Below, in pieces: positions 1-64,000 of a stretch of DNA of 64,000 nucleotides. Position numbers and translations under genes: made by a program. The notes beneath the pieces are model-generated. The model made no database searches. It was given only the letters and a program-made list of their open reading frames with translations, and was not told where the DNA came from. How positions within the stretch are numbered: position 1 is the stretch's first letter; every line of letters starts with the position of its first letter. The stretch lies in the sequence record LT960552.1; one strand, written 5' to 3'.

Positions 1-1299
1 GCATCCGTAATTGGAACAAACTTAAATATTGTATTCCCAACTTCTGGTGGTGGCGGTAGCACCGCAATTCCTGGATTGTTTACATCTTCACCTCCAGGAA
101 GTATAATGCAATATTCATTAATTTCTGGACAAAGTGTTTCATCAATTCGTGAACAACTTAGTGGTGAATCTGGTGGTCAAGCTGGTCGTGACGGAAGTTC
201 ATCTTCACCTTTTGTAACAAAAACTGGTTGGTGTTTTGGTGATGGGTTGTATTGGACATGGAATGGTGAAGGTGGATCTATAACAAAATTAGTTCCTAAT
301 TTAAACCAAAATGCATATCTTAAAGGAATTACAACAACTGGAATTACAAAAACTGATGCAACTATAGCAGGTTCTGGTAGTATAAGTTCAACTTCAATAA
401 CTGCACCACAACATTATCATGGGACTGGTATGATGTTGGGGTTATCTGGTCAAGTTGCTGATGATGCTATGTTCATAAGTAATAGAGTATGGAATGATGG
501 AATTCAATACCAAGGTGTTCAAATAACAGGTGATGTTCAAAGTAGAGTTGTAGGAAATGTAAATGGTTCGGATTCAAGAACAGCATTAAGTACCACATTG
601 GCTATATATACAGGTTCTGACACAACATCCCATACACATACATTAACTAACAACGATGTTGCACATTTTAATGTTGCAATGGTATATAATATTGCTGAAC
701 CAAGTTTAGCACTTAATCAAACTGCTGGTGATGCTAGATATGTACTTAAAGCTGGTGATATAATGACAGGTTCATTAACTATTGCTAACTCTGCAACAAT
801 ATCTACCAATGATACTAGTAATATATTATGGTTTAGAAACGCAGCAGGTCTAGAACGTGCGGCTATATATCATAATTCAACAACTAATACACTTAGATTA
901 AGAAGTAATGGTGGTAATGAAGTTACTATTAATCAGGTAGGAAATTTAACTGCACCTACCTTGACAGTAACTGGTGTTGCAGCAACAGGGCCATTAACAG
1001 TAACTGGTAGAATAGTAGCATCTGACGATATATGGGCGTTTTCTGATATTAGATTGAAAGAAAATATGATTCCTATTGATAGTGCACTTGATAAATTGGA
1101 AAAAATTACTGGATATATTGGTAATATGATAGGTGAAGATACTAAACGTTCTATGGTAAGTGCACAAGAACTTCAACAAGTATTACCTGAAGCGGTAAGT
1201 ACTAAAGATGAGTATTTGACAGTTAACTATTCTGCTATTATACCTCTATTAATTCAAAGTATTAACGAATTAAGAGAAGAAGTAAGGAGTAAAAAATAA
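1..1299 (+). CDS. Tail fibre protein, 5'-truncated, with C-terminal peptidase S74-type intramolecular chaperone
   Basis: Frame 1 is open from base 1, so the gene starts upstream. The body is Gly/Thr/Ser-rich and has a fibre motif (ARYVLKAGDIMTGSL). The C-terminus has AFS|DIRLKEN...ALDKLEKITGY...SAQELQQVLPEAV...VNYSAIIPLLIQSINEL. Confidence 0.85.
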   Translation, partial: ASVIGTNLNIVFPTSGGGGSTAIPGLFTSSPPGSIMQYSLISGQSVSSIREQLSGESGGQAGRDGSSSSPFVTKTGWCFGDGLYWTWNGEGGSITKLVPNLNQNAYLKGITTTGITKTDATIAGSGSISSTSITAPQHYHGTGMMLGLSGQVADDAMFISNRVWNDGIQYQGVQITGDVQSRVVGNVNGSDSRTALSTTLAIYTGSDTTSHTHTLTNNDVAHFNVAMVYNIAEPSLALNQTAGDARYVLKAGDIMTGSLTIANSATISTNDTSNILWFRNAAGLERAAIYHNSTTNTLRLRSNGGNEVTINQVGNLTAPTLTVTGVAATGPLTVTGRIVASDDIWAFSDIRLKENMIPIDSALDKLEKITGYIGNMIGEDTKRSMVSAQELQQVLPEAVSTKDEYLTVNYSAIIPLLIQSINELREEVRSKK

Positions 1300-1865
1300 T
1301 GGCAATACCTTGTACTGGCACAATAAAAGCTTCTGATATAAATGTCGAGTTGGGACGTCCAACAAATGGTACATTTAAAATTGGAAGTCCAGATGAACGT
1401 GCATTAGCAGGTAAACCATCTGGTTTAATTAAATTTAGTGATTTTTATTGTAAATCTGCCGCAGATCCATTACCTTGGAATGCATTCTCTTTACAAACAA
1501 TTGGTGGTCGCCCTATTAGTGGTGGTGTAGCACAATTATGGAACATTGATGGTAGTACTATTGGTATATGGGGTGGTTCTGTTGGGTTAATAAAATTCAA
1601 TAATCATTTTTTACGTCCAATAACACAAGTAACGTTCCAAACTTATTATCAAAATACAAATGCATGGCATACTGTATTTGTTTATGAAAGAACTAACACT
1701 GGTTCACAAGTAGCTTTAGGAAATTATGTTGGATTACAAACTTTCACGTTAAATGTTAATGTTCCTGCTGGTCAAGAGTTATGGTTTACTCTTTATGGTG
1801 GCGGTGACCAAGGAGATGCAAACTTAATGGATCTCTTTAGAATAACAAATGTGGTATATGCATAA
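1299..1865 (+). CDS. Tail fibre-associated adhesin-like protein (gp38-type N-terminal attachment motif)
   Basis: N-terminus MAIPCTGTIKASDINVELG...ALAGKPSGLIKFSDFYCKS is typical of proteins that cap fibre tips; overlaps the fibre stop codon. Confidence 0.55.
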   Translation: MAIPCTGTIKASDINVELGRPTNGTFKIGSPDERALAGKPSGLIKFSDFYCKSAADPLPWNAFSLQTIGGRPISGGVAQLWNIDGSTIGIWGGSVGLIKFNNHFLRPITQVTFQTYYQNTNAWHTVFVYERTNTGSQVALGNYVGLQTFTLNVNVPAGQELWFTLYGGGDQGDANLMDLFRITNVVYA

Positions 1866-1877
1866 TAAAAAGATTTT

Positions 1878-1906
1878 TGGAACAGGAAAAAATGTTCTGG
1901 TATAAT
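1878..1906 (+). promoter_or_regulatory. TGRAAY-class extended -10 promoter
   Basis: TGGAAC-N17-TATAAT with TGG before the -10. Confidence 0.75.
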
Positions 1907-1910
1907 AGAG

Positions 1911-1942
1911 GCATCCTAATGAGAAGTTAGGGTGCTTTTTTT
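1911..1942 (+). terminator. Intrinsic terminator overlapping the predicted transcription start
   Basis: GCATCCTAA-N7-TTAGGGTGC followed by T7. Confidence 0.6.
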
Positions 1943-1958
1943 ATACATGGAGAACCAT

Positions 1959-2261
1959 ATGAGCAAGAAAACTGAATCTAAGATCGAAGCACATGATTTA
2001 AATGATGTACAACGTAAAAAATTGAAAGATGGTTTAAATTCCGCAGTAGTTCAACTGTCTCACCTAGATACTCTTAAAGAATCATATGCTGATTTTATGG
2101 ATACTTTAGCAGATGAAATTGGTCTTGACAAGGGTAAATTGAAAACAGCAGCAATGCGTATCTATAAACAAGATTTCTTTGATAAAGTACGTGCACAAGA
2201 TGAAGTAGAAACAATTTTAACCGTATCTGGTAATTTATCAACACCAATGGATGATGAATAA
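1959..2261 (+). CDS. DsbA-like double-stranded DNA-binding protein
   Basis: GGAG plus ATG at 1959. LADEIGLDKGKLKTAAMRIYKQDF...DEVETIL resembles T4 DsbA in size and pattern. Confidence 0.5.
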   Translation: MSKKTESKIEAHDLNDVQRKKLKDGLNSAVVQLSHLDTLKESYADFMDTLADEIGLDKGKLKTAAMRIYKQDFFDKVRAQDEVETILTVSGNLSTPMDDE

Positions 2262-2266
2262 AAAAA

Positions 2267-2296
2267 TAATGCCTCAATGATGAGGCATTAACTTTT
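2267..2296 (+). terminator. Hairpin/terminator
   Basis: TAATGCCTCA-ATGA-TGAGGCATTA, then ACTTTT. Confidence 0.55.
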
Positions 2297-2322
2297 AAGT
2301 ACGTGAATTATAAGGAGATAAG

Positions 2323-5300
2323 ATGTATATAGATGGATATATGGAACGAAAGAGGACAAAAGAAGTCCTTCACGTGGCTGAACGTGTTAATGGTAAACGT
2401 ATTTTGCGAGAAATTGAACCTGTTTATGAGTATTTTGTAGAATCTCCATCAGGAACATTCAAAACTATCAATGGTACTATGGCTGAAAAGTTTGAATTTA
2501 CTAGACATCATGAAATGAAGCAAACTATGGAGAAATTACCTAGTACTGCAAAGATTTATGAATCTGATTGTAATGTTACATTTAAAACTTTAGCAAAACA
2601 CTATATGGGTAAGCCATCTCCAGATTTAAATATAGTATTTTTCGATATCGAAACTGATTTTCATCCAAAATTTGGATATGCATCTCCAAGTGATCCTTTC
2701 AACCGAGTAACTGCAATTTCTTTATATCAAAGCTGGACAGGAAAGGACTATGTTCTTACAATGGCACCTTCTGATATGGATAATGTAGAAGCACAAGATA
2801 TTATCAACCGTTTGAACCACGAAACTAATGACCCTAACAGTACTGTATTGTTATATACAGATGAAGCTGAAATGTTTTCGGATTTTTTCGATTTGATTGA
2901 AGATTCTGACATTTTATCAGGATGGAATAGTGAATTTTATGATATTCCTTATATGGTTAATAGAACTCGTAAGATATTCAACGAAGCGACTTTAGCTAGA
3001 TGGTGCTTGTGGAATCGAAAGCCAAATGCTCGTGAAGCTGATATGTTTGGTAAAACTATTGTAACATATGACCTAGTTGGTCGTGTACACTTAGATTATC
3101 TTTCATTATATAAGAAACATGCTGGTCAAGTAGAACAATCTTATAAATTGGACTATATTGCTGAAAAAGTAACTGGTGAAAACAAAGTTTCATATGATGG
3201 TTCATTGGATAAGTTGTATCGAGAAGATTACTTAACGTTTTTACGTTATTCTAAACAAGATAGTATTCTATTAAAGAAAATAGATGATAAAATGGACTTC
3301 ATCAATCTACATAACCGATTGGCTCATAAAGAATGTGTACTTATTAGTACTACAATGGGTTCAGTGGCATTGATTGATACTGCTATCATTAATCTATCTC
3401 ATAAACGTGGTGAAGTAGTATTCAATAAACGAAAACTTGATGATGAAGATGAAAGTTATGATTATCAAGAATATGAAGATTATGATGATGAGGATGAAGA
3501 CGACGAACCAAAAGCAGGATCGAAAGCCGCAGGTGCATGGGTACAAGATCCAGTACTTGGATTAATTGACTTCTTGGGTTGTATTGACTTTAACTCATTA
3601 TATCCAACAGTATTACGTGCGTTAGGTATGAGTACTGAATGTATTCTTGGACAATTGCGTCAAACATATACTGATGCATATCTTGCTGAACGTATTGATG
3701 AACAACGAATGAAATTCCGTGGAAGAGGTAAATTTGAACCTAAATGGACTGAAGCATGGCATGGTTTATTTGCTAGTGTTGAATTTACAATGGTTCGTGA
3801 GAAATCAGACGATATTATCACTGTAGATTTGGAAGATGGTTCATCATTCCAAGCATCTGGTGCAGAATTATATGATATTATATTTGGTGAAGATAGTACT
3901 ATAGTATTAAGTGCTAATGGTACATTGTTTGATAAAACCAAGTATGGTGTAATTCCTGAAATTCTTACTATTTGGTATTCTGAACGTAAAGCTCAGCAAA
4001 AAATGGTAATCGATTACAAACATCTTGCAACGGATGGTTGGGAATTAGCAAGTGAAATTGTTTCTGAATTAGAAGAAGCATTAAAATTATTACAATATGG
4101 TAATAGTTTGCATAAAACGAACTTACATGAAGACGACCCTGTATATCTTATTAGATTAGCATTGGGATCTGGTGATATAAGTTCAGCAGCTAAGATCATT
4201 GCTGATAATGGTATGCGTTTTGAAGGTGGTAAGTTGTATTCACCTGAAGAAGATAAAAAGTACTGTAAAGTTCAATCATCTTTCTGGAAACAGAATCAAC
4301 AAATCCGTAAAATTTTGTTAAACTCACTATATGGTGCGTTATTGAACAAAGGTTCTAGATTCTTTGATAAGAGATTAGGTCAATCAGTAACTTTAACGGG
4401 TCGTAGTATGACTAAACACCTTGCAAGTAAGATTAATGAAGTATGTACTGAAAATTATGATCATGGTGGTGGTGTAGTTGTATATGGTGATACCGATTCT
4501 GTGTATTTTAGTGTAGCACATTATTATAAAGAGAATGATATTTCATTTGATTTATCTAAAGAAGAAGTAATTGAGCTATATCAAATGATTGGTGATACAG
4601 TAGGTTCATCATTCCCATCATTTATGGATGAAACCTTTAATACTGGTATAGATAATGGTAAAATTGTAGGGGCTGATCTGGAAATGGTAGGTTCTCGTGG
4701 TCTATTTTTGAAAAAGAAACGCTATGCTATACTAAAATATTGGGAAGATGGTTTCCGTTTAGATGTTGAAGGTAAACCTGGAAAAGTTAAAGCAATGGGT
4801 CTTGAAATTAAACGTTCAGATACACCAAAATACATTCAAAATTTCTTAGAAGACACATTAACATCATTGCTTGTTGGGTCAGAAGAAGATGTATTACGTG
4901 CGAAAGTTCGTGAATTCAAAAAGCTATTCAAAGATCGTCCTTCATATGAGAAAGGTCAACCTAAAACCGTTAAAAATTATTCTAATAAATTTAAAGAATA
5001 TGAAGAAACTGGTAAATGTAGAGTTGGACATGTTCTTGCAGCAATACAATGGAACAAATTACGTACTATATATGATGATATGACTGTTCCAGAAGCAACT
5101 GATGGAACTAAAGTTATAGTTTGTAAGTTAAAACCAAATCCATATGGTATTACATCGGTTGGCTATCCTATTGACTGTACCGAATATCTACCAGAATGGT
5201 TTTTATCATTACCATTTGATGACGATGATATGGAAAAAGCAGTACTAACTAAAAAATTAGGAAATATATTTGGTATTTTGGATATGGACTTGGCTATTGA

Positions 5301-5349
5301 TGAAAAAAGTTCAATTGAATTGAATACTGGTTTCCTAGAGTGGATATAA
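2323..5349 (+). CDS. gp43: Family B DNA polymerase (T4 gp43-like)
   Basis: Exonuclease motifs FFDIETD, GWNSEFYDIPY and YKLDYIA; polymerase motifs DFNSLYP, KILLNSLYG, YGDTDS, KKRYA and GLEIKRSD. Confidence 0.97.
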   Translation: MYIDGYMERKRTKEVLHVAERVNGKRILREIEPVYEYFVESPSGTFKTINGTMAEKFEFTRHHEMKQTMEKLPSTAKIYESDCNVTFKTLAKHYMGKPSPDLNIVFFDIETDFHPKFGYASPSDPFNRVTAISLYQSWTGKDYVLTMAPSDMDNVEAQDIINRLNHETNDPNSTVLLYTDEAEMFSDFFDLIEDSDILSGWNSEFYDIPYMVNRTRKIFNEATLARWCLWNRKPNAREADMFGKTIVTYDLVGRVHLDYLSLYKKHAGQVEQSYKLDYIAEKVTGENKVSYDGSLDKLYREDYLTFLRYSKQDSILLKKIDDKMDFINLHNRLAHKECVLISTTMGSVALIDTAIINLSHKRGEVVFNKRKLDDEDESYDYQEYEDYDDEDEDDEPKAGSKAAGAWVQDPVLGLIDFLGCIDFNSLYPTVLRALGMSTECILGQLRQTYTDAYLAERIDEQRMKFRGRGKFEPKWTEAWHGLFASVEFTMVREKSDDIITVDLEDGSSFQASGAELYDIIFGEDSTIVLSANGTLFDKTKYGVIPEILTIWYSERKAQQKMVIDYKHLATDGWELASEIVSELEEALKLLQYGNSLHKTNLHEDDPVYLIRLALGSGDISSAAKIIADNGMRFEGGKLYSPEEDKKYCKVQSSFWKQNQQIRKILLNSLYGALLNKGSRFFDKRLGQSVTLTGRSMTKHLASKINEVCTENYDHGGGVVVYGDTDSVYFSVAHYYKENDISFDLSKEEVIELYQMIGDTVGSSFPSFMDETFNTGIDNGKIVGADLEMVGSRGLFLKKKRYAILKYWEDGFRLDVEGKPGKVKAMGLEIKRSDTPKYIQNFLEDTLTSLLVGSEEDVLRAKVREFKKLFKDRPSYEKGQPKTVKNYSNKFKEYEETGKCRVGHVLAAIQWNKLRTIYDDMTVPEATDGTKVIVCKLKPNPYGITSVGYPIDCTEYLPEWFLSLPFDDDDMEKAVLTKKLGNIFGILDMDLAIDEKSSIELNTGFLEWI

Positions 5350-5360
5350 AAGGAAAATAT

Positions 5361-5813
5361 ATGAATAACTATGACAATCTTTTTCAAAGAATTGGAGAAG
5401 CATTAACTTCTGGTGGTGAATATAACATTATTCGTGCTAATGATGATAATGAAATTGCCATTTTGAATAATGCTGGATTTGTACAAATCGGATCTATGAA
5501 AGATGGAGACACTATAGTGTCTCTATTTAAAATTGAGTTAAAAGCAAAAGAAGTTATTAAAATAGTAGAAGTACCTACTAAACTATCACCACCTTGGAAT
5601 AATTCTCCAATTGATCGTCAACCATTTTGGGATAATTCACCAAATGACCGTCAACCTTACATAACAAATACTCCACATATAATGTATAGTACTGGAACTG
5701 GTGATACATCAGAATGGATGTATAAAAAATACAACAATTCTGTAGATCTTACTTTATCAACAGAACTATACAAATTAGCAACTCTTAAAGCACCTAAACA
5801 TAATAATACTTAA
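5361..5813 (+). CDS. Hypothetical protein with an 11-aa imperfect tandem repeat
   Basis: AAGGA RBS before ATG 5361; WNNSPIDRQP / WDNSPNDRQP. Confidence 0.6.
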   Translation: MNNYDNLFQRIGEALTSGGEYNIIRANDDNEIAILNNAGFVQIGSMKDGDTIVSLFKIELKAKEVIKIVEVPTKLSPPWNNSPIDRQPFWDNSPNDRQPYITNTPHIMYSTGTGDTSEWMYKKYNNSVDLTLSTELYKLATLKAPKHNNT

Positions 5814-5819
5814 AATTTT

Positions 5820-5848
5820 TGAAACGTATACAATTAATCTGGTATAAT
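5820..5848 (+). promoter_or_regulatory. TGRAAY-class extended -10 promoter
   Basis: TGAAAC-N17-TATAAT with TGG. Confidence 0.75.
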
Positions 5849-5879
5849 TGTATACGTTAACAACATGGAGAATTAACAA

Positions 5880-6611
5880 ATGGAATTACGTGACGTACTA
5901 CGCGACCTAGTAACTACAACTGCTGGAATTGATTTTGATTGTATCGCTATTTCTAGTGAAGATCGGGGTCAAGGTCAACGAATTTATATGGAAGCATATA
6001 CTGGCGATAAAAACTTAGTTATGAGAGCATATACTAAGGAAGATGTACCTGAAGTTGTTGGGCGTTTTGGTATTGGTAATCTTGGAATGCTTCAAGGTCT
6101 ATTAAATCTAAATGTTTACAAATCAGAAAGTACTAAAATAAGTGTGAATGCAAAAGATGGTATTGTAAAAAGTCTTTCATTTGCTTCAGACGATGCAAAC
6201 ACCAACTATCTAGTAGTTGCAGAAAAATTTATTCCACCTCAACCACGTTTCACTGACAAACCATATGACGTACAGGTTACACCTAGTGCTTCAAAAGTCA
6301 ATGAGCTAAAAAGCTTCTCAGGAGTGTTTAAATCATTCACTGCTCACGTTACTCCCTTTACTGAGAACGGAAGTTTGTATTTTTACGTAGGTGAGAAGAA
6401 TAAAAATAACCATACAGGTACATTATTATTCTCTAAAACAGATGGTGAGTTATCTCAAGGTTATGGCTATCCTATTGAACGTGTTCTACAAGCATTGAAC
6501 CGCGTATCCAATGCTGAACAAAAATCAATTGGGATTACCAAAACTGGTATGTTTAATGTAACAGTAGATACTGGTATTGCAGTTTATAGCATCTATGTAA
6601 GTGGTTGCTAA
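5880..6611 (+). CDS. Probable DNA polymerase sliding clamp (gp45-like)
   Basis: 243 aa with an alternating alpha/beta pattern and GRFGIGNLGMLQGLL; follows the polymerase. Inferred from size and pattern. Confidence 0.5.
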   Translation: MELRDVLRDLVTTTAGIDFDCIAISSEDRGQGQRIYMEAYTGDKNLVMRAYTKEDVPEVVGRFGIGNLGMLQGLLNLNVYKSESTKISVNAKDGIVKSLSFASDDANTNYLVVAEKFIPPQPRFTDKPYDVQVTPSASKVNELKSFSGVFKSFTAHVTPFTENGSLYFYVGEKNKNNHTGTLLFSKTDGELSQGYGYPIERVLQALNRVSNAEQKSIGITKTGMFNVTVDTGIAVYSIYVSGC

Positions 6612-6619
6612 TATTTTAC

Positions 6620-6642
6620 ATGGGGGTTTATCCCCCATTTTT
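6620..6642 (+). terminator. Intrinsic terminator
   Basis: ATGGGGG-TTTAT-CCCCCAT followed by a T run. Confidence 0.6.
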
Positions 6643-6655
6643 ATTGGAAAAAATA

Positions 6656-7270
6656 ATGAGTACCCCAAGATTTATTGCTGATACCCATATGGGTCATAGA
6701 AATATATGGAAATTTAGACCAGTTTTTGAAAGTACCTTACATAACGATTTGTATTTTCAATATGTACTGGCTGAAATTTGTACAAAACGAGATTCAATGT
6801 TCTTTTTAGGTGATATTCTTTTTGATGAAAAATACTTACCATTTATTAAAGAATTACCTGGTACTAAAATTTTAGTACTTGGAAATCATTGTACTGAATA
6901 TATTAGTACTAAAAAATTATGTGATGCATTTGATGAAGTTCATTCAATGATTCGATATAAAGAATTTTGGCTAACTCATGCTCCTATACATCCAGATGAA
7001 TTACGTGAAAAGAAAAATATTCATGGACATGTTCACACTGAATCTATAAATGATTTTAATTATTTAAATGTATCAGTAGATAGTTCATTTATGAATTTTT
7101 TACCTAAGACATTACTAGAAGTTAGACAGGCATTTGCTACAGTAAATACAGAGCAAAAGATTTATGCTGGTGTTGATAATGAAAATGCACTTAATGTTAT
7201 AGAGAGTAATCCTATTTCAAAAAATGCATATTATAGATCACTTGCTGAGTCAAGAAAAATAACTGTCTAA
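6656..7270 (+). CDS. Calcineurin-like metallophosphoesterase
   Basis: Motifs DTHMGH, LGDI, GNH, HAPIH and HGHVH. Confidence 0.88.
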   Translation: MSTPRFIADTHMGHRNIWKFRPVFESTLHNDLYFQYVLAEICTKRDSMFFLGDILFDEKYLPFIKELPGTKILVLGNHCTEYISTKKLCDAFDEVHSMIRYKEFWLTHAPIHPDELREKKNIHGHVHTESINDFNYLNVSVDSSFMNFLPKTLLEVRQAFATVNTEQKIYAGVDNENALNVIESNPISKNAYYRSLAESRKITV

Positions 7271-7279
7271 GGAGTAGAT

Positions 7280-7489
7280 ATGCCATTATATACATATCGT
7301 TGTTCTATTGAAGAATGCGACCATAGTGTAGAAAAGATTGTAAAAATTGCAGATCGTGAAGCTACCACGCTTGATTGTCCAGAATGTGGTACTGAAAAAA
7401 GTATGCAATATGAAACATTCACACCAGGTGATAAAGGTAGTAATTTATATTTCAGAGGGAATTGGTTTGCCAATACAGGCGGCTATTAA
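7280..7489 (+). CDS. FmdB-family zinc-ribbon protein
   Basis: MPLYTYRC..EC.H...CPECG. Confidence 0.8.
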   Translation: MPLYTYRCSIEECDHSVEKIVKIADREATTLDCPECGTEKSMQYETFTPGDKGSNLYFRGNWFANTGGY

Positions 7490-7508
7490 AGTTGATTGGA
7501 GTTAATAC

Positions 7509-7796
7509 ATGCAATTAAAAATGATTAACGATTATGTGCTAATTGCACTAATTGATAATAATAGGGTAACATCGAGTGGTTTAATCTTAACCACAGTTGA
7601 ACCTCCTTGTACTGGAACAGTACTATCAGTGGGTCCAGGAAGATTTTTAGATACTGGTGACCGAGAAGAACACAACTTAGAAGTTGGTGACGTTGTAATT
7701 TTTGGTAAATCTTCACTAAATATGCCAGTAGAAGAAGATAATGTAAAATATTATGTTATGAAAATTGGTGATATATTCGGGAAGAAAAATGGCTAA
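7509..7796 (+). CDS. groES: GroES/Cpn10 co-chaperonin
   Basis: NDYVLI...TSSGLIL...GTVLSVGPGR...VGDVVIF; 95 aa. Confidence 0.9.
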   Translation: MQLKMINDYVLIALIDNNRVTSSGLILTTVEPPCTGTVLSVGPGRFLDTGDREEHNLEVGDVVIFGKSSLNMPVEEDNVKYYVMKIGDIFGKKNG

Positions 7797-8514
7797 CAAA
7801 ATTATACCATTCTGGTTGTACCCTTCTCATTGGGGTCTAAAAGGTCAAGCTAAAGAGCTTGCACAAATTAATTTTTATTTTGATGGTGTTGAAGCAGATC
7901 TAAAACGTGCAGATATTATATATCTCACTAAGTCAGAATGTGAACATGCAAAAAATGAAATTAAATTTAAATATAATTTATATGATGAGTTTCAGTATGA
8001 ATTAAACAAATTACAAATAGATTTGAACATTAATGTAATTACTGCACATGAAGTAGAATTGCTAACTTTGCAATTGAAATTAAAACATAATCGCATTGAT
8101 GAAAAAACTTATGATAGTGAATTTGTTGAACTAATTAAAGATGATGAACAGAAATACATTGCAGCATTGAATTATTCATTAAAATATGGTGATATTACAC
8201 AAGATGAATATGAAAAAGAACTAAAAACTCATGAAAAAGAGCCTTGGTTTAAATTTGATATTGAATTTGATGAAGGTGAAAATGATTTAGTAGTTACTTT
8301 TGATTATAATGAATATTTTTGGAAGAAATTGCGTAGTGAAGGACACCCAGGTAATGATGAACATGAAATCATTGATAACTTTATTAAAGATTGGGGTCGT
8401 AAATTAGCAACTGAAGACTACAATGGTGACTATGACACAAAGTTAACAAGTCAGAACGACGAGATGAATCAAGCGACTGGTACTACTGACACAGGTTTTA
8501 AGATTTACGAATAA
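7789..8514 (+). CDS. Hypothetical acidic protein
   Basis: Long ORF; probable start ATG 7789 overlaps the end of groES. Confidence 0.7.
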   Translation: MANKIIPFWLYPSHWGLKGQAKELAQINFYFDGVEADLKRADIIYLTKSECEHAKNEIKFKYNLYDEFQYELNKLQIDLNINVITAHEVELLTLQLKLKHNRIDEKTYDSEFVELIKDDEQKYIAALNYSLKYGDITQDEYEKELKTHEKEPWFKFDIEFDEGENDLVVTFDYNEYFWKKLRSEGHPGNDEHEIIDNFIKDWGRKLATEDYNGDYDTKLTSQNDEMNQATGTTDTGFKIYE

Positions 8515-8543
8515 AAAAAGGAGAACATAATGTTCTCCTTTTT
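8513..8543. terminator. Bidirectional terminator between convergent genes
   Basis: AAAAGGAGAACA-TAA-TGTTCTCCTTTT. Confidence 0.8.
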
Positions 8544-8556
8544 CGTTTTTATAATA

Positions 8557-9213
8557 TTATAGTGACAAAGCTGGAATAGTTTTATACACTTTAATAGCAA
8601 AGTTACCAGCAGTAGCAGCAGTAGCAGAAGAAGCTAAAATAACTTCAGTACCAGTACTGGTTAGCATTGGAACACCAGTAAGATCATCGATTAATAGACG
8701 ACCTTCATCGATTGCACCAGATGGAACACCTTGGAAAGTTGTAAGATCTTTATCAAAAACATTTGCACGTTCTACCAAGAATGTGATAACATTTGCAGAA
8801 GCAACAGAAGCCGCACCAGTAACACCTGAAGGGGCATTCTTGAAGCCAGCAACCGCTACAGCAGCAGCAGTATCAGAAGTTGATAGGATGACCGCACGTT
8901 GTTGAACAATGTCAATGACACGCTTTACGTTGGTTTGAGCGGCATATGCAGCAGTATAATCAGCAGCTAGTGATACAGCAACGAATGCAGTACCATCAAC
9001 ACGAGTCACACCTTTATCATTCAAAAATACAATGATAGTATCTGCATCTTCGGTGTTAAGAAAACGTTGTAGCTCAGTAAAAGATGCAACAGCACCAGTA
9101 ACTTTAACAACTACGTTTGAAGCACCACCGATAGCAATAGATACTAGGGCGTTTTTACCATAGAAATAGCCAAGTACACCAGATTCAGAAAAACCATTAA
9201 TACGTTCTAACAT
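8557..9213 (-). CDS. Ala/Val/Thr-rich probable virion structural protein (paralogue of the next gene)
   Basis: Shares QRAV...ITFLVER..V..K and the C-terminal A.KV...P.L with 9230-9778; AGGAG RBS. Confidence 0.6.
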   Translation of the reverse strand: MLERINGFSESGVLGYFYGKNALVSIAIGGASNVVVKVTGAVASFTELQRFLNTEDADTIIVFLNDKGVTRVDGTAFVAVSLAADYTAAYAAQTNVKRVIDIVQQRAVILSTSDTAAAVAVAGFKNAPSGVTGAASVASANVITFLVERANVFDKDLTTFQGVPSGAIDEGRLLIDDLTGVPMLTSTGTEVILASSATAATAGNFAIKVYKTIPALSL

Positions 9214-9229
9214 ATTTTAGTCCTCCTTA

Positions 9230-9778
9230 TTAGACTAGTACTGGTAGTGCAGCAAATACTTTAATTGCTACGCCAGCAGCTAGTGCAGCAGAACCATCTT
9301 TTTTCTGGAATACACCAGCTTGTGCTAGATTAGTAGCGATTTCAACAGTAGGATCAACTGTTAGTGCATAAGTAGCACCTGGTTTATTAACTTGTTTAGT
9401 TAGAACATCTTGACGTTCAACGATGAAAGTAATACCAAATGAAGCAGCAGCAAGAGTACCAGCAGAACCGTAAGCGATAACGTTTCCACCAACAGTTCCG
9501 AAACCGGAAGCAGTAGGGTCGATTGTATTAGAAAGTACAGAAGTAGTTACTAATACTGCACGTTGTGCTAAAGCTTGTGCTATAATAAATTGGTTTTTTT
9601 CAGCAGCAGATAGTGCAGTTTGAGCAGCATCAGTACCATCTTGTGGAACTGCGGTAACTCCAATTTCTACATCTGCTGGTAGAGTAATTACAACAGTTGC
9701 AAAACCGTTATTACCACCCCAATATTCGCGACTATGTTCTGACATGCCATAGTTACGGTCAAAAGAATTAAGACTCAT
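9230..9778 (-). CDS. Ala/Val/Thr-rich probable virion structural protein
   Basis: AGGAG RBS before ATG 9778; late-type TAAATA upstream; paralogous to 8557-9213. Confidence 0.6.
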   Translation of the reverse strand: MSLNSFDRNYGMSEHSREYWGGNNGFATVVITLPADVEIGVTAVPQDGTDAAQTALSAAEKNQFIIAQALAQRAVLVTTSVLSNTIDPTASGFGTVGGNVIAYGSAGTLAAASFGITFIVERQDVLTKQVNKPGATYALTVDPTVEIATNLAQAGVFQKKDGSAALAAGVAIKVFAALPVLV

Positions 9779-9831
9779 AAAAAATCTCCTTTGTCTAATT
9801 TGGTGCAGGTACTTATTGACCTGCTTAATGT

Positions 9832-9837
9832 TATTTA
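9832..9837 (-). promoter_or_regulatory. T4-type late promoter TAAATA
   Basis: TATTTA on the + strand upstream of the structural-like gene pair; a second copy is at 9899-9904. Confidence 0.55.
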
Positions 9838-9913
9838 TCAAATCTTTTGCGTTGATATTAATTACGCAATAAAACTTATCAAAATTCTTATATGCAAATA
9901 TTTATTTCTTTAA

Positions 9914-9942
9914 TGAAACCAACCCCAAAAATGTGGTATAAT
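9914..9942 (+). promoter_or_regulatory. TGRAAY-class extended -10 promoter
   Basis: TGAAAC-N17-TATAAT with TGTGG. Confidence 0.75.
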
Positions 9943-9954
9943 TGAAGAAAATTA

Positions 9955-11220
<1,266 letters not shown>

Positions 11221-11221
<1 letters not shown>

Positions 11222-11721
11222 TGGCTATTTTAAAAATATTAACTGACTATTCATTTATCGTAGAGACTGTATCTGGTGAAAAGATTGGAATATTGGTCAA
11301 TTATGATGAAGGAACTACTGAACGTACTGGAATTGAATTTTTTAATGCAGATGGTTCATTTAAACTTGATAGTATATCACAATTGCAGGATTTATTAGGT
11401 GAAGAATTCACTTATGCGGAAATAGAAGTAACTGATTCGACAAATACTTCAAAATCATTGGGTGATTATCCAATAAATGATACTGATACCATTACTGATA
11501 TATTATATGATGATCCATTGGGTATTGGAACTTTTAAAAAGAGTTCACGTTCTAAAAAACGATTTTATCCAGGTTGGTGGTTAGTTCGTAGTGAAAATGG
11601 AACATATTTGCCTAGATTAACCATTAGTGTAGACATTTATAATGAAAGAAATAATACCGAAGCATTATATGGTCCATTTAAAACATATATGGATGTAACT
11701 TACACATTAAAACAGTTATAA
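11221..11721 (+). CDS. Hypothetical protein
   Basis: Translationally coupled to rnh. Confidence 0.7.
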
Positions 11722-11729
11722 CGTTCATC

Positions 11730-11753
11730 AAGTACTACATTGTAGTACTTTTT
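11730..11753 (+). terminator. Terminator whose stem is built from two AGTACT sites
   Basis: AAGTACTAC-ATT-GTAGTACTT-TTT. Confidence 0.65.
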
Positions 11754-11764
11754 AAGGAAGATGT

Positions 11765-12322
11765 ATGAATAACATGATGGAATATATAAAATGTAAAAAT
11801 AGTATTTTTTATTTTATAGAAATTTATCTAAAACTAGAGCTTAGGGATTATCAAATTAAACAGATAATCAACTATATAGAAATGGAACAAGATGAAATAC
11901 TGAATATTACAGGAAATAGAGGTTCAGGAGTAACATTAATAAATTGTGTTTTCCTTTTATGGAATGTATTGTTTGGTATGAATGAAAAACATATAATGAT
12001 ATTAAATAAACAAGCCCTAATTTTTTATTCATTGGACAGCATATTTAAATTATATTCAATAGTAAAGTCTAATTGGCCTAATGGACAACATATAAATGAA
12101 ATATCACGTAACAATAGACATATCATATCATTTAATAATAACTGTGATATACAAGTTGGTGATTTAACTATGTTACATCAGATAAGATCTGGATTATCGA
12201 ATTATATTATATTTGATGATGTTGATATATCAAATCTATCAATAAAAACATTAAATTTATACAATAAAAAATATATAGTAACTGATACTTATGATGATAA
12301 TGATTATCTATTAGACGTATGA
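11765..12322 (+). CDS. Degenerate terminase-ATPase-like protein (TerL N-domain paralogue)
   Basis: CKNSIFYFIE, LRDYQ, GNRGSGVT (Walker A Lys lost), IISFNNNCDI and YIIFDDVD are collinear with the TerL ATPase motifs next door. Confidence 0.6.
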   Translation: MNNMMEYIKCKNSIFYFIEIYLKLELRDYQIKQIINYIEMEQDEILNITGNRGSGVTLINCVFLLWNVLFGMNEKHIMILNKQALIFYSLDSIFKLYSIVKSNWPNGQHINEISRNNRHIISFNNNCDIQVGDLTMLHQIRSGLSNYIIFDDVDISNLSIKTLNLYNKKYIVTDTYDDNDYLLDV

Positions 12323-12358
12323 GTATAATTTGAACTTAAAAATGAAATATATAAAAGC

Positions 12359-12364
12359 TAAATA
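12359..12364 (+). promoter_or_regulatory. T4-type late promoter TAAATA
   Basis: Intergenic, about 45 nt upstream of the terL ATG. Confidence 0.55.
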
Positions 12365-12382
12365 GTCTAGAAACCATATTAA

Positions 12383-15374
<2,992 letters not shown>

Positions 15375-15398
15375 GTCTCCTTTACTCATATAAATAAA

Positions 15399-15427
15399 TG
15401 GAACATTATATTAAAATATGGTATAAT
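15399..15427 (+). promoter_or_regulatory. TGRAAY-class extended -10 promoter (distal, for gp32)
   Basis: TGGAAC-N17-TATAAT; a TATAAATA is also present at about 15388-15395. Confidence 0.75.
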
Positions 15428-15486
15428 GTTAACAATTCGATAGCATTACATGTGTTATCAAATACGTCAGTCATGACGAAAAAATA

Positions 15487-15515
15487 TGAAACGTATCATG
15501 AAATTGTGGTATAAT
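15487..15515 (+). promoter_or_regulatory. TGRAAY-class extended -10 promoter (proximal, for gp32)
   Basis: TGAAAC-N17-TATAAT with TGTGG. Confidence 0.75.
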
Positions 15516-15596
15516 ATGAGTGTCAGAAGCAGGAAGCTACTGACACAATAAGCAAATAAACTAAGTAACAAAGAAACAAATGATAAGGAAATCAAA

Positions 15597-16649
15597 ATGG
15601 CAACATTAGCAGAAATTCGTGCTTTATTAAAAGCAGAACAAGACAAAGCAGAAGCAATCAAAAGTGGTACATTCTCAGGTGGTAATGGTCAACCGGATGC
15701 GTTTTTGGCATTCTGGAACATTCCAGAGAATCAAGATCTAAATCTACGTTTTCTACCAGATTTAGATATTAATAACCCTTACTTTTGGCGTGAACGTGAG
15801 ATGATTAATCTTGAGTTCAACGGAATTGTTGGTGGTCACACCGATAAAGTTAAGTTACAAGTACCTTGTAATGAAATGTGGGTTCCTAACTCTTGTCCTA
15901 TTCTAGCTGAAATTCGTCAGTGGTATAAAGCTGCAAACGAAACAGGTAACGAAGATCTAAAGAAACAAGCATCTAAGTACTGGAAAAAGAAATCTTATCT
16001 ATTCCAATGTTTAGTTGCACCAGGTTCTGTTGAAGTGAAAGACGACAATGCACCTGAAAATCCAATCCGTCGCGTTCTAGTGAACAAAGATTTGTTTGAA
16101 AAGATCAAATCAATTCTAATGAATCCAGACGTTGCTGAACTTCCAACTCATTATGATCATGGGCGTGACTTCCGTGTAATTAAGAGTAAAAATGCTGGTG
16201 GTTATAACAACTACGATGCATCACAGTTCAAATTCTCTGAGCGTCCACTAAATGGTGATGAACTTGCTGCGATTGAACAGTATGGCTTATTTGATCTAAG
16301 TGAATTTATGCCAAAACAACCAACACCAGAAGAATTAAATGCAATCCGTGAGATGTTTGAAGCATCTGCAAATGGTGAAGCATATGATCCTGCACGTTGG
16401 GCTGCTTATTATCGTCCAGCGGGTGTTCAAAAACCAGCAAATACTGGTTCATCTAATACTGCTGAAAGCACAACTACATCAGCTAAACCTACACAAACTG
16501 TAACTGCTCCAGTACAAACTACTGTAACAGAAACTGTAGTTGCTCAAGAAGCACCAGTTCAAGAGGCTGTAACAACAGCACCAACTGAGAGTAAGCAAAA
16601 ACTTTCTCCAGCAGAACTAGTAGCTAAACTAAAAGCTAAAGGTGGCTAA
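15597..16649 (+). CDS. gp32: Single-stranded DNA-binding protein (T4 gp32-like)
   Basis: FWNI...LRFLP...CPIL...YWKKKSYLFQ...DFRVIK...YNNYDASQF; heads the uvsX-uvsY-uvsW cluster. Confidence 0.85.
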   Translation: MATLAEIRALLKAEQDKAEAIKSGTFSGGNGQPDAFLAFWNIPENQDLNLRFLPDLDINNPYFWREREMINLEFNGIVGGHTDKVKLQVPCNEMWVPNSCPILAEIRQWYKAANETGNEDLKKQASKYWKKKSYLFQCLVAPGSVEVKDDNAPENPIRRVLVNKDLFEKIKSILMNPDVAELPTHYDHGRDFRVIKSKNAGGYNNYDASQFKFSERPLNGDELAAIEQYGLFDLSEFMPKQPTPEELNAIREMFEASANGEAYDPARWAAYYRPAGVQKPANTGSSNTAESTTTSAKPTQTVTAPVQTTVTETVVAQEAPVQEAVTTAPTESKQKLSPAELVAKLKAKGG

Positions 16650-16668
16650 TTAAAGTTGTAAAAAGAAT

Positions 16669-16696
16669 AATGGGGCTAAGGAACAGCCCCATTTCA
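16669..16696 (+). terminator. Intrinsic terminator
   Basis: AATGGGGCT-N7-AGCCCCATT followed by TCATTT. Confidence 0.6.
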
Positions 16697-16713
16697 TTTC
16701 ATGGAGAGATTAT

Positions 16714-17850
16714 ATGAAAAATATTTCTGCGGCATTCAGCAGCATTATAAAAAATAGTACAGCATCAGTTAAGAAAAATTCTGGTGTAAGTATGGGATTT
16801 CATGATCCAGACACTTGGATTAGTACTGGAAATCTAGCATTGAACTATCGCATCAGTGGTGATTTTAACAAAGGCATTCCCCTTGGTAAAGTAACTATGT
16901 TCGCTGGTGAATCTGGTTCAGGTAAATCATTCATCGTATCTGGTAACATTATTCGCGAAGCACAGAAACAAGGTATCTATGTAGTCTTGATTGACTCTGA
17001 AAATGCTCTTGATTCAGATTGGCTAGCCGCTCTTGGTGTAGATACATCTGATGAAAAATTACTTAAAATGAATATGGGTATGATTGGCGATGTTGCTAAA
17101 TTTACTTATGAATTCATTGAAGGTTATAGAAAAGAATATGAAAATGTACCACGTGAAGAACGTCAGAAAGTACTATTTGTTATAGATAGTATTGGTATGT
17201 TGAATACTGAAATTGCAAATGCACAGATGAAAGATGGTAATCTTAAAGGTGATATGGGTCATAAGCCTAAACAACTTAAAGCATTCATTACTAATTGTGT
17301 TAACAGTATCGGTGCATTAAATATGGGTATGGTTTGTGTAAATCACTCATATGAAAGCCAAGACATGTTCAGTCCAGACCCTAAAATAAGTGGTGGTTCT
17401 GGTTTAGTTTATGCTAGTAGTATTGTAGTTGCTATGGGTAAACTTAAATTAAAAGAAGATGAAGATGGTAACAAAACAACTGATGTAAATGGTATTCGTG
17501 CTAAATGTAAAGTTATGAAGACACGTTATAATAAACCATTTGAAGACGTTGAAATAAAAATTCCTTGGAATGAAGGTATGAATCCACGAAGTGGATTACT
17601 TGATATGTTTGAAAAATATGGTTTGATTACTAAATCAGGAAATCGACTACTTTATGTAGATATTGATACTGGTGAACAAATATTGCAATATCGCAAAGAT
17701 TGGGTATTGAATACTAATTCCTGTTTAGATTTAGTAATGGGACAATTTAAACGTCATCCATTAATTTCACATGTCACTGAAGAAGAAAAAGGTGATGAAG
17801 AATTTGGTACTGATGTTGATTTACCAACTGATGAGGTTAATGAGGGTTAA
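16714..17850 (+). CDS. uvsX: RecA/UvsX recombinase
   Basis: WISTG, GESGSGKS, IDSENA, VIDSIG and ISGGSG motifs. Confidence 0.95.
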   Translation: MKNISAAFSSIIKNSTASVKKNSGVSMGFHDPDTWISTGNLALNYRISGDFNKGIPLGKVTMFAGESGSGKSFIVSGNIIREAQKQGIYVVLIDSENALDSDWLAALGVDTSDEKLLKMNMGMIGDVAKFTYEFIEGYRKEYENVPREERQKVLFVIDSIGMLNTEIANAQMKDGNLKGDMGHKPKQLKAFITNCVNSIGALNMGMVCVNHSYESQDMFSPDPKISGGSGLVYASSIVVAMGKLKLKEDEDGNKTTDVNGIRAKCKVMKTRYNKPFEDVEIKIPWNEGMNPRSGLLDMFEKYGLITKSGNRLLYVDIDTGEQILQYRKDWVLNTNSCLDLVMGQFKRHPLISHVTEEEKGDEEFGTDVDLPTDEVNEG

Positions 17851-17852
17851 TT

Positions 17853-18317
17853 ATGGCAAAGGCATGGCATTGGATTATAAAAGACGATAAAACAAAAATC
17901 ATAGATATGGTTGAGTTTTTTGAAAATGAGCTAGAAGATGCAAGACGTGAAATTAAACAAATTGGTCTTATTGAAACTATAGCTCAACGATTGCCAGCCT
18001 ACCATGAACAGCGATTCAGCCAACTTCAACAAGTAGAAACAGTTCTCGAAATTTTAGAAATTGAAATGAGACAGCTTGAATCTGAAAAGTTTAAACATTT
18101 ATTAGAACATTACAAACGTGCTCTAACAAGTTCAGACTGTAAGAAATATGTTGATGGCGATCCAGAAGTGGTAGCGTTGTCACAATTGATAGCTGATGTT
18201 TCATATATTAGGAATCAGTTGGCAGGTGTTGTGAAATCACTAGAAATGAAAGCATTCCAGATTAATAATATAGTACGTTTACGTGCTGCTGGGATTGAAG
18301 ATGCAAGAATAGATTAA
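17853..18317 (+). CDS. uvsY: UvsY-like recombination mediator
   Basis: Helical 154-aa protein with KYVDGDPEV and C-terminal FQINNIVRLRAAG; directly after uvsX. Confidence 0.75.
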   Translation: MAKAWHWIIKDDKTKIIDMVEFFENELEDARREIKQIGLIETIAQRLPAYHEQRFSQLQQVETVLEILEIEMRQLESEKFKHLLEHYKRALTSSDCKKYVDGDPEVVALSQLIADVSYIRNQLAGVVKSLEMKAFQINNIVRLRAAGIEDARID

Positions 18318-18320
18318 TTT

Positions 18321-18345
18321 AAGGACGCTAATAGCGTCCTTTTTG
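18321..18345 (+). terminator. Intrinsic terminator (AAGGACGC family)
   Basis: AAGGACGCTA-A-TAGCGTCCTT followed by a T run. Confidence 0.75.
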
Positions 18346-18361
18346 TTTTTTGAGAGAATAT

Positions 18362-19201
18362 ATGACAGAACTTGATAAATTTTTTAATAATGTTATGGTT
18401 CTAGACACTGAAACTACTGGTGTTGATGATGAATCTGATATTATTGAGTTTAGTAGCTCATTTCCAGAAGGAAGTAATGATTCTTTTGATGGAATGATGA
18501 ATTTTACTACTAGATTCAAACCAACACATGATGTTCCACCTGATGCGTCAGCAGTACATTTTATTACAACTGAAGATTTGATAAATGAACAGACCTATTC
18601 AGTTGGACATTATGATTTTTACCCATTATTCAAACTAAAACAGTACTTTGTAGGACATAATGTGCAGTTTGATCGAAGAATGCTTCGTAAAAATCATGAA
18701 CGTATGTTTGATGACGAATTTCCAGAATTTGAGGATGACAATAGTTGGATTTGTACGTTAAAATTAGCTAAAAAATTATTTGCAGAAGACCCTGAGTTTA
18801 AAAACTTAACTTTAAGCTATTTGTGGTTCAAATTTGAGTTGTATAAAACATGTACACGTAAAATTGTACCACATAGTGCTGAAGATGATGTATATATGTG
18901 TTATAAAGTACTTTCTCATTTAGTAAATATTGCTATTGAACGTGGGTTGGTTGATACCAATAAGGAAATTGGACGACAACTGGTTAAATTATGCAATACT
19001 CCAACTTTATTCACCGTAATGACTATTGGTAAGCATAAAGGTATGTTACTTGATGAAGTACCAATGAATTATTTAAAATGGATGATTTTGAACATGGATA
19101 TTGTAAATCCAGACATGCCTAACTATGATGCTGACTTAGCATATACAGTTGAAGTCGAGATTACTCGTCGCATTGATGCTGGATTGGTGGATTTTAGTTA
19201 A
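18362..19201 (+). CDS. DEDDh 3'-5' exonuclease (ExoX/DnaQ-like) with a small C-terminal domain
   Basis: VLDTETTG, VGHNVQFD, HSAEDD; C-terminal IGKHKG...VPMNYLKW. Confidence 0.88.
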   Translation: MTELDKFFNNVMVLDTETTGVDDESDIIEFSSSFPEGSNDSFDGMMNFTTRFKPTHDVPPDASAVHFITTEDLINEQTYSVGHYDFYPLFKLKQYFVGHNVQFDRRMLRKNHERMFDDEFPEFEDDNSWICTLKLAKKLFAEDPEFKNLTLSYLWFKFELYKTCTRKIVPHSAEDDVYMCYKVLSHLVNIAIERGLVDTNKEIGRQLVKLCNTPTLFTVMTIGKHKGMLLDEVPMNYLKWMILNMDIVNPDMPNYDADLAYTVEVEITRRIDAGLVDFS

Positions 19202-19233
19202 ACCACATTAAACATAAAAAAAAGGACTCAAGG

Positions 19234-20718
19234 ATGAGTGGAATTTGTAAGTTAATACTTCAGGATGAAGTAAATTGTAAATTTGAGGGACTTGCCCCTA
19301 ATATTAGGCAAGAAATGATTCGTAAAGTATCATTTGTATTACCTTATGCTAAATTTACTCCTGCTGGAAAAATGGGCAGATGGGACGGTAAAGTTAATTT
19401 TATGAATATAGGTGGAAGCACTTATTATCATATGTTAGATCAACTTTTACCAATTCTTGAAAAGCATAATATAATGATTGAAATTGATGATCAACGTATT
19501 ACACATGATTTTGAGTTTGAGCCAATTGATGAAAATATTTTTGATTATGTAGAATTCCCTTCTGGACATCATATGGAAGGACAAAAAATTATTTTACGTG
19601 AACATCAAGTAAATGCAGTAAATTCATGTCTTGAAAATAGACATGGACTGCTATTAGCAAGTACAAGTTCAGGTAAAACATTAATTACTGCTGCAATGTC
19701 TAAAAGTGTTGAAAAATATGGTAGAAGTATTGTAATTGTTCCTAATAAAGATTTAGTACAACAAACTTACAATGATTATGTAATGGTCGGTTTAGATGCG
19801 GGTGTATTTTATGGTGATAAAAAAGAATTAAACCATCAACATACTATCACCACATGGCAATCGTTAAACTCTTTATGGAAAAAAACAAAAAAAGGTGAAA
19901 TTGCATTAACTGAACAAGATATTAGTGATTTTATCAATGGTGTAGTTGCTGTTGTAGTTGATGAAGCACATACTAGTGCGGCAGAAGCCTTACATGCAGT
20001 ACTAGGACAAGTAATGAAAAATATTCCATTACGTTGGGGATTAACTGGTACTATTCCTAAAGATCCAGTACTTGCAGCGAAAATAAAATGTAATGTTGGT
20101 GAAATTATATATACTATATCAGCAAAAGAGTTGCAAGATAAACAAATTCTTAGTACTTGTAATGTAAATTGCATTAGATTGAAAAGCTCTTTAAAATTTG
20201 GTAATTATCAAGAAGAATTAAAATATCTAGTAACTGACAAAACTAGAATGAAGTATATTGCATCAATAATTGCAGCTATTGCAGAATCTGGTAATACCTT
20301 AGTATTAGTTGATAGATTGGAAGCTGGTGAGTTATTGTGTGAATTCTTAGGTCTACCAACATCAGAATTCGTTAGAGGTGACACTAAGAAGAAAGATCGT
20401 GAAGCATCATATGGTGAAATTCGCTGGGCTGATAATAAAATACTTATTGCAACATATGGTGTGGCTAGTACTGGTATTAGTATTAGTCGTTTATATAATG
20501 TAGTACTTTTAGAACCTGGTAAAAGTTTTGTAAGAACTATTCAGAGTATAGGCCGTGGACTTCGACGTGCAGAAGACAAAGATCACGTAGAGATTTATGA
20601 CATTTCAGGTTTCAATAAGTTTAGTGCTAAGCATTCTCGTGAAAGAATGACGTACTATAAAGAAGTACAATATCCATATCACGAAATGATTGTGGAAAAT
20701 TGGGAAAATATGGAATGA
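19234..20718 (+). CDS. uvsW: UvsW-like SF2 DNA helicase
   Basis: LREHQ, STSSGKT, VDEAH, GLTGT and QSIGRGLR. Confidence 0.93.
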   Translation: MSGICKLILQDEVNCKFEGLAPNIRQEMIRKVSFVLPYAKFTPAGKMGRWDGKVNFMNIGGSTYYHMLDQLLPILEKHNIMIEIDDQRITHDFEFEPIDENIFDYVEFPSGHHMEGQKIILREHQVNAVNSCLENRHGLLLASTSSGKTLITAAMSKSVEKYGRSIVIVPNKDLVQQTYNDYVMVGLDAGVFYGDKKELNHQHTITTWQSLNSLWKKTKKGEIALTEQDISDFINGVVAVVVDEAHTSAAEALHAVLGQVMKNIPLRWGLTGTIPKDPVLAAKIKCNVGEIIYTISAKELQDKQILSTCNVNCIRLKSSLKFGNYQEELKYLVTDKTRMKYIASIIAAIAESGNTLVLVDRLEAGELLCEFLGLPTSEFVRGDTKKKDREASYGEIRWADNKILIATYGVASTGISISRLYNVVLLEPGKSFVRTIQSIGRGLRRAEDKDHVEIYDISGFNKFSAKHSRERMTYYKEVQYPYHEMIVENWENME

Positions 20719-20739
20719 AAAGATTTTTTATGATATAAT
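20711..20739 (+). promoter_or_regulatory. TGRAAY-class extended -10 promoter
   Basis: TGGAAT-N17-TATAAT with TGA. Confidence 0.65.
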
Positions 20740-20772
20740 ATAGACATAACAAAATAAAAAGGATATTTTGAA

Positions 20773-21213
20773 ATGGAACTTCGTTCGAGTATCGCATTCA
20801 TAGGCGATTCAGAAATTATAGAAAATATTGATTCAATCATTAATGAAGAATCAATAATCGATGACATGGTGTTTTCGATAGATTTCATTCCTGAGCTTGA
20901 AACTAACGATACATATGTTTACCGTTGTACAACTGATGGTGACTCGTGGGTTAATATCTACGATATAAAAACTAGACTTGATGACAAGCTTGGTCAAGAA
21001 GGAAAATACGACATAATTTATGCAAGTACTGATGGATCAAGTTATATTGATGTAATCAGTCACACTGGTAATTTTGATGCGTATTTAGATACTGACTTTG
21101 ATAAAATTCAGGAACTGTGTGAAACTTATGGATTGGAGTTCTACGGAATCAGTGATGATGATGAAGATTATTATCAAGATGCTGATGAAGATGACAACGA
21201 CAATTATTATTGA
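20773..21213 (+). CDS. Highly acidic hypothetical protein
   Basis: Asp/Glu-rich with a C-terminal acidic tail; AAGGA RBS. Confidence 0.7.
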   Translation: MELRSSIAFIGDSEIIENIDSIINEESIIDDMVFSIDFIPELETNDTYVYRCTTDGDSWVNIYDIKTRLDDKLGQEGKYDIIYASTDGSSYIDVISHTGNFDAYLDTDFDKIQELCETYGLEFYGISDDDEDYYQDADEDDNDNYY

Positions 21214-21222
21214 GGAAAGCAC

Positions 21223-21726
21223 ATGAATATATTAACCCCTGAAAACTATGCATTTGAAATGGATCAAGTAACTGATACTATCCCTGAAGAAATGTATTGT
21301 GTATTAGACTTAAGTACTGTTGAAGATGCTGATTATTATTTTAAACACATTTTAAATACTGTATCGTTTAATAGTATCAGTGCGGATTTACAAATTGGAA
21401 ACCATGTTGTTCAAGTACCATTGGGCTGGCAAATTTTGTTAGGTGATGAAGATACTGGAATGATGGAAATGTGTACAATTGAAAATATTTTGAATATGAA
21501 AGACCCTAGAGCGTTTGTATATAACCCTATTAGGTCTATGTATCCAAAATACGAACAGGTTAAAGTACTAAGAGTATTCACTTTAACTACTAAATGGCAG
21601 ATACCAATGCTACCAAAGAAAAATCTATTAGTAGTACCACTACATAATGGTATAAATCCACCGTGTGTGTACTTTGCTGATGAAAATGAAAAAATTCAAG
21701 ATCTATTTTTAGGAATTGGCGAATAA
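21223..21726 (+). CDS. Conserved hypothetical protein
   Basis: GAGG RBS; beta-rich 167-aa ORF. Confidence 0.7.
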   Translation: MNILTPENYAFEMDQVTDTIPEEMYCVLDLSTVEDADYYFKHILNTVSFNSISADLQIGNHVVQVPLGWQILLGDEDTGMMEMCTIENILNMKDPRAFVYNPIRSMYPKYEQVKVLRVFTLTTKWQIPMLPKKNLLVVPLHNGINPPCVYFADENEKIQDLFLGIGE

Positions 21727-22574
21727 TGTTTGATTTTACTGGTTTACCTACTTCCTCTTTGGAGGAAGAAGAAGTTACTACATCTCAAATCAAGTTAGAT
21801 ATGAATCTATTGCTTGAAAAAATTGATATGGCAGATTATGGATATTACGATTCACTTAGTGATAAAGAAAAGAAACATTTTCAACCTTATATTGTGTTAC
21901 GTTGGGCGAGTTCATTAGATGATTCCGTACAAGTAACATATACTGCAAAAAAAATTGAAAATGTATTCAGTAAATGGTCTGCTGGCGGGAAAGATGCGTT
22001 GAATGAGTTAAAAGACGAATTCAACAATTCGGGTTCTGGTACATGTATATCAGTAGCAAAGTATGAACATGCTAAGTATGATTGGAGAATTAAATTTGCG
22101 GTTAAAGATATTGAAAGTGCAAAATCTATTATTGAATATATGAAAGAATTTGGAATTACTGGACATGAGATTATATCATTAATTGATAGTACTACAATTA
22201 AGAATCATCTTATCATTCTTAATGAGATGGTAAATCAGAATTTTTGGGAAATGAAAAATCATCCTGAATTAGTATATCAACTTATGTGTTCAGTATCTGA
22301 GATGATTGGACCACAAAAACGTGCTCATAATTGGATATCACATTGCAAAGGTTTAAAGAACGTTGACAAAATGATATTTGATATTATAAAATTAACCCAA
22401 CCAGAAACTATTGCTGTTCAAATGAATGAAGCTGAATATAAAATTTTATTAAATTCATACACAAAAGAAACATTTGAAGATTTAATAAAAGAATTAGGTA
22501 CTGGTGAATCAGAAATGAAAACATTATTGAAACATTTCAAAGCTGAAAAAGAAAAATATGGCAAAAACAACTAA
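21726..22574 (+). CDS. Possible clamp-loader small subunit (gp62-like) with an internal insertion
   Basis: N-part (KKHFQPYIVLRWASS) and C-part (LNEMVNQNFW...HPELVYQLM...RAHNWIS) resemble the gp62 pattern; weak. Confidence 0.4.
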   Translation: MFDFTGLPTSSLEEEEVTTSQIKLDMNLLLEKIDMADYGYYDSLSDKEKKHFQPYIVLRWASSLDDSVQVTYTAKKIENVFSKWSAGGKDALNELKDEFNNSGSGTCISVAKYEHAKYDWRIKFAVKDIESAKSIIEYMKEFGITGHEIISLIDSTTIKNHLIILNEMVNQNFWEMKNHPELVYQLMCSVSEMIGPQKRAHNWISHCKGLKNVDKMIFDIIKLTQPETIAVQMNEAEYKILLNSYTKETFEDLIKELGTGESEMKTLLKHFKAEKEKYGKNN

Positions 22575-23277
22575 AGGGGCTGCAAAAGCCCCTATTTTTA
22601 AATGTAGGTTTTGTGATAAAGAATTCAAACGTGAAAGTACATTAATAACTCATGTTTGCATTAAACGTGATCGATATAATGATCGTGAATCAAGACCAAT
22701 GCGTGAAGCATATCGTTTATATATGATGTTTATGGAAGCTCATAGACTAGCAATGAAAAAGTCAGAAGAACCACTGATGCAATTTATCAAATCTAGATAT
22801 TTTAATGATTTCTTTGATTTTGGTCAATATATTTTATCACATGATATTCTAAATAAAGAACAATTCATTAAGTACATTTTAACTAGTGGGAAACCCGTAT
22901 TTGAATGGAAATCTCATAAAGTACTTGAAGAATGGGTTATAAAATGTATTAGAGAAGAACACCCTCGTAGAGCAATAGAACGTTCTATCAATGCGTTGGT
23001 AGAATGGGGTAATGTTACAGATAACGATTGGGTTGATTTTTTTGATAATGTAAGTACTGAACGAGCAATTATGTGGTTAGAAACAGGTAAAATTTCTCCG
23101 TGGTTAATATATATTGCAGATCCAGCTAGTGGAAACAAATTGTTAAATCGGTTTGGTGATTCAGATTTAGATTATCTTGTTCGTTTTATTGACCCAACAT
23201 ACTTTAAAATACTTCAAATACGTTATAGTGATGAAGTAAATGAAATACGAAGTTTATTAACAGAGGCTGGGCTATGA
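22558..23277 (+). CDS. Hypothetical protein with an N-terminal C2HC zinc finger
   Basis: FKCRFCDKEFKRESTLITHVC. Confidence 0.7.
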   Translation: MAKTTKGAAKAPIFKCRFCDKEFKRESTLITHVCIKRDRYNDRESRPMREAYRLYMMFMEAHRLAMKKSEEPLMQFIKSRYFNDFFDFGQYILSHDILNKEQFIKYILTSGKPVFEWKSHKVLEEWVIKCIREEHPRRAIERSINALVEWGNVTDNDWVDFFDNVSTERAIMWLETGKISPWLIYIADPASGNKLLNRFGDSDLDYLVRFIDPTYFKILQIRYSDEVNEIRSLLTEAGL

Positions 23278-23624
23278 AAAGTAAAATATACAGTGAACAA
23301 GAATTAACTACAGAAGAATTAGCTAAAAAAGAAGAATTGAAAGAAGATAGCAAACAACTATCAATTTTAAGACAAGGTTCTGTAACAGAAATTACAATGA
23401 GCGGGAAAACGTTTCAGGTTTCCGACCCTAAACGAATTGAACATGCAATTATAATTTTAGAACGACATGAAGAAGTCCTATTTACGTTAAGGCAACGTAT
23501 CAAAGAACAAACTCAATCTATTAATATTTTGCTAAATGAAATTGAGAAATTGAAATCTGATGTTCAGAGATTGAAAGAGGAAAGTAATAATGGATTTGGA
23601 TCACAAGAGTACACAAACTATTAA
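23274..23624 (+). CDS. Coiled-coil hypothetical protein
   Basis: ATGA overlap with the upstream stop; heptad-rich C-terminus. Confidence 0.65.
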   Translation: MKSKIYSEQELTTEELAKKEELKEDSKQLSILRQGSVTEITMSGKTFQVSDPKRIEHAIIILERHEEVLFTLRQRIKEQTQSINILLNEIEKLKSDVQRLKEESNNGFGSQEYTNY

Positions 23625-24240
23625 TTATAGAAAGGCAAGAACTGATATTGACATTGATTTTAAAGATGGAAAATCAGTTATTGAACAACTTCCTTGTACT
23701 AGAAGTGTTGAAAAAATCACAGAAGATGGTTTGATTCCACACAATAGTGGTATACATTTTGATAATATCCCAACTGACCCAATTTCTGGATTAGCATCTA
23801 TACCATATAAAGAAGCCGAAAGGTTAGGATATCAAAAAGTTGATATTTTATCTCAATCGGCTTATGTACATGTGCGTGATAGAAATCATCTTAAAGAATT
23901 GATGAATAAAGAACCAGATTGGAATTTATTATTGGTTCCTGAAATAGTAGATCAATTGTCTCAAATTAAGAAACATATAACTTTGTTGAATATATGGAAA
24001 CCTAGTAGTATCGATGAATTAGCAATGTTTATTGCAATGATACGTCCAGGTAAACGTCAATGTCAAAGTATGAATAGTTGGGACGAAGTTCGGGCTGTTA
24101 TTTGGGAGTATGATAGTATTGGACTCGATGCAGAAGGTAAAAAGTTAAGATACTTTAAAAAACCTCATGCATTCGCATATAGTTTGATGATAGTAGTTCA
24201 GTTAAATGCATTAGTAGAATATATTATTTCCTCTTCTTAA
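23590..24240 (+). CDS. DnaE (Pol III alpha)-like catalytic palm fragment, C-half
   Basis: RTDIDIDF, HNSG, GYQKVDIL, PSSIDELAMFIAMIRPG and YFKKPHAFAY are collinear with DnaE PDFDVDF, HAGG, GLVKFDFL, ALFRPG and FNKSHSAAY. Confidence 0.85.
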   Translation: MDLDHKSTQTINYRKARTDIDIDFKDGKSVIEQLPCTRSVEKITEDGLIPHNSGIHFDNIPTDPISGLASIPYKEAERLGYQKVDILSQSAYVHVRDRNHLKELMNKEPDWNLLLVPEIVDQLSQIKKHITLLNIWKPSSIDELAMFIAMIRPGKRQCQSMNSWDEVRAVIWEYDSIGLDAEGKKLRYFKKPHAFAYSLMIVVQLNALVEYIISSS

Positions 24241-24577
24241 GAGCAATATTTCTACGTTTAATTCGTTTCGTTGGCAGATCACTTAAAGAGATTACTGGAC
24301 CTGAAATAACTTTCACATGGTCAGTATTAAAACGTTTTGTATAGTTTTCGAATTTTTCCATTTCCTCTTGCATAAAAAGGCAAATAGGAATAGTTCTATT
24401 ACTTTGCCACCACCAATTATTGGCTAAAAGTAGCAATTCTTCTTGTAAGGATTCATCCATCTCATGGAAACAGTACAAAGTTATGTATTGTTTACTTTTG
24501 ATTTTGATTATCCCATAGTAGATTACATCGTCGTGCTCTATGACCGTCACGAACGGATAAGTTTTGTGTTCATTCAT
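24224..24577 (-). CDS. Conserved hypothetical protein
   Basis: WWWQSNRTIPI motif; GGA RBS; TATAAATA upstream on the minus strand. Confidence 0.7.
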   Translation of the reverse strand: MNEHKTYPFVTVIEHDDVIYYGIIKIKSKQYITLYCFHEMDESLQEELLLLANNWWWQSNRTIPICLFMQEEMEKFENYTKRFNTDHVKVISGPVISLSDLPTKRIKRRNIALKKRK

Positions 24578-24587
24578 ATGACTTCCA

Positions 24588-24626
24588 TAAATATTGTATA
24601 AAATGATAAATTATATATTATTTATA
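24588..24626. promoter_or_regulatory. Face-to-face pair of late promoters
   Basis: TAAATA on + at 24588-24593 and TATAAATA on - at 24619-24626. Confidence 0.55.
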
Positions 24627-24637
24627 GAGGTTAAAAC

Positions 24638-25609
24638 ATGGCACATTACGGCGTATATATGTATCCTTATAACAATGAAGTTTCTCTTGGCAATTTTAAT
24701 ATGCCTTTCAATAATGAGAAATTAACAATTTATAGAGGTGCAAACAATCCTATCAGTTTTACAATACATAATGCTGATGGAAAATACACATTGATTAGTG
24801 ATAATCAATATCTTGTATTCAGCATTTATGATGCTAGAAATGATACAAGAATATTTGAAGTACTTCTTGAAAAGATTTTACCTTCATGGTTATCAGAAGC
24901 TGGTCAAGCAAGACCAACCATTAGCAATAAACAAAAAGTCTATTATGGATGTATTGTTCCTGCTGGTGTTTTACAAGATTTAAGTGTAGGATCAAAGTAT
25001 CGTTGGAGTATTACTAAAGTTACCATGAATGGTGATTTAATAGAACCAACTGAATACTTATACACTGGATTAAATTTTGAGGCAAGTTCTGAATTAATTT
25101 TAAGTAACTTAGCATCACCAACATTCACACCTAGTCAAGAAATTAGTGCAAATAGAAATCCATCTTGGTTACCAATAAAGGACAAAGAACAAAAACCTAT
25201 AAGTAATGGGATTTTTGGGGATTATGATGTTATGCATTCTTCAGCATTACGTGCAGAAGCACAATATGGTTTAGTTGACGGTTTAAGTACTGCTGCATTC
25301 TATTTTCATAATTTTATTGGAAGGGTACAACTTCAAGGTTGTTTGTCAAATGAGACTCCAAAAGACGCAGAGGATTATAAATGGTTCATCATTAAATTGG
25401 ATGGAAAAGAATTTATAGACAATCCTACTGATCCAAATGGTATTCCTATTCCAATGGATGGTATTAGAGCATTTAATTTCCACGGTCAACTTATGTGGGT
25501 TCGTGTAGTATGTTGTATACCACCAATTATTAAAAATTATCCACCGAACATAATCAAAAAAGATTATAATCCGTTGAATACTATTCCAAAAATCTTGATC
25601 CGTAGATAA
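24638..25609 (+). CDS. Probable virion structural protein (baseplate/neck-type beta-sandwich)
   Basis: Late promoter, GAGG RBS, beta-rich sequence. Confidence 0.5.
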   Translation: MAHYGVYMYPYNNEVSLGNFNMPFNNEKLTIYRGANNPISFTIHNADGKYTLISDNQYLVFSIYDARNDTRIFEVLLEKILPSWLSEAGQARPTISNKQKVYYGCIVPAGVLQDLSVGSKYRWSITKVTMNGDLIEPTEYLYTGLNFEASSELILSNLASPTFTPSQEISANRNPSWLPIKDKEQKPISNGIFGDYDVMHSSALRAEAQYGLVDGLSTAAFYFHNFIGRVQLQGCLSNETPKDAEDYKWFIIKLDGKEFIDNPTDPNGIPIPMDGIRAFNFHGQLMWVRVVCCIPPIIKNYPPNIIKKDYNPLNTIPKILIRR

Positions 25610-25610
25610 A

Positions 25611-25639
25611 TGGAATGAGCTAAAAAAATGTGGTATAAT
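25611..25639 (+). promoter_or_regulatory. TGRAAY-class extended -10 promoter
   Basis: TGGAAT-N17-TATAAT with TGTGG. Confidence 0.7.
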
Positions 25640-25670
25640 ATTTCAAAAAGACTCACATACAAGGATTTGA

Positions 25671-26717
25671 ATGATGAATCAAGTACAAAATATTATTTCA
25701 AACATTATTCATGATCCAGCACCAATAATGGATCGATGGAATCAACATAATTGCCCTGCTTGTACATCAAGAGGGCAATCAAGACCTGATACTAAAGGGC
25801 GAGGAAATCATATGTTTTTGAACGATGGTTCCATTGCCTATAATTGTTTTAATTGTCATTTAAAAACCGTTTGGTCACCTGGAAAATACTTAAGTAAGGA
25901 TATGGATTCTTTATTAAGATCTTATGGTGCGTCAGAAAAAGAAATGGCACAAATAAAATTTATAGTAAAGGAAATGGTTGAAAGTGGAGATTATGAAGTA
26001 GAAGAAAGTAGTGTTTCTAAAATATATCAAAAAATAGTACGGCGTGAATTACCACAAGGTGCTAGACCATTCTTGGATTGGGTAAATGACCCTGTTATAA
26101 ACCCTGATTTTTTAAAAGTACTAAATTCTGTTAATAGTCGTAACCCATACTTATTAGATTTGGATTTATATTGGTGTCCATCGAAAGAATTTTACATGCA
26201 TCAACGATTTATCATTCCTTATTATATGAATGGTAATATTATTGGTTATACTGCTCGGCATATGGACGTAAATAGCGAATATCGTTATCGAAATCAAGTA
26301 AGCACGAGCATTTTTTATAACTTTGATTTGTTAAATGATGATAGAATAAAAATCATTTTAGTTGCGGAAGGACCAATTGATGCAGCATTGATGGGTGGAT
26401 TATCTGCAAATAATTATTTCTTATGTGCATCTCAATTAGAATTGTTACATAAGGCACAAGAACGTGGTAAAAAAATTGTTATAGTTCCAGATAGAGATAA
26501 AGATGGTTTAATAACAATTGAGCAAGCAATCGAGCACGGATTCAGCGTAGCAATGCCTGATTTTGGTGCGGTTCGTGATGAAAATGGAATTCGTCACATT
26601 AAAGATTTTGATGAAGCATGTGCTAAATTTGGAAGATTATTTTGTTTACAAATGATTCATAATAGCATATATGATGAGAAATTTGATATAAGAGTACAAA
26701 CTGAAAAATGGATTTGA
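25671..26717 (+). CDS. gp61: DNA primase (gp61/DnaG-like)
   Basis: Zinc domain CPAC...CFNC; TOPRIM motifs VAEGPIDA, PDRDKDG and KDFDE. Confidence 0.9.
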   Translation: MMNQVQNIISNIIHDPAPIMDRWNQHNCPACTSRGQSRPDTKGRGNHMFLNDGSIAYNCFNCHLKTVWSPGKYLSKDMDSLLRSYGASEKEMAQIKFIVKEMVESGDYEVEESSVSKIYQKIVRRELPQGARPFLDWVNDPVINPDFLKVLNSVNSRNPYLLDLDLYWCPSKEFYMHQRFIIPYYMNGNIIGYTARHMDVNSEYRYRNQVSTSIFYNFDLLNDDRIKIILVAEGPIDAALMGGLSANNYFLCASQLELLHKAQERGKKIVIVPDRDKDGLITIEQAIEHGFSVAMPDFGAVRDENGIRHIKDFDEACAKFGRLFCLQMIHNSIYDEKFDIRVQTEKWI

Positions 26718-26724
26718 GGTTTAA

Positions 26725-28206
26725 ATGGCAATTAATACTAACACGGACGTTAAAAAATATGATATTCAATACCAACTATATTTGCTTTCACAAATTTTTA
26801 GTACTCCCGATTTATATGTAAGATGTAAAAATGTTTTAAAACCTGACTACTTCGATAGAGAATATCATGCTAGTATTCAGTATGTTCATGATTATGCAGC
26901 TAAGTATAATATAACTCCAACTTTAAATGATATTAAACATAATTCGGATTTTACATTTAATGAAACTCCAGTTGGTGATTTAAATCAACAAGCAGTACTA
27001 GATAGTGTAGGTGAATTTTGTCGGCATAAAGCATTAGCACAAGCAATTCAACAAGGAATGGAATTAGTTAATCAAAAACGCTATGGTGGAATTGAAGAAT
27101 TAATTCGTGAAGCAATGTTGGTGAGTGTACAAAATGATTTAGGTTTAGACATTTATGAAGATCCTGAAGAAGTTATAAGTTCATTAGCAACAATGCAAGG
27201 GACTTTTAAATCTGGATGGGAAACTCTTGATTATAAATTATTTGGTGGTTTTGGTCGCCAAGAATTAGAAATATTTGCTGCTGCATCTGGTGGTGGTAAA
27301 TCTGTAGTACTTCAAAATTTAGCAGTTAATTTTAGTAAAGCTGGTTTGAATGGTGCATATATTACATTAGAACTTGCTAAAGAACTTGTTGCAGTTCGTA
27401 TATATGGTATGTTAGTTAATACTGCACAGATTCGTGTTAAAGTTGATATTGATGAAACTGCTGCTAAAGTTAAAATTGAAGAAAGAACAAATGGTAAATT
27501 ACGTGTTCATCGACTTCCTGAATCAGTAACAACCGTTAATGATATTGAAAGTTATATTCGTGAATTACAAATTAAAACAGGTATTAAACTAGATTATGTT
27601 TGTGTGGATTATCTTGATTTATTAACATCAGACCGTTGTGGTCCAAATGATAAATCAAACGCTTTCGTTAAAGATAAATTTGTATCTGAAGAATTACGTG
27701 CACTTGCTATGAAAATGGACTTAACGGTATTCACTGCATGTCAGTTTAACCGTAGTGGTGTTGGTGGTGAAGATATAAAAAGTCAAGCACAAATTGCAGG
27801 TGGTATTTCGAAAATTTATACCGCAGATAATGTAATTTACATCGATGCTCGTAAAGATCGTGGAGAAATGGTATTTGATTTCCAGAAAACACGTAACAGT
27901 TCAGCAGTAGGCTCACGTTTAGTTATGTCATATGATGTAGACTCATTAAGAGTACTTGATCATTATCAAACCATTCAAGAAATGCAAATTAATACTTCAT
28001 TTAGACATAGTGGTAAGGTTATGGTTGGTAATGGTGATCTAATAGCTAACCCTACTATATCTGCACCTAATGCATTGAACAAATTACAAAATACGTTATC
28101 AACAGTAAATCAAAAATCTACCATTCAAACATCGACTGATATAAATACACCAAAGGCTGATGATAAAGTTTCAAATATACGAAACTTTTTGAATGGTAGG
28201 ACATAA
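26725..28206 (+). CDS. gp41: Replicative DnaB-like helicase (gp41-like)
   Basis: GGFGRQEL, ASGGGKS, ITLEL, VDYLDL, TACQFNR and KTRN. Confidence 0.93.
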   Translation: MAINTNTDVKKYDIQYQLYLLSQIFSTPDLYVRCKNVLKPDYFDREYHASIQYVHDYAAKYNITPTLNDIKHNSDFTFNETPVGDLNQQAVLDSVGEFCRHKALAQAIQQGMELVNQKRYGGIEELIREAMLVSVQNDLGLDIYEDPEEVISSLATMQGTFKSGWETLDYKLFGGFGRQELEIFAAASGGGKSVVLQNLAVNFSKAGLNGAYITLELAKELVAVRIYGMLVNTAQIRVKVDIDETAAKVKIEERTNGKLRVHRLPESVTTVNDIESYIRELQIKTGIKLDYVCVDYLDLLTSDRCGPNDKSNAFVKDKFVSEELRALAMKMDLTVFTACQFNRSGVGGEDIKSQAQIAGGISKIYTADNVIYIDARKDRGEMVFDFQKTRNSSAVGSRLVMSYDVDSLRVLDHYQTIQEMQINTSFRHSGKVMVGNGDLIANPTISAPNALNKLQNTLSTVNQKSTIQTSTDINTPKADDKVSNIRNFLNGRT

Positions 28207-28208
28207 CT

Positions 28209-28478
28209 ATGGCAAATAAAAAGCACAATCTTCTAGATAGTATTGTTAATTATACATCTGATAAAGAAAAATTACAAAGTTTGGGAAATCGTGCAGACCA
28301 TGCAATCAATTCAGTAATAAACCTACTGGATAGTATAGATGAAGATTTTGATCAAGAACACGCTGACGATTTGACAAGGCGTTTGTTTTTAAGTATTAAA
28401 AATCGTGACTATCGTAAATTCGAAAAAGGGCTAGAGAATTTAGCCCTATCAGACAAACGTAAGAATAAAGGTGATTGA
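28209..28478 (+). CDS. Hypothetical protein
   Basis: 89-aa ORF in the operon. Confidence 0.65.
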   Translation: MANKKHNLLDSIVNYTSDKEKLQSLGNRADHAINSVINLLDSIDEDFDQEHADDLTRRLFLSIKNRDYRKFEKGLENLALSDKRKNKGD

Positions 28479-28479
28479 T

Positions 28480-28644
28480 ATGAAAAATAACAAGATTAAT
28501 GAAAATGCATCTGCTGGGTCTACAAGTGCTGGATCAATTGCAACTGTTTCTGGAGGATTAAATTATCCATTAACAAGTCGGTTACCTCCTACAAATTTCT
28601 TTGGCTATAAAGAATATAAACCTAAGAAACATAAAAAGGATTAA
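28480..28644 (+). CDS. Small 54-aa protein absent from the ORF track
   Basis: My translation: MKNNKINENASAGSTSAGSIATVSGGLNYPLTSRLPPTNFFGYKEYKPKKHKKD*. It fills the gap between neighbours exactly and has an AAGGTG RBS. Confidence 0.7.
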   Translation: MKNNKINENASAGSTSAGSIATVSGGLNYPLTSRLPPTNFFGYKEYKPKKHKKD

Positions 28645-28645
28645 C

Positions 28646-29044
28646 ATGAATTCCTATACATTTTATACAATTAATACTGTTATCGATATTGGTGATGGTA
28701 AAACGCCACCTATTGATAATGGGATATTTACTGGTGCAATGAATCTATGTAGATTAGTTGAAAGCGTAATGATATTTGATCGACCTATGATGGTTAGTGT
28801 AGTAAGAACTGAAGTTGATTTGAGTAAAAACAACAATTCTGCATTTTATAATTTACCATCTGCATGGGGAGAATGTGTGGTTAGTACTTTTAAATTTACA
28901 TTACCTATGGATGTGAACGTAAATTGTAATGGTATTCCATTAGTACTACCAACAGAAGTTAATGGAACTAGATTGACTAAATTCAACAGTGTTACTTCAG
29001 AAAGAAATATTAGTATTTCAAAGCAAACCTTTTCCCGTACATGA
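28646..29044 (+). CDS. Hypothetical protein
   Basis: AAGGA RBS before ATG 28646. Confidence 0.65.
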   Translation: MNSYTFYTINTVIDIGDGKTPPIDNGIFTGAMNLCRLVESVMIFDRPMMVSVVRTEVDLSKNNNSAFYNLPSAWGECVVSTFKFTLPMDVNVNCNGIPLVLPTEVNGTRLTKFNSVTSERNISISKQTFSRT

Positions 29045-29080
29045 TAAATATCTTCATGTACAGAAAAGGTTTTTCTTTTT
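29025..29080 (+). promoter_or_regulatory. Long hairpin/terminator with late promoter TAAATA in its loop
   Basis: AAACCTTTTC-CC-GTACATGA-TAAATATCT-TCATGTAC-A-GAAAAGGTTT, then TTCTTTTT. Confidence 0.6.
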
Positions 29081-29090
29081 GGAGATAAAA

Positions 29091-30005
29091 ATGGATATAC
29101 AACAAACCGCACAAGAATTACAAAAATTTGCTGATGCGAATGGATTACAAATGGATGTTAACCAAGCATTAAGCTCTATGGATGCTGGTGATTTTGTAGA
29201 AATAAATCAAGCAATGGACAATTCTGATAATAGAACTATAATGCAAGTACTTCAAAAGTACAGAGCACGTACTAATGAAAATTATCAATATTTTGATGGT
29301 ACTACACTTTCAGAATCAGAAGAAATTAATACTATTAATGCTATGGGTGTTGATGCATTAATTGAAGCATATCGTGATAATGTTCATGGTGCATTTTATG
29401 ATTGTTCTCACTTAACATTAAGTGAAATGAGAACTTTAGTATATGAAGATTTAGCTAGTACGTTAAATTCTAATCAAATTAGTAATAGAAATACATCAAC
29501 ACAACAAACACAAATTAATCCACAGACTCAAGCAAAATTGAAACAAGCTGAATTGCAACAAAATGCAAATAATAGTTCTTTCAAAGTTACTGTTCCTGGT
29601 GATAGTACTGGAACAAGTCAAGTTGCACCTATAGTTGGTGTTGATGTTGGACCAACCCCTCAACAAACATTAGTAGTTACTAAAAGTAATGAAAAACCAA
29701 ATCAAGTGAATGTTTTTGGATTAGATGATGTTCAGCCAGTACAAGAAGATGATGAACATGATGAAGTAGAATCACAGAGTGTAATGGCACCCCCAGCTAA
29801 ATCTAATAATATTGAACAAGTTGGTTCACCATTTACTCATGAAAATCCAGGATTAGGTGAATTGTCACGTGAAATTGGACGAATTGAAGGTGATCAATAT
29901 GATACTTCTGGTGAAGAAAGTCCAGAAGGTAACGAAGCTATGAATAATGCTGATGAAATGATTTCTCAGATTTTAGATTTTTGTTCAAGAATGAGAGGTA
30001 GATAA
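29091..30005 (+). CDS. Gln/Asn/acidic-rich probable prohead core or internal head protein
   Basis: GGAG RBS before ATG 29091; late promoter; LSESEE and LVYEDL motifs. Confidence 0.5.
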   Translation: MDIQQTAQELQKFADANGLQMDVNQALSSMDAGDFVEINQAMDNSDNRTIMQVLQKYRARTNENYQYFDGTTLSESEEINTINAMGVDALIEAYRDNVHGAFYDCSHLTLSEMRTLVYEDLASTLNSNQISNRNTSTQQTQINPQTQAKLKQAELQQNANNSSFKVTVPGDSTGTSQVAPIVGVDVGPTPQQTLVVTKSNEKPNQVNVFGLDDVQPVQEDDEHDEVESQSVMAPPAKSNNIEQVGSPFTHENPGLGELSREIGRIEGDQYDTSGEESPEGNEAMNNADEMISQILDFCSRMRGR

Positions 30006-30223
30006 TGAGAGCAGTGGATACAAAAAATGGTTATTCTATTATAGTATCTAATGAAGAATATCGCCTTATAAAAAAAGTTGATGCTAATATTAAAGTCCCT
30101 ATTGAATCTTTATCAGAGTACTATCAAGAATTAGGTGAAAAATTATTTTCACGTGGTGTATTAAATAAAGAAGAAGATGGGGACACTGAATATTTTTTAT
30201 CAATTAAAAGGAGTAAGCAATGA
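30005..30223 (+). CDS. Hypothetical protein
   Basis: Coupled 72-aa ORF. Confidence 0.65.
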   Translation: MRAVDTKNGYSIIVSNEEYRLIKKVDANIKVPIESLSEYYQELGEKLFSRGVLNKEEDGDTEYFLSIKRSKQ

Positions 30224-31017
30224 GTGAAGATTTTGGAGAATGGGAATCTCGGAAACAAGGTATAGATCTTATGAATGATATAATATCTGCATTTGATGAT
30301 ATCGAAGAAGGTCGTCCTGTACAAAAAAAATTACCAGATGGAAGTACTTTCATTAATGATTTTAAACAAATAAATCTTGCTGAAACAAAAAACCTTTTAT
30401 ATTCTCTTCAGGAAGTAACTGGAGAGTATGGTAATATTCATCAGGAAAATTCACAATATTATGACAATGGTGGATATCTAAATGAATCTACTGATTATGA
30501 TGATATCTATGGATATTATAATCCACAAGAAGGTGAGACATATATTCAAGATCCTTCTTATGTAAGAATTCGACCGGTACAACAAAATACACAAAGTTCT
30601 CCAGTACAACAAACTAGACAATATGTTCCAGGTCAAAACTGGAGTATTATTGAAGAAAGTGTACTTGGTATGAAAAGTGCAAAAGTATATAGTATTAAAT
30701 GTAATGCTACCAATCAAATTGTGTTAAACAACATTATGATGTTTGAATCAGCATTAGCGTTAAAGACAATCTTAAATGAAGGTAAAACTTTAACTGATCC
30801 GAAAGTACTTGGTATTATTAGTTCTGGAATTCAATATACAAAAGTAGTGACTGAAGCTATTAGTGCTGCAAAAGAACGACAACAAGTTCTTAAAGAATCA
30901 AGGTATGATAAGGCTCAAGAATTAGATAATATTATTGCTGAACATAAACGTAAAGCAACAGAACTAAAAGAACGAGTACTAAACTTCTTAAGAGAAGAAG
31001 GATTCATAACTAAATAA
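30220..31017 (+). CDS. Probable virion/head-associated hypothetical protein
   Basis: AGGAG RBS; LAE and LNES motifs. Confidence 0.55.
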   Translation: MSEDFGEWESRKQGIDLMNDIISAFDDIEEGRPVQKKLPDGSTFINDFKQINLAETKNLLYSLQEVTGEYGNIHQENSQYYDNGGYLNESTDYDDIYGYYNPQEGETYIQDPSYVRIRPVQQNTQSSPVQQTRQYVPGQNWSIIEESVLGMKSAKVYSIKCNATNQIVLNNIMMFESALALKTILNEGKTLTDPKVLGIISSGIQYTKVVTEAISAAKERQQVLKESRYDKAQELDNIIAEHKRKATELKERVLNFLREEGFITK

Positions 31018-31050
31018 GGATAGAAATTTCATTTATAAGGAAATAACAAA

Positions 31051-31701
31051 ATGACTAAACAATTTTCAAAGATGATGGAATCTGCTAATCGTGTGGAAGC
31101 AATGAATTTTATTCAACTTAATGAATCAAACATTGAGAAAGCTGAAATCGTTCTTGCGGTTAAAGGTGAAATCGTTGATAAGCTACAACGTCAAGCAGAA
31201 GTTATTAATAACATGGGTGTTGACGTACTTGGTCCTTTACTTGACCGCATCAAGGCTGAACATGGTGTTCCAGCAGCAGATTCATTCCGTAATAATATTA
31301 GTGGTCTATTAGATCATGCTGTTAAAACTATTATGGATGTAAAAGATAAAATCAGTACTGAAACATTAAAATTAACTGGTGATATTACATCATCTCCTGA
31401 TGTTGCAGATTTGGGTTCTGAAGTAGTTGATGATGTATCAATTGATGTTGATGGGGATAACTTTGATTTTGAATCAGATGCCGATTTAACTGATACCGAT
31501 CTTGATGCTGATATTATGAGTGAACCAACACCAATGGATCGCGAGATGAAAGAATCAGTTAAACCTAAGCGTGTTGGAATTCAATTAGAAAGTATTAAAG
31601 GTACTGTAGGTAATAAGTATTTTGGATCTAAAATCGAAATGAACGAATGGTTAAAAGAAAATGAAACCAAGATTGCTAAGATAATTAAGATTCTTAAATA
31701 A
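31051..31701 (+). CDS. Probable prohead core/scaffold-type protein
   Basis: Helical with an acidic linker; repeated MMES, LNES, MKES and LES motifs. Confidence 0.45.
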   Translation: MTKQFSKMMESANRVEAMNFIQLNESNIEKAEIVLAVKGEIVDKLQRQAEVINNMGVDVLGPLLDRIKAEHGVPAADSFRNNISGLLDHAVKTIMDVKDKISTETLKLTGDITSSPDVADLGSEVVDDVSIDVDGDNFDFESDADLTDTDLDADIMSEPTPMDREMKESVKPKRVGIQLESIKGTVGNKYFGSKIEMNEWLKENETKIAKIIKILK

Positions 31702-31716
31702 TTGAGGTATTAATAT

Positions 31717-32052
31717 ATGAGGTTCAATCAGATAACCGAAGATGCACCTGGTAAAGATATACGGAATATGATTAGTACTATTGCATTATCATTAATTGCA
31801 ACAGGTAGAGAACAAATTAGTATACAATCATTGATTAATGAAATAAAAAAGCGTACTAATATTGATGTTCCATATAATGTAATGATGGATATTCTTAATG
31901 AACTTCCATTTGTACAAGATGCAAATTCTGATATGGTAAACTTACAAGGTACTGATACTTCACCTGATGGTGATAGTATTGAATCACCTGAAGAACAAGT
32001 AACTGATATGGCAACAAAAGCAGCATCTGCAAATTTAAAACAAGATATTTGA
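31717..32052 (+). CDS. Hypothetical head-associated protein
   Basis: N-terminus MRFNQITED resembles capsid-targeting leaders. Confidence 0.5.
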   Translation: MRFNQITEDAPGKDIRNMISTIALSLIATGREQISIQSLINEIKKRTNIDVPYNVMMDILNELPFVQDANSDMVNLQGTDTSPDGDSIESPEEQVTDMATKAASANLKQDI

Positions 32053-32078
32053 AACAAACGAAAAACATGTGCTATAAT
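32050..32078 (+). promoter_or_regulatory. TGRAAY-class extended -10 promoter
   Basis: TGAAAC-N17-TATAAT with TGTGC. Confidence 0.75.
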
Positions 32079-32092
32079 ATAGGAGTACAAGG

Positions 32093-32794
32093 ATGTACAT
32101 TCCACCTATCGTTAATAAGTACACGTATGTTGGTTATAATCGAATCGAAGGCGGCCCGCAAGGTCGCCTTTATTCTACCCCTAGTGGAAACCTACCATCC
32201 GTGACTACAATTTTAAGTGCCACTTCTGATAATGAAGGATTAAAGAAATGGCGTGAAGCAATCGGAGAAGAAAAAGCTAATGCAATAACATTAGAAGCTA
32301 CTACAGTTGGGACTTTCATGCATGAAAATCTAGAACGAAGACTCGTTGGAGATCCCGATCATCATGGTGGTATGCCAATAAGGGTATTAGCTAGAAGTAT
32401 GGCTGATTGTATACAGGAAAATGCTTGGCCTAAAATAAATGAAGTATGGGGACAAGAAGTTCCATTATTTTATGAAGGATTATGGGCTGGAACTACTGAC
32501 TTAGTTGGTATACATGATGGTATACCGTCAATTATGGATTATAAAAATTCACGTAAACCCAAAACATGGGAATATATTGAAAATTACAGACTTCAATTGG
32601 CAGCTTATGCAATAGCACATAATGCAATGTTCGGTACAGAAATCGATAGAGGTGTTATTTTTATTTGTGTTCGCAAAGACCCTCAAAACTTACAATATCA
32701 GGAATTTGTTATTGAAGGTACTGATTTTGAAGAAGCGAAACAAATGTGGATTGAAAGAGTAGAGCAATTCTATGCTCAACGTGGAGATATGTAA
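32093..32794 (+). CDS. PD-(D/E)XK exonuclease (lambda-exonuclease/Cas4-like fold)
   Basis: PSVTTIL, GTFMH, EVPL...GTTDL...IMDYKNS and QLAAY. Confidence 0.85.
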   Translation: MYIPPIVNKYTYVGYNRIEGGPQGRLYSTPSGNLPSVTTILSATSDNEGLKKWREAIGEEKANAITLEATTVGTFMHENLERRLVGDPDHHGGMPIRVLARSMADCIQENAWPKINEVWGQEVPLFYEGLWAGTTDLVGIHDGIPSIMDYKNSRKPKTWEYIENYRLQLAAYAIAHNAMFGTEIDRGVIFICVRKDPQNLQYQEFVIEGTDFEEAKQMWIERVEQFYAQRGDM

Positions 32795-32797
32795 AAA

Positions 32798-33352
32798 ATG
32801 GGAACAAGAGCAATGAAACAAGATTTATTCGCTATTAAAGCAGTAAAAGCAAAAGGTTATGATATTCAAGAACTGATTCTTCGTTCAGATGAAGAACTAG
32901 ATGAATTAAAATTACCAAACAAACTTATTCAAGCAGTAAAAGAATATAAGCAACGTGGTGGTAAATCACCTGAACAAATTGCTGAAGAAATTGCTGAAAT
33001 TATGATACAAGAAAGTGCAGCAGTTGAACAAACTACGTCATTAGATGAAACTGTTAATGAATATAAAACCAATACTGAAGAACAACAAAAAGTTATAGAA
33101 GAAATTCAAAATACTGTTGTAATTCCTGATGACGAAATTCAAATTGTACGTACTGAAAGTTCACAAGAAGATGTTGATATTATTAACGCTGCATTAAAAG
33201 AACGTGATTTTAAATCATTCGCACCGTACTTAAAACATTTGAAATCATCCGTTCCAGCACAAATTCTATCAGCAGTTGATGGAGCTAAAGTTAATGAACT
33301 TATTGAGAACCGAATTTCAGAGATTAAAGCACAAGGTGAAAGTACTAAATAA
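32798..33352 (+). CDS. Hypothetical acidic helical protein
   Basis: 184-aa ORF. Confidence 0.65.
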   Translation: MGTRAMKQDLFAIKAVKAKGYDIQELILRSDEELDELKLPNKLIQAVKEYKQRGGKSPEQIAEEIAEIMIQESAAVEQTTSLDETVNEYKTNTEEQQKVIEEIQNTVVIPDDEIQIVRTESSQEDVDIINAALKERDFKSFAPYLKHLKSSVPAQILSAVDGAKVNELIENRISEIKAQGESTK

Positions 33353-33380
33353 TTCTATACTTTAATAGGAGATTTTAGTT

Positions 33381-33959
33381 ATGGCTCAAAAAGAAATTTC
33401 ATTGATGCAAATACGTATGGGTAAACAACGTGATTTACCCCTTGCACTTGAAAAAGGACAACTAGGATTAAGTACTGATGTTGGACGTATGTTTGTAGGA
33501 TTACCTAGTTCAACTGATCCAGCATCTATAGTAGCAGGAAGAACATGGGAAAACGCACCAAATTCTGGAAAAGAGAACATTGAAATTCTTACAGAATTTA
33601 CCCCTTGGTCTATAATAAATCGCATGGTTTATCGACCATTCAAAGTTACAGTTCCAGCAAATGGTTCAACTAATATAAACATTCAAAGTACATCAAGATT
33701 GTTTTTGGAATATATCGCATATAGTAATGATACAGGAAGTACGTTACTTGAATCTGGTATAGTTCAATTGGTTGTACAAGGAAGTACAGTACTTATATCA
33801 CAACAAAACAATACAAATCAACCTGACGGATTGGTGGTTATCGATTATGAAAACCCAACATTTGATACAGGGACTGAAAGAATGTCAGTTACTATAACAA
33901 ACAATAGTGCTGAAATTTTTACAGTAGAATTCATACTTCGTGGGTGGGATGCTTTATAA
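33381..33959 (+). CDS. Virion structural protein with an Mtd-N/fibre-like N-terminal motif
   Basis: QIRMGKQRDLP...GQLGLSTDVGRMFVG. Confidence 0.55.
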   Translation: MAQKEISLMQIRMGKQRDLPLALEKGQLGLSTDVGRMFVGLPSSTDPASIVAGRTWENAPNSGKENIEILTEFTPWSIINRMVYRPFKVTVPANGSTNINIQSTSRLFLEYIAYSNDTGSTLLESGIVQLVVQGSTVLISQQNNTNQPDGLVVIDYENPTFDTGTERMSVTITNNSAEIFTVEFILRGWDAL

Positions 33960-33993
33960 AAAAGGCACCCGCCTTTTTTAACCCCTATAAATA
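33959..33993 (+). promoter_or_regulatory. Terminator followed by a perfect T4 late promoter, TATAAATA
   Basis: AAAAGGC-ACCC-GCCTTTTTT; TATAAATA at 33986-33993. Confidence 0.6.
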
Positions 33994-34039
33994 GTAAACT
34001 ACAAATTTTAAGAAATATAATCAACAACAAGGATGTACA

Positions 34040-36364
34040 ATGATAAACGTTACTAAACGTAATAGTGCAAAGGAAGCACTTGATTTAGATAAAATTCACC
34101 AAATTTTATTTTTTGCGTGTGAAGGTTTAACTGGTGTATCAGTGTCTGAAATTGAAATGCGATCACAATTGCAATTCTATGAAGGTATTAGCACCAAAAC
34201 CATTCATGACATTCTAATTAAAGCAGCATCAGAATTAATTTCAGAAGATACCCCTAATTATCAATATGTAGCAGGTAGACTAATTACTTACTCATTACGA
34301 AAACAAGTATATGGTACATATGAACCAATTGAGTTTTTAACTCATATTAAAAAACTTGTTAATATTGGTAAGTATGATGATGAGATTTTAGTTAAGTACA
34401 GTTCACAAGAACTAGAAGATTTAGGACATTATATAAAACATAAACGTGATAATAAGTTTACGTTCGTTGCAATGAAGCAATGGGAAGGAAAATATCTTGT
34501 TCAAAATCGTGCAGATAAGAAAACAAAAGCTTCTGCACAAATTTATGAAACCCCACAAATGGCATATATGATGATTGCCGCAACAATATTCATGGAATAT
34601 ACTGAAAATCGAATTCAATATGTTAAAAAATTCTATGATGCAATTAGTAATTTTGATATTAGTCTTCCTACTCCAATTATGGCAGGTCTACGTACAAAAA
34701 CAAGACAATTTAGTTCATGTGTAGTACTAAATGTTGGTGATAGTTTAGATAGTATTGGTTCTAGTAATTTGGCGATTTTGAAATACATATCAAAGAAAGC
34801 TGGACTTGGTATTAACTATGGACGTATCCGTGCTGAAGGTACTGAAATACGTGGTGGTGACGCTGTACATACAGGTTTAATTCCATTCTTATCAGCAGTA
34901 GCAAAAACTGTAAAATCTTGTTCTCAAGGTGGTGTACGTGGTGGTGCAGCAACAGTTCATTTCCCATTATGGCATTTAGAATTTGAAGATCTTGTAGTAC
35001 TTAAAAATAATAAAGGAACTGAAACATCACGTGTAAGACAACTTGACTATTGCTTCCAATTGAATAAGACTTTTTATCAACGATTAATTGATCGTAAAAA
35101 TATTACATTCTTTTCACCAAGTGATGTGCCAGGATTGTATGAAGCATTTTGTGCAGATCAGAAAGAATTTGAACGTTTATATGTAAAATACGAAAATGAT
35201 AGTAGTATTCGTAAAAAAACATTACCAGCATTAGAAGTATTCAGTGCTTTAATGAATGAACGTGCAGAAACTGGTCGCATATACATTCAAAATATCGATT
35301 TAGTAAATGAACATTCTCCTTTTGATGAAAAAGTTGCTCCAATTGAACAAAGTAATTTATGTCAAGAGATTGCGTTACCATCTATACCATTTGATGATGT
35401 TAAAGATGATGAAAATGGCTTAATTAGCTTATGTACACTTTCTGCAATAAATTGGGGAAATTTTGATACACCAGATCAAATGGAAGAAGCCTGTGATTTA
35501 TCAGTACGTGCATTAGATGCCTTACTAGACTATCAAGACTACCCTGTAATCCACGCAGAACGAGCAACACGACTTTATAGACCACTAGGGGTAGGAATCA
35601 TCAACCTAGCATATTTCTTAGCTAAGCGTGGCTTACGTTACGATTCTGGAGCTTTAGAAACTGTAAACCAATGGACTGAAGCATGGTCTTATTATTTGTT
35701 AAAATCTTCAGTACAACTAGCAAAAGAAAAAGGTCGTTGTGAAGGTTTTGAGAATTTGAAATATGCTAAAGGTATTTTGCCAATTGATACTTATAAGAAA
35801 AGTATTGATGAATTGGTTGGAACTGAGTTAAAAATGGATTGGGATGCATTACGTGCAGAAATAGCAATTCATGGTATTCGTAATGCTACTACTATGGCAT
35901 TAATGCCAGCAGAAACATCTGCACAAATCAGTAATAGTACTAATGGTATTGAACCACCAAGAAATTTAGTTTCAATAAAAGCATCAAAAGATGGTATTCT
36001 AAAACAAGTTGTACCAGAGATTGGTAAGTTGAAGAATAAGTATACTTTACTTTGGGAACAAGAAAGTAACATTGGTTATCTACAAATATGTGGTGTGATG
36101 CAAAAATATGTTGATCAAAGTATCAGTGCTAATACTAGCTATAATCCTGCTAACTTCCCTGATGGTAAACTTTCTATGGAAATGTTATTGAATGAATTGA
36201 TAATTGCATATATACTAGGATGTAAAAATCTTTATTATATGAATACAAATGATGGTTCAGGTGAAATAGATCTAGATAAATTAGAAAGTGATAAAAAAGG
36301 GATCGTAGTTGTACTTCCACCAATGGAAGAAGATGAAGATGATTGTGATTCATGTAAAATATAA
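34040..36364 (+). CDS. nrdA: Class Ia ribonucleotide reductase, alpha subunit
   Basis: ATP cone (VTKRN), PTPIMAG, SSCV, SQGGVRGG, SNLCQEI, TMALMPAETS and C-terminal CDSCKI. Confidence 0.97.
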   Translation: MINVTKRNSAKEALDLDKIHQILFFACEGLTGVSVSEIEMRSQLQFYEGISTKTIHDILIKAASELISEDTPNYQYVAGRLITYSLRKQVYGTYEPIEFLTHIKKLVNIGKYDDEILVKYSSQELEDLGHYIKHKRDNKFTFVAMKQWEGKYLVQNRADKKTKASAQIYETPQMAYMMIAATIFMEYTENRIQYVKKFYDAISNFDISLPTPIMAGLRTKTRQFSSCVVLNVGDSLDSIGSSNLAILKYISKKAGLGINYGRIRAEGTEIRGGDAVHTGLIPFLSAVAKTVKSCSQGGVRGGAATVHFPLWHLEFEDLVVLKNNKGTETSRVRQLDYCFQLNKTFYQRLIDRKNITFFSPSDVPGLYEAFCADQKEFERLYVKYENDSSIRKKTLPALEVFSALMNERAETGRIYIQNIDLVNEHSPFDEKVAPIEQSNLCQEIALPSIPFDDVKDDENGLISLCTLSAINWGNFDTPDQMEEACDLSVRALDALLDYQDYPVIHAERATRLYRPLGVGIINLAYFLAKRGLRYDSGALETVNQWTEAWSYYLLKSSVQLAKEKGRCEGFENLKYAKGILPIDTYKKSIDELVGTELKMDWDALRAEIAIHGIRNATTMALMPAETSAQISNSTNGIEPPRNLVSIKASKDGILKQVVPEIGKLKNKYTLLWEQESNIGYLQICGVMQKYVDQSISANTSYNPANFPDGKLSMEMLLNELIIAYILGCKNLYYMNTNDGSGEIDLDKLESDKKGIVVVLPPMEEDEDDCDSCKI

Positions 36365-36413
36365 AATAAATATCAGTCCCGTTATATACGGGACACTTTA
36401 TGAAAGGATACAA

Positions 36414-37187
36414 ATGAAAGTAAATTATTATCAACCAATGGACTTAGATTTTATTGAAGAGTTTTGGGATGATTTAGATATGAATTTAGTTATTAAGAAT
36501 CAAAAATTGCCTCAAAGTTTTATAGAAAAGCATTTTAATAGACTTGATTCAAATGCTTTGGTTCGTTATCAACAAATGTCTATTAATTTTGTTAAAGAAA
36601 AATGGGAATCATTTAATAAAAATATTGTAGCTCAATATATCATTATGCCAATAGCATGGATAAAAACTAAATGGTCAGATTTTCAAGCATCTGCATTAGA
36701 AAACATTGCAAAATATCAAAAATTGACACAAGATTTCATTCAAGAAAAATGGAATGACTTTAAAGATTTTTCAGACAAGGTGACCGATAATATTGCTCGA
36801 TATCAAAAAATGACTACTGATTTTATAACTGAAAAGTGGGATGATTTTAATAAAAATTATATTTCTAAATATCAAACGCTAACAGTTGATTTTATAAAAG
36901 ATAAGTGGCAAGAACTAAGTGTAGCTGCAATATCAGTTTTTCAGATTATATCAGATGACGTTAGAGATCTATTGGGATTATCGGCACCAGCAAAAACTAT
37001 AACTGGAGCACAGATACTGGCTTTAGATCCATGTCCAGATGGTATGGCACGTTTTCATGCTCATACTCCTGATGACACGACAGTACTAACATGGAATGAA
37101 CTATTAGAAAAGCATTTAGGAACACAGGACGGGATTCGTGATATTCATTGGTTATCATGGAAATTAGGAAAATCAATTAATACATAA
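36414..37187 (+). CDS. Tandem-repeat protein (about six 22-29 aa xxYQKLTxDFIxEKWxD repeats) with a distinct C-terminal domain
   Basis: AAAGGA RBS before ATG 36414; repeats visible in the translation; TAAATA at 36367-36372. Confidence 0.75.
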   Translation: MKVNYYQPMDLDFIEEFWDDLDMNLVIKNQKLPQSFIEKHFNRLDSNALVRYQQMSINFVKEKWESFNKNIVAQYIIMPIAWIKTKWSDFQASALENIAKYQKLTQDFIQEKWNDFKDFSDKVTDNIARYQKMTTDFITEKWDDFNKNYISKYQTLTVDFIKDKWQELSVAAISVFQIISDDVRDLLGLSAPAKTITGAQILALDPCPDGMARFHAHTPDDTTVLTWNELLEKHLGTQDGIRDIHWLSWKLGKSINT

Positions 37188-37196
37188 GGATATAAA

Positions 37197-38321
37197 ATGT
37201 CAGTATTCAAAATTAATACAAAAAGTCACTTAGAAAAAAATATGTTTTTCGATGAATCTGTTGATATTCAACGGTTTGAATCGTTGAAATATCCAGCAAT
37301 TGAAAAACTAACAGAATCACAAAAAGGATTCTTTTGGTCACCAGATGAAGTAGATCTATCTAAAGATCGATTAGATTTTAAAACACTTACAGATCATGAG
37401 AAACATATTTTCACATCTAATCTAAAACGTCAAATTCTACTTGACTCAGTACAAGGTCGTGGTCCCAATTTAGTACTACTACCATATGCGTCACTACCTG
37501 AATTAGAAAACTTTATTGAAACATGGGCATTTTTTGAAGGTGCTATCCATAGTAAATCTTATACACATATTATTCGCAACGTATATTCAAATCCATCTGA
37601 AGTTTTTGATACAATGCTTGACATTCCAGAAATCACAAGCTGTGCCGCAGATATTTCAAAGTACTATGATGATTTAGATTTATATGGTACTTATTACAGG
37701 TTACTTGGTGAAGGTACTCATACAGTTAATGGTGAAAAAATTATCATTGATTTGTATGAATTGAAGAAGAAGTTGTGGTTATGTTTGAATTCCATCAACA
37801 TCTTAGAAGGAGTTCGTTTCTATGTGAGCTTTGTATGTTCATGGGCTTTTAGTGAAATTGAAAAGATGGAAGGTAATGGTAAGATTATCAAATTGATTTG
37901 CCGTGATGAGAACTTACACTTAGCAGCAACACAAATGATATTACGTTTGCTAAAGAAAGAAGATCCTGATTTTGCTAAAATAGCAGAAGAATGTCATGAT
38001 GAAGTACAACAAATGTTCTTAGATGCTATTCAGCAAGAAGAAGAATGGGCAGACTTCTTATTCAAGGATGGTTCTATAATTGGTCTAAACGCACCAATTC
38101 TAAAACAATATATTCGTTGGATTGGTTGTAAGAGAATGAGTGCTGTGGGTATTAAATGTCCGTACAGTATTAGTCAGAATAACCCTTTACCTTGGACGAC
38201 GAGTTGGATTAGTGGTGCAGATGTACAAGTAGCTCCACAAGAAACTGAAATTAGTTCATATATCATTGGTGGTGTAGTTAATGACATTTCTGAAGAATCT
38301 TTTAAAGGTTTAGAAATATAA
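37197..38321 (+). CDS. nrdB: Class Ia ribonucleotide reductase, beta subunit
   Basis: FFWSPDEV, LLDSVQGR, EGAIHSKSY, LEGVRFYVSF, DENLH and VAPQETEISSY. Confidence 0.97.
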   Translation: MSVFKINTKSHLEKNMFFDESVDIQRFESLKYPAIEKLTESQKGFFWSPDEVDLSKDRLDFKTLTDHEKHIFTSNLKRQILLDSVQGRGPNLVLLPYASLPELENFIETWAFFEGAIHSKSYTHIIRNVYSNPSEVFDTMLDIPEITSCAADISKYYDDLDLYGTYYRLLGEGTHTVNGEKIIIDLYELKKKLWLCLNSINILEGVRFYVSFVCSWAFSEIEKMEGNGKIIKLICRDENLHLAATQMILRLLKKEDPDFAKIAEECHDEVQQMFLDAIQQEEEWADFLFKDGSIIGLNAPILKQYIRWIGCKRMSAVGIKCPYSISQNNPLPWTTSWISGADVQVAPQETEISSYIIGGVVNDISEESFKGLEI

Positions 38322-38330
38322 TATAATATA

Positions 38331-38355
38331 AAAAGGACGCTTGATGCGTCCTTTT
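38331..38355. terminator. Terminator (AAGGACGC family)
   Basis: AAAAGGACGC-TTGAT-GCGTCCTTTT. Confidence 0.7.
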
Positions 38356-38370
38356 GCATGGAGAAATTAA

Positions 38371-38565
38371 ATGGATTTTCAAAATGATAGTATTGATGTA
38401 TTTGAGTTTGACCAAGAATGGATATATACTATAACATTTATTGGTGGTTCACAAATAACTGGAGCAGTTATTAAAGCATATGAAAATGGTATAGTACTAA
38501 ATTGTGGGACACATGTACCTACTGCCAGCATACTATATTTTAAACCATTATCTTTAATTCAATAA
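38371..38565 (+). CDS. Small hypothetical protein (Sm/LSm-like beta pattern possible)
   Basis: GGAG RBS, 64 aa. Confidence 0.6.
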   Translation: MDFQNDSIDVFEFDQEWIYTITFIGGSQITGAVIKAYENGIVLNCGTHVPTASILYFKPLSLIQ

Positions 38566-38567
38566 AA

Positions 38568-38596
38568 TGAAACAGAAAAAAAAATTATGGTATAAT
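38568..38596 (+). promoter_or_regulatory. TGRAAY-class extended -10 promoter
   Basis: TGAAAC-N17-TATAAT with TGG. Confidence 0.75.
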
Positions 38597-38626
38597 TAAT
38601 TTGTAAATTGAAAAAGAGGACATGAT

Positions 38627-38857
38627 ATGAACACTGAATTAAACAACATGGTTGAAAAAAACATTGAAGTAGCAGAAGAAGTTACTGGTTATGAAATGAC
38701 AAAAGAAGATTTGGAGTATTCACGTAAAATGATTGCACGTCTTTCTGGATATTACATGCGTAAAGATGAAGAACTAGCAAAGAAACGTAAAGAAAAACAA
38801 AAACGTAGGTCTGCAAATAAATCAGCACGTCAATCACGTCGAACTAACCGTAAGTAA
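38627..38857 (+). CDS. Small protein with a basic C-terminal tail
   Basis: GAGG RBS; KKRKEKQKRRSANKSARQSRRTNRK. Confidence 0.7.
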   Translation: MNTELNNMVEKNIEVAEEVTGYEMTKEDLEYSRKMIARLSGYYMRKDEELAKKRKEKQKRRSANKSARQSRRTNRK

Positions 38858-38870
38858 TTAGGATAGTAAT

Positions 38871-39248
38871 ATGAAATATACTTTTACAAAAGTTAAAGAA
38901 AATTATCCAAAACGTACATATCGTAGTAAAAGAACATTAAAAAAACTACATCTTCAAGACTATGGAGTTGTACTTTCTAGTATTGTTATCAACATTCCTG
39001 TATTTGAATCACAGTACTGTGATTCATTATTGGATATCATGTATGAACATGATAATGGCATTTTTATTTTCGGTACTGACAAAACTACTACCATTTTAGT
39101 AGAGATTCCGGTTGATAAATTTTCTATTGAAAATGTAAAAAAATATTGTTATGAATTGTTATTGAATTTATCTGAAATTGATCAAAACTTTGCAGAAATT
39201 GAACGCATCATGGTAGATTATGGTGATGCATATTATGGGGAATGGTAA
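38871..39248 (+). CDS. Hypothetical protein
   Basis: AGGA RBS, 125 aa. Confidence 0.6.
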   Translation: MKYTFTKVKENYPKRTYRSKRTLKKLHLQDYGVVLSSIVINIPVFESQYCDSLLDIMYEHDNGIFIFGTDKTTTILVEIPVDKFSIENVKKYCYELLLNLSEIDQNFAEIERIMVDYGDAYYGEW

Positions 39249-39952
39249 TGGGAAACACCGTAGAACAATTTAACCAAGTGGTTGAATTTATGAATGTAGG
39301 ATCACAGGAAGTAAACACTGAATTTAAATTTCCATCATGGAAAACTGGTTCATTTCGTTTAAGACTAATTAATGAAGAACTTAATGGAGTTAATGAATTA
39401 ATACAATCATTAATGGTAGATAATCCATTGGGTGTATTAGATGGAATTTGTGATGTATTATACGTTGTTTATGGTGCTTATGCAACTTTTGGATTAGTTC
39501 CGATTTGCTGGAGCATACCAACTGGTAATAAAGATACATCTCCAGTACTTCAAATGCATCGATCAATACTTAATGCTAACCATTTAAATGGTGCATATGA
39601 TCGATTGTCTCGTGGATTAGAACTTGGTGATCAACCAACGATTGAAAGTGCATTACGTGATGTTATTGACAATATTATCGACTTGTCAGTTGAATGTGGT
39701 TTTGATGTTTCTGGAGCATTTACTGAAGTTCACGAATCTAATATGAGTAAATTTTGTAAAACTTATGAAGATGCACAGGATAGTATTAAAATTCGTTTAG
39801 AACAAGGTAAGTTAGAAGATTACACTGGTGCTACAATTCAAGAAGTTCAAGTAGGTGATAATACTTATTATATCATTAAACGTAAAAATGATGGTAAGAT
39901 TTTAAAAGGTATGTCATTCTACGAACCAGACCTATCTAAATTTATTCCATAA
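39248..39952 (+). CDS. MazG/HisE-like nucleoside triphosphate pyrophosphohydrolase
   Basis: RLINEELNG...LDGICDVLYVVYG and AFTEVHESNMSK...RKNDGKILKG. Confidence 0.8.
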   Translation: MGNTVEQFNQVVEFMNVGSQEVNTEFKFPSWKTGSFRLRLINEELNGVNELIQSLMVDNPLGVLDGICDVLYVVYGAYATFGLVPICWSIPTGNKDTSPVLQMHRSILNANHLNGAYDRLSRGLELGDQPTIESALRDVIDNIIDLSVECGFDVSGAFTEVHESNMSKFCKTYEDAQDSIKIRLEQGKLEDYTGATIQEVQVGDNTYYIIKRKNDGKILKGMSFYEPDLSKFIP

Positions 39953-39953
39953 A

Positions 39954-39984
39954 AAAAAAGGGAGCGTTAAAGGCTCCCTTTTTT
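39954..39984. terminator. Bidirectional terminator between convergent genes
   Basis: AAAAAAGGGAGC-N7-GCTCCCTTTTTT. Confidence 0.85.
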
Positions 39985-40639
39985 ATTTTACAAGTGGTTG
40001 AATACTTGAAATATATGGTCTAAGACCATTGACTAGATTTTGTACTTGAAGGTTATCGTATTCTGAGCTTAATGTTATCATGACATATCCTATAACTCCA
40101 ACGTCAACATCTTGAACAATTGGAATTGATATTACACTTTTATATTTAGAACCAATTTTTTTATACTTTTCGCATGAATATAATTTGTTTGTATCAAATT
40201 TATTCTCACATAAAAGTTGAATTGATGCAATGTTATCGTAATGTACATTATTCAATAAAATTTCTTGAACATTGTTAGTACTATCTACCATTGAAACCGG
40301 ATTGGTATCATTAGGTAAATTAGTACCTTCTTTAGTTTCAGAAGTTACATTTATTTGACCAGTGTACATAGAAGTCCTACTATCCGATACAAATTTATAC
40401 AATACTGCGGAAGTTATATCAGGATAATTAATTATCATTTTCCTAAATTCTATATTAATATTGTTTACATTTTGAGGATTCAAATTGTAAACATTATTAA
40501 CAATGATAGGAAATACTTCTCGTTGAGCAGTTGATTGTAATTTATTCACATTGAGTAGTACGAACAAACCAAGCACGAAACACGCAGCAATAGTAAGAAG
40601 TCTACATAATATAGTAAGCTTTTCTTTACGATTAAACAT
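39983..40639 (-). CDS. Single-TM protein with a GAF-like periplasmic domain; holin-T paralogue
   Basis: AGGAG RBS before ATG 40639; one TM segment; AVLYKF and VISIPI...IGYVMITL shared with the neighbour. Confidence 0.5.
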   Translation of the reverse strand: MFNRKEKLTILCRLLTIAACFVLGLFVLLNVNKLQSTAQREVFPIIVNNVYNLNPQNVNNINIEFRKMIINYPDITSAVLYKFVSDSRTSMYTGQINVTSETKEGTNLPNDTNPVSMVDSTNNVQEILLNNVHYDNIASIQLLCENKFDTNKLYSCEKYKKIGSKYKSVISIPIVQDVDVGVIGYVMITLSSEYDNLQVQNLVNGLRPYISSIQPLVK

Positions 40640-40649
40640 GTTATTCTCC

Positions 40650-41393
<744 letters not shown>

Positions 41394-41402
41394 TTATATA
41401 CA

Positions 41403-41408
41403 TATTTA
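41403..41408 (-). promoter_or_regulatory. T4-type late promoter TAAATA
   Basis: GGTAAATATG on the minus strand, 40 nt upstream of ATG 41363. Confidence 0.55.
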
Positions 41409-41437
41409 CCATCACTATCATAAAAACAGCAAAAAAC

Positions 41438-41466
41438 TGAAACGGATGAAAACAATATGGTATAAT
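41438..41466 (+). promoter_or_regulatory. TGRAAY-class extended -10 promoter
   Basis: TGAAAC-N17-TATAAT with TGG. Confidence 0.75.
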
Positions 41467-41495
41467 GTTAACAAATACCACTTAATGAGTTACAT

Positions 41496-41873
41496 ATGAA
41501 TTATTTTATTTATAATATTGTTTCAATTTGTATAACATTGCTTTTAATATACACAGGTAATATAGTAGAAGCAAAAGCATTTTATATAATACTATGTTTA
41601 GGTGCCATATTCATTACATATCTAATGAATAATAAAGTACTTGAATATACTACCTGTAATAGTAAACTACGAGAAGCATTAAAACTTATATTTTTAGATG
41701 AATATAAAATGAGATTATCTAATTATATCGGTTCATACATAGTTCATGCATTAATTATTTTGATGTTAATTGGAACTACTAATTTAATCATTGCAATAAG
41801 TGCAGTAATGATATATAGGGTAGCTTCATTAATTAAAAACCATAAATTTATTTTAACAGCAGGTAAACGATGA
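41496..41873 (+). CDS. Membrane protein, 3-4 TM segments
   Basis: Hydrophobic segments. Confidence 0.6.
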   Translation: MNYFIYNIVSICITLLLIYTGNIVEAKAFYIILCLGAIFITYLMNNKVLEYTTCNSKLREALKLIFLDEYKMRLSNYIGSYIVHALIILMLIGTTNLIIAISAVMIYRVASLIKNHKFILTAGKR

Positions 41874-42383
41874 ATAAGATGATTCTTTGCATTGATTCTA
41901 AAAATGGAATAGGAAAAAATGGTTCAATTCCGTGGCATAGTACGGAAGATTTTAAACATTTCAAATCAGAAACCATTGGTAAAAAAATTCTCATGGGTTA
42001 TAAGACATGGGAAAGTTTACCAAAAAAACCACTTCCTGATAGAATTAATATTGTAGTAACTACAAAACCTATATCAAATGATGAAATAAACAAGCATCGT
42101 GATGTAATTTTTATTCACAAGAATAATTTATCAGATTTTTTTCGTTACAATGACAATATTGTTGTTATTGGTGGTGCTACTATATATGAAGCTGCATTAC
42201 CTTATGTTGACGAAGTTATATTGAGTCAGATTAATGGTGATTATGAATGTGACACAATCTTTGATATTCACACAGTTAATACAGAATTTGTCTTTTATCC
42301 AATGTCAAGTAAATTACTTGATGATGGAGTGATAGTAACATATCTACATAAGAGAATGTGGAATGATTTTGAGATGATTCGAT

Positions 42384-42391
<8 letters not shown>
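41870..42391 (+). CDS. frd: Dihydrofolate reductase
   Basis: GIGKNGSIPWH, EDFKHFK, MGYKTWESL, PLPDRINIV and VIGGATIY. Confidence 0.96.
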
Positions 42392-42817
<426 letters not shown>

Positions 42818-42821
<4 letters not shown>

Positions 42822-44158
42822 GTATTACGCTTACGGATAAGCAACAATCTATTTTTGATGATTTGATTTATAAAATAAACAACACTGGTGGTAGAACCGA
42901 GGCTGTAATAGTTGGTTATGCTGGAACAGGGAAAAGTACTTTAGTTTCTAGTATTATTGAAAATATATACAAAGAATATAATATTGCAGTAACTTCACCT
43001 ACTCATAAAGCAAATTCAGTACTTCGTGATATGTTATATGATGTTGGATTAGATAAAGATGATGCATTAATAAGTACTATTCATTCATTTTTAGGATTGA
43101 AATTAGTATATGAAAAAAATCGTCAAGTACTTAAACATGATCCACGATCTGCAAATAGTACTGCGTATGTTGATGTATTATTTGTTGATGAATGTAGTAT
43201 GATTTCTGATGAAATGTATAATCATATTTTGAGTCAAATCCATCGTGTACGTAGGGCAGTAATTTTTATTGGAGATTCATGTCAATTGCCTCCAGTTGAA
43301 GCTGAAGGTACAACTGGTGAGACTAGATTGAGTCCAACATTTGATATTTCATTAAAGTATGAGTTAACCGAAGTATTACGACAAGCGTTAGACAATCCAA
43401 TTATAAGTGTTGCTACGATGATACGTGAATGTATAGGTACAAAGAAAGATCCATTACTTATTTTAAATAATTTAGATGGAATGGAAACAATTACTTCAAT
43501 TGATGATGAAATGTTATTTTTAGATGTATATAAAGAATATATTAATGAGTGTAGTGGTGTATCTAATAAAATTTATGATTTTGTTCAACAAAATAAAATA
43601 ATTGCATATACTAATTATAGAGTTAATTTTGCTAATATGTATATAAGAAATGAAGTTTTTCCAGAATATACAAATTCTGAATTTGTTTGCGGTGAACCGA
43701 TTATATTTGAAACAACTACAGACAATTGTCCATATATGGTACAACAAATAATTAAATGTCCAGAAATTAGATCTGAATCATTTTTAGGTATTGATTGTTG
43801 GCAGTTTAAATTACCAAATGGTAATTATATTTGGGGAGTTGGCCCATATTCCAGATTAAAATTAGAAGAACATCTTGAGGATTTAGTATATAAGATTGAA
43901 AATAAAGTTGAAAATCCATTAACTAAAAAACTCTATATGTGGCAGGATTATTATATTATCAAAAACAAGATAAATGTAATCAACTATCCTTATGCAACTA
44001 CTGCACATAAATCACAGGGAAGTACTTTTAATAATATATGGTTTGATACGGATTTCATTGAACGAATTGCAAACAATGATACAAAGTGTCGAATTTTATA
44101 TACTGCATTAACCCGCCCACGATATAGTGTTATGTTAAGAAAAAATGGAAGGTTCTAA
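42818..44158 (+). CDS. dda: Dda-like SF1B DNA helicase
   Basis: GYAGTGKS, SPTHKA, VDECSM, GDSCQLPPV, YATTAHKSQGST and YTALTR. Confidence 0.92.
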
Positions 44159-44355
44159 TGAAAGAAGAATATTCACATGAAACACATCAATTTGTGTTTA
44201 GTAGAACATTAGGTAAGCAATATTGTGTTAAATGTGGTTTAATTGCTTTAAACAACGGTTTATCACAATGGGCGATTGAAAAGGGGTGTTTAAATGAATT
44301 ACACCCTTCATTTAAATCAACAAGATCTAAGTTCACGAATAAATTCATTTGCTGA
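44158..44355 (+). CDS. Small His/Cys (zinc-binding) protein
   Basis: H.F...YCVKCG; coupled to dda. Confidence 0.6.
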   Translation: MKEEYSHETHQFVFSRTLGKQYCVKCGLIALNNGLSQWAIEKGCLNELHPSFKSTRSKFTNKFIC

Positions 44356-44392
44356 CCATAAATAATATAAAGTTCTTTTATGGAGACTGATA

Positions 44393-44935
44393 ATGAACAA
44401 TTTATTCAACGCTTTTAGTATTAAAGTTCCAGGTCAAACACTAGATGATAAAAAATTCTTCCAGTACGCAGACTATGTAAATACCAGCACAACTGTACCA
44501 ACAGATGCTGAAACAGTGACAAAAGCAATTGCTTTTGTTAGACTTAAACAAATTAAACGTAAACTAAGTGAACTATCTGTTCCTGTTTACTTAACAATTA
44601 ATTTCTCCACTCCTGGAACAGCAAGTACAGTACCTACTGATGCTGAATTGGTCGTTGGCTATATTAGCATCGAACCATTTTTAAGCACTTTAGAAACTGC
44701 ACCTGATGAAGCAGATCGTTTTACAGCAGCGGCAGAAGTAATAAAAGGTATCATCGACGTTGCTCTTTCAGAGGAAATAGTGGATGAATTCTTTGAAGTT
44801 CAAACAACATACTCACGTCATAGATATCCAGGAGCAACTACAACTGATACATATCGTGAATTGGAAACAATTTTTGTAACTGTACCTGATTCTGGTGAAG
44901 TTAGTACTGTAGTTTATATTGATATTAAAGCATAA
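44393..44935 (+). CDS. Probable virion protein
   Basis: TAAATA at 44359-44364, GGAG RBS, Thr-rich. Confidence 0.5.
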   Translation: MNNLFNAFSIKVPGQTLDDKKFFQYADYVNTSTTVPTDAETVTKAIAFVRLKQIKRKLSELSVPVYLTINFSTPGTASTVPTDAELVVGYISIEPFLSTLETAPDEADRFTAAAEVIKGIIDVALSEEIVDEFFEVQTTYSRHRYPGATTTDTYRELETIFVTVPDSGEVSTVVYIDIKA

Positions 44936-44956
44936 AAACCAACAAATGGAGTTGAC

Positions 44957-45151
44957 ATGGATAGCAGAAAGTTTTATGATATGGTTATTGAAGACGTAAT
45001 GGCTTTTGACAAAGTACTTTACGATTTAGAACAAATGTCTAGCAATGCTCCAAACCCACGTATACGTACTGTGGCTGATGTAGCAATTTTACACGTTAAA
45101 TTGGCACGTGAAATCAGCCAAGCCCTTAAAGATGCTAACGAAGGACGATAA
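44957..45151 (+). CDS. Small hypothetical protein
   Basis: GGAG RBS. Confidence 0.65.
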   Translation: MDSRKFYDMVIEDVMAFDKVLYDLEQMSSNAPNPRIRTVADVAILHVKLAREISQALKDANEGR

Positions 45152-45158
45152 AAAGTCC

Positions 45159-45186
45159 TTGACAAATATTATATTTGTGTTATCAT
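45159..45186 (+). promoter_or_regulatory. Sigma70-type promoter for infC
   Basis: TTGACA-N16-TATCAT with an extended TG. Confidence 0.6.
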
Positions 45187-45225
45187 TAAATTGAAAAAAC
45201 TATTATTCGGAGTTATAAAATATAT

Positions 45226-45732
45226 ATGAAATCTGTTATTGCCAATGATCAAATTACTGCAAAGAGCGTTCGCCTCGTTGATGAAAGTTCTAGTACAGTG
45301 ATGGCAATTAATGCCGCATTAGATCTTGCTTACAGTAAAGAGATGGATTTAATTCAAGTCTCAGATCAAGATGTACCTGTAGTAAAAATTGCTAATTTGA
45401 ATAAGTACTTGTACGATCAAAAACAAGCAGAAAAAGAATCTAAAAAGAAACAACGCCAAAATTCTACACAAGTAAAAGAGGTTCAGTTTTCTTTTGGAAC
45501 ACAGGAGCATGATTTAAATACTAAAGCTAAATCGGCACAGAAATTCATTTCTGAGGGCAAGCAAGTACGAGTCGTGATGAAAATCCAAGGTCGTACTAAT
45601 TCCAATCCTAACATTCTTAAACAAAATACTGATTGTATGGGTGACTTCGTTACTCGTTTAGGTGATGTTGATTTTGTACAAAACATTGCAGTACAGGGTA
45701 ATAATGTTACCTGCACAATTAAAGCGAAGTAA
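45226..45732 (+). CDS. infC: Translation initiation factor IF-3
   Basis: IANDQITAKSVRLVD, ALDLA...MDLIQVS...PVVKIA..NKYLYDQK, KEVQF...EHDLNTK...KFISEGKQVRVVM..QGR. Confidence 0.92.
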   Translation: MKSVIANDQITAKSVRLVDESSSTVMAINAALDLAYSKEMDLIQVSDQDVPVVKIANLNKYLYDQKQAEKESKKKQRQNSTQVKEVQFSFGTQEHDLNTKAKSAQKFISEGKQVRVVMKIQGRTNSNPNILKQNTDCMGDFVTRLGDVDFVQNIAVQGNNVTCTIKAK

Positions 45733-45738
45733 CTTTAT

Positions 45739-45768
45739 AAGAGGGTAAATAAATTTTTACCCTCTTTA
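45739..45768 (+). promoter_or_regulatory. Hairpin/terminator with late promoter TAAATA at its apex
   Basis: AAGAGGGTAAA-TAAATT-TTTACCCTCTT; TAAATA at 45746-45751. Confidence 0.6.
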
Positions 45769-45784
45769 CAACTGGAGTATTATT

Positions 45785-46312
45785 ATGAAGAATATTGAAC
45801 GTAAAGTGTTCTCCCTACCTAATATTGAAGTAGTGAAAGCATCTTATAAAAATTCGGTTTATTATATCGCTGGCTCAAATGATATTACTGAATATGTTAA
45901 AATTATTAAAGCAACACAAGATTTAGATGATCTCGACGCCATTACTTATGGTTTAACTCTTTATTTGCGTGATCATCCAGAAAATAGTCAATTGGCAGTA
46001 CCGTTATTTGATGTAGTACTATTGAATGATTCAAAGACAAGTTTTGATTATGTTATTCATATTGTTAATGATCTTTTCCGTAAAGACATTACTGAATCTC
46101 ATCAAATTGCTGATCTAATTCACTATGATGGAGCAGCAACAGTTGGTACATATCCATATGAACTAGCACATACATTTGCGTGTATGGTTGAAACTGCAAA
46201 TACACAAACGCATCAAGAGTTGCAGACTGATATTGTGCCATCAGCAAAGGTTGTTGACCCACTTTCATTGATTGAGCAATTAATTCGCCGCGATCATCCA
46301 GAAGATATTTAA
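45785..46312 (+). CDS. clpS: ClpS-like protease adaptor with an N-terminal extension
   Basis: FDVVLLNDSKTSFDYVIHIV...LIHYDGAATVGTYPYELA matches the ClpS core. Confidence 0.8.
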   Translation: MKNIERKVFSLPNIEVVKASYKNSVYYIAGSNDITEYVKIIKATQDLDDLDAITYGLTLYLRDHPENSQLAVPLFDVVLLNDSKTSFDYVIHIVNDLFRKDITESHQIADLIHYDGAATVGTYPYELAHTFACMVETANTQTHQELQTDIVPSAKVVDPLSLIEQLIRRDHPEDI

Positions 46313-46318
46313 TATATA

Positions 46319-48483
<2,165 letters not shown>

Positions 48484-48484
<1 letters not shown>

Positions 48485-50934
48485 TGCCTAGTAAAAGTAA
48501 AGCACAAGCTAGGTTCATGGCAGCGGCTGCACACGATCCAGAATTTGCAAATAAAGCTGGAATTAGTACTAATGCTGCTAAAGAATGGAACCATGCTGAT
48601 GAAAAAGCGGGTAATTTGAAAAAAACTTCAAAAAAACCCGAACATGTTAATGAAGAAGTTATAAATGAAGCAAGTGGTGTTGGCATTATAAAAGTACCAC
48701 CAGCATTACTTAATAAAATTCAACGATATGTTGGATCTATTTTGTTAACTATGGGATATACAAAACAACAAGAACTCCAAAAACATGGAGAGACAGAACA
48801 GTCAAAAGCACTAATTAATTACTTAAAACGTTTTCAACGAAAATATAATGCAGCAATTTTATCTCCTAATGATTTAAGAAAATATATTAATAGTGTAAGT
48901 ACGGTTCCTCTTGATGCTGATGAAATTTTTAGCCAATTACCAGAAAATATTAAAAAACGTCCAGGAGCAAAAGAGTTAATACAAAATCTAAAATTAAGAC
49001 TTCGTATTTCAAATCAGCTAGTTGGTAGAGGTGGCAGTAATCAAACAAATGGTAATTTGAATATTCAAGAAATTGGAATACCATCATATTCACAAAAGAT
49101 TAAACCAGCATCTATTGATAACGTGGTACAATCATTAAATTATGCTATTGGTACAATAGAACATGAATTGCAACATGCTATTCAAACTACAGTACTTCAA
49201 AAATTAAATTCCAATGATAAACAGACTGAAAGAAAAGCTAGATATACTGATGGTGATGATGCATATTATGCTAGTGGGATTGAATTTGGCCCACAAGTAA
49301 AAGATTTAGCATCAGCAGCAACGGACTGGTTAGAGAATAGACCAGATGAAATAACTGGTAACAAAAATACTGATATTAGTAATGCCATTAAATATGCTAT
49401 GTCTACCTATAGTCAAGGTAAAATTATTAATGCTCTAAGAAATTATAAACACAATGATCGTGCCAATAAAGCTATGAAATTAATTTACAGAGAAGTAAGT
49501 AACTTCTATGATAACGAATATGCTGATTTGAGTGATTCTGGTGAACTAGATACATCTGAACAAAATGTATTTGGGGATACTACTGATACTTCAGTTTCAT
49601 TAGAGCATCCAGAACCAGGTCAATCTACAATGGGTGATTTGTGGTTAGCTATCAGTCAATACTTTGGAGAAAAGCCAGAAGGTTTTGGTTACTATGATGA
49701 TTTAAAGGAAATTAAAATCAAACGTCCATTTGGTGAAATTTCAATAGAGACTGCTAACAATGGTGGAGTTCATCTTTATGTTCGTGTAACTGGTAATAGA
49801 GAAAAATCTTGGAACATTGAATTAAATCCAGAACAATCTAAAAAATTGATTCAAGATGTGGCATACTTTAGTACTGAAAATACTATATCTAAACTTAAAG
49901 ATAAATTAGAAGAAGAAACGGCACCTCCTGCGGATCTTGCTAAAGCAGATTATATCGTTTATGATACTAATAATACGGAAAGTATATTTAATGATGATTC
50001 TAATAAATCTGTACAAGCAGAATATGATCAAGATGAAGGTACTGTGTATGTACATTTCAAAGGTGCACGTGACAAAATGTATATTCAAGGTTCAGGTAAA
50101 AATTATTATATTGGATATGGTTCAGAAAATGGAATAATTTGTAAAGCAGCAGACTTTAAAAAAATAATGGAACTATTAATATCATTTTATTATGAATCAG
50201 ATACTACTGACAAAATGATTAGTCGTACATTACGCAGTATTGCTAAAAATGGGGGCACAATAACCCCGTCTGATATAGAATCGCAAATTGAATATACAAA
50301 AAGGCTACAAGCTAAACACAGGAGTACTGCTGAAGTGACTGAATCAAGTATGCGTGGATGGGTAGATGTTATACAAAATGCAGAACTAGAGCACGATATA
50401 GATGATGCCGATGAACAAACTTTAATTAACACTGATCGTATTGATGAGATGCCTCTAAAATACGATTCATTTATGGGAATGGACCCACAAATTTATGTGG
50501 ACAAAGAAGCCCAAATAAATAAACCAAAAAATATGAAACCTATAAAAAATCATGGTCAGTGGACAACTTATCGTGGTAAAAAAGGTTTTATGGCATATGA
50601 CAATGATACTGGAGAAGCTATCGCCACGGTTGAAGGTCATGAAAATGATGGATGGTTTAATGTTGAAGTTACTGCATCAAGTCGTTCAGTAAAAGGAGTG
50701 GTTTATCAAATGTTTATGGATATCATCAATGAAGTAGGGATTCCCATTTTGAGTGGGAGATTGCAATCAAATGATGCTATGAATTTTTGGAAAAGATTAA
50801 TTCAATCACATAAAGTATTTGTTGTTGCTAATGGCGAAGTAATACAACAAGCTACACCAGAAAAATTCCATAAGTACTGGAGTGATGAAGAAGGATCTCC
50901 ACAATCACAATTCCAATTTTTATTAGTCAAATAA
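48484..50934 (+). CDS. Multidomain protein: HExxH metallopeptidase paralogue plus a possible C-terminal GNAT-like domain
   Basis: HELQH at 49162-49176, YYASGIE, IIKVPP motif shared with the upstream gene; C-terminal ...GIPILSGRLQSNDAMNFWKRL. Confidence 0.55.
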
Positions 50935-50943
50935 GGCAAATCA

Positions 50944-51309
50944 ATGATAGAAACAATCTTTTTATTACTAGTTATATTTCAACTAAAACATTTTCTTTGT
51001 GATTATCCATTACAAGGAAGATATATGTTAGGTAAATTCAAGAAAGAAAGATGGGAGTTACCATTAGCTGCACATGCAGGAGTTCACTTTTTAGCAACAT
51101 TTGCAATTGGATTGTTTTTTGGATTTCAAATTGCCTTAGCAGTAGCAGTACTAGACTTTGGAGTTCATTTTGTAGTAGATAAAATAAAGGTTGAAGCTTC
51201 ACGAAAAACTGATCATAGTAAACCTGAGTTTTGGTGGTATCTTGGTTTAGACCAAATGGCACATCATTTGACTCATTACATTATAATTGCTATATTAGTT
51301 CTATTATAA
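50944..51309 (+). CDS. DUF3307-like membrane protein
   Basis: HFLCDYPLQ, H..VH, HFVVD and DQMAH with TM segments. Confidence 0.8.
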   Translation: MIETIFLLLVIFQLKHFLCDYPLQGRYMLGKFKKERWELPLAAHAGVHFLATFAIGLFFGFQIALAVAVLDFGVHFVVDKIKVEASRKTDHSKPEFWWYLGLDQMAHHLTHYIIIAILVLL

Positions 51310-51311
51310 AT

Positions 51312-51343
51312 ATAACGATGCAGAAATGCATCGTTATTTTTTT
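51312..51343 (+). terminator. Intrinsic terminator
   Basis: ATAACGATGCA-GAAA-TGCATCGTTAT followed by a T run. Confidence 0.8.
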
Positions 51344-51371
51344 GGAACAAAGAAACAAATTATGCTATAAT
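51343..51371 (+). promoter_or_regulatory. TGRAAY-class extended -10 promoter
   Basis: TGGAAC-N17-TATAAT with TGC. Confidence 0.75.
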
Positions 51372-51404
51372 ATATTGGCTAAGAAACAATAAAAGGAATT
51401 AGAA

Positions 51405-53393
51405 ATGGCAAAGGAAAAGAAAAGTTCTGTTCTCGCTGAACATGGTGTTCAACAATTAACTGAATATCAACATGCACGTATCCGTACTGAAATGTACTTA
51501 GGATCAAAATCAGAACATGAACAACCAGTTCTTCTCTTTAGTGAAGATGGTTATACTGTGCAAAATTTAGGTTGGGTTCCTGCCCTACTAACTTCATTCC
51601 GTGAAATCGTGGATAACTCATTAGATGAATTTGTTAAAGCTGGAACAAAAGATCCAGTACTAAAAGTATCATATAATGAAAATGAACTTGAATTCGAAAT
51701 TAGCGATAATGGTCGTGGTATTCCGATTGATTACGTACCTGAAACTCTTAAACATGTTTGTACAATGGTACTAACAGAGATGAAAACTGGTCGTAACTTC
51801 AATGATGATGAACGTAATAATGTTGTTGGTATGAATGGTCTTGGTGGTTCAGTTGTTATGATTGTTAGTGAAAAAGCTGAGATCGAAATACATAGAACCG
51901 GAAAACCATATAAGACTGATAAATCAAATACTGAATATGATGGTATGTATAAATTCACACAGAAGTTTACAGAAGGAACTCAAATGTTCCCTGAACTTGG
52001 TATTGAAGAACCAAATATTCGTAAAGTGAAAGCAGATAAAACTGGAACAACAGTTAGATTCAAAATAAGCAAAGAAGTATTCAAAGTACATACATTACCT
52101 ATTCAGTTAGTGTATAGCATTCTTAAAGAAGTTGCGGCAGCTAACCCAACATATAAAATCTTTTTGAATGATCAACGCATTACAGTTAATAAGAAAGGTT
52201 TATTCTCTGCTGCAAAAAACACAATGATTCTCAAAGTTGATGATAATGAGACTGGACTAGATAGTACTTTCTACATTGTACCAAACGTAGTTGAGGGTCT
52301 AAGCAAGAACTTACATATGCAAGGTCTTGTTAATAATGCTCCATCATTAGAAGGTGGAACACACTTAGATACATTCCAACAAAAATTTGCATTAGGTGTT
52401 ATTAATGCATTGGATAGAGTACCTAAAAATAGAAAACGCAATTTAAAACCTAATCGTTCTGATATCGAAGAAGGATTGTTGATTTATAACATCACAAAGA
52501 TGAATACCCCAACTTTCAACTCTCAAATCAAAACGAAGCTAACTAATGAAAATGTCATCAAGCCAGTGCAAAATGCAATGAGTGATGATTTCTTTAATGA
52601 ATTAGTGAAGAAAAACACTGATTGGATTGAAGAAATTTATACTAGATGTGCTGAGCGTACAAATAAAAAAGATGCTGATGAAGATCGTAAAATGGCAAAA
52701 CGACTATTAAAAGGAAAAGTTGCTAAATTACGAGATGTAAATGATACTAAACCAAGAAGCGAATGTATTCTTTTAATTGCTGAAGGTGATTCAGCAGTAA
52801 GTTCAATGACAGCAGCTAGAAATTCTTCTATTCATGGGATTTTACCTTTGCGTGGTAAAATACAAAACGTAAATGGAAGAGAGAAAACTAAAGATCTTAT
52901 GGGTACTGCGGATAAACCATCAGCAATTCATGACATTATGGCATCTCTTAATATTGTTCCTGGAGAAAAAGCTATCAGATCCAATATGAACTTTGGTAAG
53001 TTATATATTTGTGCCGATGAAGATGAAGATGGTAAAAATATTGGTGCGTTAGTAGTAAATTTCTTTTATAAGTTCTGGCCTGAATTATTTGAAGATACTT
53101 CAAATCCATTCATTTACATTTTCAAAACACCATTTATTATTTTGGAAAAAGGTAAAGAATCAAAGTACTATTATGGTCACAACGTTCATGAATACAATCC
53201 AGATGATTGGAAAGGATGGAAAGCGACTCGTGCTAAAGGTCTTGGGACTCTTGAAGTTTCAAACTTTAGAGATGCACTTGCTAATGGTGTTGCAATAGCA
53301 ATAACCGATGATGGGTCATTAGCAGAAACATTGGATTTAATTTTCAATAAAGACCGTGCTGATGATCGTAAAGAATGGACTAAAGAAGACTAA
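51405..53393 (+). CDS. gp39: Type IIA topoisomerase large subunit (gp39+gp60 in one chain; GyrB/ParE-like)
   Basis: EIVDNSLDE, DNGRGIP, GMNGLG, AEGDSA, PLRGKI, DEDEDG and KGLG. Confidence 0.95.
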   Translation: MAKEKKSSVLAEHGVQQLTEYQHARIRTEMYLGSKSEHEQPVLLFSEDGYTVQNLGWVPALLTSFREIVDNSLDEFVKAGTKDPVLKVSYNENELEFEISDNGRGIPIDYVPETLKHVCTMVLTEMKTGRNFNDDERNNVVGMNGLGGSVVMIVSEKAEIEIHRTGKPYKTDKSNTEYDGMYKFTQKFTEGTQMFPELGIEEPNIRKVKADKTGTTVRFKISKEVFKVHTLPIQLVYSILKEVAAANPTYKIFLNDQRITVNKKGLFSAAKNTMILKVDDNETGLDSTFYIVPNVVEGLSKNLHMQGLVNNAPSLEGGTHLDTFQQKFALGVINALDRVPKNRKRNLKPNRSDIEEGLLIYNITKMNTPTFNSQIKTKLTNENVIKPVQNAMSDDFFNELVKKNTDWIEEIYTRCAERTNKKDADEDRKMAKRLLKGKVAKLRDVNDTKPRSECILLIAEGDSAVSSMTAARNSSIHGILPLRGKIQNVNGREKTKDLMGTADKPSAIHDIMASLNIVPGEKAIRSNMNFGKLYICADEDEDGKNIGALVVNFFYKFWPELFEDTSNPFIYIFKTPFIILEKGKESKYYYGHNVHEYNPDDWKGWKATRAKGLGTLEVSNFRDALANGVAIAITDDGSLAETLDLIFNKDRADDRKEWTKED

Positions 53394-53447
53394 TACATTA
53401 ATGGGGTACAGTTGAAGTACCCCAATAGTAACAAAGAGGCAAATGGA

Positions 53448-54857
53448 ATGCGTAAACCTAAAAAAATTATAGAAATTGTTCCTAACGAACTAACACTTTT
53501 GGACTTCCAAAGTTCAGATTATATAAACCAATCATCTCTTGAGTATGCATTAAGTACTTTTGATCGTTCTCTTCCAGGAATTGATGGTTTTAAAAATTCA
53601 CAAAGAAAAGCTATTTTCACACTAAGTAAAATAAGCGGAGAAATTAAAACTGTATCATGTGCAGGGCGTATGATTAGTGATGGTATATACCTTCATGGTG
53701 ATGTATCAGCTAGTGGAACTTTACAAAATTTGGCAAGTCCAGTAGTTAATAATTATCCGTTAATTGGAAAACGTGGTGGTTTTGGTACACAGGTTAATCC
53801 TGAACCAGCTAGTCCACGATATACTTATGTGAAGAAAACAAAAATAACAGAATCATTAGTACTAAGGGATTTAGATGTGGTTCCAATGCAAGAGAATTAT
53901 GATGGAACTACAATGGAACCTAAGTTCTTTTTACCATTAATTCCATTAGCATTACTTGGAGTAGATGGAACAGCAACAGCATATAAAAGTTTCATTTTTC
54001 CATACAGAATGAATGATATTATTGATAATACTATACGTGTTATTAATAGTGAAGATTTACTTCCGATGGTTCCATATTATGCTAGTTATGGTGCAAATGA
54101 CTATGTTGAAGACCGTGGAGAAGGTAAGTATACGTTCTTTGGTAAAGCAGAAGTAATTGATGCAAGTACTGTAAGAATTACTGGTTTATCACCACGAATG
54201 AAATTAGAAAAATTCATTGAAGAATTAAATGAAATGGAAGATTCTGGAAAAATTCGCGGATATAATGATGACAGTTCAGGTAAAGTTGATATTACTATAA
54301 AACTACCTAGAGGTCTTGCAGTTTCATGGACAGAAATGGATGTAATTGAGTATTTTGACATTTCAACTAAATTGGCACATACCCTTAACGTTTTAGGTGA
54401 AAATGGAAAAGTAAAAAGTTACAACGATGTTCGAGATATTATTCACGACTTCGTTCAATTCAGATTCAAGTACTACATTAAGCGTTATGAAAAACTTCTT
54501 TCTAATGCAGATGCAGAAGTTCGGTATAAAATTTTAGTGAAAGAATGTTTTGATAACGATATGATAGTAAAAATAAAATCATTTGAAAATCGTGGTGAAG
54601 TTGTAGACTTTGTAACATCTTTAAATAAAGAAATTGAAGCATCTGATGATAATATTCAAAATATCATAAACTTTCCTAGCTATCGTTGGACAAAAGAAAA
54701 CTACGATAAAGTACTTCAAGAAATTGAAGAAGCATTGGAAAAAATGGATGAATATAATGATTTGCTTTCTAATCATGATAAAATATGGAACATTTATAAA
54801 CAAGAACTTATGGAATTACGTGACATGAATATTGTATATAGAGAAGATACTGAGTAA
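53448..54857 (+). CDS. gp52: Type IIA topoisomerase medium subunit (gp52; GyrA/ParC-like)
   Basis: IDGFKNSQRK, YLHGD, GGFG and catalytic ASPRY; GAGG RBS before ATG 53448. Confidence 0.93.
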   Translation: MRKPKKIIEIVPNELTLLDFQSSDYINQSSLEYALSTFDRSLPGIDGFKNSQRKAIFTLSKISGEIKTVSCAGRMISDGIYLHGDVSASGTLQNLASPVVNNYPLIGKRGGFGTQVNPEPASPRYTYVKKTKITESLVLRDLDVVPMQENYDGTTMEPKFFLPLIPLALLGVDGTATAYKSFIFPYRMNDIIDNTIRVINSEDLLPMVPYYASYGANDYVEDRGEGKYTFFGKAEVIDASTVRITGLSPRMKLEKFIEELNEMEDSGKIRGYNDDSSGKVDITIKLPRGLAVSWTEMDVIEYFDISTKLAHTLNVLGENGKVKSYNDVRDIIHDFVQFRFKYYIKRYEKLLSNADAEVRYKILVKECFDNDMIVKIKSFENRGEVVDFVTSLNKEIEASDDNIQNIINFPSYRWTKENYDKVLQEIEEALEKMDEYNDLLSNHDKIWNIYKQELMELRDMNIVYREDTE

Positions 54858-54864
54858 TTTATAT

Positions 54865-54914
54865 AAGGACGCATAATGCGTCCTTTATTTTTAATCGTAT
54901 ACATATAATAAATA
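54865..54914 (+). terminator. Terminator (AAGGACGC family) followed by late promoter TAAATA
   Basis: AAGGACGCA-TAA-TGCGTCCTT; TAAATA at 54909-54914. Confidence 0.7.
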
Positions 54915-54950
54915 CCACAAAGCTTTTTATGTTTTTGGAGATAATAATAT

Positions 54951-57311
54951 ATGGCGAATTTCGAACCCAAATGGGATTTGATAGCTGATACCAATTCGAT
55001 TAAAGAAGGACAGACTACTTATTTTAGATTACGAATTTCTAAAAGTCAACTTATTTCACCTAACGATGAATATGTACTTGATGATGACCAATATCTTGAA
55101 TTTACATTTAATATTGTAGGTGCAGGAGAAACATTAGAAGAAAGAGATTTTAACGTATCTATAGGTGAAAGTACTTCAGAATTAATTCCTATTGGAGAAG
55201 CAGGAACAGGCATCCCACACATTCAGGGAACGCACGTAGTAAAATTAAGTAGAAAAGATTTCCAATTGAGTTCAAGTATAACCTTTATTGATGCATTCTT
55301 TTTTAAAATAGAATGTCCACAAGACGGAACATGGGATGGACCAGAATCATTAACATTTAATATTGATAGCATAAATGAAATAACATTATTAGATGGACAA
55401 ATTGCCAATACAGTTCCGAGTGGAATTGTGGGAATTAGTACTCAAATTTTAAATTATAATACTGAAGATGAAGTTTGGGTTACTCCCAACTTAACAACAC
55501 ATGGTGATAATCTATATACTATTGGTGGTATTGGATATGGATCTGAAAGTAGATTATATATTCAAGCATTTGGAAGAAGTGAAACTATAAATGGGATTAC
55601 TAATATTTTTATGCCAGCATATAAAATTGAAGAAATCACTATAGCTGATATTCCCAATGAACACATAACTGGTTCAGGTACTATTTTTATACCTGTAGGA
55701 GTTGAGGAAGAATCTAATGTTTCAATTTTGGATACTATAGGTAATACAGTACAATCAGGATTAAAATTTAATGCTAACGGTCAGTTAGTACAAACATTAA
55801 TATATGATTCTGAACCAATAGATACTTATTTTAAAGCTTCAATTGTGTCTATTACTAGTTATTATAATACACCACAAGATGCATATTTCATTGGTAAAAG
55901 ATTTAGAGCATACCAAACATGGGTTTGTCCAACTGATATTACAGATTTTTATGGTGCAGTAAAGCCAAATCATATGTATCAACTTAAAGATACTAAAGTA
56001 TATCCTTATGTAGTAAAAGAAATTATTATTGAAGGAAGTACTAAAATATTATTTGAGGAAGATAAGTGGTATGATTTGGGATTATATAATGAATCATTAG
56101 GTACTGGTATTATTGGTTCAGAAAGAATGTTTCGTGTTGTTGTAAATGATAATACTGGTACAGATATTTCTTTTGAAACTGATACAAATCTAGGTGAAAT
56201 TCATGTTGGTGAATATTTTGGACATTCAGTATATCCTAAAATAATCGCTAGTGGTTCAGATTTAATAACATACCACATTGATTCAACTACTTCACCAAAT
56301 GATATTACAAAATATGGATTAGATTTAACAGCAGATGGAATTGTCATTGGTGAAGCATACGCATTAAGTACTGATTTTACTGCTAATGATGATATACCAT
56401 TACAGTTTGATGTAGTCGCTACTAGTAAACTTGGTAAATCATTAACAAAAAGATTTAGATTAAGAATTATTAGAGGATTAGGACAAAACTATTTACATGC
56501 AGATGTGTACCCATCGTTGACATTAGAACGTTCTTGGTTTAAAATGATAAGTTCAACTACATTTAGTAGAGCATTTTATTATAGGGCATCTGACCCACGA
56601 TATGGAGTAAAAACTATACCTCGTATTTTGTTAAAAGAGAACTTCGTTGATCCAACTAAAAATTGGGAAGGGATTAAACAAACGATTCTCAATCTCAGGG
56701 CTGGAATAGTTGATACAGTTCATGGTTCACCAACACCAGATGGTTCATTTAGATTAGTACTAGGAAATTATAAAATACGTTCAGCTCTTGACAATCAAGG
56801 AAATGTGTTGTATGATGTACTGTACAGAGAGCTACATGAAGAAGGTGTACAAGTTAATTTAAGTTTAAATCCATTGAAATATACTGATTATTCTACCTCT
56901 ATAATTTCTGAGATTTTTGGATTAAGACAAAATATTTTTAATATTATAGGTGAAGATACCGTAAACTTATTAACAGATCCAACTGATTTAAATAATCGTG
57001 GTATTGTCGTTGAACCAATCAATGGAATATCTGTCGAAATGTTAGATACAGTTCCTCGTTACATGAATCATCCATATATCGAAGATAACATTAAACCTAT
57101 GTATTTCCCATGTATACCAGTTGCATACTTGCAACCAGGGCAAGGTGAAATATTGTTTAATACGATGGTACAAAATAATGAACATGGTACATTGCTCAAT
57201 ACTGAATTTGAAGTATCTGGTGTTGAATTTAAATACTATACTGAAAGTACTGACAAATATGTTCAAGAAAACTTTACGGCATCATTAAAAGTGCCTAATC
57301 TATTTCAATAA
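54951..57311 (+). CDS. Large virion structural protein (baseplate/wedge-like)
   Basis: 786 aa, beta-rich, late promoter, GGAG RBS. Confidence 0.55.
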   Translation: MANFEPKWDLIADTNSIKEGQTTYFRLRISKSQLISPNDEYVLDDDQYLEFTFNIVGAGETLEERDFNVSIGESTSELIPIGEAGTGIPHIQGTHVVKLSRKDFQLSSSITFIDAFFFKIECPQDGTWDGPESLTFNIDSINEITLLDGQIANTVPSGIVGISTQILNYNTEDEVWVTPNLTTHGDNLYTIGGIGYGSESRLYIQAFGRSETINGITNIFMPAYKIEEITIADIPNEHITGSGTIFIPVGVEEESNVSILDTIGNTVQSGLKFNANGQLVQTLIYDSEPIDTYFKASIVSITSYYNTPQDAYFIGKRFRAYQTWVCPTDITDFYGAVKPNHMYQLKDTKVYPYVVKEIIIEGSTKILFEEDKWYDLGLYNESLGTGIIGSERMFRVVVNDNTGTDISFETDTNLGEIHVGEYFGHSVYPKIIASGSDLITYHIDSTTSPNDITKYGLDLTADGIVIGEAYALSTDFTANDDIPLQFDVVATSKLGKSLTKRFRLRIIRGLGQNYLHADVYPSLTLERSWFKMISSTTFSRAFYYRASDPRYGVKTIPRILLKENFVDPTKNWEGIKQTILNLRAGIVDTVHGSPTPDGSFRLVLGNYKIRSALDNQGNVLYDVLYRELHEEGVQVNLSLNPLKYTDYSTSIISEIFGLRQNIFNIIGEDTVNLLTDPTDLNNRGIVVEPINGISVEMLDTVPRYMNHPYIEDNIKPMYFPCIPVAYLQPGQGEILFNTMVQNNEHGTLLNTEFEVSGVEFKYYTESTDKYVQENFTASLKVPNLFQ

Positions 57312-57320
57312 GGAAAATTT

Positions 57321-57623
57321 ATGTTTCATCCATTTTTCGACCCATCATCTTTAAGTGATAAAGAACTATATGATAAAATAACTGAAGTTTCTGTTAGAAT
57401 CTCTGCTGCTAGAACATCAGGGATTCAATATGAAATTATACAATCAATGTACACATTAATTCACGCATGTGAAGAAGAGATTAGAACTAGGCAAGCTCAC
57501 AAAGATCTTGAGAGTGCTTCTAAGGAAGATAATTGTGTATTTGATTCAGATAGTTATTTAAATGACAAAGATGATAAAAATAATGAAAATACAAAAAAAC
57601 AGAACTATAAGCGAGGATGGTGA
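57321..57623 (+). CDS. Hypothetical protein
   Basis: AAGGA RBS; MFHPF start. Confidence 0.65.
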   Translation: MFHPFFDPSSLSDKELYDKITEVSVRISAARTSGIQYEIIQSMYTLIHACEEEIRTRQAHKDLESASKEDNCVFDSDSYLNDKDDKNNENTKKQNYKRGW

Positions 57624-58101
57624 TGTTCGTTTAGATCTGAATGCTGTTGTTTATGCTATAAACTGCGGCACAGACATTACTTATATCCAGCTTAATGAGC
57701 AAGATGAAGTTGAACGATTGAAGTTCAATGATAATTGTAAAAAATTTGGACTTACTGAACGTATGCTAGATTATAAAATAGAACATGATAAAAATCATGA
57801 ACTATGGAGATATGATCCAGTATATGATAAAATCAACTTAGAAGATTATTTCCTTTCTTTATGTAGTACTGATGTTGAACGTGATCGAGTACTATATGAA
57901 TTAGGATTGTATGAAAATTATAATATGACCAAACTATTAAGATGTATGATATGGTTGGTAGATTATCTTGACGAACATAATATTTTTTGGGGATTAGGTC
58001 GTGGAAGTTCAGTAAGCAGCTTTTGTTTGTATTTGATTGGATTACATTTGGTTGATTCAGTGAAATACGAATTAGATGTGAACGAATTTTTGAAATGGTA
58101 A
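57562..58101 (+). CDS. DnaE (Pol III alpha)-like fragment, N-half
   Basis: DRVLYEL...NIFWGLGRGSSVSSFCLYLIGLHLVDSVKYELDVNEFLK aligns with DnaE ERLETEL...[39 protein letters not shown]; the true start may be 57571 or 57583. Confidence 0.85.
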   Translation: MTKMIKIMKIQKNRTISEDGDVRLDLNAVVYAINCGTDITYIQLNEQDEVERLKFNDNCKKFGLTERMLDYKIEHDKNHELWRYDPVYDKINLEDYFLSLCSTDVERDRVLYELGLYENYNMTKLLRCMIWLVDYLDEHNIFWGLGRGSSVSSFCLYLIGLHLVDSVKYELDVNEFLKW

Positions 58102-58119
58102 AAAAAATTATGGTATAAT
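58091..58119 (+). promoter_or_regulatory. TGRAAY-class extended -10 promoter
   Basis: TGAAAT-N17-TATAAT with TGG. Confidence 0.7.
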
Positions 58120-58150
58120 ATACTAGAAGTACAGTTAAAAAGGGATTTTT

Positions 58151-58531
58151 ATGAAGAAACATACTAGCTATCGCGGTCAAAAAATCGATATGGAAATGTT
58201 GAAATTTCAGCATCAATATAGTGTAGCCGTTGGTAACGCAAACATGAATGCACGTGGTGACATTATTGGTCGCGGCGGCACCGTTGTTAAAAAGCGTGAA
58301 GATTTATTGGCAGAACGTGAACGTGAATTACAAAAACCTGATATCAGTCCAGAACATCAAAGCCACTCAATTGCTCCACAAATGGGCGATCCTATGTCTT
58401 TTGCAGATAATGGATTTGATGATACACAGTTTGAAAGTACTCCAACAGGTGATTATATTGAAGAACCAGTTGAAAAGAAAGTACCAGTAAAACGTGCAAA
58501 AACTAAAGACGCTGATACAGACCAAGAATAA
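58151..58531 (+). CDS. Conserved hypothetical protein
   Basis: RGQKIDM...AVGNANMNARGDIIGRGG. Confidence 0.7.
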   Translation: MKKHTSYRGQKIDMEMLKFQHQYSVAVGNANMNARGDIIGRGGTVVKKREDLLAERERELQKPDISPEHQSHSIAPQMGDPMSFADNGFDDTQFESTPTGDYIEEPVEKKVPVKRAKTKDADTDQE

Positions 58532-58541
58532 GGAAATTAAC

Positions 58542-58862
58542 ATGGAGTCAAAAGTACTTAATGCCTGTAAAGGTAAGGTTTTAGTATCTAACTTAGATTC
58601 AGGTGAACAAGTTTTAAAATCAGGAATTGTCCTTAGAGATGATGATGGTAAAGTACGTGGTGTACATAGTCGATGGGCTAAAGTATATTCAGTAGGTGAA
58701 AATGTTACCGATATCGAAGCTGGTGAATGGATCTTAGTATCTCATGGTAGATGGTCAAGAACTATCACAGTCGAAGGTATCTCATTAAATTTAGTAGATT
58801 ATCCTAAAGGTGTACTTGCAGCATGTAAGGAACGTCCAGATTTTCTTGGATTAGGATATTAA
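58542..58862 (+). CDS. Second, divergent GroES-like co-chaperonin
   Basis: GKVLV...KSGIVL...AKVYSVG...IEAGEWILV; AAGGA RBS before ATG 58542. Confidence 0.7.
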   Translation: MESKVLNACKGKVLVSNLDSGEQVLKSGIVLRDDDGKVRGVHSRWAKVYSVGENVTDIEAGEWILVSHGRWSRTITVEGISLNLVDYPKGVLAACKERPDFLGLGY

Positions 58863-58867
58863 CAAAA

Positions 58868-58897
58868 ATGCTCTGCATATGCAGGGCATTATTTTTT
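58868..58897 (+). terminator. Intrinsic terminator
   Basis: ATGCTCTGCA-TA-TGCAGGGCAT followed by TATTTTTT. Confidence 0.65.
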
Positions 58898-58908
58898 ATG
58901 GGTATAAT

Positions 58909-59208
58909 ATGAGTATAACAATAGATAATAAATTTAATTTTTATGATGTTAAAATAATTTCTTCCAATAAATCTGGTAAATTTTATTTTGAAGTAGTTAA
59001 AAACAGATCTAAAGTGTATGAAGTATCTGATGATTTATTTAAAACTATGCTGGTTTCAGCGTCTATGCAACAAAATAATAAATCGATTGGAGCAAGTACA
59101 AGTACACGTGCAAATTCATTTGAATACTTATTTGATCAATTAGAAATGACCGAAGATATTTTTACAGCACTATTATATCCAGAATGGATAAACGAAAACA
59201 AGGAATAA
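58909..59208 (+). CDS. Hypothetical protein (start uncertain)
   Basis: ORF fills the gap; no clear RBS. Confidence 0.5.
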   Translation: MSITIDNKFNFYDVKIISSNKSGKFYFEVVKNRSKVYEVSDDLFKTMLVSASMQQNNKSIGASTSTRANSFEYLFDQLEMTEDIFTALLYPEWINENKE

Positions 59209-59210
59209 TT

Positions 59211-60161
59211 ATGACAAGTCTATGGACCGAAAAGTACCGACCACAAAATGTTGATGAATATGTATTCAAAAATCCAGCGTTTAAATTAAAGATGGAAGAA
59301 TGGATCAGTACTGGTCAAGTCCCACATATTGGATTTTTTGGACCAGCAGGGACTGGTAAAACTTCTGCCATTAAAGTACTAATTAATGGTTTAATACAAA
59401 ATGGATTTGTTGATTCATTTGATGTTACCATTTTAAATATGTCAGATGAAGGTATTGATGCAGTACGTGAAATCGAAAATGCTGCTAGATTATCTACCAT
59501 TGGTGATTATAGAATCTTCGTACTAGAAGAAATGGAACAAATGGGCTTTAAAGCTCAAGGTTCATTAAAACGTATTATGGAAGACTATCATGAGAATGCT
59601 AGATTTATTCTTACATCAAATGAACCACACAAAATTTTAAAACCAATCATATCTCGTGTACAAACCATTAACATTGAAAAACATGATCAAGATGAATTCA
59701 CTACTAGAATTATTGAAATCCTAATCAATGAAGGTGTAGAGCTAGAAACTGAAGAAAGTTTAGATTTGGTTAATAAGTATATTAAATGTACTTTCCCTGA
59801 TTTCAGAAAAACATTAAACACGTTGCAAAGTTCAGTAGTTGGTGGTAAATTAGTAAAATTAGAAGATTCAGTTGATAGTACTGCAAGTTATAGAGGGGCA
59901 ATTGTAGATGCATTAAAAGCAGGGAATATTAGACAAATGCGTGAACTTATTGTTCAAAATATTCCAGAAGATGAAATTGATGGATTCTTTACATTTTTAT
60001 ATCAAAATGTTGATATGTTCACCAATGACAGTATTAAAGAAATGAAAATAAAAATCAAAATTCGTGATGCTGTAGTAAAACAAGCAAGTGTATCTGATAG
60101 AGAAATGAATTTATCTGCACTTTTATGTGAAGTTGATCTTATTTGTAATGATCAAATGTAA
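59211..60161 (+). CDS. gp44: Clamp-loader AAA+ subunit (T4 gp44/RFC-like)
   Basis: LWTEKYRP, GPAGTGKT, FILTSN, ISRV and PDFRKTLN. Confidence 0.92.
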   Translation: MTSLWTEKYRPQNVDEYVFKNPAFKLKMEEWISTGQVPHIGFFGPAGTGKTSAIKVLINGLIQNGFVDSFDVTILNMSDEGIDAVREIENAARLSTIGDYRIFVLEEMEQMGFKAQGSLKRIMEDYHENARFILTSNEPHKILKPIISRVQTINIEKHDQDEFTTRIIEILINEGVELETEESLDLVNKYIKCTFPDFRKTLNTLQSSVVGGKLVKLEDSVDSTASYRGAIVDALKAGNIRQMRELIVQNIPEDEIDGFFTFLYQNVDMFTNDSIKEMKIKIKIRDAVVKQASVSDREMNLSALLCEVDLICNDQM

Positions 60162-60172
60162 TAGGAAAATAA

Positions 60173-60799
60173 ATGCAAAATATCAAAAAGAAAGCAGTAC
60201 TGTTAGATTGTGATGAAGTACTTTTAAATCACTTAAATGGATTTAAAAAGTATGTTCAAAAATATTATGATATTGAAACAAAAGGTGAACCAATGCAATA
60301 TAACCTACAAGATTGGTTACAATGCGATGGTGAACGAGTTATGGAATTATTGAAGAATTTTAATTTCTACTCATATGAATTTGGGTTACTTGAACCAATG
60401 GATGGTGAAGATACAATAAAATATATGCAACGGTTAAGATTTGAAAATCCTGATGTAGCATTTATTGTTGTAACTAAAAGCGGTACATTTGGTCATGGTG
60501 AAGTACTTCGAAAAGTAAATCTTCATAATGTATTTGGTGATATCTTTGATGATATCATTATCTTAGAGAATTATCAATCTAAACGAAATACATACTTAAA
60601 GTTAATGCAACAATATGATATTATTGCAGTAGTTGATGATCATCTTGATAATATTCATACTGCACAAAAACTTGGTCTTGATACCGTAGTCTATCAATGT
60701 TCTCATAATATTTCAGAAAAGGATAATGATAATTATCTATTTGTTGAATGTTGGATTCAAATGTATTATGAACTTAATAAATTAATCAAAGGTGTATGA
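60173..60799 (+). CDS. HAD-family 5'(3')-deoxyribonucleotidase-like phosphatase
   Basis: LLDCDEVL motif I and VVDDHLDN motif IV. Confidence 0.75.
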   Translation: MQNIKKKAVLLDCDEVLLNHLNGFKKYVQKYYDIETKGEPMQYNLQDWLQCDGERVMELLKNFNFYSYEFGLLEPMDGEDTIKYMQRLRFENPDVAFIVVTKSGTFGHGEVLRKVNLHNVFGDIFDDIIILENYQSKRNTYLKLMQQYDIIAVVDDHLDNIHTAQKLGLDTVVYQCSHNISEKDNDNYLFVECWIQMYYELNKLIKGV

Positions 60800-60876
60800 T
60801 CCCCTTTTTGTATAAGTAAATAAGGTTATATTATTATGTTTCTCTTATGAGAAATAACCTTAAAGGAAAAATATAC

Positions 60877-61437
60877 ATGGATAGTTCACAAGCAATTCAA
60901 AATCTCTATGACCAAGATGGATTATTAGATATCCTTCTTGGTGTTGAAGAATATTTTGATAATATGGATTTGTATGCTTATAAGAACTGGATATATGGTG
61001 AAGTAGTTGAAGGGCCAATCGTTAGTAAGTATTGGGTTGAAATTACATTAAAATTTGATCATCAAACATTTCCAGATCCAGTAGCAACACAAATGTTCGA
61101 AAGACAAGGGACAAAAATCTTCATACGTCCAGATTGGGAAATTTACCCAATTGCACACCCACGTGGTAATGAAGATATGCAAAGCGTATTAGGTAATGGT
61201 TCAAGTATGCGTAAACCTAAAGATGAACGCAAAGCAATCATTTTATATAAATTTCAAATTCCTCGCCGTTTAGTTAATCCTGAAAGTTTCGATGAATATA
61301 AATTAATGGCATCTGATTTTAATAGCAATACAATGCAAGATGATGTGGATGTTCCAGAAAAAGATCCTCAAGACCAAGAATCGATGGAAGGTCAAGATGA
61401 TGATATTCAATTCGATGAAACTCAAGGAGGACTATAA
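60877..61437 (+). CDS. Conserved hypothetical late protein
   Basis: TAAATA at 60817-60822; AAAGGA RBS before ATG 60877. Confidence 0.6.
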   Translation: MDSSQAIQNLYDQDGLLDILLGVEEYFDNMDLYAYKNWIYGEVVEGPIVSKYWVEITLKFDHQTFPDPVATQMFERQGTKIFIRPDWEIYPIAHPRGNEDMQSVLGNGSSMRKPKDERKAIILYKFQIPRRLVNPESFDEYKLMASDFNSNTMQDDVDVPEKDPQDQESMEGQDDDIQFDETQGGL

Positions 61438-62120
61438 TGTCTAAAAGAATTTATGAAAGGGCGTTAAGACCATTAGTACTTAAAGATTTAATACATCCAA
61501 TAATTAGCATTGATGAATATACTCCAAAAATTGATGAAACAAATATTGTAGTACTATTTCAAGTACTTGATAACTTCGATGCAGCATATGATTTAAGTTC
61601 ATTTATAGAACGTTCTCCAGTTGAAGTGGTTGATACTGAGGCGGCTGAAACTCCAAATGTTGATGGTCGATATATGGTATTTGCTGAATTTGAAAGGAAT
61701 GGAGAATTTCCTAATAAACTAATGTCATTGATAAAATCAATTGAAAATATTTGTCCAGATCCTGGTTGGAAATTACAAGTGTATGGCATTAATGATCCTA
61801 TTGATTTAGACATAGACTCTATTACTGATGGAATGGAACTTATTAGTGAAGAAGAATTAAAAGAGTTTTTTGATTTTGCACCAATTAATGTGGAATTTTT
61901 AAAAGAGTCAATTAAATTAAAAAGTATATATGGTTCAGAGTTGCATTACAGTTTAGGTTCTGGTATAGTTGATGAAGATTATATCAAAGGATTATTAAAA
62001 GAAGAAATGACACTAGATGGAACTCGCTTAAGTGCAGTTCTTGGTGAGCATTATGATGTTCTTAGAAGTGGTAAAAATTATATTGTTGGAATTAATGGGC
62101 GATATATCGTATTAAGATAA
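61437..62120 (+). CDS. Conserved hypothetical protein
   Basis: AGGAGG RBS; translationally coupled. Confidence 0.7.
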   Translation: MSKRIYERALRPLVLKDLIHPIISIDEYTPKIDETNIVVLFQVLDNFDAAYDLSSFIERSPVEVVDTEAAETPNVDGRYMVFAEFERNGEFPNKLMSLIKSIENICPDPGWKLQVYGINDPIDLDIDSITDGMELISEEELKEFFDFAPINVEFLKESIKLKSIYGSELHYSLGSGIVDEDYIKGLLKEEMTLDGTRLSAVLGEHYDVLRSGKNYIVGINGRYIVLR

Positions 62121-62914
62121 TGAAAATATATAATATGTTAATTGCACTACATGAAAGTACTAAAACACCTTTACATCAATACGGTAATGTTGGTTTAAGT
62201 AAGAGATTATATGTAAGAACTTACGAAATCAATAGAATTGGTAAAAATTATGATAACATCAATCGTAGTGATGTTGGTACTGAACTGGTTTTAAAAGCAT
62301 ATTTGGCTCGTAAAGTTTATATTAATGAACAATACCTACGAGGTAGGTTTTTAATTGATGAACTATATGAGAAAGAAGTTCAGTTCACTAATGGTTTATG
62401 GAGAATATTCTCAGTTGAAGTCTTTGGGGAATTGCTACCTGAACTACCTGTGCCGACAACATACAAAGAATTACAACATATTTTTGATCATAGTGATGTA
62501 TATAAAGAGTTCAACTTATATACTACAGTTAAAGAAGCAGTTATTCATAATCAAATAGCAGATTCAGACAAATGCGTCAGTATGCGAGATTTTGATTTAT
62601 TTTGCTCATTACCAGGTAGTACTGGTTGGACTTCAATACAACATGGTGCAAGTTTAGTTGATGGTAGAACTGAAGCTCCACAACGATTATTACAAGCATG
62701 TATGGGTATGTACCGATATGAGTTTATAGGTTGCCCTGAACCGTATGAAAATTTTTGGAAAGAACGTGCTTCACTAGCAATGAAAAAAGCTATTGCAATT
62801 TTAGAAAAATCATATATAATAAAATTTAGAAATGGAACGATGTACGGCATGACGCCAGTACCGGAACGATTTGAGCCAATATCGTCCTTCCATTGGAACA
62901 TAAAAAGGACGTGA
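62120..62914 (+). CDS. Hypothetical protein
   Basis: Coupled 264-aa ORF; leader MKIYNMLIALHES. Confidence 0.65.
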   Translation: MKIYNMLIALHESTKTPLHQYGNVGLSKRLYVRTYEINRIGKNYDNINRSDVGTELVLKAYLARKVYINEQYLRGRFLIDELYEKEVQFTNGLWRIFSVEVFGELLPELPVPTTYKELQHIFDHSDVYKEFNLYTTVKEAVIHNQIADSDKCVSMRDFDLFCSLPGSTGWTSIQHGASLVDGRTEAPQRLLQACMGMYRYEFIGCPEPYENFWKERASLAMKKAIAILEKSYIIKFRNGTMYGMTPVPERFEPISSFHWNIKRT

Positions 62915-62934
62915 ATTTATTTTCGTCCTTTTTT
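62902..62934. terminator. Terminator (AAGGACG family)
   Basis: AAAAAGGACG-N12-CGTCCTTTTTT. Confidence 0.7.
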
Positions 62935-62943
62935 ATTTTCTAC

Positions 62944-62972
62944 TTGACAACTGTGTATTTTAAGCGTAACAT
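62944..62972 (+). promoter_or_regulatory. Sigma70 promoter, distal of a tandem pair
   Basis: TTGACA-N17-TAACAT. Confidence 0.55.
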
Positions 62973-63004
62973 GTATCACATGAACACAGCGTATCAAAAA
63001 GTAC

Positions 63005-63033
63005 TTGACAACATGCTGAGTCCAATATATAAT
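63005..63033 (+). promoter_or_regulatory. Perfect-consensus sigma70 (early) promoter
   Basis: TTGACA-N17-TATAAT. Confidence 0.9.
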
Positions 63034-63066
63034 ATTTAGAGACAAAACATCCAAAAGGAAAAAACA

Positions 63067-63633
63067 ATGAAAACTGTAACTTTCGTATACACCCAAGGTA
63101 TTTCTTATAAAGCAACCAACGTTAATGAAATTAACTCTGATGGGTACACAGTAGATTATACTCGTCAGGTACAAAACGAATCTGGTACAGTTGTAGGGGG
63201 CGATTTTCGTTCAGTCAGTACTGAAGATTTGTTGTATGCTATTGTAAAAGACCATAGTACTGGTATTGTATCAATCATTCCTGGTATCTATGATAATTTT
63301 GATGTGGTGCCTAAAGGTAATGCAGTAACTCGTCAAGAAAACATCGATCGTGAAGCTGAAGACGTTGCTTATGCTCGTGCACTAAAAGCACCAGAACGTG
63401 CAGCAAAAGAACAAGCTAAATTCGAAGCTCGTCGTTTAGCACGTAAAGCAGCATGGGAAGCTAATAATGGGACTACTGAACCAACAGTACCAGTTGAGCG
63501 TTTTCAAACTGCTATTGATACACGAGTAACTCAAAAAGTTTCTGCACTCAGTTCTGCTGTTGAGCAATTGATTTCGGCTGGTGTGTCTGAATCTGATATC
63601 GAAGTACTTAAATCATTAAATGTATTAAAATAA
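63067..63633 (+). CDS. Probable early protein, hypothetical
   Basis: AAGGA RBS downstream of the consensus promoter. Confidence 0.75.
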   Translation: MKTVTFVYTQGISYKATNVNEINSDGYTVDYTRQVQNESGTVVGGDFRSVSTEDLLYAIVKDHSTGIVSIIPGIYDNFDVVPKGNAVTRQENIDREAEDVAYARALKAPERAAKEQAKFEARRLARKAAWEANNGTTEPTVPVERFQTAIDTRVTQKVSALSSAVEQLISAGVSESDIEVLKSLNVLK

Positions 63634-63662
63634 TTTGACATTCAATTAAAAAAGGATATATA

Positions 63663-63863
63663 ATGGAAACCGGAAAATACATCGTAGTATCACGTGATAA
63701 ATCCACTCGTCGCTGTTCAATGTCAGCAACACCAATTGAACATGCAACTGAGGCTTTGGCTAAAGCTGAAGCAGCACGGTTAGCACAAAATAACCAAGAA
63801 AAAGATTTTACTGTGTTGCGTGTTACTGCAACAGCATCCGTTGATAAAGTTACTTGGCGTTAA
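63663..63863 (+). CDS. Small probable early protein
   Basis: AAGGA RBS, 66 aa. Confidence 0.7.
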   Translation: METGKYIVVSRDKSTRRCSMSATPIEHATEALAKAEAARLAQNNQEKDFTVLRVTATASVDKVTWR

Positions 63864-63870
63864 ATTTCAT

Positions 63871-63898
63871 GGGGAGTTAACATAACTCCCCAATTTTT
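63871..63898 (+). terminator. Intrinsic terminator
   Basis: GGGGAGTTA-ACA-TAACTCCCC followed by AATTTTT. Confidence 0.7.
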
Positions 63899-63924
63899 AA
63901 GTTATATTAGCGAGATTAAAAATC

Positions 63925-64000
63925 ATGAAAGGCAAATATTTTTTCAAAGATGAAAATGGTTTTCCAGTCGAGATTCAAGAATTTGATTATGAATATGTTC
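63925..64000 (+). CDS. 3'-truncated ORF (MKGKYFFKDENGFPVEIQEFDYEYV...)
   Basis: ATG at 63925; open to the end of the window. Confidence 0.5.
   Translation, partial: MKGKYFFKDENGFPVEIQEFDYEYV

Follow-up and report, generated by a model that had tools for sequence, protein, structure and literature searches.

AGTACT, an over-represented palindrome of Rak2-like jumbo phages, is kept by selection and very probably serves as a DNA signal

Several short sequences are known that recur throughout a genome. HIP1 (GCGATCGC) is an octamer found in cellular genomes, those of cyanobacteria, where it has been associated with cognate methyltransferases and with a possible repair bias. The hexamer AGTACT described herein resembles it as a short, exact palindrome with a genome-wide excess in all frames, conserved across a clade and accompanied by methyltransferase genes in the same genomes; unlike HIP1, it belongs to a lytic phage, lacks the signatures of repair bias and is part of a defined promoter class. 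The uptake sequences of Haemophilus (USS) and Neisseria (DUS) act as a 'self' tag. They too occur about once per kb or more often, more evenly than random and in several coding frames, and are sometimes paired as terminator stems, as AGTACT is at 11730-11750. However, USS and DUS are asymmetric sequences of 9-12 nt, which competent bacteria recognize with their DNA-uptake machinery, while AGTACT is dyad-symmetric, and we know of no DNA-uptake process for a lytic phage. Chi (GCTGGTGG) of E. coli is likewise an over-represented oligomer by which a DNA-processing enzyme recognizes self DNA, and its difference in density between self and foreign DNA is important; Chi is asymmetric, orientation-biased and read on single strands by RecBCD, in contrast to the palindromic AGTACT with its symmetric flanks.

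Two phage systems come close in other respects. The stoperators and operators of cluster A mycobacteriophages (L5 gp71, Bxb1 gp69) are early-promoter operator sites that are also scattered genome-wide. Stoperators are asymmetric 13-bp sites of temperate phages; a 50-kb genome has about 30 of them, for the most part between genes and aligned with the direction of transcription, whereas AGTACT amounts to some 1000 palindromic copies, mostly in genes, in a lytic jumbo phage, with a putative reader. SPO1 TF1 and phi29 p6 are phage-encoded genome-coating proteins with preferred sites near ends or early promoters, and they help to switch off early transcription, as in the model proposed below for AGTACT. 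TF1 recognizes hmU-containing DNA and p6 bendability; neither recognizes an exact hexamer, in which they differ from that model.

The window analyzed here comprises 64,000 nucleotides (bases 186001-250000; GC 32.1%) of Yersinia phage fHe-Yen9-03, a Rak2-like jumbo myovirus. An initial annotation, made from the letters alone, had estimated about 125 copies of AGTACT where 20-25 would be expected at a GC content near 30%; the exact count is 129, the last copy lying at 63603-63608, and a mononucleotide model predicts 21.1. A literature search found no published description of this abundance. Dinucleotide-preserving shuffles yielded 15.5±3.7 copies (maximum 25; 0 of 100 reached 129), and Markov models of order 2 and 3 predicted 26.9 and 58.7, with AGTACT still the top hexamer at order 3 (z 9.2). 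At order 4 (106.7 expected) it is no longer an outlier, since the signal is by then contained in the pentamers AGTAC and GTACT. Against synonymous-codon shuffling of the genes (31.1±5.1, maximum 49, vs 126 observed) it ranks first among 4096 hexamers (z 16.9). The excess had been expected to disappear under an amino-acid- or dicodon-preserving null if it were an artefact, yet it also persists in a dicodon-preserving Euler shuffle. The construction of this shuffle leaves frame 0 unchanged at 63, but frame 2 holds 53 copies vs 31.8±3.6 and frame 1 holds 10 vs 5.3±1.8. Enrichment, 8-17-fold in each reading frame as well as in non-coding DNA, is a property of the exact hexamer and not of its variants; all 18 one-mismatch neighbors are close to their expected counts. 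The excess is therefore real and exceptional, and is no codon or dipeptide artefact.

Table 1. Coordinates of AGTACT features in the window (strand in parentheses; a dot denotes no strand).
Feature	Position	Remarks
AGTACT set	1198..63608 (.)	129 exact sites, mean spacing 488 bp; first site at 1198
GTA-CTT (Val-Leu) example	3552	coordinate check
AGT-ACT (Ser-Thr), frame-0 example	3895..3900 (+)	in DNA polymerase gene g259
AAG-TAC-T (Lys-Tyr), frame-1 example	4259..4264 (+)	two minority codons
Further AAG-TAC-T (Lys-Tyr) examples	15976, 50873, 54469	coordinate check
Terminator-like hairpin	11730..11754 (+)	3' of g270; AGTACT at 11731 and 11744 in the stem arms
Longest site-free stretch	23059..24858 (.)	flanking sites 1806 bp apart
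Second-longest site-free stretch	31780..33340 (.)	flanking sites 1567 bp apart
Early-type sigma70 promoter	63000..63033 (+)	-35 at 63005-63010, -10 at 63025-63033 (annotated); upstream of g336

Within genes, 63 of the 126 copies read AGT-ACT, 53 xxA-GTA-CTx and 10 xAG-TAC-Txx; three more are intergenic. The earlier claim of occurrence in all three frames thus stands, each being enriched, although the last frame contributes only 10 sites. All cited examples (Table 1) agree with their codon readings, and the codons of the Lys-Tyr sites, described as minority ones, do account for just 16% (AAG, of Lys) and 18% (TAC, of Tyr) of usage; sites of this type number 10 vs 1.3 expected. AGT-ACT encodes 63 of the 118 Ser-Thr dipeptides, while TCT-ACT occurs once vs about 15 expected from codon usage.

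Ser-Thr is itself the most over-represented dipeptide in the window (118 vs 82), and AGTACT is denser in intergenic DNA and in small early genes under weak constraint. Both would fit a non-adaptive by-product, either of biased mutation, repair or gene conversion in the style of HIP1 or very-short-patch repair, or of a codon-pair or dipeptide preference. Conservation among relatives speaks otherwise. Copies of AGTACT keep their position at a frequency of 0.77 from Yen9 to BF (0.43 for average hexamers) and of 0.55 from Yen9 to CBB (0.26). As the initial annotation had suggested examining, silent positions are more conserved within the hexamer than in the same codons elsewhere, both for GTA (0.91 vs 0.66, p=0.001) and for ACT (0.83 vs 0.58, p=0.005). 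Ancestral copies were retained at 0.76-0.86, compared with 0.61-0.71 for all ancestral hexamers. AGTACT is therefore under purifying selection, silent positions included. Gains from conserved one-off neighbors show no excess (7 observed vs 10.9 expected), nor are neighbors depleted (AGTATT 55 vs 57 expected, AATACT 48 vs 43), which argues that selection, rather than biased repair, maintains the hexamer. Of the two causes initially offered, positive selection or a biased mutational process, retention and silent sites favor the former, and neighbors and gains speak against the latter. The HIP1-like version of that bias is accordingly unsupported: the neighbors it would consume are undepleted, and gains are not in excess. 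Since losses are suppressed while gains lie at or below neutral expectation, since silent positions are extra-conserved, since all three frames and non-coding DNA are enriched and amino-acid- and dicodon-preserving nulls are survived, and since two fixed promoter placements (see below) are kept while spacers diverge, a by-product is very improbable.

The initial annotation had set the excess against the usual avoidance of 6-bp palindromes by phages, and this contrast holds. CTGCAG (the YenI/PstI site), CAGCTG, GGTACC, CCATGG and other 6-bp palindromes are absent from the window, and CTGCAG, CAGCTG, GGTACC and CGTACG from the entire 357-kb genome of BF, a phage of the same genus. Other palindromes at zero in fHe-Yen9-03 and BF are the textbook pattern of restriction-site avoidance; AGTACT is the opposite, being the single most frequent hexamer of BF by raw count (1072 vs 98 expected), with at least five copies in every 5-kb bin.

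AGTACT is the rank-1 hexamer in BF, CBB, GAP32, RaK2 and 121Q. It is depleted in the compared stretches of PA5oct (1 vs 7.8 expected) and XacN1 (0 vs 4.0), and neutral in T4 (3 vs 4.3), T5 (5 vs 5.7) and a 50-kb sample of E. coli (3 copies, one per ~17 kb). The enrichment is thus a trait of one clade, the Rak2-like phages of ~350 kb, which infect seven host genera. Each genome carries about 1000 copies, one per 0.3-0.5 kb, a density 30-100 times that of the E. coli sample.

Some of these copies are part of promoters. In the immediate-early promoters of the left genome end, the -35 and -10 elements are flanked by two AGTACT, which lie 20-21 bp from each other. The consensus, aAAAAGTAC-TTGCAA-N9-10-(G/C)AGTACT(T/G)TATAAT, is conserved in fHe-Yen9-03, BF, CBB and RaK2 with a variable spacer sequence, and the pattern is confined to ~350-kb Rak2-like contigs plus two shorter IMG/VR contigs. 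Early promoters with AGTACT occur in the left-end early region, with a single addition at 63000, the sole promoter of early type in the window. There, as first noted, the hexamer (63000-63005) adjoins a sigma70-type -35 element, whose upstream edge it overlaps (aaaaAGTAC-TTGACA-N17-ATATAA, the last overlapping TATAAT). Its BF orthologue at 248.7 kb is the only promoter beyond the left-end early region in which AGTAC abuts the -35 element. Middle-type (TGAAACG) and late-type (TATAAATA) promoters are without AGTACT. Duplication of promoter cassettes could account for part of the promoter copies. Taken together, the clade-wide excess, selection at silent sites and the promoter copies make it very likely that AGTACT is a working DNA signal, read by a putative phage protein.

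The flanking bases, measured within coding DNA, are informative about such a reader. In BF, position -1 holds A, C, G and T at.37,.28,.09 and.26, and position +6, given as its reverse complement, at.36,.28,.06 and.29; RaK2 prefers TnC-AGTACT-GnA, on both sides. Preferences with two-fold symmetry indicate a symmetric (dimeric) factor that recognizes the site in double-stranded DNA. The preferences differ by phage, C/G in RaK2 and 121Q and A/C in BF, and this difference among genera suggests a co-evolving, phage-encoded reader. The same variation, between phages on closely related hosts, counts against a site for a conserved protein of the Enterobacterales, which would be recruited, for example to boost immediate-early promoters at a time when phage proteins are still absent, or titrated off the host chromosome. 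Such a protein would suit the confinement of the enrichment to Enterobacterales phages and its absence in Pseudomonas and Xanthomonas relatives; moreover, immediate-early promoters must run on host factors only, and they bear AGTACT. But the unrelated coliphages T4 and T5 are not enriched, and to our knowledge no enterobacterial protein has AGTACT specificity. The site of SlmA (GTGAGTACTCAC) shares the core, but carries the disfavored flanks, G at -1 and C at +6. A host reader is thus quite improbable.

The spacing of AGTACT is somewhat more even than random, as proposed for checking, with modest regularity: the coefficient of variation (CV) is 0.74 in the window (random 0.99±0.08) and 0.89 in BF (1.01±0.04), the lowest among the 60 commonest hexamers. 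In BF, gaps below 100 bp and above 1 kb are both scarcer than random, and no periodicity was found. The longest site-free stretch in the window, shorter than the largest gap in 97.6% of random placements, spans the end of g283, g284, g285, g286c and the start of g287; its initial extent of 23060-25280 had to be corrected, as a copy at 24859 interrupts it. The gap at 31780-33340 was confirmed and spans g297 to g299, including the PD-(D/E)XK nuclease gene g298. Density is 2-3-fold higher at the left, early-gene end (4.6/kb in the first 50 kb and 5-7.6/kb in the first 20 kb of fHe-Yen9-03, vs 2.0/kb in the window), which corresponds to a 22-kb terminal repeat in CBB (6.4/kb); gene class is a confounder of this gradient, the early genes being small and fast-evolving and the core genes conserved.

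Coverage-like spacing with few very short or long gaps and no periodicity, a density peak at what are physical DNA ends in CBB, and the 30-100-fold contrast with E. coli are what would be expected if every stretch of phage DNA needed a nearby AGTACT for a processive enzyme. The hexamer might act like Chi, though independently of orientation, as a 'stop degrading' signal to a helicase-nuclease that enters at DNA ends, or it might be the preferred start or cleavage site of a phage primase or type II topoisomerase (A/GTAC/T, 4-nt stagger). The window does encode a primase, a gp41-type helicase, both topoisomerase II subunits, UvsW, Dda and the PD-(D/E)XK nuclease. Known Chi and primase sites, however, are asymmetric and read on single strands, unlike the dyad-symmetric core and flanks of AGTACT. 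True E. coli-type Chi is enriched in BF, 10-14-fold over a dinucleotide model, with six copies of one orientation in the left-end early region, so that RecBCD seems to be handled separately. With the two fixed promoter copies left unexplained and the related jumbo phages PA5oct and XacN1 depleted, not enriched, in the stretches compared, this explanation is unlikely.

Our preferred reading, with a probability of roughly 45%, is that AGTACT is a duplex site for a symmetric, phage-encoded factor, serving both as an early-promoter operator and as a genome-wide mark. In this reading, selection keeps the site dense and fairly even in Rak2-like jumbo phages for a reader with the strict hexamer specificity of a Type II enzyme; the reader could be a binding protein, possibly coupled to a phage DNA methyltransferase. 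The paired immediate-early sites would form an operator through which these promoters are switched off or retuned once the factor is made, and the other ~1000 copies per genome a dense mark by which it may coat or recognize phage DNA as distinct from that of the host. The specific roles named in the initial annotation, a site for a nucleoid or packaging protein, a methyltransferase target, or a landmark of recombination or replication, are candidate functions. Against the preferred reading, over 90% of sites are solitary hexamers in genes, without promoter context, where a tight binder could obstruct transcription and replication, and it is restriction-modification enzymes, not classical repressors, that typically recognize one exact 6-bp sequence.

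Such specificity would also suit a mark without a separate binder: a phage methyltransferase would methylate AGTACT, protect the ~1000 sites from ScaI-type restriction and tune the immediate-early promoters, where fully methylated infecting DNA would behave unlike freshly replicated DNA. Strict 6-bp palindromes are the classic targets of Type II methyltransferases, adenine methylation tunes promoters such as those of IS10 and dnaA, and the promoter copies of AGTACT lie where it does so. Candidate genes are present, namely g056 in fHe-Yen9-03 and its counterpart BF_0063 (Dam family, PF05869), BF_0151 (PF01555) and BF_0129, a short ORF that resembles adenine methylases but matches no Pfam family significantly. 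PF05869 is best known for GATC, which weakens the case, and close homologues of BF_0151 are limited to Eneladusvirus, so that high-identity conservation of this enzyme does not extend to the whole clade. RaK2 DNA has been reported as methylated and resistant to many restriction enzymes (PMC3622015), and a giant virus has an orphan methyltransferase apparently aimed at AGTACT (PMC7253447). Nevertheless, protection accounts for tolerance of the sites, not for an 8-17-fold excess, purifying selection and even spacing, and methylation alone is a rather doubtful explanation.

One pair of sites outside promoters forms the stem of a terminator-like hairpin, as proposed initially for 11730-11750. The hairpin has a 9-bp stem (AAGUACUAC/GUAGUACUU) followed by UUUU, with a folding energy of -9 kcal/mol (z -2.9 vs shuffles).

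The ScaI-site palindrome AGTACT occurs 129 times in the window, which is identical to bases 186001–250000 of the 352.6-kb Rak2-like jumbo myovirus fHe-Yen9-03 of Yersinia (Yen9-03, genus Eneladusvirus; LT960552.1) and is 95.8% coding, with genes chiefly on the plus strand (DNA polymerase, terminase, recombination, primase, helicase, ribonucleotide reductase, topoisomerase II and some virion proteins). From base composition, 21 copies are expected; dinucleotide-preserving shuffles give 15.5±3.7 (maximum 25), and Markov models of orders 2 and 3 give 27 and 59, respectively. AGTACT is the top-ranking hexamer at orders 1–3 and is unremarkable only at order 4, because the pentamers AGTAC and GTACT already hold the signal. 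The over-representation claimed in the initial annotation is thus confirmed under every other null model, and the example sites, terminator hairpin and promoter-abutting copy that it cited were all found in the sequence; one of the gaps it described as free of the motif contains a site at 24859.

Synonymous codons were shuffled within each gene, which preserves both proteins and codon usage. The window genes then carried 31±5 copies (maximum 49) against the 126 observed (z=16.9), and the runners-up among hexamers were solely overlapping derivatives of AGTACT. As originally noted, the motif occurs in all three reading frames, and each of them is enriched: AGT-ACT (63 vs 19.8 expected), xxA-GTA-CTx (53 vs 10.0) and xAG-TAC-Txx (10 vs 1.3), although the last, the Lys-Tyr frame, supplies just these ten sites. 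A dicodon-preserving Euler shuffle, which holds the AGT-ACT frame constant by construction, yielded 31.8±3.6 and 5.3±1.8 copies for the second and third frames. Amino-acid-preserving and dicodon-preserving models had been named beforehand as those under which the excess might vanish; it persisted in both. A codon or dipeptide artefact is therefore ruled out by the synonymous, codon-permutation and dicodon-preserving shuffles together with the intergenic enrichment. AGTACT also bends the proteome, influencing which codons are used and even which dipeptides occur: no dipeptide of the window exceeds its expectation as much as Ser-Thr (118 vs 82), and 63 of its 118 occurrences are encoded by AGT-ACT and one by TCT-ACT.

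Avoidance of 6-bp palindromes is a textbook trait of phages, and the window follows it elsewhere. More than 20 other 6-bp palindromes are absent from it, with up to 12–16 copies expected, among them CTGCAG, CAGCTG, GGTACC, CCATGG, GCATGC, TGGCCA, TGCGCA, GGATCC, GTCGAC and CTCGAG; CTGCAG is the YenI/PstI site of Yersinia enterocolitica. Across the whole 357-kb genome of the Serratia relative BF, CTGCAG, CAGCTG, GGTACC and CGTACG are likewise at zero. These absences are classic restriction-site avoidance, which indicates that the Yen9-03/BF lineage is under restriction pressure and makes the behavior of AGTACT exceptional. As a restriction-avoidance target itself, AGTACT was rejected, being not depleted but 8-fold enriched while at least 20 hexamer palindromes are missing.

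AGTACT ranks first among hexamers in every Rak2-like stretch fetched (see table). The complete BF genome holds 1072 copies against 98 expected, with at least five in every 5-kb bin, and AGTACT is its commonest hexamer by raw count. Among more distant jumbo relatives, the motif is depleted in the fetched stretches of Pseudomonas phage PA5oct, which has the same GC content (1 vs 7.8), and of Xanthomonas phage XacN1 (0 vs 4.0); in T4 and T5 it is neutral. These four phages rule out that AT-rich or enterobacterial phages carry the enrichment in general; it is a clade trait of Rak2-like phages, kept in at least four genera. The hosts of the group comprise Escherichia, Klebsiella, Yersinia, Serratia, Erwinia, Pectobacterium and Cronobacter. 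A sample of E. coli K-12 contained 3 copies per 50 kb (0.06/kb against 2–7/kb in the phages), so that the motif is 30–100 times rarer in the sampled E. coli DNA.

The initial annotation had offered positive selection or a HIP1-like biased mutation or repair process as the origin of the excess. AGTACT does resemble HIP1 in that an exact palindrome exceeds Markov and codon-aware expectations by far, throughout the genome and in every reading frame. Very-short-patch or HIP1-type conversion should, however, deplete its precursors and inflate gains, and neither is seen: the 18 one-mismatch neighbors stand at expectation (e.g., AGTATT 55 vs 57), and gains from conserved neighbors number 7 against 10.9 expected. 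The lack of excess gains also argues against strong molecular drive. In 46 kb of the window aligned with BF, CBB (Pectobacterium) and GAP32 (Cronobacter), positional conservation of AGTACT is 0.77 from Yen9-03 to BF and 0.55 to CBB (0.43 and 0.26 for average hexamers), and 31 sites are common to all four phages. On terminal branches, ancestral copies are retained at 0.76–0.86, compared with 0.61–0.71 for all ancestral hexamers. Conservation at synonymous sites, suggested earlier as a check, points the same way: in codons with a conserved amino acid, the silent base is retained more often inside AGTACT than outside (GTA 0.91 vs 0.66, ACT 0.83 vs 0.58, AGT 0.91 vs 0.73). AGTACT is thus maintained by selection and not by mutational bias; the 12–22 lineage-specific sites per phage are turnover at constant density. 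A non-adaptive by-product is disfavored by the data.

The core is strict, and its flanks show a weak but clear two-fold symmetry, also inside coding DNA. In BF, position −1 has A.37, C.28, G.09 and T.26, and position +6, as reverse complement, A.36, C.28, G.06 and T.29. The preference reads H-AGTACT-D in the window and, on both sides, TnC-AGTACT-GnA in RaK2 (Klebsiella) and 121Q (Escherichia). This shift between genera suggests that the protein recognizing the site, here called the reader, co-evolves with the phage. A search for a longer hidden motif around AGTACT in the window and relatives returned the weak symmetric flanks alone. A site for a host protein would be another explanation, and SlmA was considered; its binding site is the 12-bp palindrome GTGAGTACTCAC with required outer GTG/CAC half-site bases. 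It was rejected for flanks contrary to those of AGTACT in the window and BF: the bases least favored there are G at −1 and C at +6 (8/129 and 5/129 in the window; 0.06–0.09 in the flank tally), and GT is not enriched at −3/−2. The symmetry of core and flanks argues against an RNA-level signal, which the position of promoter copies upstream of the transcription start also makes unlikely, and against a single-strand reader.

Regular spacing, proposed earlier as worth checking, holds in part. Copies in the window depart modestly from random placement toward evenness (CV 0.74 vs 0.99±0.08), with a variance/mean of about 0.5 in 1–2 kb bins. The effect is smaller in BF (CV 0.89 vs 1.01±0.04, P=0.001), where AGTACT nevertheless has the lowest CV of the 60 commonest hexamers and where gaps below 100 bp and above 1 kb are too few. 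No periodicity was detected between 80 and 2000 bp, and a periodic arrangement, as for a packaging scaffold, was rejected.

Of the 128 copies in the first 20 kb of Yen9-03, 58 fall between genes (11/kb) and lie inside sigma70-type promoters. The consensus of this immediate-early class is aAAAAGTAC|TTGCAA-N9-10-(G/C)AGTACT(T/G)TATAAT, in which the first AGTACT overlaps the upstream edge of the −35 element and the second, 20–21 bp downstream, stops just before the −10. BF, CBB and RaK2 share this two-copy architecture with divergent spacer sequences. Such promoters, with an A-rich upstream element, number 11–17 per genome in Yen9-03, BF and CBB and drive the small genes of the left end (Yen9-03 1–20 kb, BF 1–25 kb, CBB 1–22456). 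In an IMG/VR scan, the promoter pattern retrieved Rak2-like contigs of about 350–380 kb and two shorter ones of 109 kb and 17 kb. In CBB the region is the terminal repeat, which its authors deduced from doubled read depth, with support from a PFGE genome-size estimate (PMC5259590). The same paper describes the TGAAACG, or 'divergent', promoters upstream of replication genes in CBB and GAP32 (PMC5259590). These middle-type promoters (TGAAACG...TATAAT) lack AGTACT, and 1 of 15 late-type TATAAATA motifs has a copy nearby. The TGAAACG box resembles a Cra/FruR half-site. Copies with promoter context are a minority (about 70/1072 in BF, 4/129 in the window), which rules out that all copies are promoter parts.

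AGTACT counts and densities and the positions of features named in the text
Sequence	Feature	Position	Strand	Observation
Yen9-03	Left end	first 20 kb		AGTACT 5-7.6/kb
Window	Whole window			AGTACT 2.0/kb
BF	Left end	first 25 kb		AGTACT 5-7/kb
BF	Right-hand early-gene region			AGTACT 3-4.6/kb
CBB	Annotated terminal repeat	22,456 bp		AGTACT 6.4/kb
CBB	After terminal repeat	next 22.5 kb		AGTACT 4.4/kb
BF (Serratia)	Stretch			AGTACT 98 observed, 13.5 expected
CBB (Pectobacterium)	Stretch			AGTACT 100 observed, 13.7 expected
GAP32 (Cronobacter)	Stretch			AGTACT 106 observed, 12.1 expected
RaK2 (Klebsiella)	Stretch			AGTACT 189 observed, 11.4 expected
121Q (Escherichia)	Stretch			AGTACT 151 observed, 13.1 expected
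BF	Immediate-early promoters	4.8-16.7 kb		
BF	Immediate-early promoter	248.7 kb		counterpart of window 63000
Window	Middle-type ('divergent') promoters	5820, 15487, 41438		TGAAACG-N17-18-GGTATAAT, without AGTACT
Window	g298	32093-32794	+	PD-(D/E)XK nuclease family, PF12705, E=1.8e-6
Window	g302	36414-37187	+	257-aa ORF, no Pfam match
BF stretch L015	BF_0515	2108-2368	+	DksA/TraR-type zinc finger, PF01258, E=1.5e-9
BF	Chi, left-end early region	6.7, 8.6, 11.4, 16.0, 16.4, 18.0 kb	+	six, same orientation
Window	Chi	16194	+	
Window	Chi	48697	-	

A site that is exact, dyad-symmetric, selected, clade-specific, placed for coverage and built into one promoter class points to a phage-encoded reader that is dimeric and recognizes duplex DNA by its sequence. 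From sequence, candidate types would be a binding protein, a methyltransferase with or without a partner, and a nuclease or nickase. The paired promoter copies would act as an operator that switches the immediate-early promoters, while the roughly 1000 dispersed copies could form a dense mark separating phage from host DNA at a density ratio of 30–100. It is conceivable, at a probability of roughly 0.2, that Rak2-like phages, being without T4-style modified bases, write their 'self' identity into the sequence as a strict palindromic tag every 0.3–0.5 kb, by which a symmetric reader distinguishes phage DNA. Such a phage-encoded reader, possibly with a methyltransferase, would recognize the tag and could use it to control transcription, to protect phage DNA from nucleases, or in the handling of replication and packaging; closing the immediate-early promoters in the terminal repeats would fall to this reader as well. 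If true, the tag would be a sequence-encoded counterpart of the hydroxymethylcytosine of T4 and would correspond, in phages, to genome signatures of the Chi and USS type.

AGTACT shares features with HIP1, USS/DUS, Chi, the operators and stoperators of cluster A mycobacteriophages and genome-coating early repressors such as SPO1 TF1 and phi29 p6, but lacks at least one feature that defines each of them. HIP1 is matched in abundance but not in the signature of biased repair. A signal for a processive enzyme (Chi-like, or for primase or topoisomerase II) is a rival reading: like Chi, AGTACT is over-represented in self relative to host DNA, but Chi is asymmetric, orientation-biased and read on one strand, whereas AGTACT has a palindromic core and dyad-symmetric flanks. 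As with USS/DUS, copies number about one or more per kb and are spaced more evenly than chance would give, a modest effect here; we know of no DNA-uptake or other DNA-selecting machinery for an AGTACT self tag. Operators and stoperators likewise overlap core elements of early promoters, as does the copy at window 63000, but their dispersed copies are intergenic and oriented with transcription, whereas 126 of the 129 window copies lie inside genes and have no orientation.

A pure methylation mark at AGTACT is a further rival reading. BF carries three methyltransferase-like genes: BF_0063, a PF05869 Dam-type enzyme and counterpart of Yen9-03 g056; BF_0151, of PF01555 type; and BF_0129, a short ORF without significant Pfam match. 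Close homologues of the PF01555 enzyme were limited to Eneladusvirus in tblastn across phages. Pfam and NCBIfam typing of the three and their neighbors assigned families but no specificity, and neither tblastn across phages nor a large homologue search of the methyltransferases returned a specificity name. A few candidate small proteins, out of about 550 genes, were scanned against Pfam and gave no DNA-binding fold. Among the early genes of BF, the small zinc-finger protein BF_0515 may bind the secondary channel of RNA polymerase and take part in host takeover. The g298 gene, whose CBB counterpart is annotated as 'restriction endonuclease type II-like', sits within one of the two longest AGTACT-free stretches. 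The g302 ORF lies between two ribonucleotide reductase subunit genes in Yen9-03, CBB and GAP32 and is missing from the corresponding place in BF; a mobile or homing-type insertion is one possibility.

The motif was undescribed in the literature searched on phage AGTACT, CAGTACTG and AGTACT methyltransferase, in the RaK2 and CBB genome papers, and in a jumbo-phage review. We rate AGTACT as a selected genomic signature oligonucleotide. The finding runs against the palindrome-avoidance rule, is directly testable, and points to a system by which giant phages of a widespread group read DNA; some of these phages are under consideration for therapy or biocontrol. With a single hexamer, a promoter class that is well defined and a clade boundary that is clear, experiments have a handle for finding the reader, for studying the switching of immediate-early genes in terminal repeats, and for asking how its own DNA and that of its host are told apart by a phage whose bases are ordinary. 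AGTACT is also a simple diagnostic signature for the Rak2-like clade in metagenomes.

Several minor observations concern other oligonucleotides. BF holds 18 copies of E. coli-type Chi (GCTGGTGG) on its plus strand and 12 on its minus strand (1.8 and 0.9 expected in a dinucleotide model), and genuine Chi may serve the phage against RecBCD that enters from a genome end. Moderate enrichments, much weaker than that of AGTACT in Yen9-03, were seen at 100–125 kb for GATATC in XacN1 (19 vs 4.0) and CTGCAG in PA5oct (9 vs 2.1), under a null that is not codon-aware. The lowest hexamers under the synonymous null in the window genes are TATTTA (14 vs 52) and TAAATA (29 vs 64.5), a scarcity that fits avoidance of late-promoter-like TATAAATA inside genes. 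CTGGTG (47 vs 23), ACTGGT and TGGTGA are over-represented under the same null, mostly at window 1–20000, in varied contexts, some of which overlap AGTACTGGT and some of which resemble the Chi core.

Follow-up and report, generated by a model that had tools for sequence, protein, structure and literature searches.

The Yersinia jumbo phage fHe-Yen9-03 (Rak2-like, Eneladusvirus) carries a sharply defined class of putative promoters, TGRAAY-N17-TATAAT with a TGn-extended -10 element, which are probably the second (delayed-early or middle) promoters of this phage, read by a sigma70-family factor of its own. In the stretch of DNA analysed, 64,000 nucleotides of record LT960552.1 and hereafter the window, the motif occurs exactly 12 times, always on the + strand, and each of the positions given in the initial annotation was recovered by motif match (Table 1). 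Dinucleotide-preserving shuffles (n=100) yielded an expectation of 0.25 ± 0.48 sites, and none of the 100 reached 12. All 12 sites have TG at -15/-14 and TATAAT as their -10, and each is followed by a + strand gene, whose ATG lies 8-163 nt after the predicted start, the distance being 23-27 nt at eight sites. At two sites, 20711 and 32050, the preceding gene ends a few bases inside the promoter. On these features of sequence and position, we take the twelve sites to be real promoters of a single, well-delimited class, referred to as class 2.

Table 1. Class 2 promoters in the window. The first coordinate is the start of the -35 box; orthologous sites are from the phages named.
Position	Strand	Box and extension	Downstream genes	Context	Orthologous site
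1878..1906	+	TGGAAC-N17-TATAAT, TGG-extended	small ORF (1959-2261), family-B DNA polymerase (2323-5349)		Munch TGGGAC-N18, same place
5820..5848	+	TGAAAC-N17-TATAAT	ORF 5880-6611		121Q TGAGAC; RaK2 TGAACA; Munch TGGGAC
9914..9942	+		ORF 9974, 5'-3' exonuclease / RNase H-like gene (10235-11221)		
15399..15427	+		gp32 (15597-16649), UvsX (16714-17850)	upstream member of tandem pair; adjoins late-type TATAAATA at 15389-15396	tandem pair also in RaK2 and Munch
15487..15515	+		gp32	downstream member of tandem pair; leader 75 nt, 5' hairpin	as above
20711..20739	+	TGGAAT, TGA-extended	ORFs from 20773	overlaps end of UvsW gene	
25611..25639	+	TGGAAT	primase (25671-26717), DnaB-like helicase (26725-28206)		121Q TGAGAC; Munch TGGGAT
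32050..32078	+		PD-(D/E)XK nuclease (32093-32794)	leader only 8 nt	121Q TGAGAC; RaK2 TGAACA; Munch TGAGAC
38568..38596	+		small ORFs, MazG-like gene (39242-39952)		
41438..41466	+		membrane-protein ORF, DHFR (41870), RNase H (42384), Dda-like helicase (42818-44158)		
51343..51371	+		topoisomerase II (51405-53393)	terminator-like hairpin immediately 5'	121Q and Munch TGAGAC
58091..58119	+	TGAAAT	ORF 58151, gp44-like clamp loader (59184-60161)		TGAAAT kept in 121Q

The names previously given to the downstream genes proved broadly right, namely, PolB, 5'-3' exonuclease, gp32/UvsX, primase/DnaB-like helicase, PD-(D/E)XK nuclease, MazG-like, DHFR/RNase H/Dda, topoisomerase II, and DnaE fragment with gp44 clamp loader. 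The ORF at 5880-6611, formerly called clamp, belongs to a PHROG family of unknown function, and the ORFs from 20773 are those formerly termed the DnaE-fragment operon.

Genome-wide counts were made on the 354-kb sister genome fHe-Yen9-04, which is 98% identical and contains 39 sites of the class, 12 of which fall in the window. A weight-matrix scan of this genome, of the genome-wide kind originally proposed, returned no score between 10 and 20 and no minus-strand site: all 39 sites exceed 20, and the class is discrete. The spacer is fixed, with 39 + strand sites at N17 versus 0-3 at N15, N16, N18 or N19. Both the TGn extension, said from the outset to be constant, and TG(A/G)AA(C/T) are found in 39/39 sites, TATAAT in 37/39, and T1, G2, A4 and A5 of the -35 box are invariant in all 39, position 6 being C in 34 of the 37 seed sites. 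The core of the motif as first described stands, but the full conserved motif is longer: aaAaA..TGRAAC(R)...AAAAAAtT(R)TGG-TATAAT-ATa. The proposed restriction to replication operons does not hold at this scale, as class 2 sites also precede tRNA genes, genes for NadR-like, Nudix and Lon-like enzymes, and the gene of a gp55-like late sigma factor; at six sites the -10 ends 5-23 nt ahead of a tRNA gene. The sites have the same orientation as the non-structural genes that follow them, and their positions are orthologous to sites of phage CBB. By their spacing from ATGs and tRNA genes they appear to behave as promoters.

The promoter class itself, initially set apart as a third class, is already in the literature. 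The same 29-nt motif was published for CBB as 'Promoter 1' or 'divergent RpoD-like promoter' (Buttimer et al. 2017, PMC5259590, Table S6), where it is also reported for Cronobacter phage GAP32 (Abbasifar et al. 2014, per PMC5259590). Since the class has been published for sister phages, its occurrence in the Yersinia phage is an annotation-level result. The CBB paper names no reader, does not note the tRNA promoters and does not compare genera (PMC5259590). Promoters and sigma factors are not analysed in the RaK2 genome paper, and the PA5oct paper gives only TTGAC/TATAATA promoters and nothing decisive on sigma.

Class 2 is distinct from the TTGACA and TATAAATA classes of the same phage, as had been noted. 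Canonical TTGACA promoters are indeed found before the IF3 gene, infC (45159-45186), and at the right end of the window (63005 and 63635), and TATAAATA motifs are present in the window. The TTGACA-type sites of fHe-Yen9-04 (n=60) have spacers of 16-18, with TATAAT in 16/60 and TG in 25/60, and a scan with a generic sigma70 consensus was uninformative (103 matches versus 107 expected). Only these three classes were recognised in scans for given motifs. They match three sigma factors: host sigma70, the phage sigma and gp55.

Comparison between phage genera suggests that the phage's own sigma factor reads class 2. The TGRAAY-N17 box, with 39 sites in fHe-Yen9-04 and 37 in CBB, is replaced by TGRGAC in 121Q (13 TGRGAY-N17 sites) and Munch (29 TGRGAY-N18 sites), by TTGAACA in RaK2 (21 TGAAYA-N16/17 sites), and by TGAAAC with a different -10 in XaC1 (37-39 TGAAAC-N17-TATACT sites). 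In XaC1 the -10 half has changed as well (CTATACT in 37/39, with the TG shifted), which is why the class was not seen when this genome was scanned for TGnTATAAT sites; it was found by inspecting the upstream regions of orthologous genes. The box swap is observed at orthologous genes, gp55 included, and the gp55-like gene lies immediately behind a class 2 site in four genera. The TTGACA class is kept in every genus compared except XaC1. Region 4.2 of sigma70 should be essentially identical across the enterobacterial hosts; with a box that changes in concert, the reader should therefore be phage-encoded, and it is to such a reader that the comparison points.

A search for sigma-like and MotA/AsiA-like genes, also proposed at the outset, succeeded in its first half only. 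A sigma70-family gene, g498 in fHe-Yen9-04, lies outside the window, downstream of TTGACA-type promoters in a promoter-dense early region; in CBB, the sigma gene lies ~2 kb downstream of the RpoD-like promoter Porf_510, which precedes the HTH-regulator gene. The phage sigma matches Pfam Sigma70_r2 and Sigma70_r3, and its match to the RpoD C-terminal profile spans positions 2-204 of 238. Among solved structures, SigA/RpoD are its best relatives, and its regions 1.2 to 4.1 align to them, making it group-1/2-like. Homology in region 4 extends through 4.1 to the first helix of 4.2, with helices one to three kept; the Pfam Sigma70_r4 model has no match in the protein, and the profile alignment to a bacterial sigma breaks off at residue 291, immediately ahead of the recognition helix, the -35-reading helix having no alignment with bacterial sigmas. 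A profile of the C-terminal 90 residues matched 39 PDB chains, 38 of them sigma region 4, with weak E-values, and in the AlphaFold2 model region 4 consists of four helices, the turn carrying a hairpin-like insert (pLDDT 82-91); the recognition helix is predicted by AlphaFold2 only. Judged from this predicted secondary structure and the weak PDB profile match, the sigma-4 fold would be retained, that is, region 4 appears to be present but altered.

Elsewhere in the protein, the W433/W434 pair is replaced by T and A, and the residue aligned to H455 is kept whereas that aligned to E458 is not. As E458 in sigma70 is the residue that reads the TG of the extended -10, the absence of both the Trp pair and this glutamate means that canonical TRTG reading by the phage sigma is not evident. 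The recognition-helix sequence, SK.TLSRRY versus S[HR]..[LI]HR.Y, covaries with the box. However, the S-R-R sigmas form one clade (support 98/99), and because this represents a single evolutionary event, the link between helix and box is inseparable from shared descent; the covariation was thus rejected as independent evidence. When helix class was used to predict the box on metagenomic contigs, with one site each, three fitted and one, an H-class contig with a TGAAAT site, was ambiguous.

From these data we infer both the phage sigma as reader and the timing of the class ('middle mode'). Of the mechanisms initially offered, a phage activator, a remodelled sigma region 4 or a phage sigma factor, the last is favoured by the sigma70-family gene and by the concerted box change. 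In the programme that we propose, host sigma70 holoenzyme would transcribe the TTGACA-type early region, g498 included, and the resulting phage sigma would bind host core RNA polymerase. It would then read TGRAAC at -35 with its modified region 4.2, while its regions 2 and 3 would recognise the T(R)TGn-TATAAT element. In this way it would activate the genes for replication, nucleotides and tRNAs and that of the gp55-like late sigma, whose product would in turn open the TATAAATA late class. A point against the phage sigma as reader is that, of promoters without any -35, those with a perfect extended -10 are used best by host sigma70; class 2 sites may therefore fire with host holoenzyme alone. 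Searches of sequencing runs for transcripts of this phage or its relatives matched only fragments of wastewater metagenome contigs; the one 'RNA' run contributed three fragments of 151 nt, all within gp32, and no transcript ends.

An alternative that we regard as unlikely is that host sigma70 sits on the extended -10 while an unrecognised phage DNA-binding protein occupies the box, with or without a remodeller of sigma70 region 4. Such a system would be MotA/AsiA-like in function and unrelated in sequence, and the phage sigma would serve something else. The -10 half, being the exact sigma70 optimum TRTGnTATAAT, fits this explanation, as does a phage sigma devoid of the E458-aligned residue and the Trp pair, and concerted, genus-specific box changes are as expected of a phage-encoded reader of whatever kind, sigma or not. 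In T4, too, the middle promoters retain the sigma70 -10 and drive replication genes and tRNAs. Nevertheless, no match to AsiA, MotA_activ or MotCF was found at E<=1 in the 354-kb sister genome, searched with PF09114, PF09158 and PF09010, although Pfam searches would miss an activator or sigma remodeller that is small and evolves fast. The box is not a MotA box, as previously stated, with the TGCTT core in 0/39 sites, and it lies at the position of sigma region 4, with a 17-bp spacer, rather than at -30 with a 12-bp spacer. Moreover, in XaC1 the -10 half changes too, so that one protein reading both halves is the easier explanation, and an appropriated sigma70 would leave the phage sigma without a target among the three recognised classes.

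It is less plausible still, and in our opinion improbable, that these are ordinary host-sigma70 promoters, with a strong extended -10 and a weak -35 (nTGRAA, 18-bp spacer), which would work as soon as infection begins and without any phage factor. A -35 is dispensable where the -10 is extended. Most of the window sites checked are in fact marked as generic -35/-10 signals in the automatic annotation of the record, and the class does have the canonical TATAAT with a spacer of 17 ± 1. In the 17-bp register, the box matches TTGACA at only 2-3/6 positions; the 18-bp register raises this to 3-5/6, but the T completing TTG is present in only 14/39 sites. A dispensable -35 would not give four invariant positions, a nearly invariant C6 and a fixed spacer, good TTGACA hexamers with flexible spacing occur elsewhere in the same genome, and the box differs among phages whose hosts have the same sigma70. 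Finally, a host alternative sigma (sigmaE, sigma32 or similar) is a very remote candidate, since the resemblance of GGAAC and TGAAA to the sigmaE and sigma32 -35 elements, drawn by the initial annotation, is left unsupported by a box that differs among phages whose enterobacterial hosts should share both sigmas, the -10 is TATAAT in the 12 window sites and not TCTGA or CCCCATnT, and TRTG is not read by group 3 and 4 sigmas.

Returning to the phage sigma as the reader, there is perhaps an even chance that the Rak2-like jumbo phages hold a natural series of sigma/-35 pairs on one enterobacterial core polymerase. In it, a group-1-like factor with a rebuilt region 4.2 (long hairpin turn, new recognition helix) would have drifted in specificity between genera (TGRAAC, TGRGAC, TTGAACA, and in XaC1 also the -10 half), with ~20-40 promoters per genome retuned in concert. 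If so, the missing Trp433/434 melting pair would account for the restriction to near-perfect -10 elements. An RpoD-like reader of this kind would be a rare full-length sigma70 relative with a re-specified -35 reader, and diverged sigma/box pairs on one host core enzyme would be useful for studying the evolution of region 4 specificity and for orthogonal expression tools. It would also help to make sense of early, middle and late expression in a large group of phages that is poorly annotated and is used in phage therapy and biocontrol. The 39 sites, with no grey zone, provide a precise annotation rule for operon starts and tRNA transcription units.

Among known systems, the closest is CBB Promoter 1, which has the identical architecture, TG(A/G)AA(C/T)-N14-TGn-TATAAT, the same hexamers in Table S6, and orthologous positions. 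For several sites, CBB and Yen9 agree almost exactly in sequence and in genome order, CBB 243,482 being letter-for-letter the window site 58091, and in CBB too the sites are concentrated before DNA-synthesis genes, with one before a gp55-like gene. The paper reports 18 sites by MEME (PMC5259590), versus the 37 exact matches counted here.

The extended -10 promoters of sigma70/SigA, TRTGnTATAAT, share with class 2 the T at -17, the R at -16, the TG at -15/-14 and the consensus TATAAT, but typically lack a conserved -35, whereas here an invariant non-TTGACA hexamer stands at a fixed distance. T4 middle promoters combine a MotA box with a sigma70 -10, used through sigma appropriation by MotA/AsiA. 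Class 2 resembles them in a sigma70-type -10 that is often TGn-extended, in the replacement of the -35 by a phage-specific element, in the replication, nucleotide and tRNA genes served, and, in the programme proposed, in feeding a gp55-dependent late class. However, the T4 box, (a/t)(a/t)TGCTT(t/c)A, is centred at -30, ~12 bp from the -10, in contrast to TGRAAC at -35 with its fixed 17-bp spacer and no MotA/AsiA homologue found; unlike T4, the fHe-Yen9 phage has a full-length sigma70-family gene. Phage sigma70-family factors that redirect host core RNA polymerase are represented by SPO1 gp28, and by phiEco32 gp36 and phage 7-11 (PMC8948821). As proposed here for class 2, an early phage sigma reprogrammes the host core to stringent, phage-specific promoters, but those sigmas are short, ECF-like or highly divergent and use unrelated promoter elements, whereas the sigma of the Yersinia phage is group-1/2-like and the promoter keeps the consensus sigma70 -10.

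The initial annotation had placed twelve class-2 promoters (TGRAAY-N17-TATAAT, TGn-extended) in the window, and all twelve were recovered at their exact coordinates on the plus strand, each followed by a plus-strand gene; shuffles of the window gave a chance expectation of 0.25 ± 0.48, and 0/100 shuffles gave twelve. The claimed TG at −15/−14 is present in 12/12, and the base 5′ of the −35 hexamer (the box) is T in only six of the twelve, so that the element is not simply TTGAAA. With the start taken 7 nt 3′ of the −10, the leader measures 23-27 nt at eight sites. The genes behind them are, as originally proposed, a replication and nucleotide-metabolism set, encoding PolB, 5′-3′ exonuclease, gp32 and UvsX; primase and a DnaB-like helicase; a PD-(D/E)XK nuclease and a MazG-like protein; DHFR, RNase H and Dda; and topoisomerase II, a DnaE fragment and the gp44 clamp loader. 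The initial mention of DnaE fragments is consistent with a short ORF in which a match to the DNA polymerase III alpha (DnaE) domain was found. The automatic annotation of LT960552.1 has generic −35/−10 signals at most of the class-2 sites checked, in inconsistent registers.

Three signals are stacked before gp32, where a late-type TATAAATA abuts the upstream member of a tandem pair of class-2 promoters. From the downstream member runs a 75-nt leader with a 5′ hairpin, GUCAG...CUGAC (z = −3.3), and then an A-rich unstructured stretch, an arrangement that we take to be reminiscent of the T4 gene 32 translational operator.

Coordinates of promoters and associated features in the window and in compared genomes
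Feature	Sequence	Position	Remark
Class-2 promoters, −35 starts	window	1878, 5820, 9914, 15399, 15487, 20711, 25611, 32050, 38568, 41438, 51343, 58091	
Late-type TATAAATA before gp32	window	15389-15396	
Tandem class-2 promoters before gp32	window	15399-15427 and 15487-15515	
gp32 leader	window	15522-15596	
DnaE-type short ORF	window	57562-58101	adjoins clamp-loader operon; ORFs from 20773 listed with same remark
TTGACA-N16-TATCAT, IF3 and ClpS-like genes	window	45159-45186, 45226-45732, 45785-46312	
Extra sequence of fHe-Yen9-04	window	somewhere in ~33000-38500	~785 bp; offset 186,424 to 187,209
CTA-anticodon tRNA	fHe-Yen9-04	292524-292599	17 nt after −10 of class-2 promoter 292478
Sigma70_r2 match	fHe-Yen9-04	332,340-332,513	
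TTGACA-type promoters upstream of sigma gene	fHe-Yen9-04	~330.7-331.4 kb	
Class-2 promoter immediately 3′ of sigma gene	fHe-Yen9-04; 121Q; contig L101	334669; 90290; 9883	
Early-promoter cassette	fHe-Yen9-04	~4524, 9792, 11230, 11637, 12152, 333610, 342159	

The DNA polymerase gene of the window matches that of Yersinia phage fHe-Yen9-03 at 100% identity. This Rak2-like jumbo myovirus belongs to the genus Eneladusvirus; the window covers positions 186,001-250,000 of its 352.6-kb record, LT960552.1, and genome-wide scans were run on the sister phage fHe-Yen9-04 (G001, 354,378 bp), which is 98% identical. The exact class-2 pattern has 39 forward-strand and two reverse-strand occurrences there, and the reversed control pattern has one. 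A weight matrix, trained on 37 TGn-bearing sites and used to rescan this genome, gave 39 sites scoring above 20, zero at 10-20 and zero on the minus strand; the class is thus without a grey zone. The element proved longer than first described, its conserved order being A-rich −42 to −38, TGRAAC(R), a spacer A-tract, T at −17, R at −16, TG(G), TATAAT and ATA. Since 12 of the 39 sites lie in the window, the replication region is enriched for the class, although the association is not exclusive, as other sites serve genes for a NadR-like cytidylyltransferase/Nudix protein, an RNA-binding protein, a Nudix hydrolase, an ATPase and a Lon-like protease. A gp55-like late sigma gene (PHROG ‘sigma factor for late transcription’, E = 6e-154) also lies behind a class-2 site. 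At six sites, tRNA genes (Leu, Arg, CTA-anticodon, Asn, Pro and Met) start 5-23 nt after the −10 end, and these cases are the best sequence-level sign of real start sites. The CTA-anticodon tRNA, of amber-suppressor type, is labelled tRNA-Pyl by ARAGORN.

The initial picture of three promoter classes was right, as TTGACA-type sites and TATAAATA were found alongside class 2. At ≤160 nt from plus-strand gene starts, fHe-Yen9-04 has 60 TTGACA-type sites, clustered toward both genome ends, with spacers of 16-18 nt and a variable −10 (TATAAT in 16/60; TG in 25/60); TATAAATA occurs 26 times in the genome, 20 of them intergenic. One such promoter precedes a window locus that encodes IF3, with both of its Pfam domains, and a ClpS-like adaptor; this locus is an island of the early-type class within the replication region. 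In a repeated early cassette, the −35 TTGAC(T/A) doubles as an arm of a GC-rich hairpin (GGGGTTGAC-TTCG-GTTAACCCC), after which come a T-run and TATACT; the cassette is a putative terminator fused with the next promoter, in a unit of roughly 37 nt.

Four further complete genomes were added for comparison, and each has a second promoter class with fixed geometry and its own box, while TTGACN-N16-18 sites are present in every compared genome except XaC1.

Second promoter class, and identity of the phage sigma to that of fHe-Yen9-04
Phage	Motif	Plus-strand sites	Sigma identity
fHe-Yen9-04	TGRAAY-N17	39	
Serratia phage BF / Erwinia pEa_SNUABM phages (Eneladusvirus)			87%
CBB	TGRAAY-N17	37	78%
GAP32			78%
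XbC2			71%
Munch	cTTGGGACAAA (TGRGAY-N18; N17 in 3 more)	29	44%
XaC1	TGAAAC(R)-N17-TATACT, rTGTyC before it	37-39	about 40%
121Q	TGRGAY-N17	13	35%
RaK2	tTGAACAAA (TGAAYA-N16/17)	21	30%

The box changes in a concerted manner at orthologous genes between genera: at the nuclease gene downstream of window 32050, the box reads TGAGAC in both 121Q and Munch and TGAACA in RaK2, and at the gp55 gene each of the four genomes has its local box. RaK2 and Munch also keep the tandem pair before gp32. Yen9, CBB, Munch, 121Q and RaK2 all infect Enterobacterales, among which region 4.2 of sigma70 should be all but identical. Together with the concerted change, this argues for a phage-encoded box reader that co-evolves with the phage, which is the simplest reading. 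In XaC1 the −10 half is altered too, consistent with a sigma, a single protein that reads both halves.

A sigma70-family gene, of the kind the initial annotation had suggested might lie elsewhere in the genome, was found in a frame of 339 codons (330 aa when counted from the database start), downstream of TTGACA-type promoters and where that class is densest. Its product is conserved across all Rak2-like genera and strongly diverged. It matches Pfam regions 2 and 3 and positions 2-204 of 238 of the RpoD C-terminal model (E = 3e-26), and its closest solved relatives are SigA, RpoD and RpoS, aligned to about residue 298. Pfam Sigma70_r4 had no match in this protein or in any of 70 family members; the profile alignment with bacterial primary sigma runs from region 2.1 to the first helix of the 4.2 helix-turn-helix, and ends there. 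With a profile of the C-terminal 90-residue stretch, 38/39 PDB matches were sigma region-4 chains, all weak (E = 0.005-0.9) and spanning positions 9-51, sometimes to 64. The AlphaFold2 model (37-sequence alignment, mean pLDDT 71, pTM 0.35) has a confident C-terminal domain (pLDDT 82-91), with helices 252-260, 265-275 and 285-291, a short hairpin (294-300) and a long helix (304-325), a predicted four-helix, sigma-4-like arrangement with an enlarged turn. In region 2.3-3.0, FSTYATTAIRQHMYRN...LPEHLSM, the sigma70 Trp pair aligns with T and A; the IRQ motif and a His aligned to H455 are retained, and the E458-aligned residue is not. We assume for these sigma70 residues the roles generally attributed to them.

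The recognition helix SK(A/P)TLSRRY pairs with TGRAAC in Yen9, CBB and XaC1, and S(R/H)..(L/I)HR(C/K/R)Y with TGRGAC in Munch and 121Q. In the sigma tree, all S-R-R sequences fall in a single clade (support 98/99), so this sorting represents one evolutionary event, inseparable from shared descent, and as separate evidence it was ruled out. A prospective check of helix class against box, on metagenomic contigs with one site each, gave TGAAAC-N17 in one S-class contig and TGAAAT-N17 just 3′ of the sigma gene in another; one H-class contig has TGGGAT-N17, another only an ambiguous TGAAAT site.

We consider it probable that the phage sigma reads both promoter halves, the −35 box and the −10, and this mechanistic reading is plausible. 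The stringency of the class, with its invariant −10 and no weak members, would follow from a sigma without the melting Trp pair; alternative sigmas with reduced melting capacity reportedly need near-consensus promoters. It is unlikely, by comparison, that host sigma70 holds the −10 while a phage factor binds the box: AsiA, MotA_activ and MotCF had no Pfam match in the genome, and the TGCTT core is absent from every class-2 site, which bears out the initial view that the box is not a MotA box, although activator-type proteins are small and fast-evolving, and Pfam could miss them. Host sigma70 alone, whose optimum is TRTGnTATAAT, would be a distinctly improbable reader given the concerted box change. 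Because of that optimum, host sigma70 may well drive class-2 promoters to some extent in any case; hence the ‘middle’ timing, which we infer from the sigma gene lying in a TTGACA-rich region and the gp55 gene behind a class-2 site, stays conditional. That a host alternative sigma reads the box is hardly credible.

No published test of class-2 promoters or of the phage sigma factor was found in the literature. For CBB, RpoD-like promoters with UP elements were described in the presumed early region, together with ‘a second possible promoter’ with a classic −10 and TGAAACG at −35, of which 18 examples were given; 11 of these precede genes for DNA synthesis, and one precedes the gp55-like gene (PMC5259590). 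Our pattern scan of CBB found 37 exact matches, versus the 18 published. Table S6 of that study gives the same 29-mers, among them TGAAATGGTAAAAAAAATTATGGTATAAT, identical to window 58091 (PMC5259590). The feature is genuine, sharply bounded and biologically meaningful, and the fHe-Yen9-03 sites belong to a promoter class already published for sister phages.

Follow-up and report, generated by a model that had tools for sequence, protein, structure and literature searches.

A "minimal, split DNA polymerase III alpha" has been described in silico in the group 2.2 jumbo phages by Iyer, Anantharaman, Krishnan, Burroughs and Aravind (Iyer et al., 2021, Viruses 13:63; PMC7824862). In the account of group 2.2 given there, the split polymerase is a minimal catalytic module of Pol III that is specific to phages and is made of two proteins from distant genes, of which the N-terminal one binds the NTP and the C-terminal one binds Mg and the template. 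It occurs together with a family B polymerase, UvsW, a clamp loader of the RFC type and a gp23-type capsid, and was proposed as a model of the ancestral form; Atu_ph07 is named as a group 2.2 phage. The window analysed here, the whole 64,000-nt stretch of sequence record LT960552.1, comes from Yersinia phage fHe-Yen9-03, a Rak2-like jumbo myovirus. It carries the C-terminal half (C-half) and the N-terminal half (N-half) as two stand-alone distant genes separated by 33.3 kb (Table 1), together with a family B polymerase, UvsW and RFC and with no other Pol III domains, and Atu_ph07 has both halves in the same gene neighbourhoods. The pair of fHe-Yen9-03, a phage not named in the available portion of the text of Iyer et al. 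(2021; PMC7824862), is the same entity as the one presented in their group 2.2 account, with no difference in kind. The minimal split Pol III alpha is therefore already known; added here are the single-chain forms found in nature, the conservation of micro-synteny, estimates of dN/dS and the placement of the steric gate.

The cyanobacterial split-intein DnaE (DnaE-n/DnaE-c) is likewise a C-family catalytic subunit made from two distant genes, but it is full-size and its parts are joined by a split intein, whereas no intein was detected in the phage pair. From what is established for the cyanobacterial protein, its break point would also differ from that of the phage pair. Bacterial DnaE (E. 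coli, 2HNH; T. aquaticus, 2HPI/3E0D/4IQJ; M. tuberculosis, 5LEW/7PU7) shares its palm core with the phage pair, and the GS loop, three carboxylates, RPG finger motif and KSH..Y helix of the steric gate occur in both in collinear order. However, DnaE is a single polypeptide of 900–1200 aa that includes PHP and thumb domains, complete fingers, and clamp-binding/HhH and OB domains, and the phage pair consists of two chains of 172 and 216 aa without any of these. In E. coli alpha, the catalytic aspartates are D401, D403 and D555, and H760 is the steric gate against ribonucleotides (PMC8485763).

The DnaE-type polymerase of Clostridium phage CS266P1 (OP172775.1) is interrupted at the same junction as the jumbo-phage pair by an I-HmuI-like HNH homing endonuclease gene. 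Its upstream CDS stops shortly after the segment that the jumbo-phage N-half matches at its end (hhalign probability 97.6%), and its downstream CDS opens with the DxDxD motif. Comparison of the C-half profile with the single CS266P1 C-part by hhalign recovered the finger region only, at 9.6% probability, and hmmsearch with filters off gave three collinear stretches. No group I intron match was found in the CS266P1 insertion with Rfam. Unlike the jumbo-phage halves, the CS266P1 pieces, of 412 and 508 aa, are large, include PHP and thumb, and lie side by side with the endonuclease gene alone between them.

Table 1. Coordinates of the two polymerase halves and of associated genes in the 64,000-nt window
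Feature	Coordinates	Strand	Length (aa)	Evidence and remarks
Family B DNA polymerase, presumed main replicase	2323..5349	+	1008	PF03104 (E 5e-21), PF00136 (E 7e-21)
Stand-alone DnaQ/epsilon-like 3'-5' exonuclease	18350..19201 (annotated start 18362)	+		PF00929 (E 7e-18); 4.4 kb upstream of the C-half
C-terminal half, minimal Pol III alpha core	23590..24240	+	216	ORF, phrog_11778, profile alignment, AlphaFold, Foldseek, dN/dS
Convergent gene, phrog_11637, function unknown	24224..24577	-	117	17-base overlap with the 3' end of the C-half
DnaB/gp41-like replicative helicase	26725..28206	+		phrog_19 (E 8e-67), annotation; 2.5 kb downstream of the C-half
N-terminal half, minimal Pol III alpha core	57562/57583..58101	+	172-179	PF07733, phrog_11127, profile alignment, AlphaFold, Foldseek
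phrog_14844, function unknown	58151..58531	+	126	directly downstream of the N-half
RFC-type clamp-loader small subunit	59184..60161 (annotated start 59211)	+		ORF, annotation; 1.1 kb downstream of the N-half

Collinearity of the two halves with DnaE

The motifs quoted for the C-half in the initial annotation are all present in its translation: RKARTDIDIDF (residues 14–24), HNSG (51–54), GYQKVDIL (80–87), PSSIDELAMFIAMIRPG (138–154) and YFKKPHAFAY (188–197). The elements recognized are a DxDxD strand (D19, D21, D23), the third catalytic Asp D85 with K83, an RPGK finger motif (R152, P153, K155) and the steric-gate helix (H193, Y197), and every one of these residues is invariant among 28 C-half sequences with identity down to 38%, an alignment with 16 invariant residues in all. 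HNSG had also been read as a DnaE motif; its position and pattern fit, and H51 and G54 are invariant in the relatives, but the motif lies outside every profile alignment, no profile method having aligned it to DnaE, and the equivalence is one of position and pattern.

The C-half belongs to the PHROG 'DNA polymerase' family phrog_11778 (E 1e-105). Comparison of its 28-sequence profile with the PDB showed that the seven best matches were Pol III alpha chains (best E 0.01), the sole other match being unrelated and weaker (E 0.34). The profile aligned with M. tuberculosis DnaE1 in four collinear stretches (DxDxD; one weak stretch; third Asp to RPG; KSH..Y) and with E. coli alpha in two. In these alignments the DxDxD and K-x-D strands fall on the DnaE1 strands that carry the catalytic aspartates, H193 falls on E. 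coli H760, Y197 on Y764, and RPG on E. coli residues 639–641. The AlphaFold model of the C-half had a pLDDT of 91.3, and in a Foldseek search of the PDB its top 12 matches were all DnaE/PolC, with a probability of 0.93–1.00 for the best eight; against BFVD, ranks 2–25 were mostly named phage DnaE-type polymerases, the rest carrying no name. The Pfam match to PF17657 (12.2 bits) was below threshold, although this family is recorded for some relatives, and the C-half had no NCBIfam match. Numerically the agreement with DnaE is modest (E 0.01 for the PDB profile search; E ~0.01 and TM 0.3–0.4 with Foldseek), so the C-half is identified by its collinearity, its invariant residues and the DnaE-only top ranking taken together. 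A single-sequence search of the PDB gave chance matches only (PrfA and a kinesin), and the family profile was required. The label 'putative membrane protein' given to the C-half in GAP32 and Erwinia phages was rejected, since its hydrophobic helix at the C-terminus is the finger helix that carries the steric gate.

The N-half matched Pfam PF07733 with 31.9 bits against a gathering score of 23.9 (E 1.4e-7) and the PHROG 'DNA polymerase' family phrog_11127 (E 5e-84). Its profile matched only Pol III alpha in the PDB, aligning with residues 321–392 of E. coli alpha and 335–406 of M. tuberculosis DnaE1; Pol III alpha chains rank first for both halves in the comparison of the profiles with the PDB. 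The AlphaFold model (pLDDT 82) retrieved DnaE/PolC for all of its top 16 Foldseek matches in the PDB, with a probability of 0.93–1.00 for the best six, at E ~0.01 and TM 0.3–0.4. Residues ~104–179 contain palm helices and the invariant G-x-GRGSS nucleotide-binding loop, GRGSS being present without change in 29 of 29 N-halves; residues 1–100 form an N-terminal region specific to the family. The match of both halves to Pol III alpha is far beyond chance.

An ORF does run from 57562 to 58101 as first proposed for the N-half, and its 179-aa reading begins at the ATG at 57562. The start is nevertheless most likely at 57583, giving 172 aa, because this is the start in the deposited annotation and 172 aa is the length of nearly all relatives; the ATG at 57562 is probably not used.

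The earlier proposal that the segment preceding DxD is encoded by the distant gene was confirmed by Pfam and by the profile alignments. On M. tuberculosis DnaE1 the N-half profile stops at residue 406 and the C-half profile begins at 412, and in a natural fused protein (P0300) a single unbroken PF07733 match (E 4.8e-16) spans the junction and takes in the DxD motif. The C-half had been described as a collinear, heavily deleted C-family palm; the profile alignment with DnaE showed, in agreement, a reduced palm with partial fingers. DxD and the third Asp are separated by ~62 residues in the C-half versus ~150–165 in full-length DnaEs, indicating that the thumb is gone, and the C-half terminates at the steric-gate helix. 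Neither half has a Pfam match to PHP, clamp-binding/HhH or OB domains, whose absence had been noted from the start.

Distribution, natural fusions, selection and gene neighbourhoods

The survey of related jumbo phages that had been called for showed that the two halves co-occur in ~100 jumbo phage genomes, namely Rak2-like phages, Atu_ph07, Phosso, PA5oct-like phages, SCTP-2, XacN1, RAS14 and a Vibrio phage. By tblastn, 96 phage records matched the C-half and 106 matched the N-half; the genus counts match, and the surplus N-half matches are weak and fall on other DnaE-type genes in small phage records. Among the records in which both positions could be checked, no genome had only one half. The halves are separate genes in every genome record, 15–224 kb apart where both positions are listed. 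In metagenomes, ~680 clusters at 50% identity belong to the minimal Pol III alpha family. Single-chain forms of 375–376 aa are rare; they were found in three 90% clusters from different samples, and these natural fusions tie the two halves into one unit. A dN/dS near 1, which the initial annotation had named as evidence against a functional pair, was not observed: the values were 0.01–0.14 for the C-half and 0.02–0.15 for the N-half, and the dN values of the two are similar.

Both genes lie in conserved replication neighbourhoods. The C-half is flanked by the UvsW helicase and DnaQ on one side and by the DnaB-like helicase on the other, the latter holding the same relative position in Atu_ph07 and metagenome contig L023; the N-half is flanked by topoisomerase II on one side and by the clamp loader on the other, the latter holding the same relative position in Atu_ph07, L021 and L022. 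The phrog_11637 gene holds its place even among distant relatives, with the same position beside the C-half in Atu_ph07, in metagenome contigs L023 and L024 and beside a naturally fused form. The placement of phrog_14844 after the N-half is likewise conserved, recurring in Atu_ph07 and metagenome contig L021; downstream of it in fHe-Yen9-03 are a Cpn10-like gene and then the RFC-type clamp loader. Neither phrog_11637 nor phrog_14844 had a Pfam or PDB sequence match. The presence of a family B polymerase, noted earlier, was confirmed by its Pfam matches (Table 1), and its orthologue is listed as gp43-like in the CBB paper. The available part of the CBB virion proteome list names a neighbouring gene product and neither half.

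The DnaQ-like exonuclease, named 'DNA polymerase exonuclease subunit' in RefSeq, is not a domain of the alpha subunit in fHe-Yen9-03. It was considered as a dedicated partner of the pair, but its distribution makes the link weak. It co-occurs with the halves in Rak2-like and PA5oct-like phages and one Vibrio phage, and it is also present in many small phages outside the listed hosts of the minimal Pol III; among the matches listed (~1/3 of the matching records) there was none for Atu_ph07, SCTP-2 or XacN1.

Predicted function and alternative readings

Taken together, the homology and collinearity of both halves with DnaE, the exact fit at their junction, the conservation of the catalytic residues, the co-occurrence, the purifying selection and the natural fusions make it probable that the products of the two genes are halves of a single minimal DNA polymerase core of the C family (Pol III alpha/DnaE type), working as a non-covalent two-subunit accessory enzyme that adds dNTPs. 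The GRGSS loop of DnaE holds the triphosphate of the incoming nucleotide. In the phage enzyme, the N-half would supply this loop and the palm helices, and the C-half would supply the D19/D21 strand, the D85 strand and a shortened finger module with RPGK and the steric-gate H193. From the homology and the natural fusions we infer that the two proteins share one active site, into which they would assemble non-covalently and without an intein. The enzyme would add dNTPs to a DNA 3' end. Since the thumb, clamp-binding and OB domains are absent, it may act as a short-patch or accessory polymerase (primer extension, gap filling, repair) beside the family B replicase and not as the main replicase. 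The likely function of the pair is that of a two-subunit DNA polymerase, held together non-covalently and selective for dNTPs, with an assisting part in replication or repair. Counted against a two-chain polymerase are the lack of a thumb and of dsDNA-binding domains to hold the primer-template and the fact that the phage already has a family B polymerase, which contains an exonuclease domain of its own. In the literature, neither an activity nor a complex or structure was found for any member of the family.

Little beyond a nucleotidyltransferase core is left once the thumb and all duplex-DNA-binding domains are gone, and a family B replicase is already present; the pair might then be an active Pol-beta-fold nucleotidyltransferase that has left replication for template-independent DNA or RNA tailing, a nucleotide signal or counter-defence. 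This is unlikely, as H193 and the finger motifs are invariant, implying dNTP selection on a templated substrate, and both genes lie within conserved replication-gene blocks. In addition, neither half nor the fused forms matched a PADLOC defence family, the Pfam matches were to Pol III families only and the NCBIfam matches to Pol III-alpha-type models only (the error-prone DnaE2 subfamily included), and no other nucleotidyltransferase family (CD-NTase/cGAS-like, CCA-adding or MNT) was matched in Pfam or NCBIfam. Several roles had been listed at the outset; the invariant steric-gate His, the location of both genes in replication modules and the lack of defence-family matches favour a part in DNA synthesis, by primer extension or in repair, and make RNA tailing, nucleotide signalling and counter-defence less likely.

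The extreme reduction, with much of the DnaE machinery missing, and the lack of a reported activity for any member would also fit non-catalytic relics, that is, structural or regulatory replisome accessories that keep the fold and do not polymerize. However, relics normally lose their catalytic residues first, whereas the phage halves show no change in the GS loop, the steric-gate His or any of the three carboxylates at identities down to 35–40%, and dN/dS is 0.01–0.15, which makes this reading very improbable.

Still less credible is that the two genes act independently and that their shared ancestry with neighbouring DnaE segments is functionally meaningless today. The halves are indeed never adjacent, and each sits in a different gene block, but a complete nucleotidyltransferase site needs both, one contributing the GS loop and the other the carboxylates, and their matching distribution over phage genera, their similar dN values and the independent natural fusions tell against it.

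That the halves are joined into one chain by a split intein or trans-splicing, for which the cyanobacterial split DnaE is a precedent and the phage DnaE with a homing endonuclease at the same junction a parallel, can practically be dismissed, because neither half matches a Hint/intein family in Pfam at E up to 1, the N-half stops exactly where the DnaE-homologous segment ends, the ~17 residues before DxD in the C-half are too short for a C-intein, and the genes lie 15–224 kb apart, each within its own long co-directional gene block. These results agree with the earlier statement that intein motifs are absent from both halves; with no intein domain detected and no room for one at the ends, assembly of the two-subunit polymerase would be non-covalent.

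Origin and significance of the split pair

The fused forms hold a nested position, and together with the endonuclease-interrupted DnaE this points to reduction and splitting as secondary events, in contrast to the ancestral-form proposal of Iyer et al. (2021). More tentatively, and with considerable doubt, the pair may be pictured as a working two-subunit DNA polymerase, the smallest of the C family known, that would carry out primer extension or gap filling beside the family B replicase and hand off with the phage primase-helicase and clamp loader. In this scheme the split would have begun with the insertion of a mobile element at the DxD codons, comparable to the CS266P1 endonuclease at that junction, after which the halves would have drifted into separate replication modules, and phrog_11637 and phrog_14844 could be additional subunits that replace the lost thumb and DNA-binding domains.

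If active, the pair defines the smallest catalytic unit in the family of bacterial replicases and would show that two chains can form a polymerase active site with no intein involved, a point relevant to the origins of the C family. It would also explain the presence of a second polymerase beside a T4-like replisome in a large and widespread clade of jumbo phages.

Homology of the two halves to Pol III alpha

Megablast showed that both regions are 100% identical to Yersinia phage fHe-Yen9-03 (LT960552.1, 186001–250000 for the window) and near-identical to fHe-Yen9-04, which are Rak2-like jumbo myoviruses (~353 kb) of the genus Eneladusvirus. The two reading frames of the initial annotation, here termed C-half and N-half, were both present as described, and all of the motifs noted in the C-half were found in its 216 residues (14–24, 51–54, 80–87, 138–154 and 188–197). 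The most probable start of the N-half is 57583; this is the annotated start, and the resulting 172 aa is the length shared by nearly all relatives. Both genes are 'hypothetical protein' in the depositors' record and 'DNA polymerase' in RefSeq. GAP32_282 and several Erwinia phage C-halves are annotated as 'putative membrane protein', with one TMHMM helix; this label was rejected, the hydrophobic C-terminal helix being the finger helix with the steric-gate His. The annotated start of Atu_ph07 gp074, also a C-half, lies 22 codons 3′ of the start of the tblastn match (query residue 19), and the annotated protein probably lacks the DxDxD motif owing to this mis-called start.

Residues 106–178 of the N-half matched Pfam PF07733 above threshold (E 1.4e-7), and in a 29-sequence profile the final ~72 residues aligned with E. 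coli alpha 321–392, T. aquaticus 385–454 and M. tuberculosis DnaE1 335–406. The C-half as a single sequence gave no meaningful match in the PDB; with a 28-sequence profile the seven best matches were Pol III alpha chains, followed by one weaker, unrelated chain (E 0.34). On M. tuberculosis DnaE1 this profile aligned in four collinear stretches, one of them weak, including 412–424 (DxDxD), 568–673 (third-Asp strand through the RPG motif) and 773–788 (KSH..Y helix). Since the N-half profile ends at 406 and the C-half profile starts at 412, the N-half ends ~6 residues before the C-half begins, in agreement with the claim that the segment preceding DxD is encoded at ~57.6–58.1 kb. The AlphaFold models were confident (pLDDT 91.3 for the C-half and 82.0 for the N-half), and their top 12 and top 16 Foldseek matches in the PDB, respectively, were all DnaE/PolC, with probabilities of 0.93–1.00 for the best eight and best six. 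That the E values (~0.01) and TM scores (0.3–0.4) were modest is expected when fragments this small are compared with targets of 1000 residues. Against viral models, ranks 2–25 were mostly named phage DnaE-type polymerases, several being without a name. Pfam matches were to Pol III families only, and NCBIfam matches to Pol III-alpha-type models only, among them the related error-prone DnaE2 subfamily. The C-half is a collinear, reduced C-family palm, as initially proposed, and the two halves are parts of one Pol III alpha core.

In C-halves down to 38% identity, D19, D21, D23, H51, G54, P61, Y73, K83, D85, W111, P138, R152, P153, K155, H193 and Y197 are invariant; in the N-halves, G144, G146-R147-G148-S149-S150 and S153 are. 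By profile alignment, D19/D21 and D85 correspond to D401/D403 and D555 of the E. coli active site (PMC8485763), which places all three catalytic Asp in the C-half. The counterpart of H193 is H760, which as the steric gate keeps ribonucleotides out and is called invariant in Pol III alpha (PMC8485763). HNSG may be equivalent to a DnaE motif, as initially proposed: its position matches that of a similar H-x-x-G motif in one full-length phage DnaE and H51 and G54 are invariant, but no profile method aligned it to DnaE.

The deletions were borne out as well. The distance from DxD to the third Asp is ~62 residues in the C-half, compared to ~164 in M. tuberculosis DnaE1 and ~160 in a Clostridium phage enzyme, indicating that the thumb is deleted, and the fingers are reduced to two nucleotide-touching motifs. 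Neither half had a Pfam match to PHP, clamp-binding/HhH or OB domains. No intein/Hint match was found in the halves at E up to 1, and neither split end has room for one.

Coordinates of the genes discussed
Feature	Source	Position	Strand	Remarks
C-half ORF	Window	23590..24240	+	216 aa
N-half ORF	Window	57562..58101	+	179 aa
Family B polymerase	Window	2323..5349		Pfam
DnaQ/epsilon-like exonuclease	Window	18350..19201	+	Stand-alone; beside family B polymerase with own exonuclease domain
239-aa protein	Window	22558..23277	+	Two genes upstream of C-half
phrog_11637	Window	24224..24577	-	117 aa; convergent to C-half, 17-base overlap with its 3′ end
phrog_14844	Window	58151..58531	+	126 aa; directly 3′ of N-half; basic N-terminus, acidic tail
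Cpn10-like 'head morphogenesis' gene	Window	58494..58862	+	After phrog_14844
GAP32_282	GAP32 (L010)	61..711		C-half
gp074	Atu_ph07 (L007)	5001..5561		C-half
Fused genes, P0300 group	Metagenome contigs L004; L006	1066..2193; 519..1649
PF03090 'Replicase' + HTH	JGI metagenome contig L005, 8 kb	1516..3174		552 aa
P0371	L005	3171..4181		Fused
DnaE-type upstream part	CS266P1 (OP172775.1)	2957..4195		CDS
HNH endonuclease gene in insertion	CS266P1	4385..4873		CDS
DnaE-type downstream part	CS266P1	4999..6525		CDS

Co-occurrence and natural fusions

Among 50,697 phage records, tblastn matches to the C-half were present in 96 and those to the N-half in 106, the surplus being weak matches to DnaE-type genes of small phages. 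The genus counts agree (C-half/N-half: Escherichia 34/34, Pseudomonas 11/11, Erwinia 8/8, Salmonella 8/8, Yersinia 4/4, Xanthomonas 4/4), so that the halves co-occur in related jumbo phages. Among the matches listed, they are separate genes in every lineage with both positions, spaced by ~15 kb (XacN1 and RAS14), ~34 kb (fHe-Yen9-03), 44 kb (PA5oct-like phages), 116 kb (SCTP-2), 182 kb (Atu_ph07) or 224 kb (Phosso). Nei–Gojobori dN/dS among six Rak2-like phages was 0.014–0.137 for the C-half and 0.024–0.147 for the N-half, far from 1, and dN was similar for the two.

The C-half has 680 relatives among 1.84 billion cluster representatives; the best 150 are nearly all stand-alone (up to ~230 aa, mostly 185–215) and include two natural fusions, the P0300 group and P0371. 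P0300, P0391 and P0392 (375–376 aa) come from different samples and fall in three 90% clusters. The N-half/C-half junction and the DxD motif of P0300 are covered by one PF07733 match (E 4.8e-16), and the P0392 gene has the usual C-half context, phrog_11637 and then phrog_14467 downstream. Because the group is nested within stand-alone C-halves in the neighbour-joining tree, it is most simply read as a secondary re-fusion. P0371 (336 aa) forms a long, deep branch; the first ~85 residues of the N-half are missing from it, and in place of DxDxD it has D-x-D-x-E. The P0371 start lies within the 3′ end of the PF03090 'Replicase' gene, a setting that couples a single-chain mini-polymerase to a plasmid-type initiator/primase family. 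The contig looks like a small non-jumbo element.

Gene neighbourhoods

Each half belongs to a long block of co-directional genes and overlaps its upstream neighbour. The C-half block runs from the DnaQ-like exonuclease through a UvsW helicase, four small genes and a small virion-protein gene to the C-half, followed by the convergent phrog_11637, a phrog_14467 virion protein, a hypothetical gene and a DnaB-like helicase. The N-half follows topoisomerase II, a virion protein and phrog_15348, and precedes phrog_14844, the Cpn10-like gene, a small gene and the RFC clamp loader. The same local orders were found in Atu_ph07 (41.6% identity for the C-half and 31.2% for the N-half by tblastn) and in uncultivated phage contigs of 36–266 kb, implying that the split and both locations date to the common ancestor of the clade.

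The position of phrog_11637 is the same in Atu_ph07 and two uncultivated jumbo phages, and next to the fused form; neither Pfam nor the PDB gave a match for it, and it may be a partner protein. The trio of N-half, phrog_14844 and Cpn10-like gene is conserved in Atu_ph07 and a 226-kb metagenome contig. Close relatives of the DnaQ-like exonuclease occur in Rak2-like and PA5oct-like phages and one Vibrio jumbo phage, and also in small phages outside the listed hosts of the split polymerase; among the matches listed (about one-third of records), none was in Atu_ph07, SCTP-2 or XacN1. Any link to the split polymerase is loose. In the 239-aa protein, residues 14–34 match a C2H2 zinc finger weakly and below threshold. 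In the available part of the virion proteome list of phage CBB, CBB_286, the upstream neighbour of the C-half, is named and CBB_328 (N-half) is absent; CBB_287, taken as the C-half by its RefSeq locus-tag number, is absent from the paper's text.

Proposed role and a possible route to the split

The halves would act as a non-covalent two-subunit polymerase, in which the GS loop of the N-half would hold the nucleotide triphosphate, D19, D21 and D85 of the C-half would bind two metals and H193 would select deoxyribose. Such an enzyme would add dNTPs as directed by a DNA template, and its role may be accessory (extension of primers, filling of gaps or repair), alongside the family B polymerase that was initially noted and was confirmed by Pfam. 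phrog_11637 and phrog_14844 are candidate extra subunits for the thumbless core. As further roles the initial annotation offered RNA tailing, nucleotide signalling and counter-defence, which are made less likely by the invariant steric gate, the replication gene context and the lack of defence-family matches in a PADLOC search.

The observation is confirmed and its interpretation as a split Pol III alpha core is supported. It is a correct rediscovery of an enzyme already known computationally, since the minimal split Pol III alpha of group 2.2 jumbo phages was described by Iyer et al. (2021; PMC7824862) and the CBB paper had earlier remarked on a 172-aa 'truncated' Pol III alpha. Later genome papers list the annotation only, and full-text searches found no functional study.

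Clostridium phage CS266P1 has a large DnaE-type gene with a single interruption, an insertion with an I-HmuI-like HNH homing endonuclease gene and no group I intron match in Rfam. The upstream CDS (412 aa, with a PHP-type N-terminal region apparent by eye from its translation) ends just past the segment aligned to the N-half end (hhalign probability 97.6%), and the downstream CDS (508 aa) starts with the DxDxD motif, the same junction as the split in the jumbo phages. This case shows that the N-half/C-half junction is a target of mobile elements, which may have been a route to the jumbo-phage split.

Follow-up and report, generated by a model that had tools for sequence, protein, structure and literature searches.

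The phage and its replication genes

The window analysed here is the whole 64,000-nucleotide stretch of DNA taken from Yersinia phage fHe-Yen9-03 (LT960552.1), a Rak2-like jumbo myophage of the genus Eneladusvirus; its coordinates are those of LT960552.1 minus 186000. It encodes a 1008-aa family B DNA polymerase of the T4 replicase type (2323..5349, +; PF03104, E=5e-21; PF00136, E=7e-21), whose homologue in phage CBB was entered as gp43-like (CBB genome paper, PMC5259590), and a stand-alone DnaQ-like 3'-5' exonuclease (18362..19201, +). In RefSeq NC_042116 the family B polymerase (g256) is labelled a 'hypothetical protein', and the name 'DNA polymerase' is given to two small Pol III pieces, referred to below as the N-half and the C-half. 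Over a 2-kb stretch around the N-half gene, phage fHe-Yen9-04 is 99.8% identical to fHe-Yen9-03, and phages of Erwinia, Serratia, Cronobacter and Pectobacterium, along with other Rak2-like jumbo phages, share 66-86% identity.

The ribonucleotide reductase small-subunit gene (window 37197-38321) is a single intact ORF of 374 aa in fHe-Yen9-03, and the same gene in the sister phage fHe-Yen9-04 is annotated in two pieces, with one interrupting insertion that carries an extra ORF.

The two polymerase genes

The N-half gene of the split minimal Pol III alpha (57583..58101, +) encodes 172 aa and matches phrog_11127, 'DNA polymerase' (E=4.6e-84). The maximal ORF reported in a preliminary description of this DNA (57562..58101, +; 179 aa) is present with the C-terminal string given there. 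The 172-aa product starting at 57583 is most likely the real one, since relatives all begin at the corresponding Met and the depositors' ribosome-binding site lies just 5' of it. The gene overlaps the preceding ORF (57321..57623) by 41 nt (57583-57623), in the +1 frame relative to that ORF.

The C-terminal stretch of the N-half had been proposed to correspond to DnaE, and Pfam bears this out. The last 73 residues (106-178 in the 179-aa numbering; 57877..58095, +) match positions 23-95 of the 260 in PF07733, the palm sub-domain bearing the nucleotide-triphosphate-binding loop, at E=1.4e-7 and with 31.9 bits against a gathering cut-off of 23.9. A profile search placing the GRGS segment in an unrelated family had been named as a possible refutation; the segment falls in Pol III alpha instead. 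As a single sequence, the N-half aligns to Taq Pol III alpha 385-454, a range that spans the GRGS loop. The loop itself (G139-S142 of the 172-aa protein; 57997..58008, +) and the adjoining S143 are invariant in 25/25 aligned relatives, down to 33% identity.

The C-half gene (23590..24240, +) lies 33 kb upstream on the same strand and encodes a 216-aa protein with a catalytic palm sheet and trimmed fingers, matching phrog_11778, 'DNA polymerase' (E=1e-105). This is the partner beginning RKARTDID that the preliminary description had pointed to; the basic residues ahead of the Asp cluster, to which that account had also drawn attention, are not conserved in distant relatives. The C-half overlaps the preceding ORF by 35 nt (23590-23624), in the +1 frame, and a convergent downstream gene by 17 nt. 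The small ORFs overlapped by the starts of the C-half and N-half occur in 1/80 and 5/80 relatives, respectively, and this rarity makes the overlaps look lineage-specific.

The C-half is invariant across 29/29 relatives at D19, D21, D23, H51, G54, K83, D85, R152, P153, K155, H193 and Y197. The Asp cluster D19-D23 (23644..23658, +) contains palm metal-binding residues, with D19, D21 and D23 aligning to D415/D417/D419 of DnaE1 (5lew_A), and the third palm acidic residue lies in K83-x-D85 (23836..23844, +), which aligns to K579/D581 of the same chain; the local E-values of both alignments are weak. In an AlphaFold model these acidic residues fall on predicted strands E19-24 and E83-88. Residues ~98-216 form a helical, fingers-like region (23881..24237, +) that holds the invariant R152, P153, K155, H193 and Y197.

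Single-sequence searches detect the C-half poorly. A PDB search with the window protein returns chance matches only, and a family profile is required; the protein has no PF07733 match and reaches no Pfam cut-off by itself. Its match to the fingers domain PF17657, at E=0.11, is below the cut-off, and the same domain is matched at E<=0.01 by 10/29 relatives, with a best value of 3.6e-6. The profile mapping onto DnaE shows only part of the domain. Structural comparison is consistent for both proteins. The AlphaFold models have pLDDT values of 82.9 (N-half) and 92.4 (C-half), and Foldseek searches of the PDB return only C-family polymerases (Pol III alpha or PolC) among the top 7 matches of the N-half and the top 16 of the C-half, with best-match probabilities of 0.94-0.99, E-values of 0.009-0.05 and TM-scores (TMq) of 0.34-0.47 that denote a modest match.

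Where the halves meet on DnaE

The break was located with family alignments of 25 N-half and 29 C-half relatives, each profile being mapped separately onto solved DnaE chains. Positions 94-164 of the N-half profile (166 positions) correspond to residues 322-392 of Escherichia coli Pol III alpha and 336-406 of Mycobacterium tuberculosis DnaE1. The C-half profile is colinear on DnaE1, with positions 3-15 at 412-424, 58-150 at 568-673 and 164-178 at 773-787. The E-values of these profile matches to PDB sequences are weak (0.03-0.1), and every credible match is a DnaE. Once the unaligned end positions are added, the N-half ends at ~408 of DnaE1 and the C-half family starts at ~410. The earlier proposal that one half ends where the other begins is thus supported by the separate mappings, and the halves appear to abut within about two residues, with neither overlap nor loss. 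The break falls in the short segment that joins the helix following the GRGS loop to the strand bearing the catalytic Asp pair. In Eneladusvirus, the C-half carries ~14 extra N-terminal residues before the break, which are absent from distant relatives.

The phage pair is strongly reduced relative to the bacterial enzyme. DnaE1 has 144 residues separating the Asp pair from the third Asp; the corresponding interval of the phage family profile measures ~43 positions, and a thumb therefore appears to be lacking. The fingers are shortened to ~130 residues. Pfam searches and the protein lengths (172 and 216 aa) reveal no PHP, clamp-binding, OB or tau-binding domain in either half.

Conserved neighbourhoods of the two genes

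Each half sits in a recurring gene neighbourhood. Downstream of the N-half, the window encodes a 126-aa protein, a GroES-like co-chaperonin, a small ORF and an RFC/gp44-type clamp loader (58151..60161, +); among 80 loci, the 126-aa protein is found in 73, the GroES-like protein in 74 and the clamp loader in 62. The median gap between the N-half stop and the gene for the 126-aa protein is 4 nt in relatives, compared with a 50-nt gap holding a promoter in the window. The 126-aa protein (58151-58531) has no match in a PDB sequence search. Upstream of the N-half, conservation is low: the 786-aa structural gene found there in the window is present in only 9/80 loci and topoisomerase genes in 3-5/80.

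The C-half has neighbours of its own. Directly upstream, in 76/80 loci, is a gene for a 239-aa protein with an N-terminal C2H2 zinc finger (22558..23277, +), for which a PDB sequence search yields the C2H2 zinc finger only. Adjoining the 3' end, in 78/80 loci and always on the opposite strand, is a convergent 117-aa gene (24224..24577, -); its 17-nt overlap with the C-half 3' end is the same in the window and in phage PA5oct. From this arrangement, either the zinc-finger protein or the convergent 117-aa protein could be an additional partner of the mini-polymerase. UvsW (56/80 loci), primase (57/80) and DnaB (44/80) also recur around the C-half.

The annotated PA5oct genome has both neighbourhoods likewise. 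The published description of the split (Iyer et al., 2021; PMC7824862) does not seem to cover this neighbourhood pattern.

Function of the split enzyme

The most probable reading, to which we assign a probability of about 0.72, is that the two proteins are pieces of a minimal C-family (Pol III alpha/DnaE-type) nucleotidyltransferase core that serves as a putative accessory polymerase. In DnaE, the GRGS loop holds the triphosphate of the incoming nucleotide. The N-half would supply the helical palm sub-domain with this loop, and the C-half would supply the beta-sheet with the three metal-binding acidic residues together with a shortened fingers domain. The two proteins would associate non-covalently, building one active site. 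The resulting enzyme would act as a putative accessory DNA polymerase beside the family B replicase, as proposed by Iyer et al. (2021). This reading draws on homology, break position, conservation, purifying selection, gene separation, neighbourhoods and the presence of a family B replicase, each of them observed. Some points weigh against it. A processive polymerase would not normally lack a thumb and clamp-binding elements, as this pair appears to, the PDB matches are marginal, the window's C-half reaches no Pfam cut-off alone, and the halves seem to belong to different promoter classes in fHe-Yen9-03.

Reading the neighbourhoods together with the split suggests a more specific and decidedly speculative scheme, which we regard as improbable though worth stating. 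The halves might be tied to two replisome modules that are kept apart across the clade, so that the polymerase would be active only where the modules meet at the fork, and the always-adjacent small proteins might partly be subunits that replace the thumb or clamp-binding parts.

In an alternative that we judge unlikely, templated polymerisation would be the task neither of the pair nor of either protein by itself. The proteins might form another nucleotidyltransferase of the Pol-beta fold, engaged in repair tailing or in making a nucleotide-derived product, or they might act in separate complexes, the N-half with the clamp loader and the C-half with the primase-helicase. The missing thumb, clamp-binding and OB domains would fit such a role, as would the complete family B replicase and separate DnaQ-like exonuclease that the phage already has, and the distinct conserved neighbourhood of each half agrees with separate complexes. 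However, the residues R152, P153, K155, H193 and Y197, which are typical of DnaE-type fingers, are kept and invariant. The halves also co-occur strictly, with near-identical counts per host genus among isolated phages, and neither has a full Pol-beta-type active site alone.

Transcription units and timing

A promoter class built from TGRAAY, a spacer of fixed length and an extended -10 stands ahead of many replication genes in the window. There are 14 matches on the + strand against 2.2 expected by shuffling; 12 of the 14, between 1878 and 58119, have identical geometry and mostly lie ~30 nt ahead of a gene start. The depositors' annotation marks the same sites, and the class was described before replication genes in the CBB genome paper (PMC5259590). 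A scan with the sigma-70 consensus shows no enrichment over shuffles. The motif ATAAATA, described in phages CBB and GAP32 (PMC5259590), is rarer on the + strand than chance would give: 12 copies occur, compared with ~42 in shuffled sequence. Of these 12 copies, 8 lie <=70 nt upstream of a gene start.

These motifs agree with the earlier statement that the halves are in different transcription units, as judged from promoter and terminator sequences. The unit ending with the C-half would be headed by a TGRAAY-type -35 and extended -10 (20711..20739, +), annotated by the depositors as -35/-10. The apparent N-half unit is bounded upstream by a strong hairpin resembling an intrinsic terminator after the topoisomerase genes (54865..54885, +). 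It continues with a late-promoter-like ATAAATA motif (54908..54914, +), 37 nt ahead of the first gene of the unit, which encodes the 786-aa virion structural protein (54951..57311, +). The label 'baseplate-like' previously applied to this gene does not stand, as its product matches only a 'virion structural protein' PHROG. No TGRAAY-type promoter occurs between the ATAAATA motif or structural gene and the N-half; the next one overlies the last N-half codons (58091..58119, +) and opens the following unit.

A possible attenuator or partial terminator lies within the C-half operon: at 22575-22593, in the opening codons of the zinc-finger gene, a GC-rich hairpin with a perfect 7-bp stem precedes a T-run.

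The arrangement of the units led to the suggestion that timing gates assembly: the C-half would be made with the middle (replication) genes, and the N-half only with late structural genes, so that the enzyme would form late only. The TGRAAY-type promoter at 20711 ahead of the C-half, and the terminator, ATAAATA motif and virion structural gene ahead of the N-half, would fit. We consider this scenario unlikely. Only 9/80 loci have the structural gene ahead of the N-half, compared with 62-74/80 for the downstream clamp-loader cluster, and it is replication genes that are conserved beside both halves. Since the late structural gene is a lineage-specific neighbour of the N-half, the timing gate is speculation without comparative support. 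Transcripts from the topoisomerase promoter at 51343 might also run through the terminator, and the PA5oct transcriptome paper found middle and late regions to be hardly separated. The text of that paper gives no gene-level expression for the PA5oct homologues, gp196 and gp264.

Age and maintenance of the split

The two-gene form is widespread. An exhaustive profile search with the N-half against representatives at 50% identity returns 2639 proteins at E<=0.001 and 483 clusters at E<=1e-30; the best 150 of these 483 clusters all comprise proteins of 122-196 aa that end at the profile end. In IMG/VR loci, the N-half stop follows the profile end with no intervening residue in 68/80 and after 2-9 residues in 12/80. 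On the other side of the break, 80 C-half loci have <=51 residues of open frame ahead of the match, with a median of 8. The partner half, or a fusion, occurs within 10 kb at none of 160 metagenomic viral loci (80 N-half and 80 C-half).

The distance between the halves varies among phages. It is 31-34 kb in Rak2-like phages, 44 kb in PA5oct-like phages and 15 kb in XacN1 and RAS14, and reaches 116 kb in SCTP-2, 182 kb in Atu_ph07 and 224 kb in Phosso. A C-half relative is also present in an Alishewanella phage of 141.6 kb, so the family may extend beyond genomes of >200 kb. In Escherichia phage CMSTMSU, the C-half match is returned as three pieces; OQ508957.1 and MH494197.1 are the records of these two phages.

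Both halves are under strong constraint, with dN/dS against relatives of 0.04-0.06, a value that is approximate because dS is near saturation. Together, selection, the conserved ends, and the separation and co-occurrence of the genes indicate that the split is old, universal in the clade and maintained by selection. It did not happen within fHe-Yen9-03 but is ancestral to a large clade of T4-related phages, most of them jumbo phages.

The view that the pair arose by fission and not by decay, put forward in the preliminary description, is borne out by these data. Decaying remnants of a captured host dnaE might be suspected because the N-half spans only 73/260 PF07733 positions, and the CBB genome paper (PMC5259590) called it a 'truncated' Pol III alpha, of 172 aa compared with ~1120 aa in its bacterial matches. 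The sequence evidence contradicts this idea, which we reject as very improbable: dN/dS is low, no catalytic or GRGS residue varies, hundreds of clusters and the 160 loci retain the same ends, with no locus having the halves fused or adjacent, and DnaE-like remnants are absent from the flanks of both genes in the window. Each half is single-copy in the window.

Joining of the halves by a split intein, for which two-gene dnaE with trans-splicing is a precedent, is rejected as scarcely credible, since an N-half stop 0-9 residues past the DnaE-homologous region and a C-half family start 1-5 profile positions before the Asp cluster leave no room for intein halves, and neither protein matches an intein or Hint family in Pfam at E<=1.

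Relation to known systems and significance

The split polymerase is already known from the literature, from PHROGs v4, in which both families are named 'DNA polymerase', and from RefSeq NC_042116, in which both genes are. Iyer, Anantharaman, Krishnan, Burroughs and Aravind described the split minimal Pol III alpha of group 2.2 jumbo phages (Viruses 13:63, 2021; PMC7824862). The fHe-Yen9-03 pair belongs to this system as they define it and shows no difference in kind. In both cases, genes far apart encode two stand-alone proteins, one the N-terminal part that binds NTP and the other the C-terminal part that binds Mg and template; other Pol III domains are absent, and a family B polymerase is encoded as well. 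To that description the present analysis adds where the break lies to the residue, how many loci are without fusion or adjacency, the dN/dS estimates and the conserved neighbourhood of each half. No experimental study of the split enzyme was found among the papers searched.

Comparison with other polymerases sets the phage pair apart. Bacterial DnaE and PolC, the only sequence and fold matches, share the GRGS loop, the Asp triad and the fingers motifs. They are single chains of 1100-1400 residues, whereas the phage enzyme has ~390 in two, and their PHP, thumb, clamp-binding and OB/tau-binding parts are absent from the phage pair. In the cyanobacterial split-intein system, dnaE is present as two unlinked genes. 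The phage proteins differ in lacking intein halves and in being broken just before the catalytic Asp pair, and their product would stay as two chains. Family B polymerases, also of the replicative type, work as two polypeptides in some T4-related phages and some archaea, and the pieces are usually encoded side by side. These belong to another polymerase family, and the phage halves, in contrast, are never within 10 kb of each other in the 160 loci.

Iyer et al. (2021; PMC7824862) put the minimal Pol III alpha forward as a model for the ancestral enzyme. At ~390 residues in two chains, its core would be the smallest known version of the bacterial replicase fold, and it occurs in phages that already own a eukaryote-like family B replicase.
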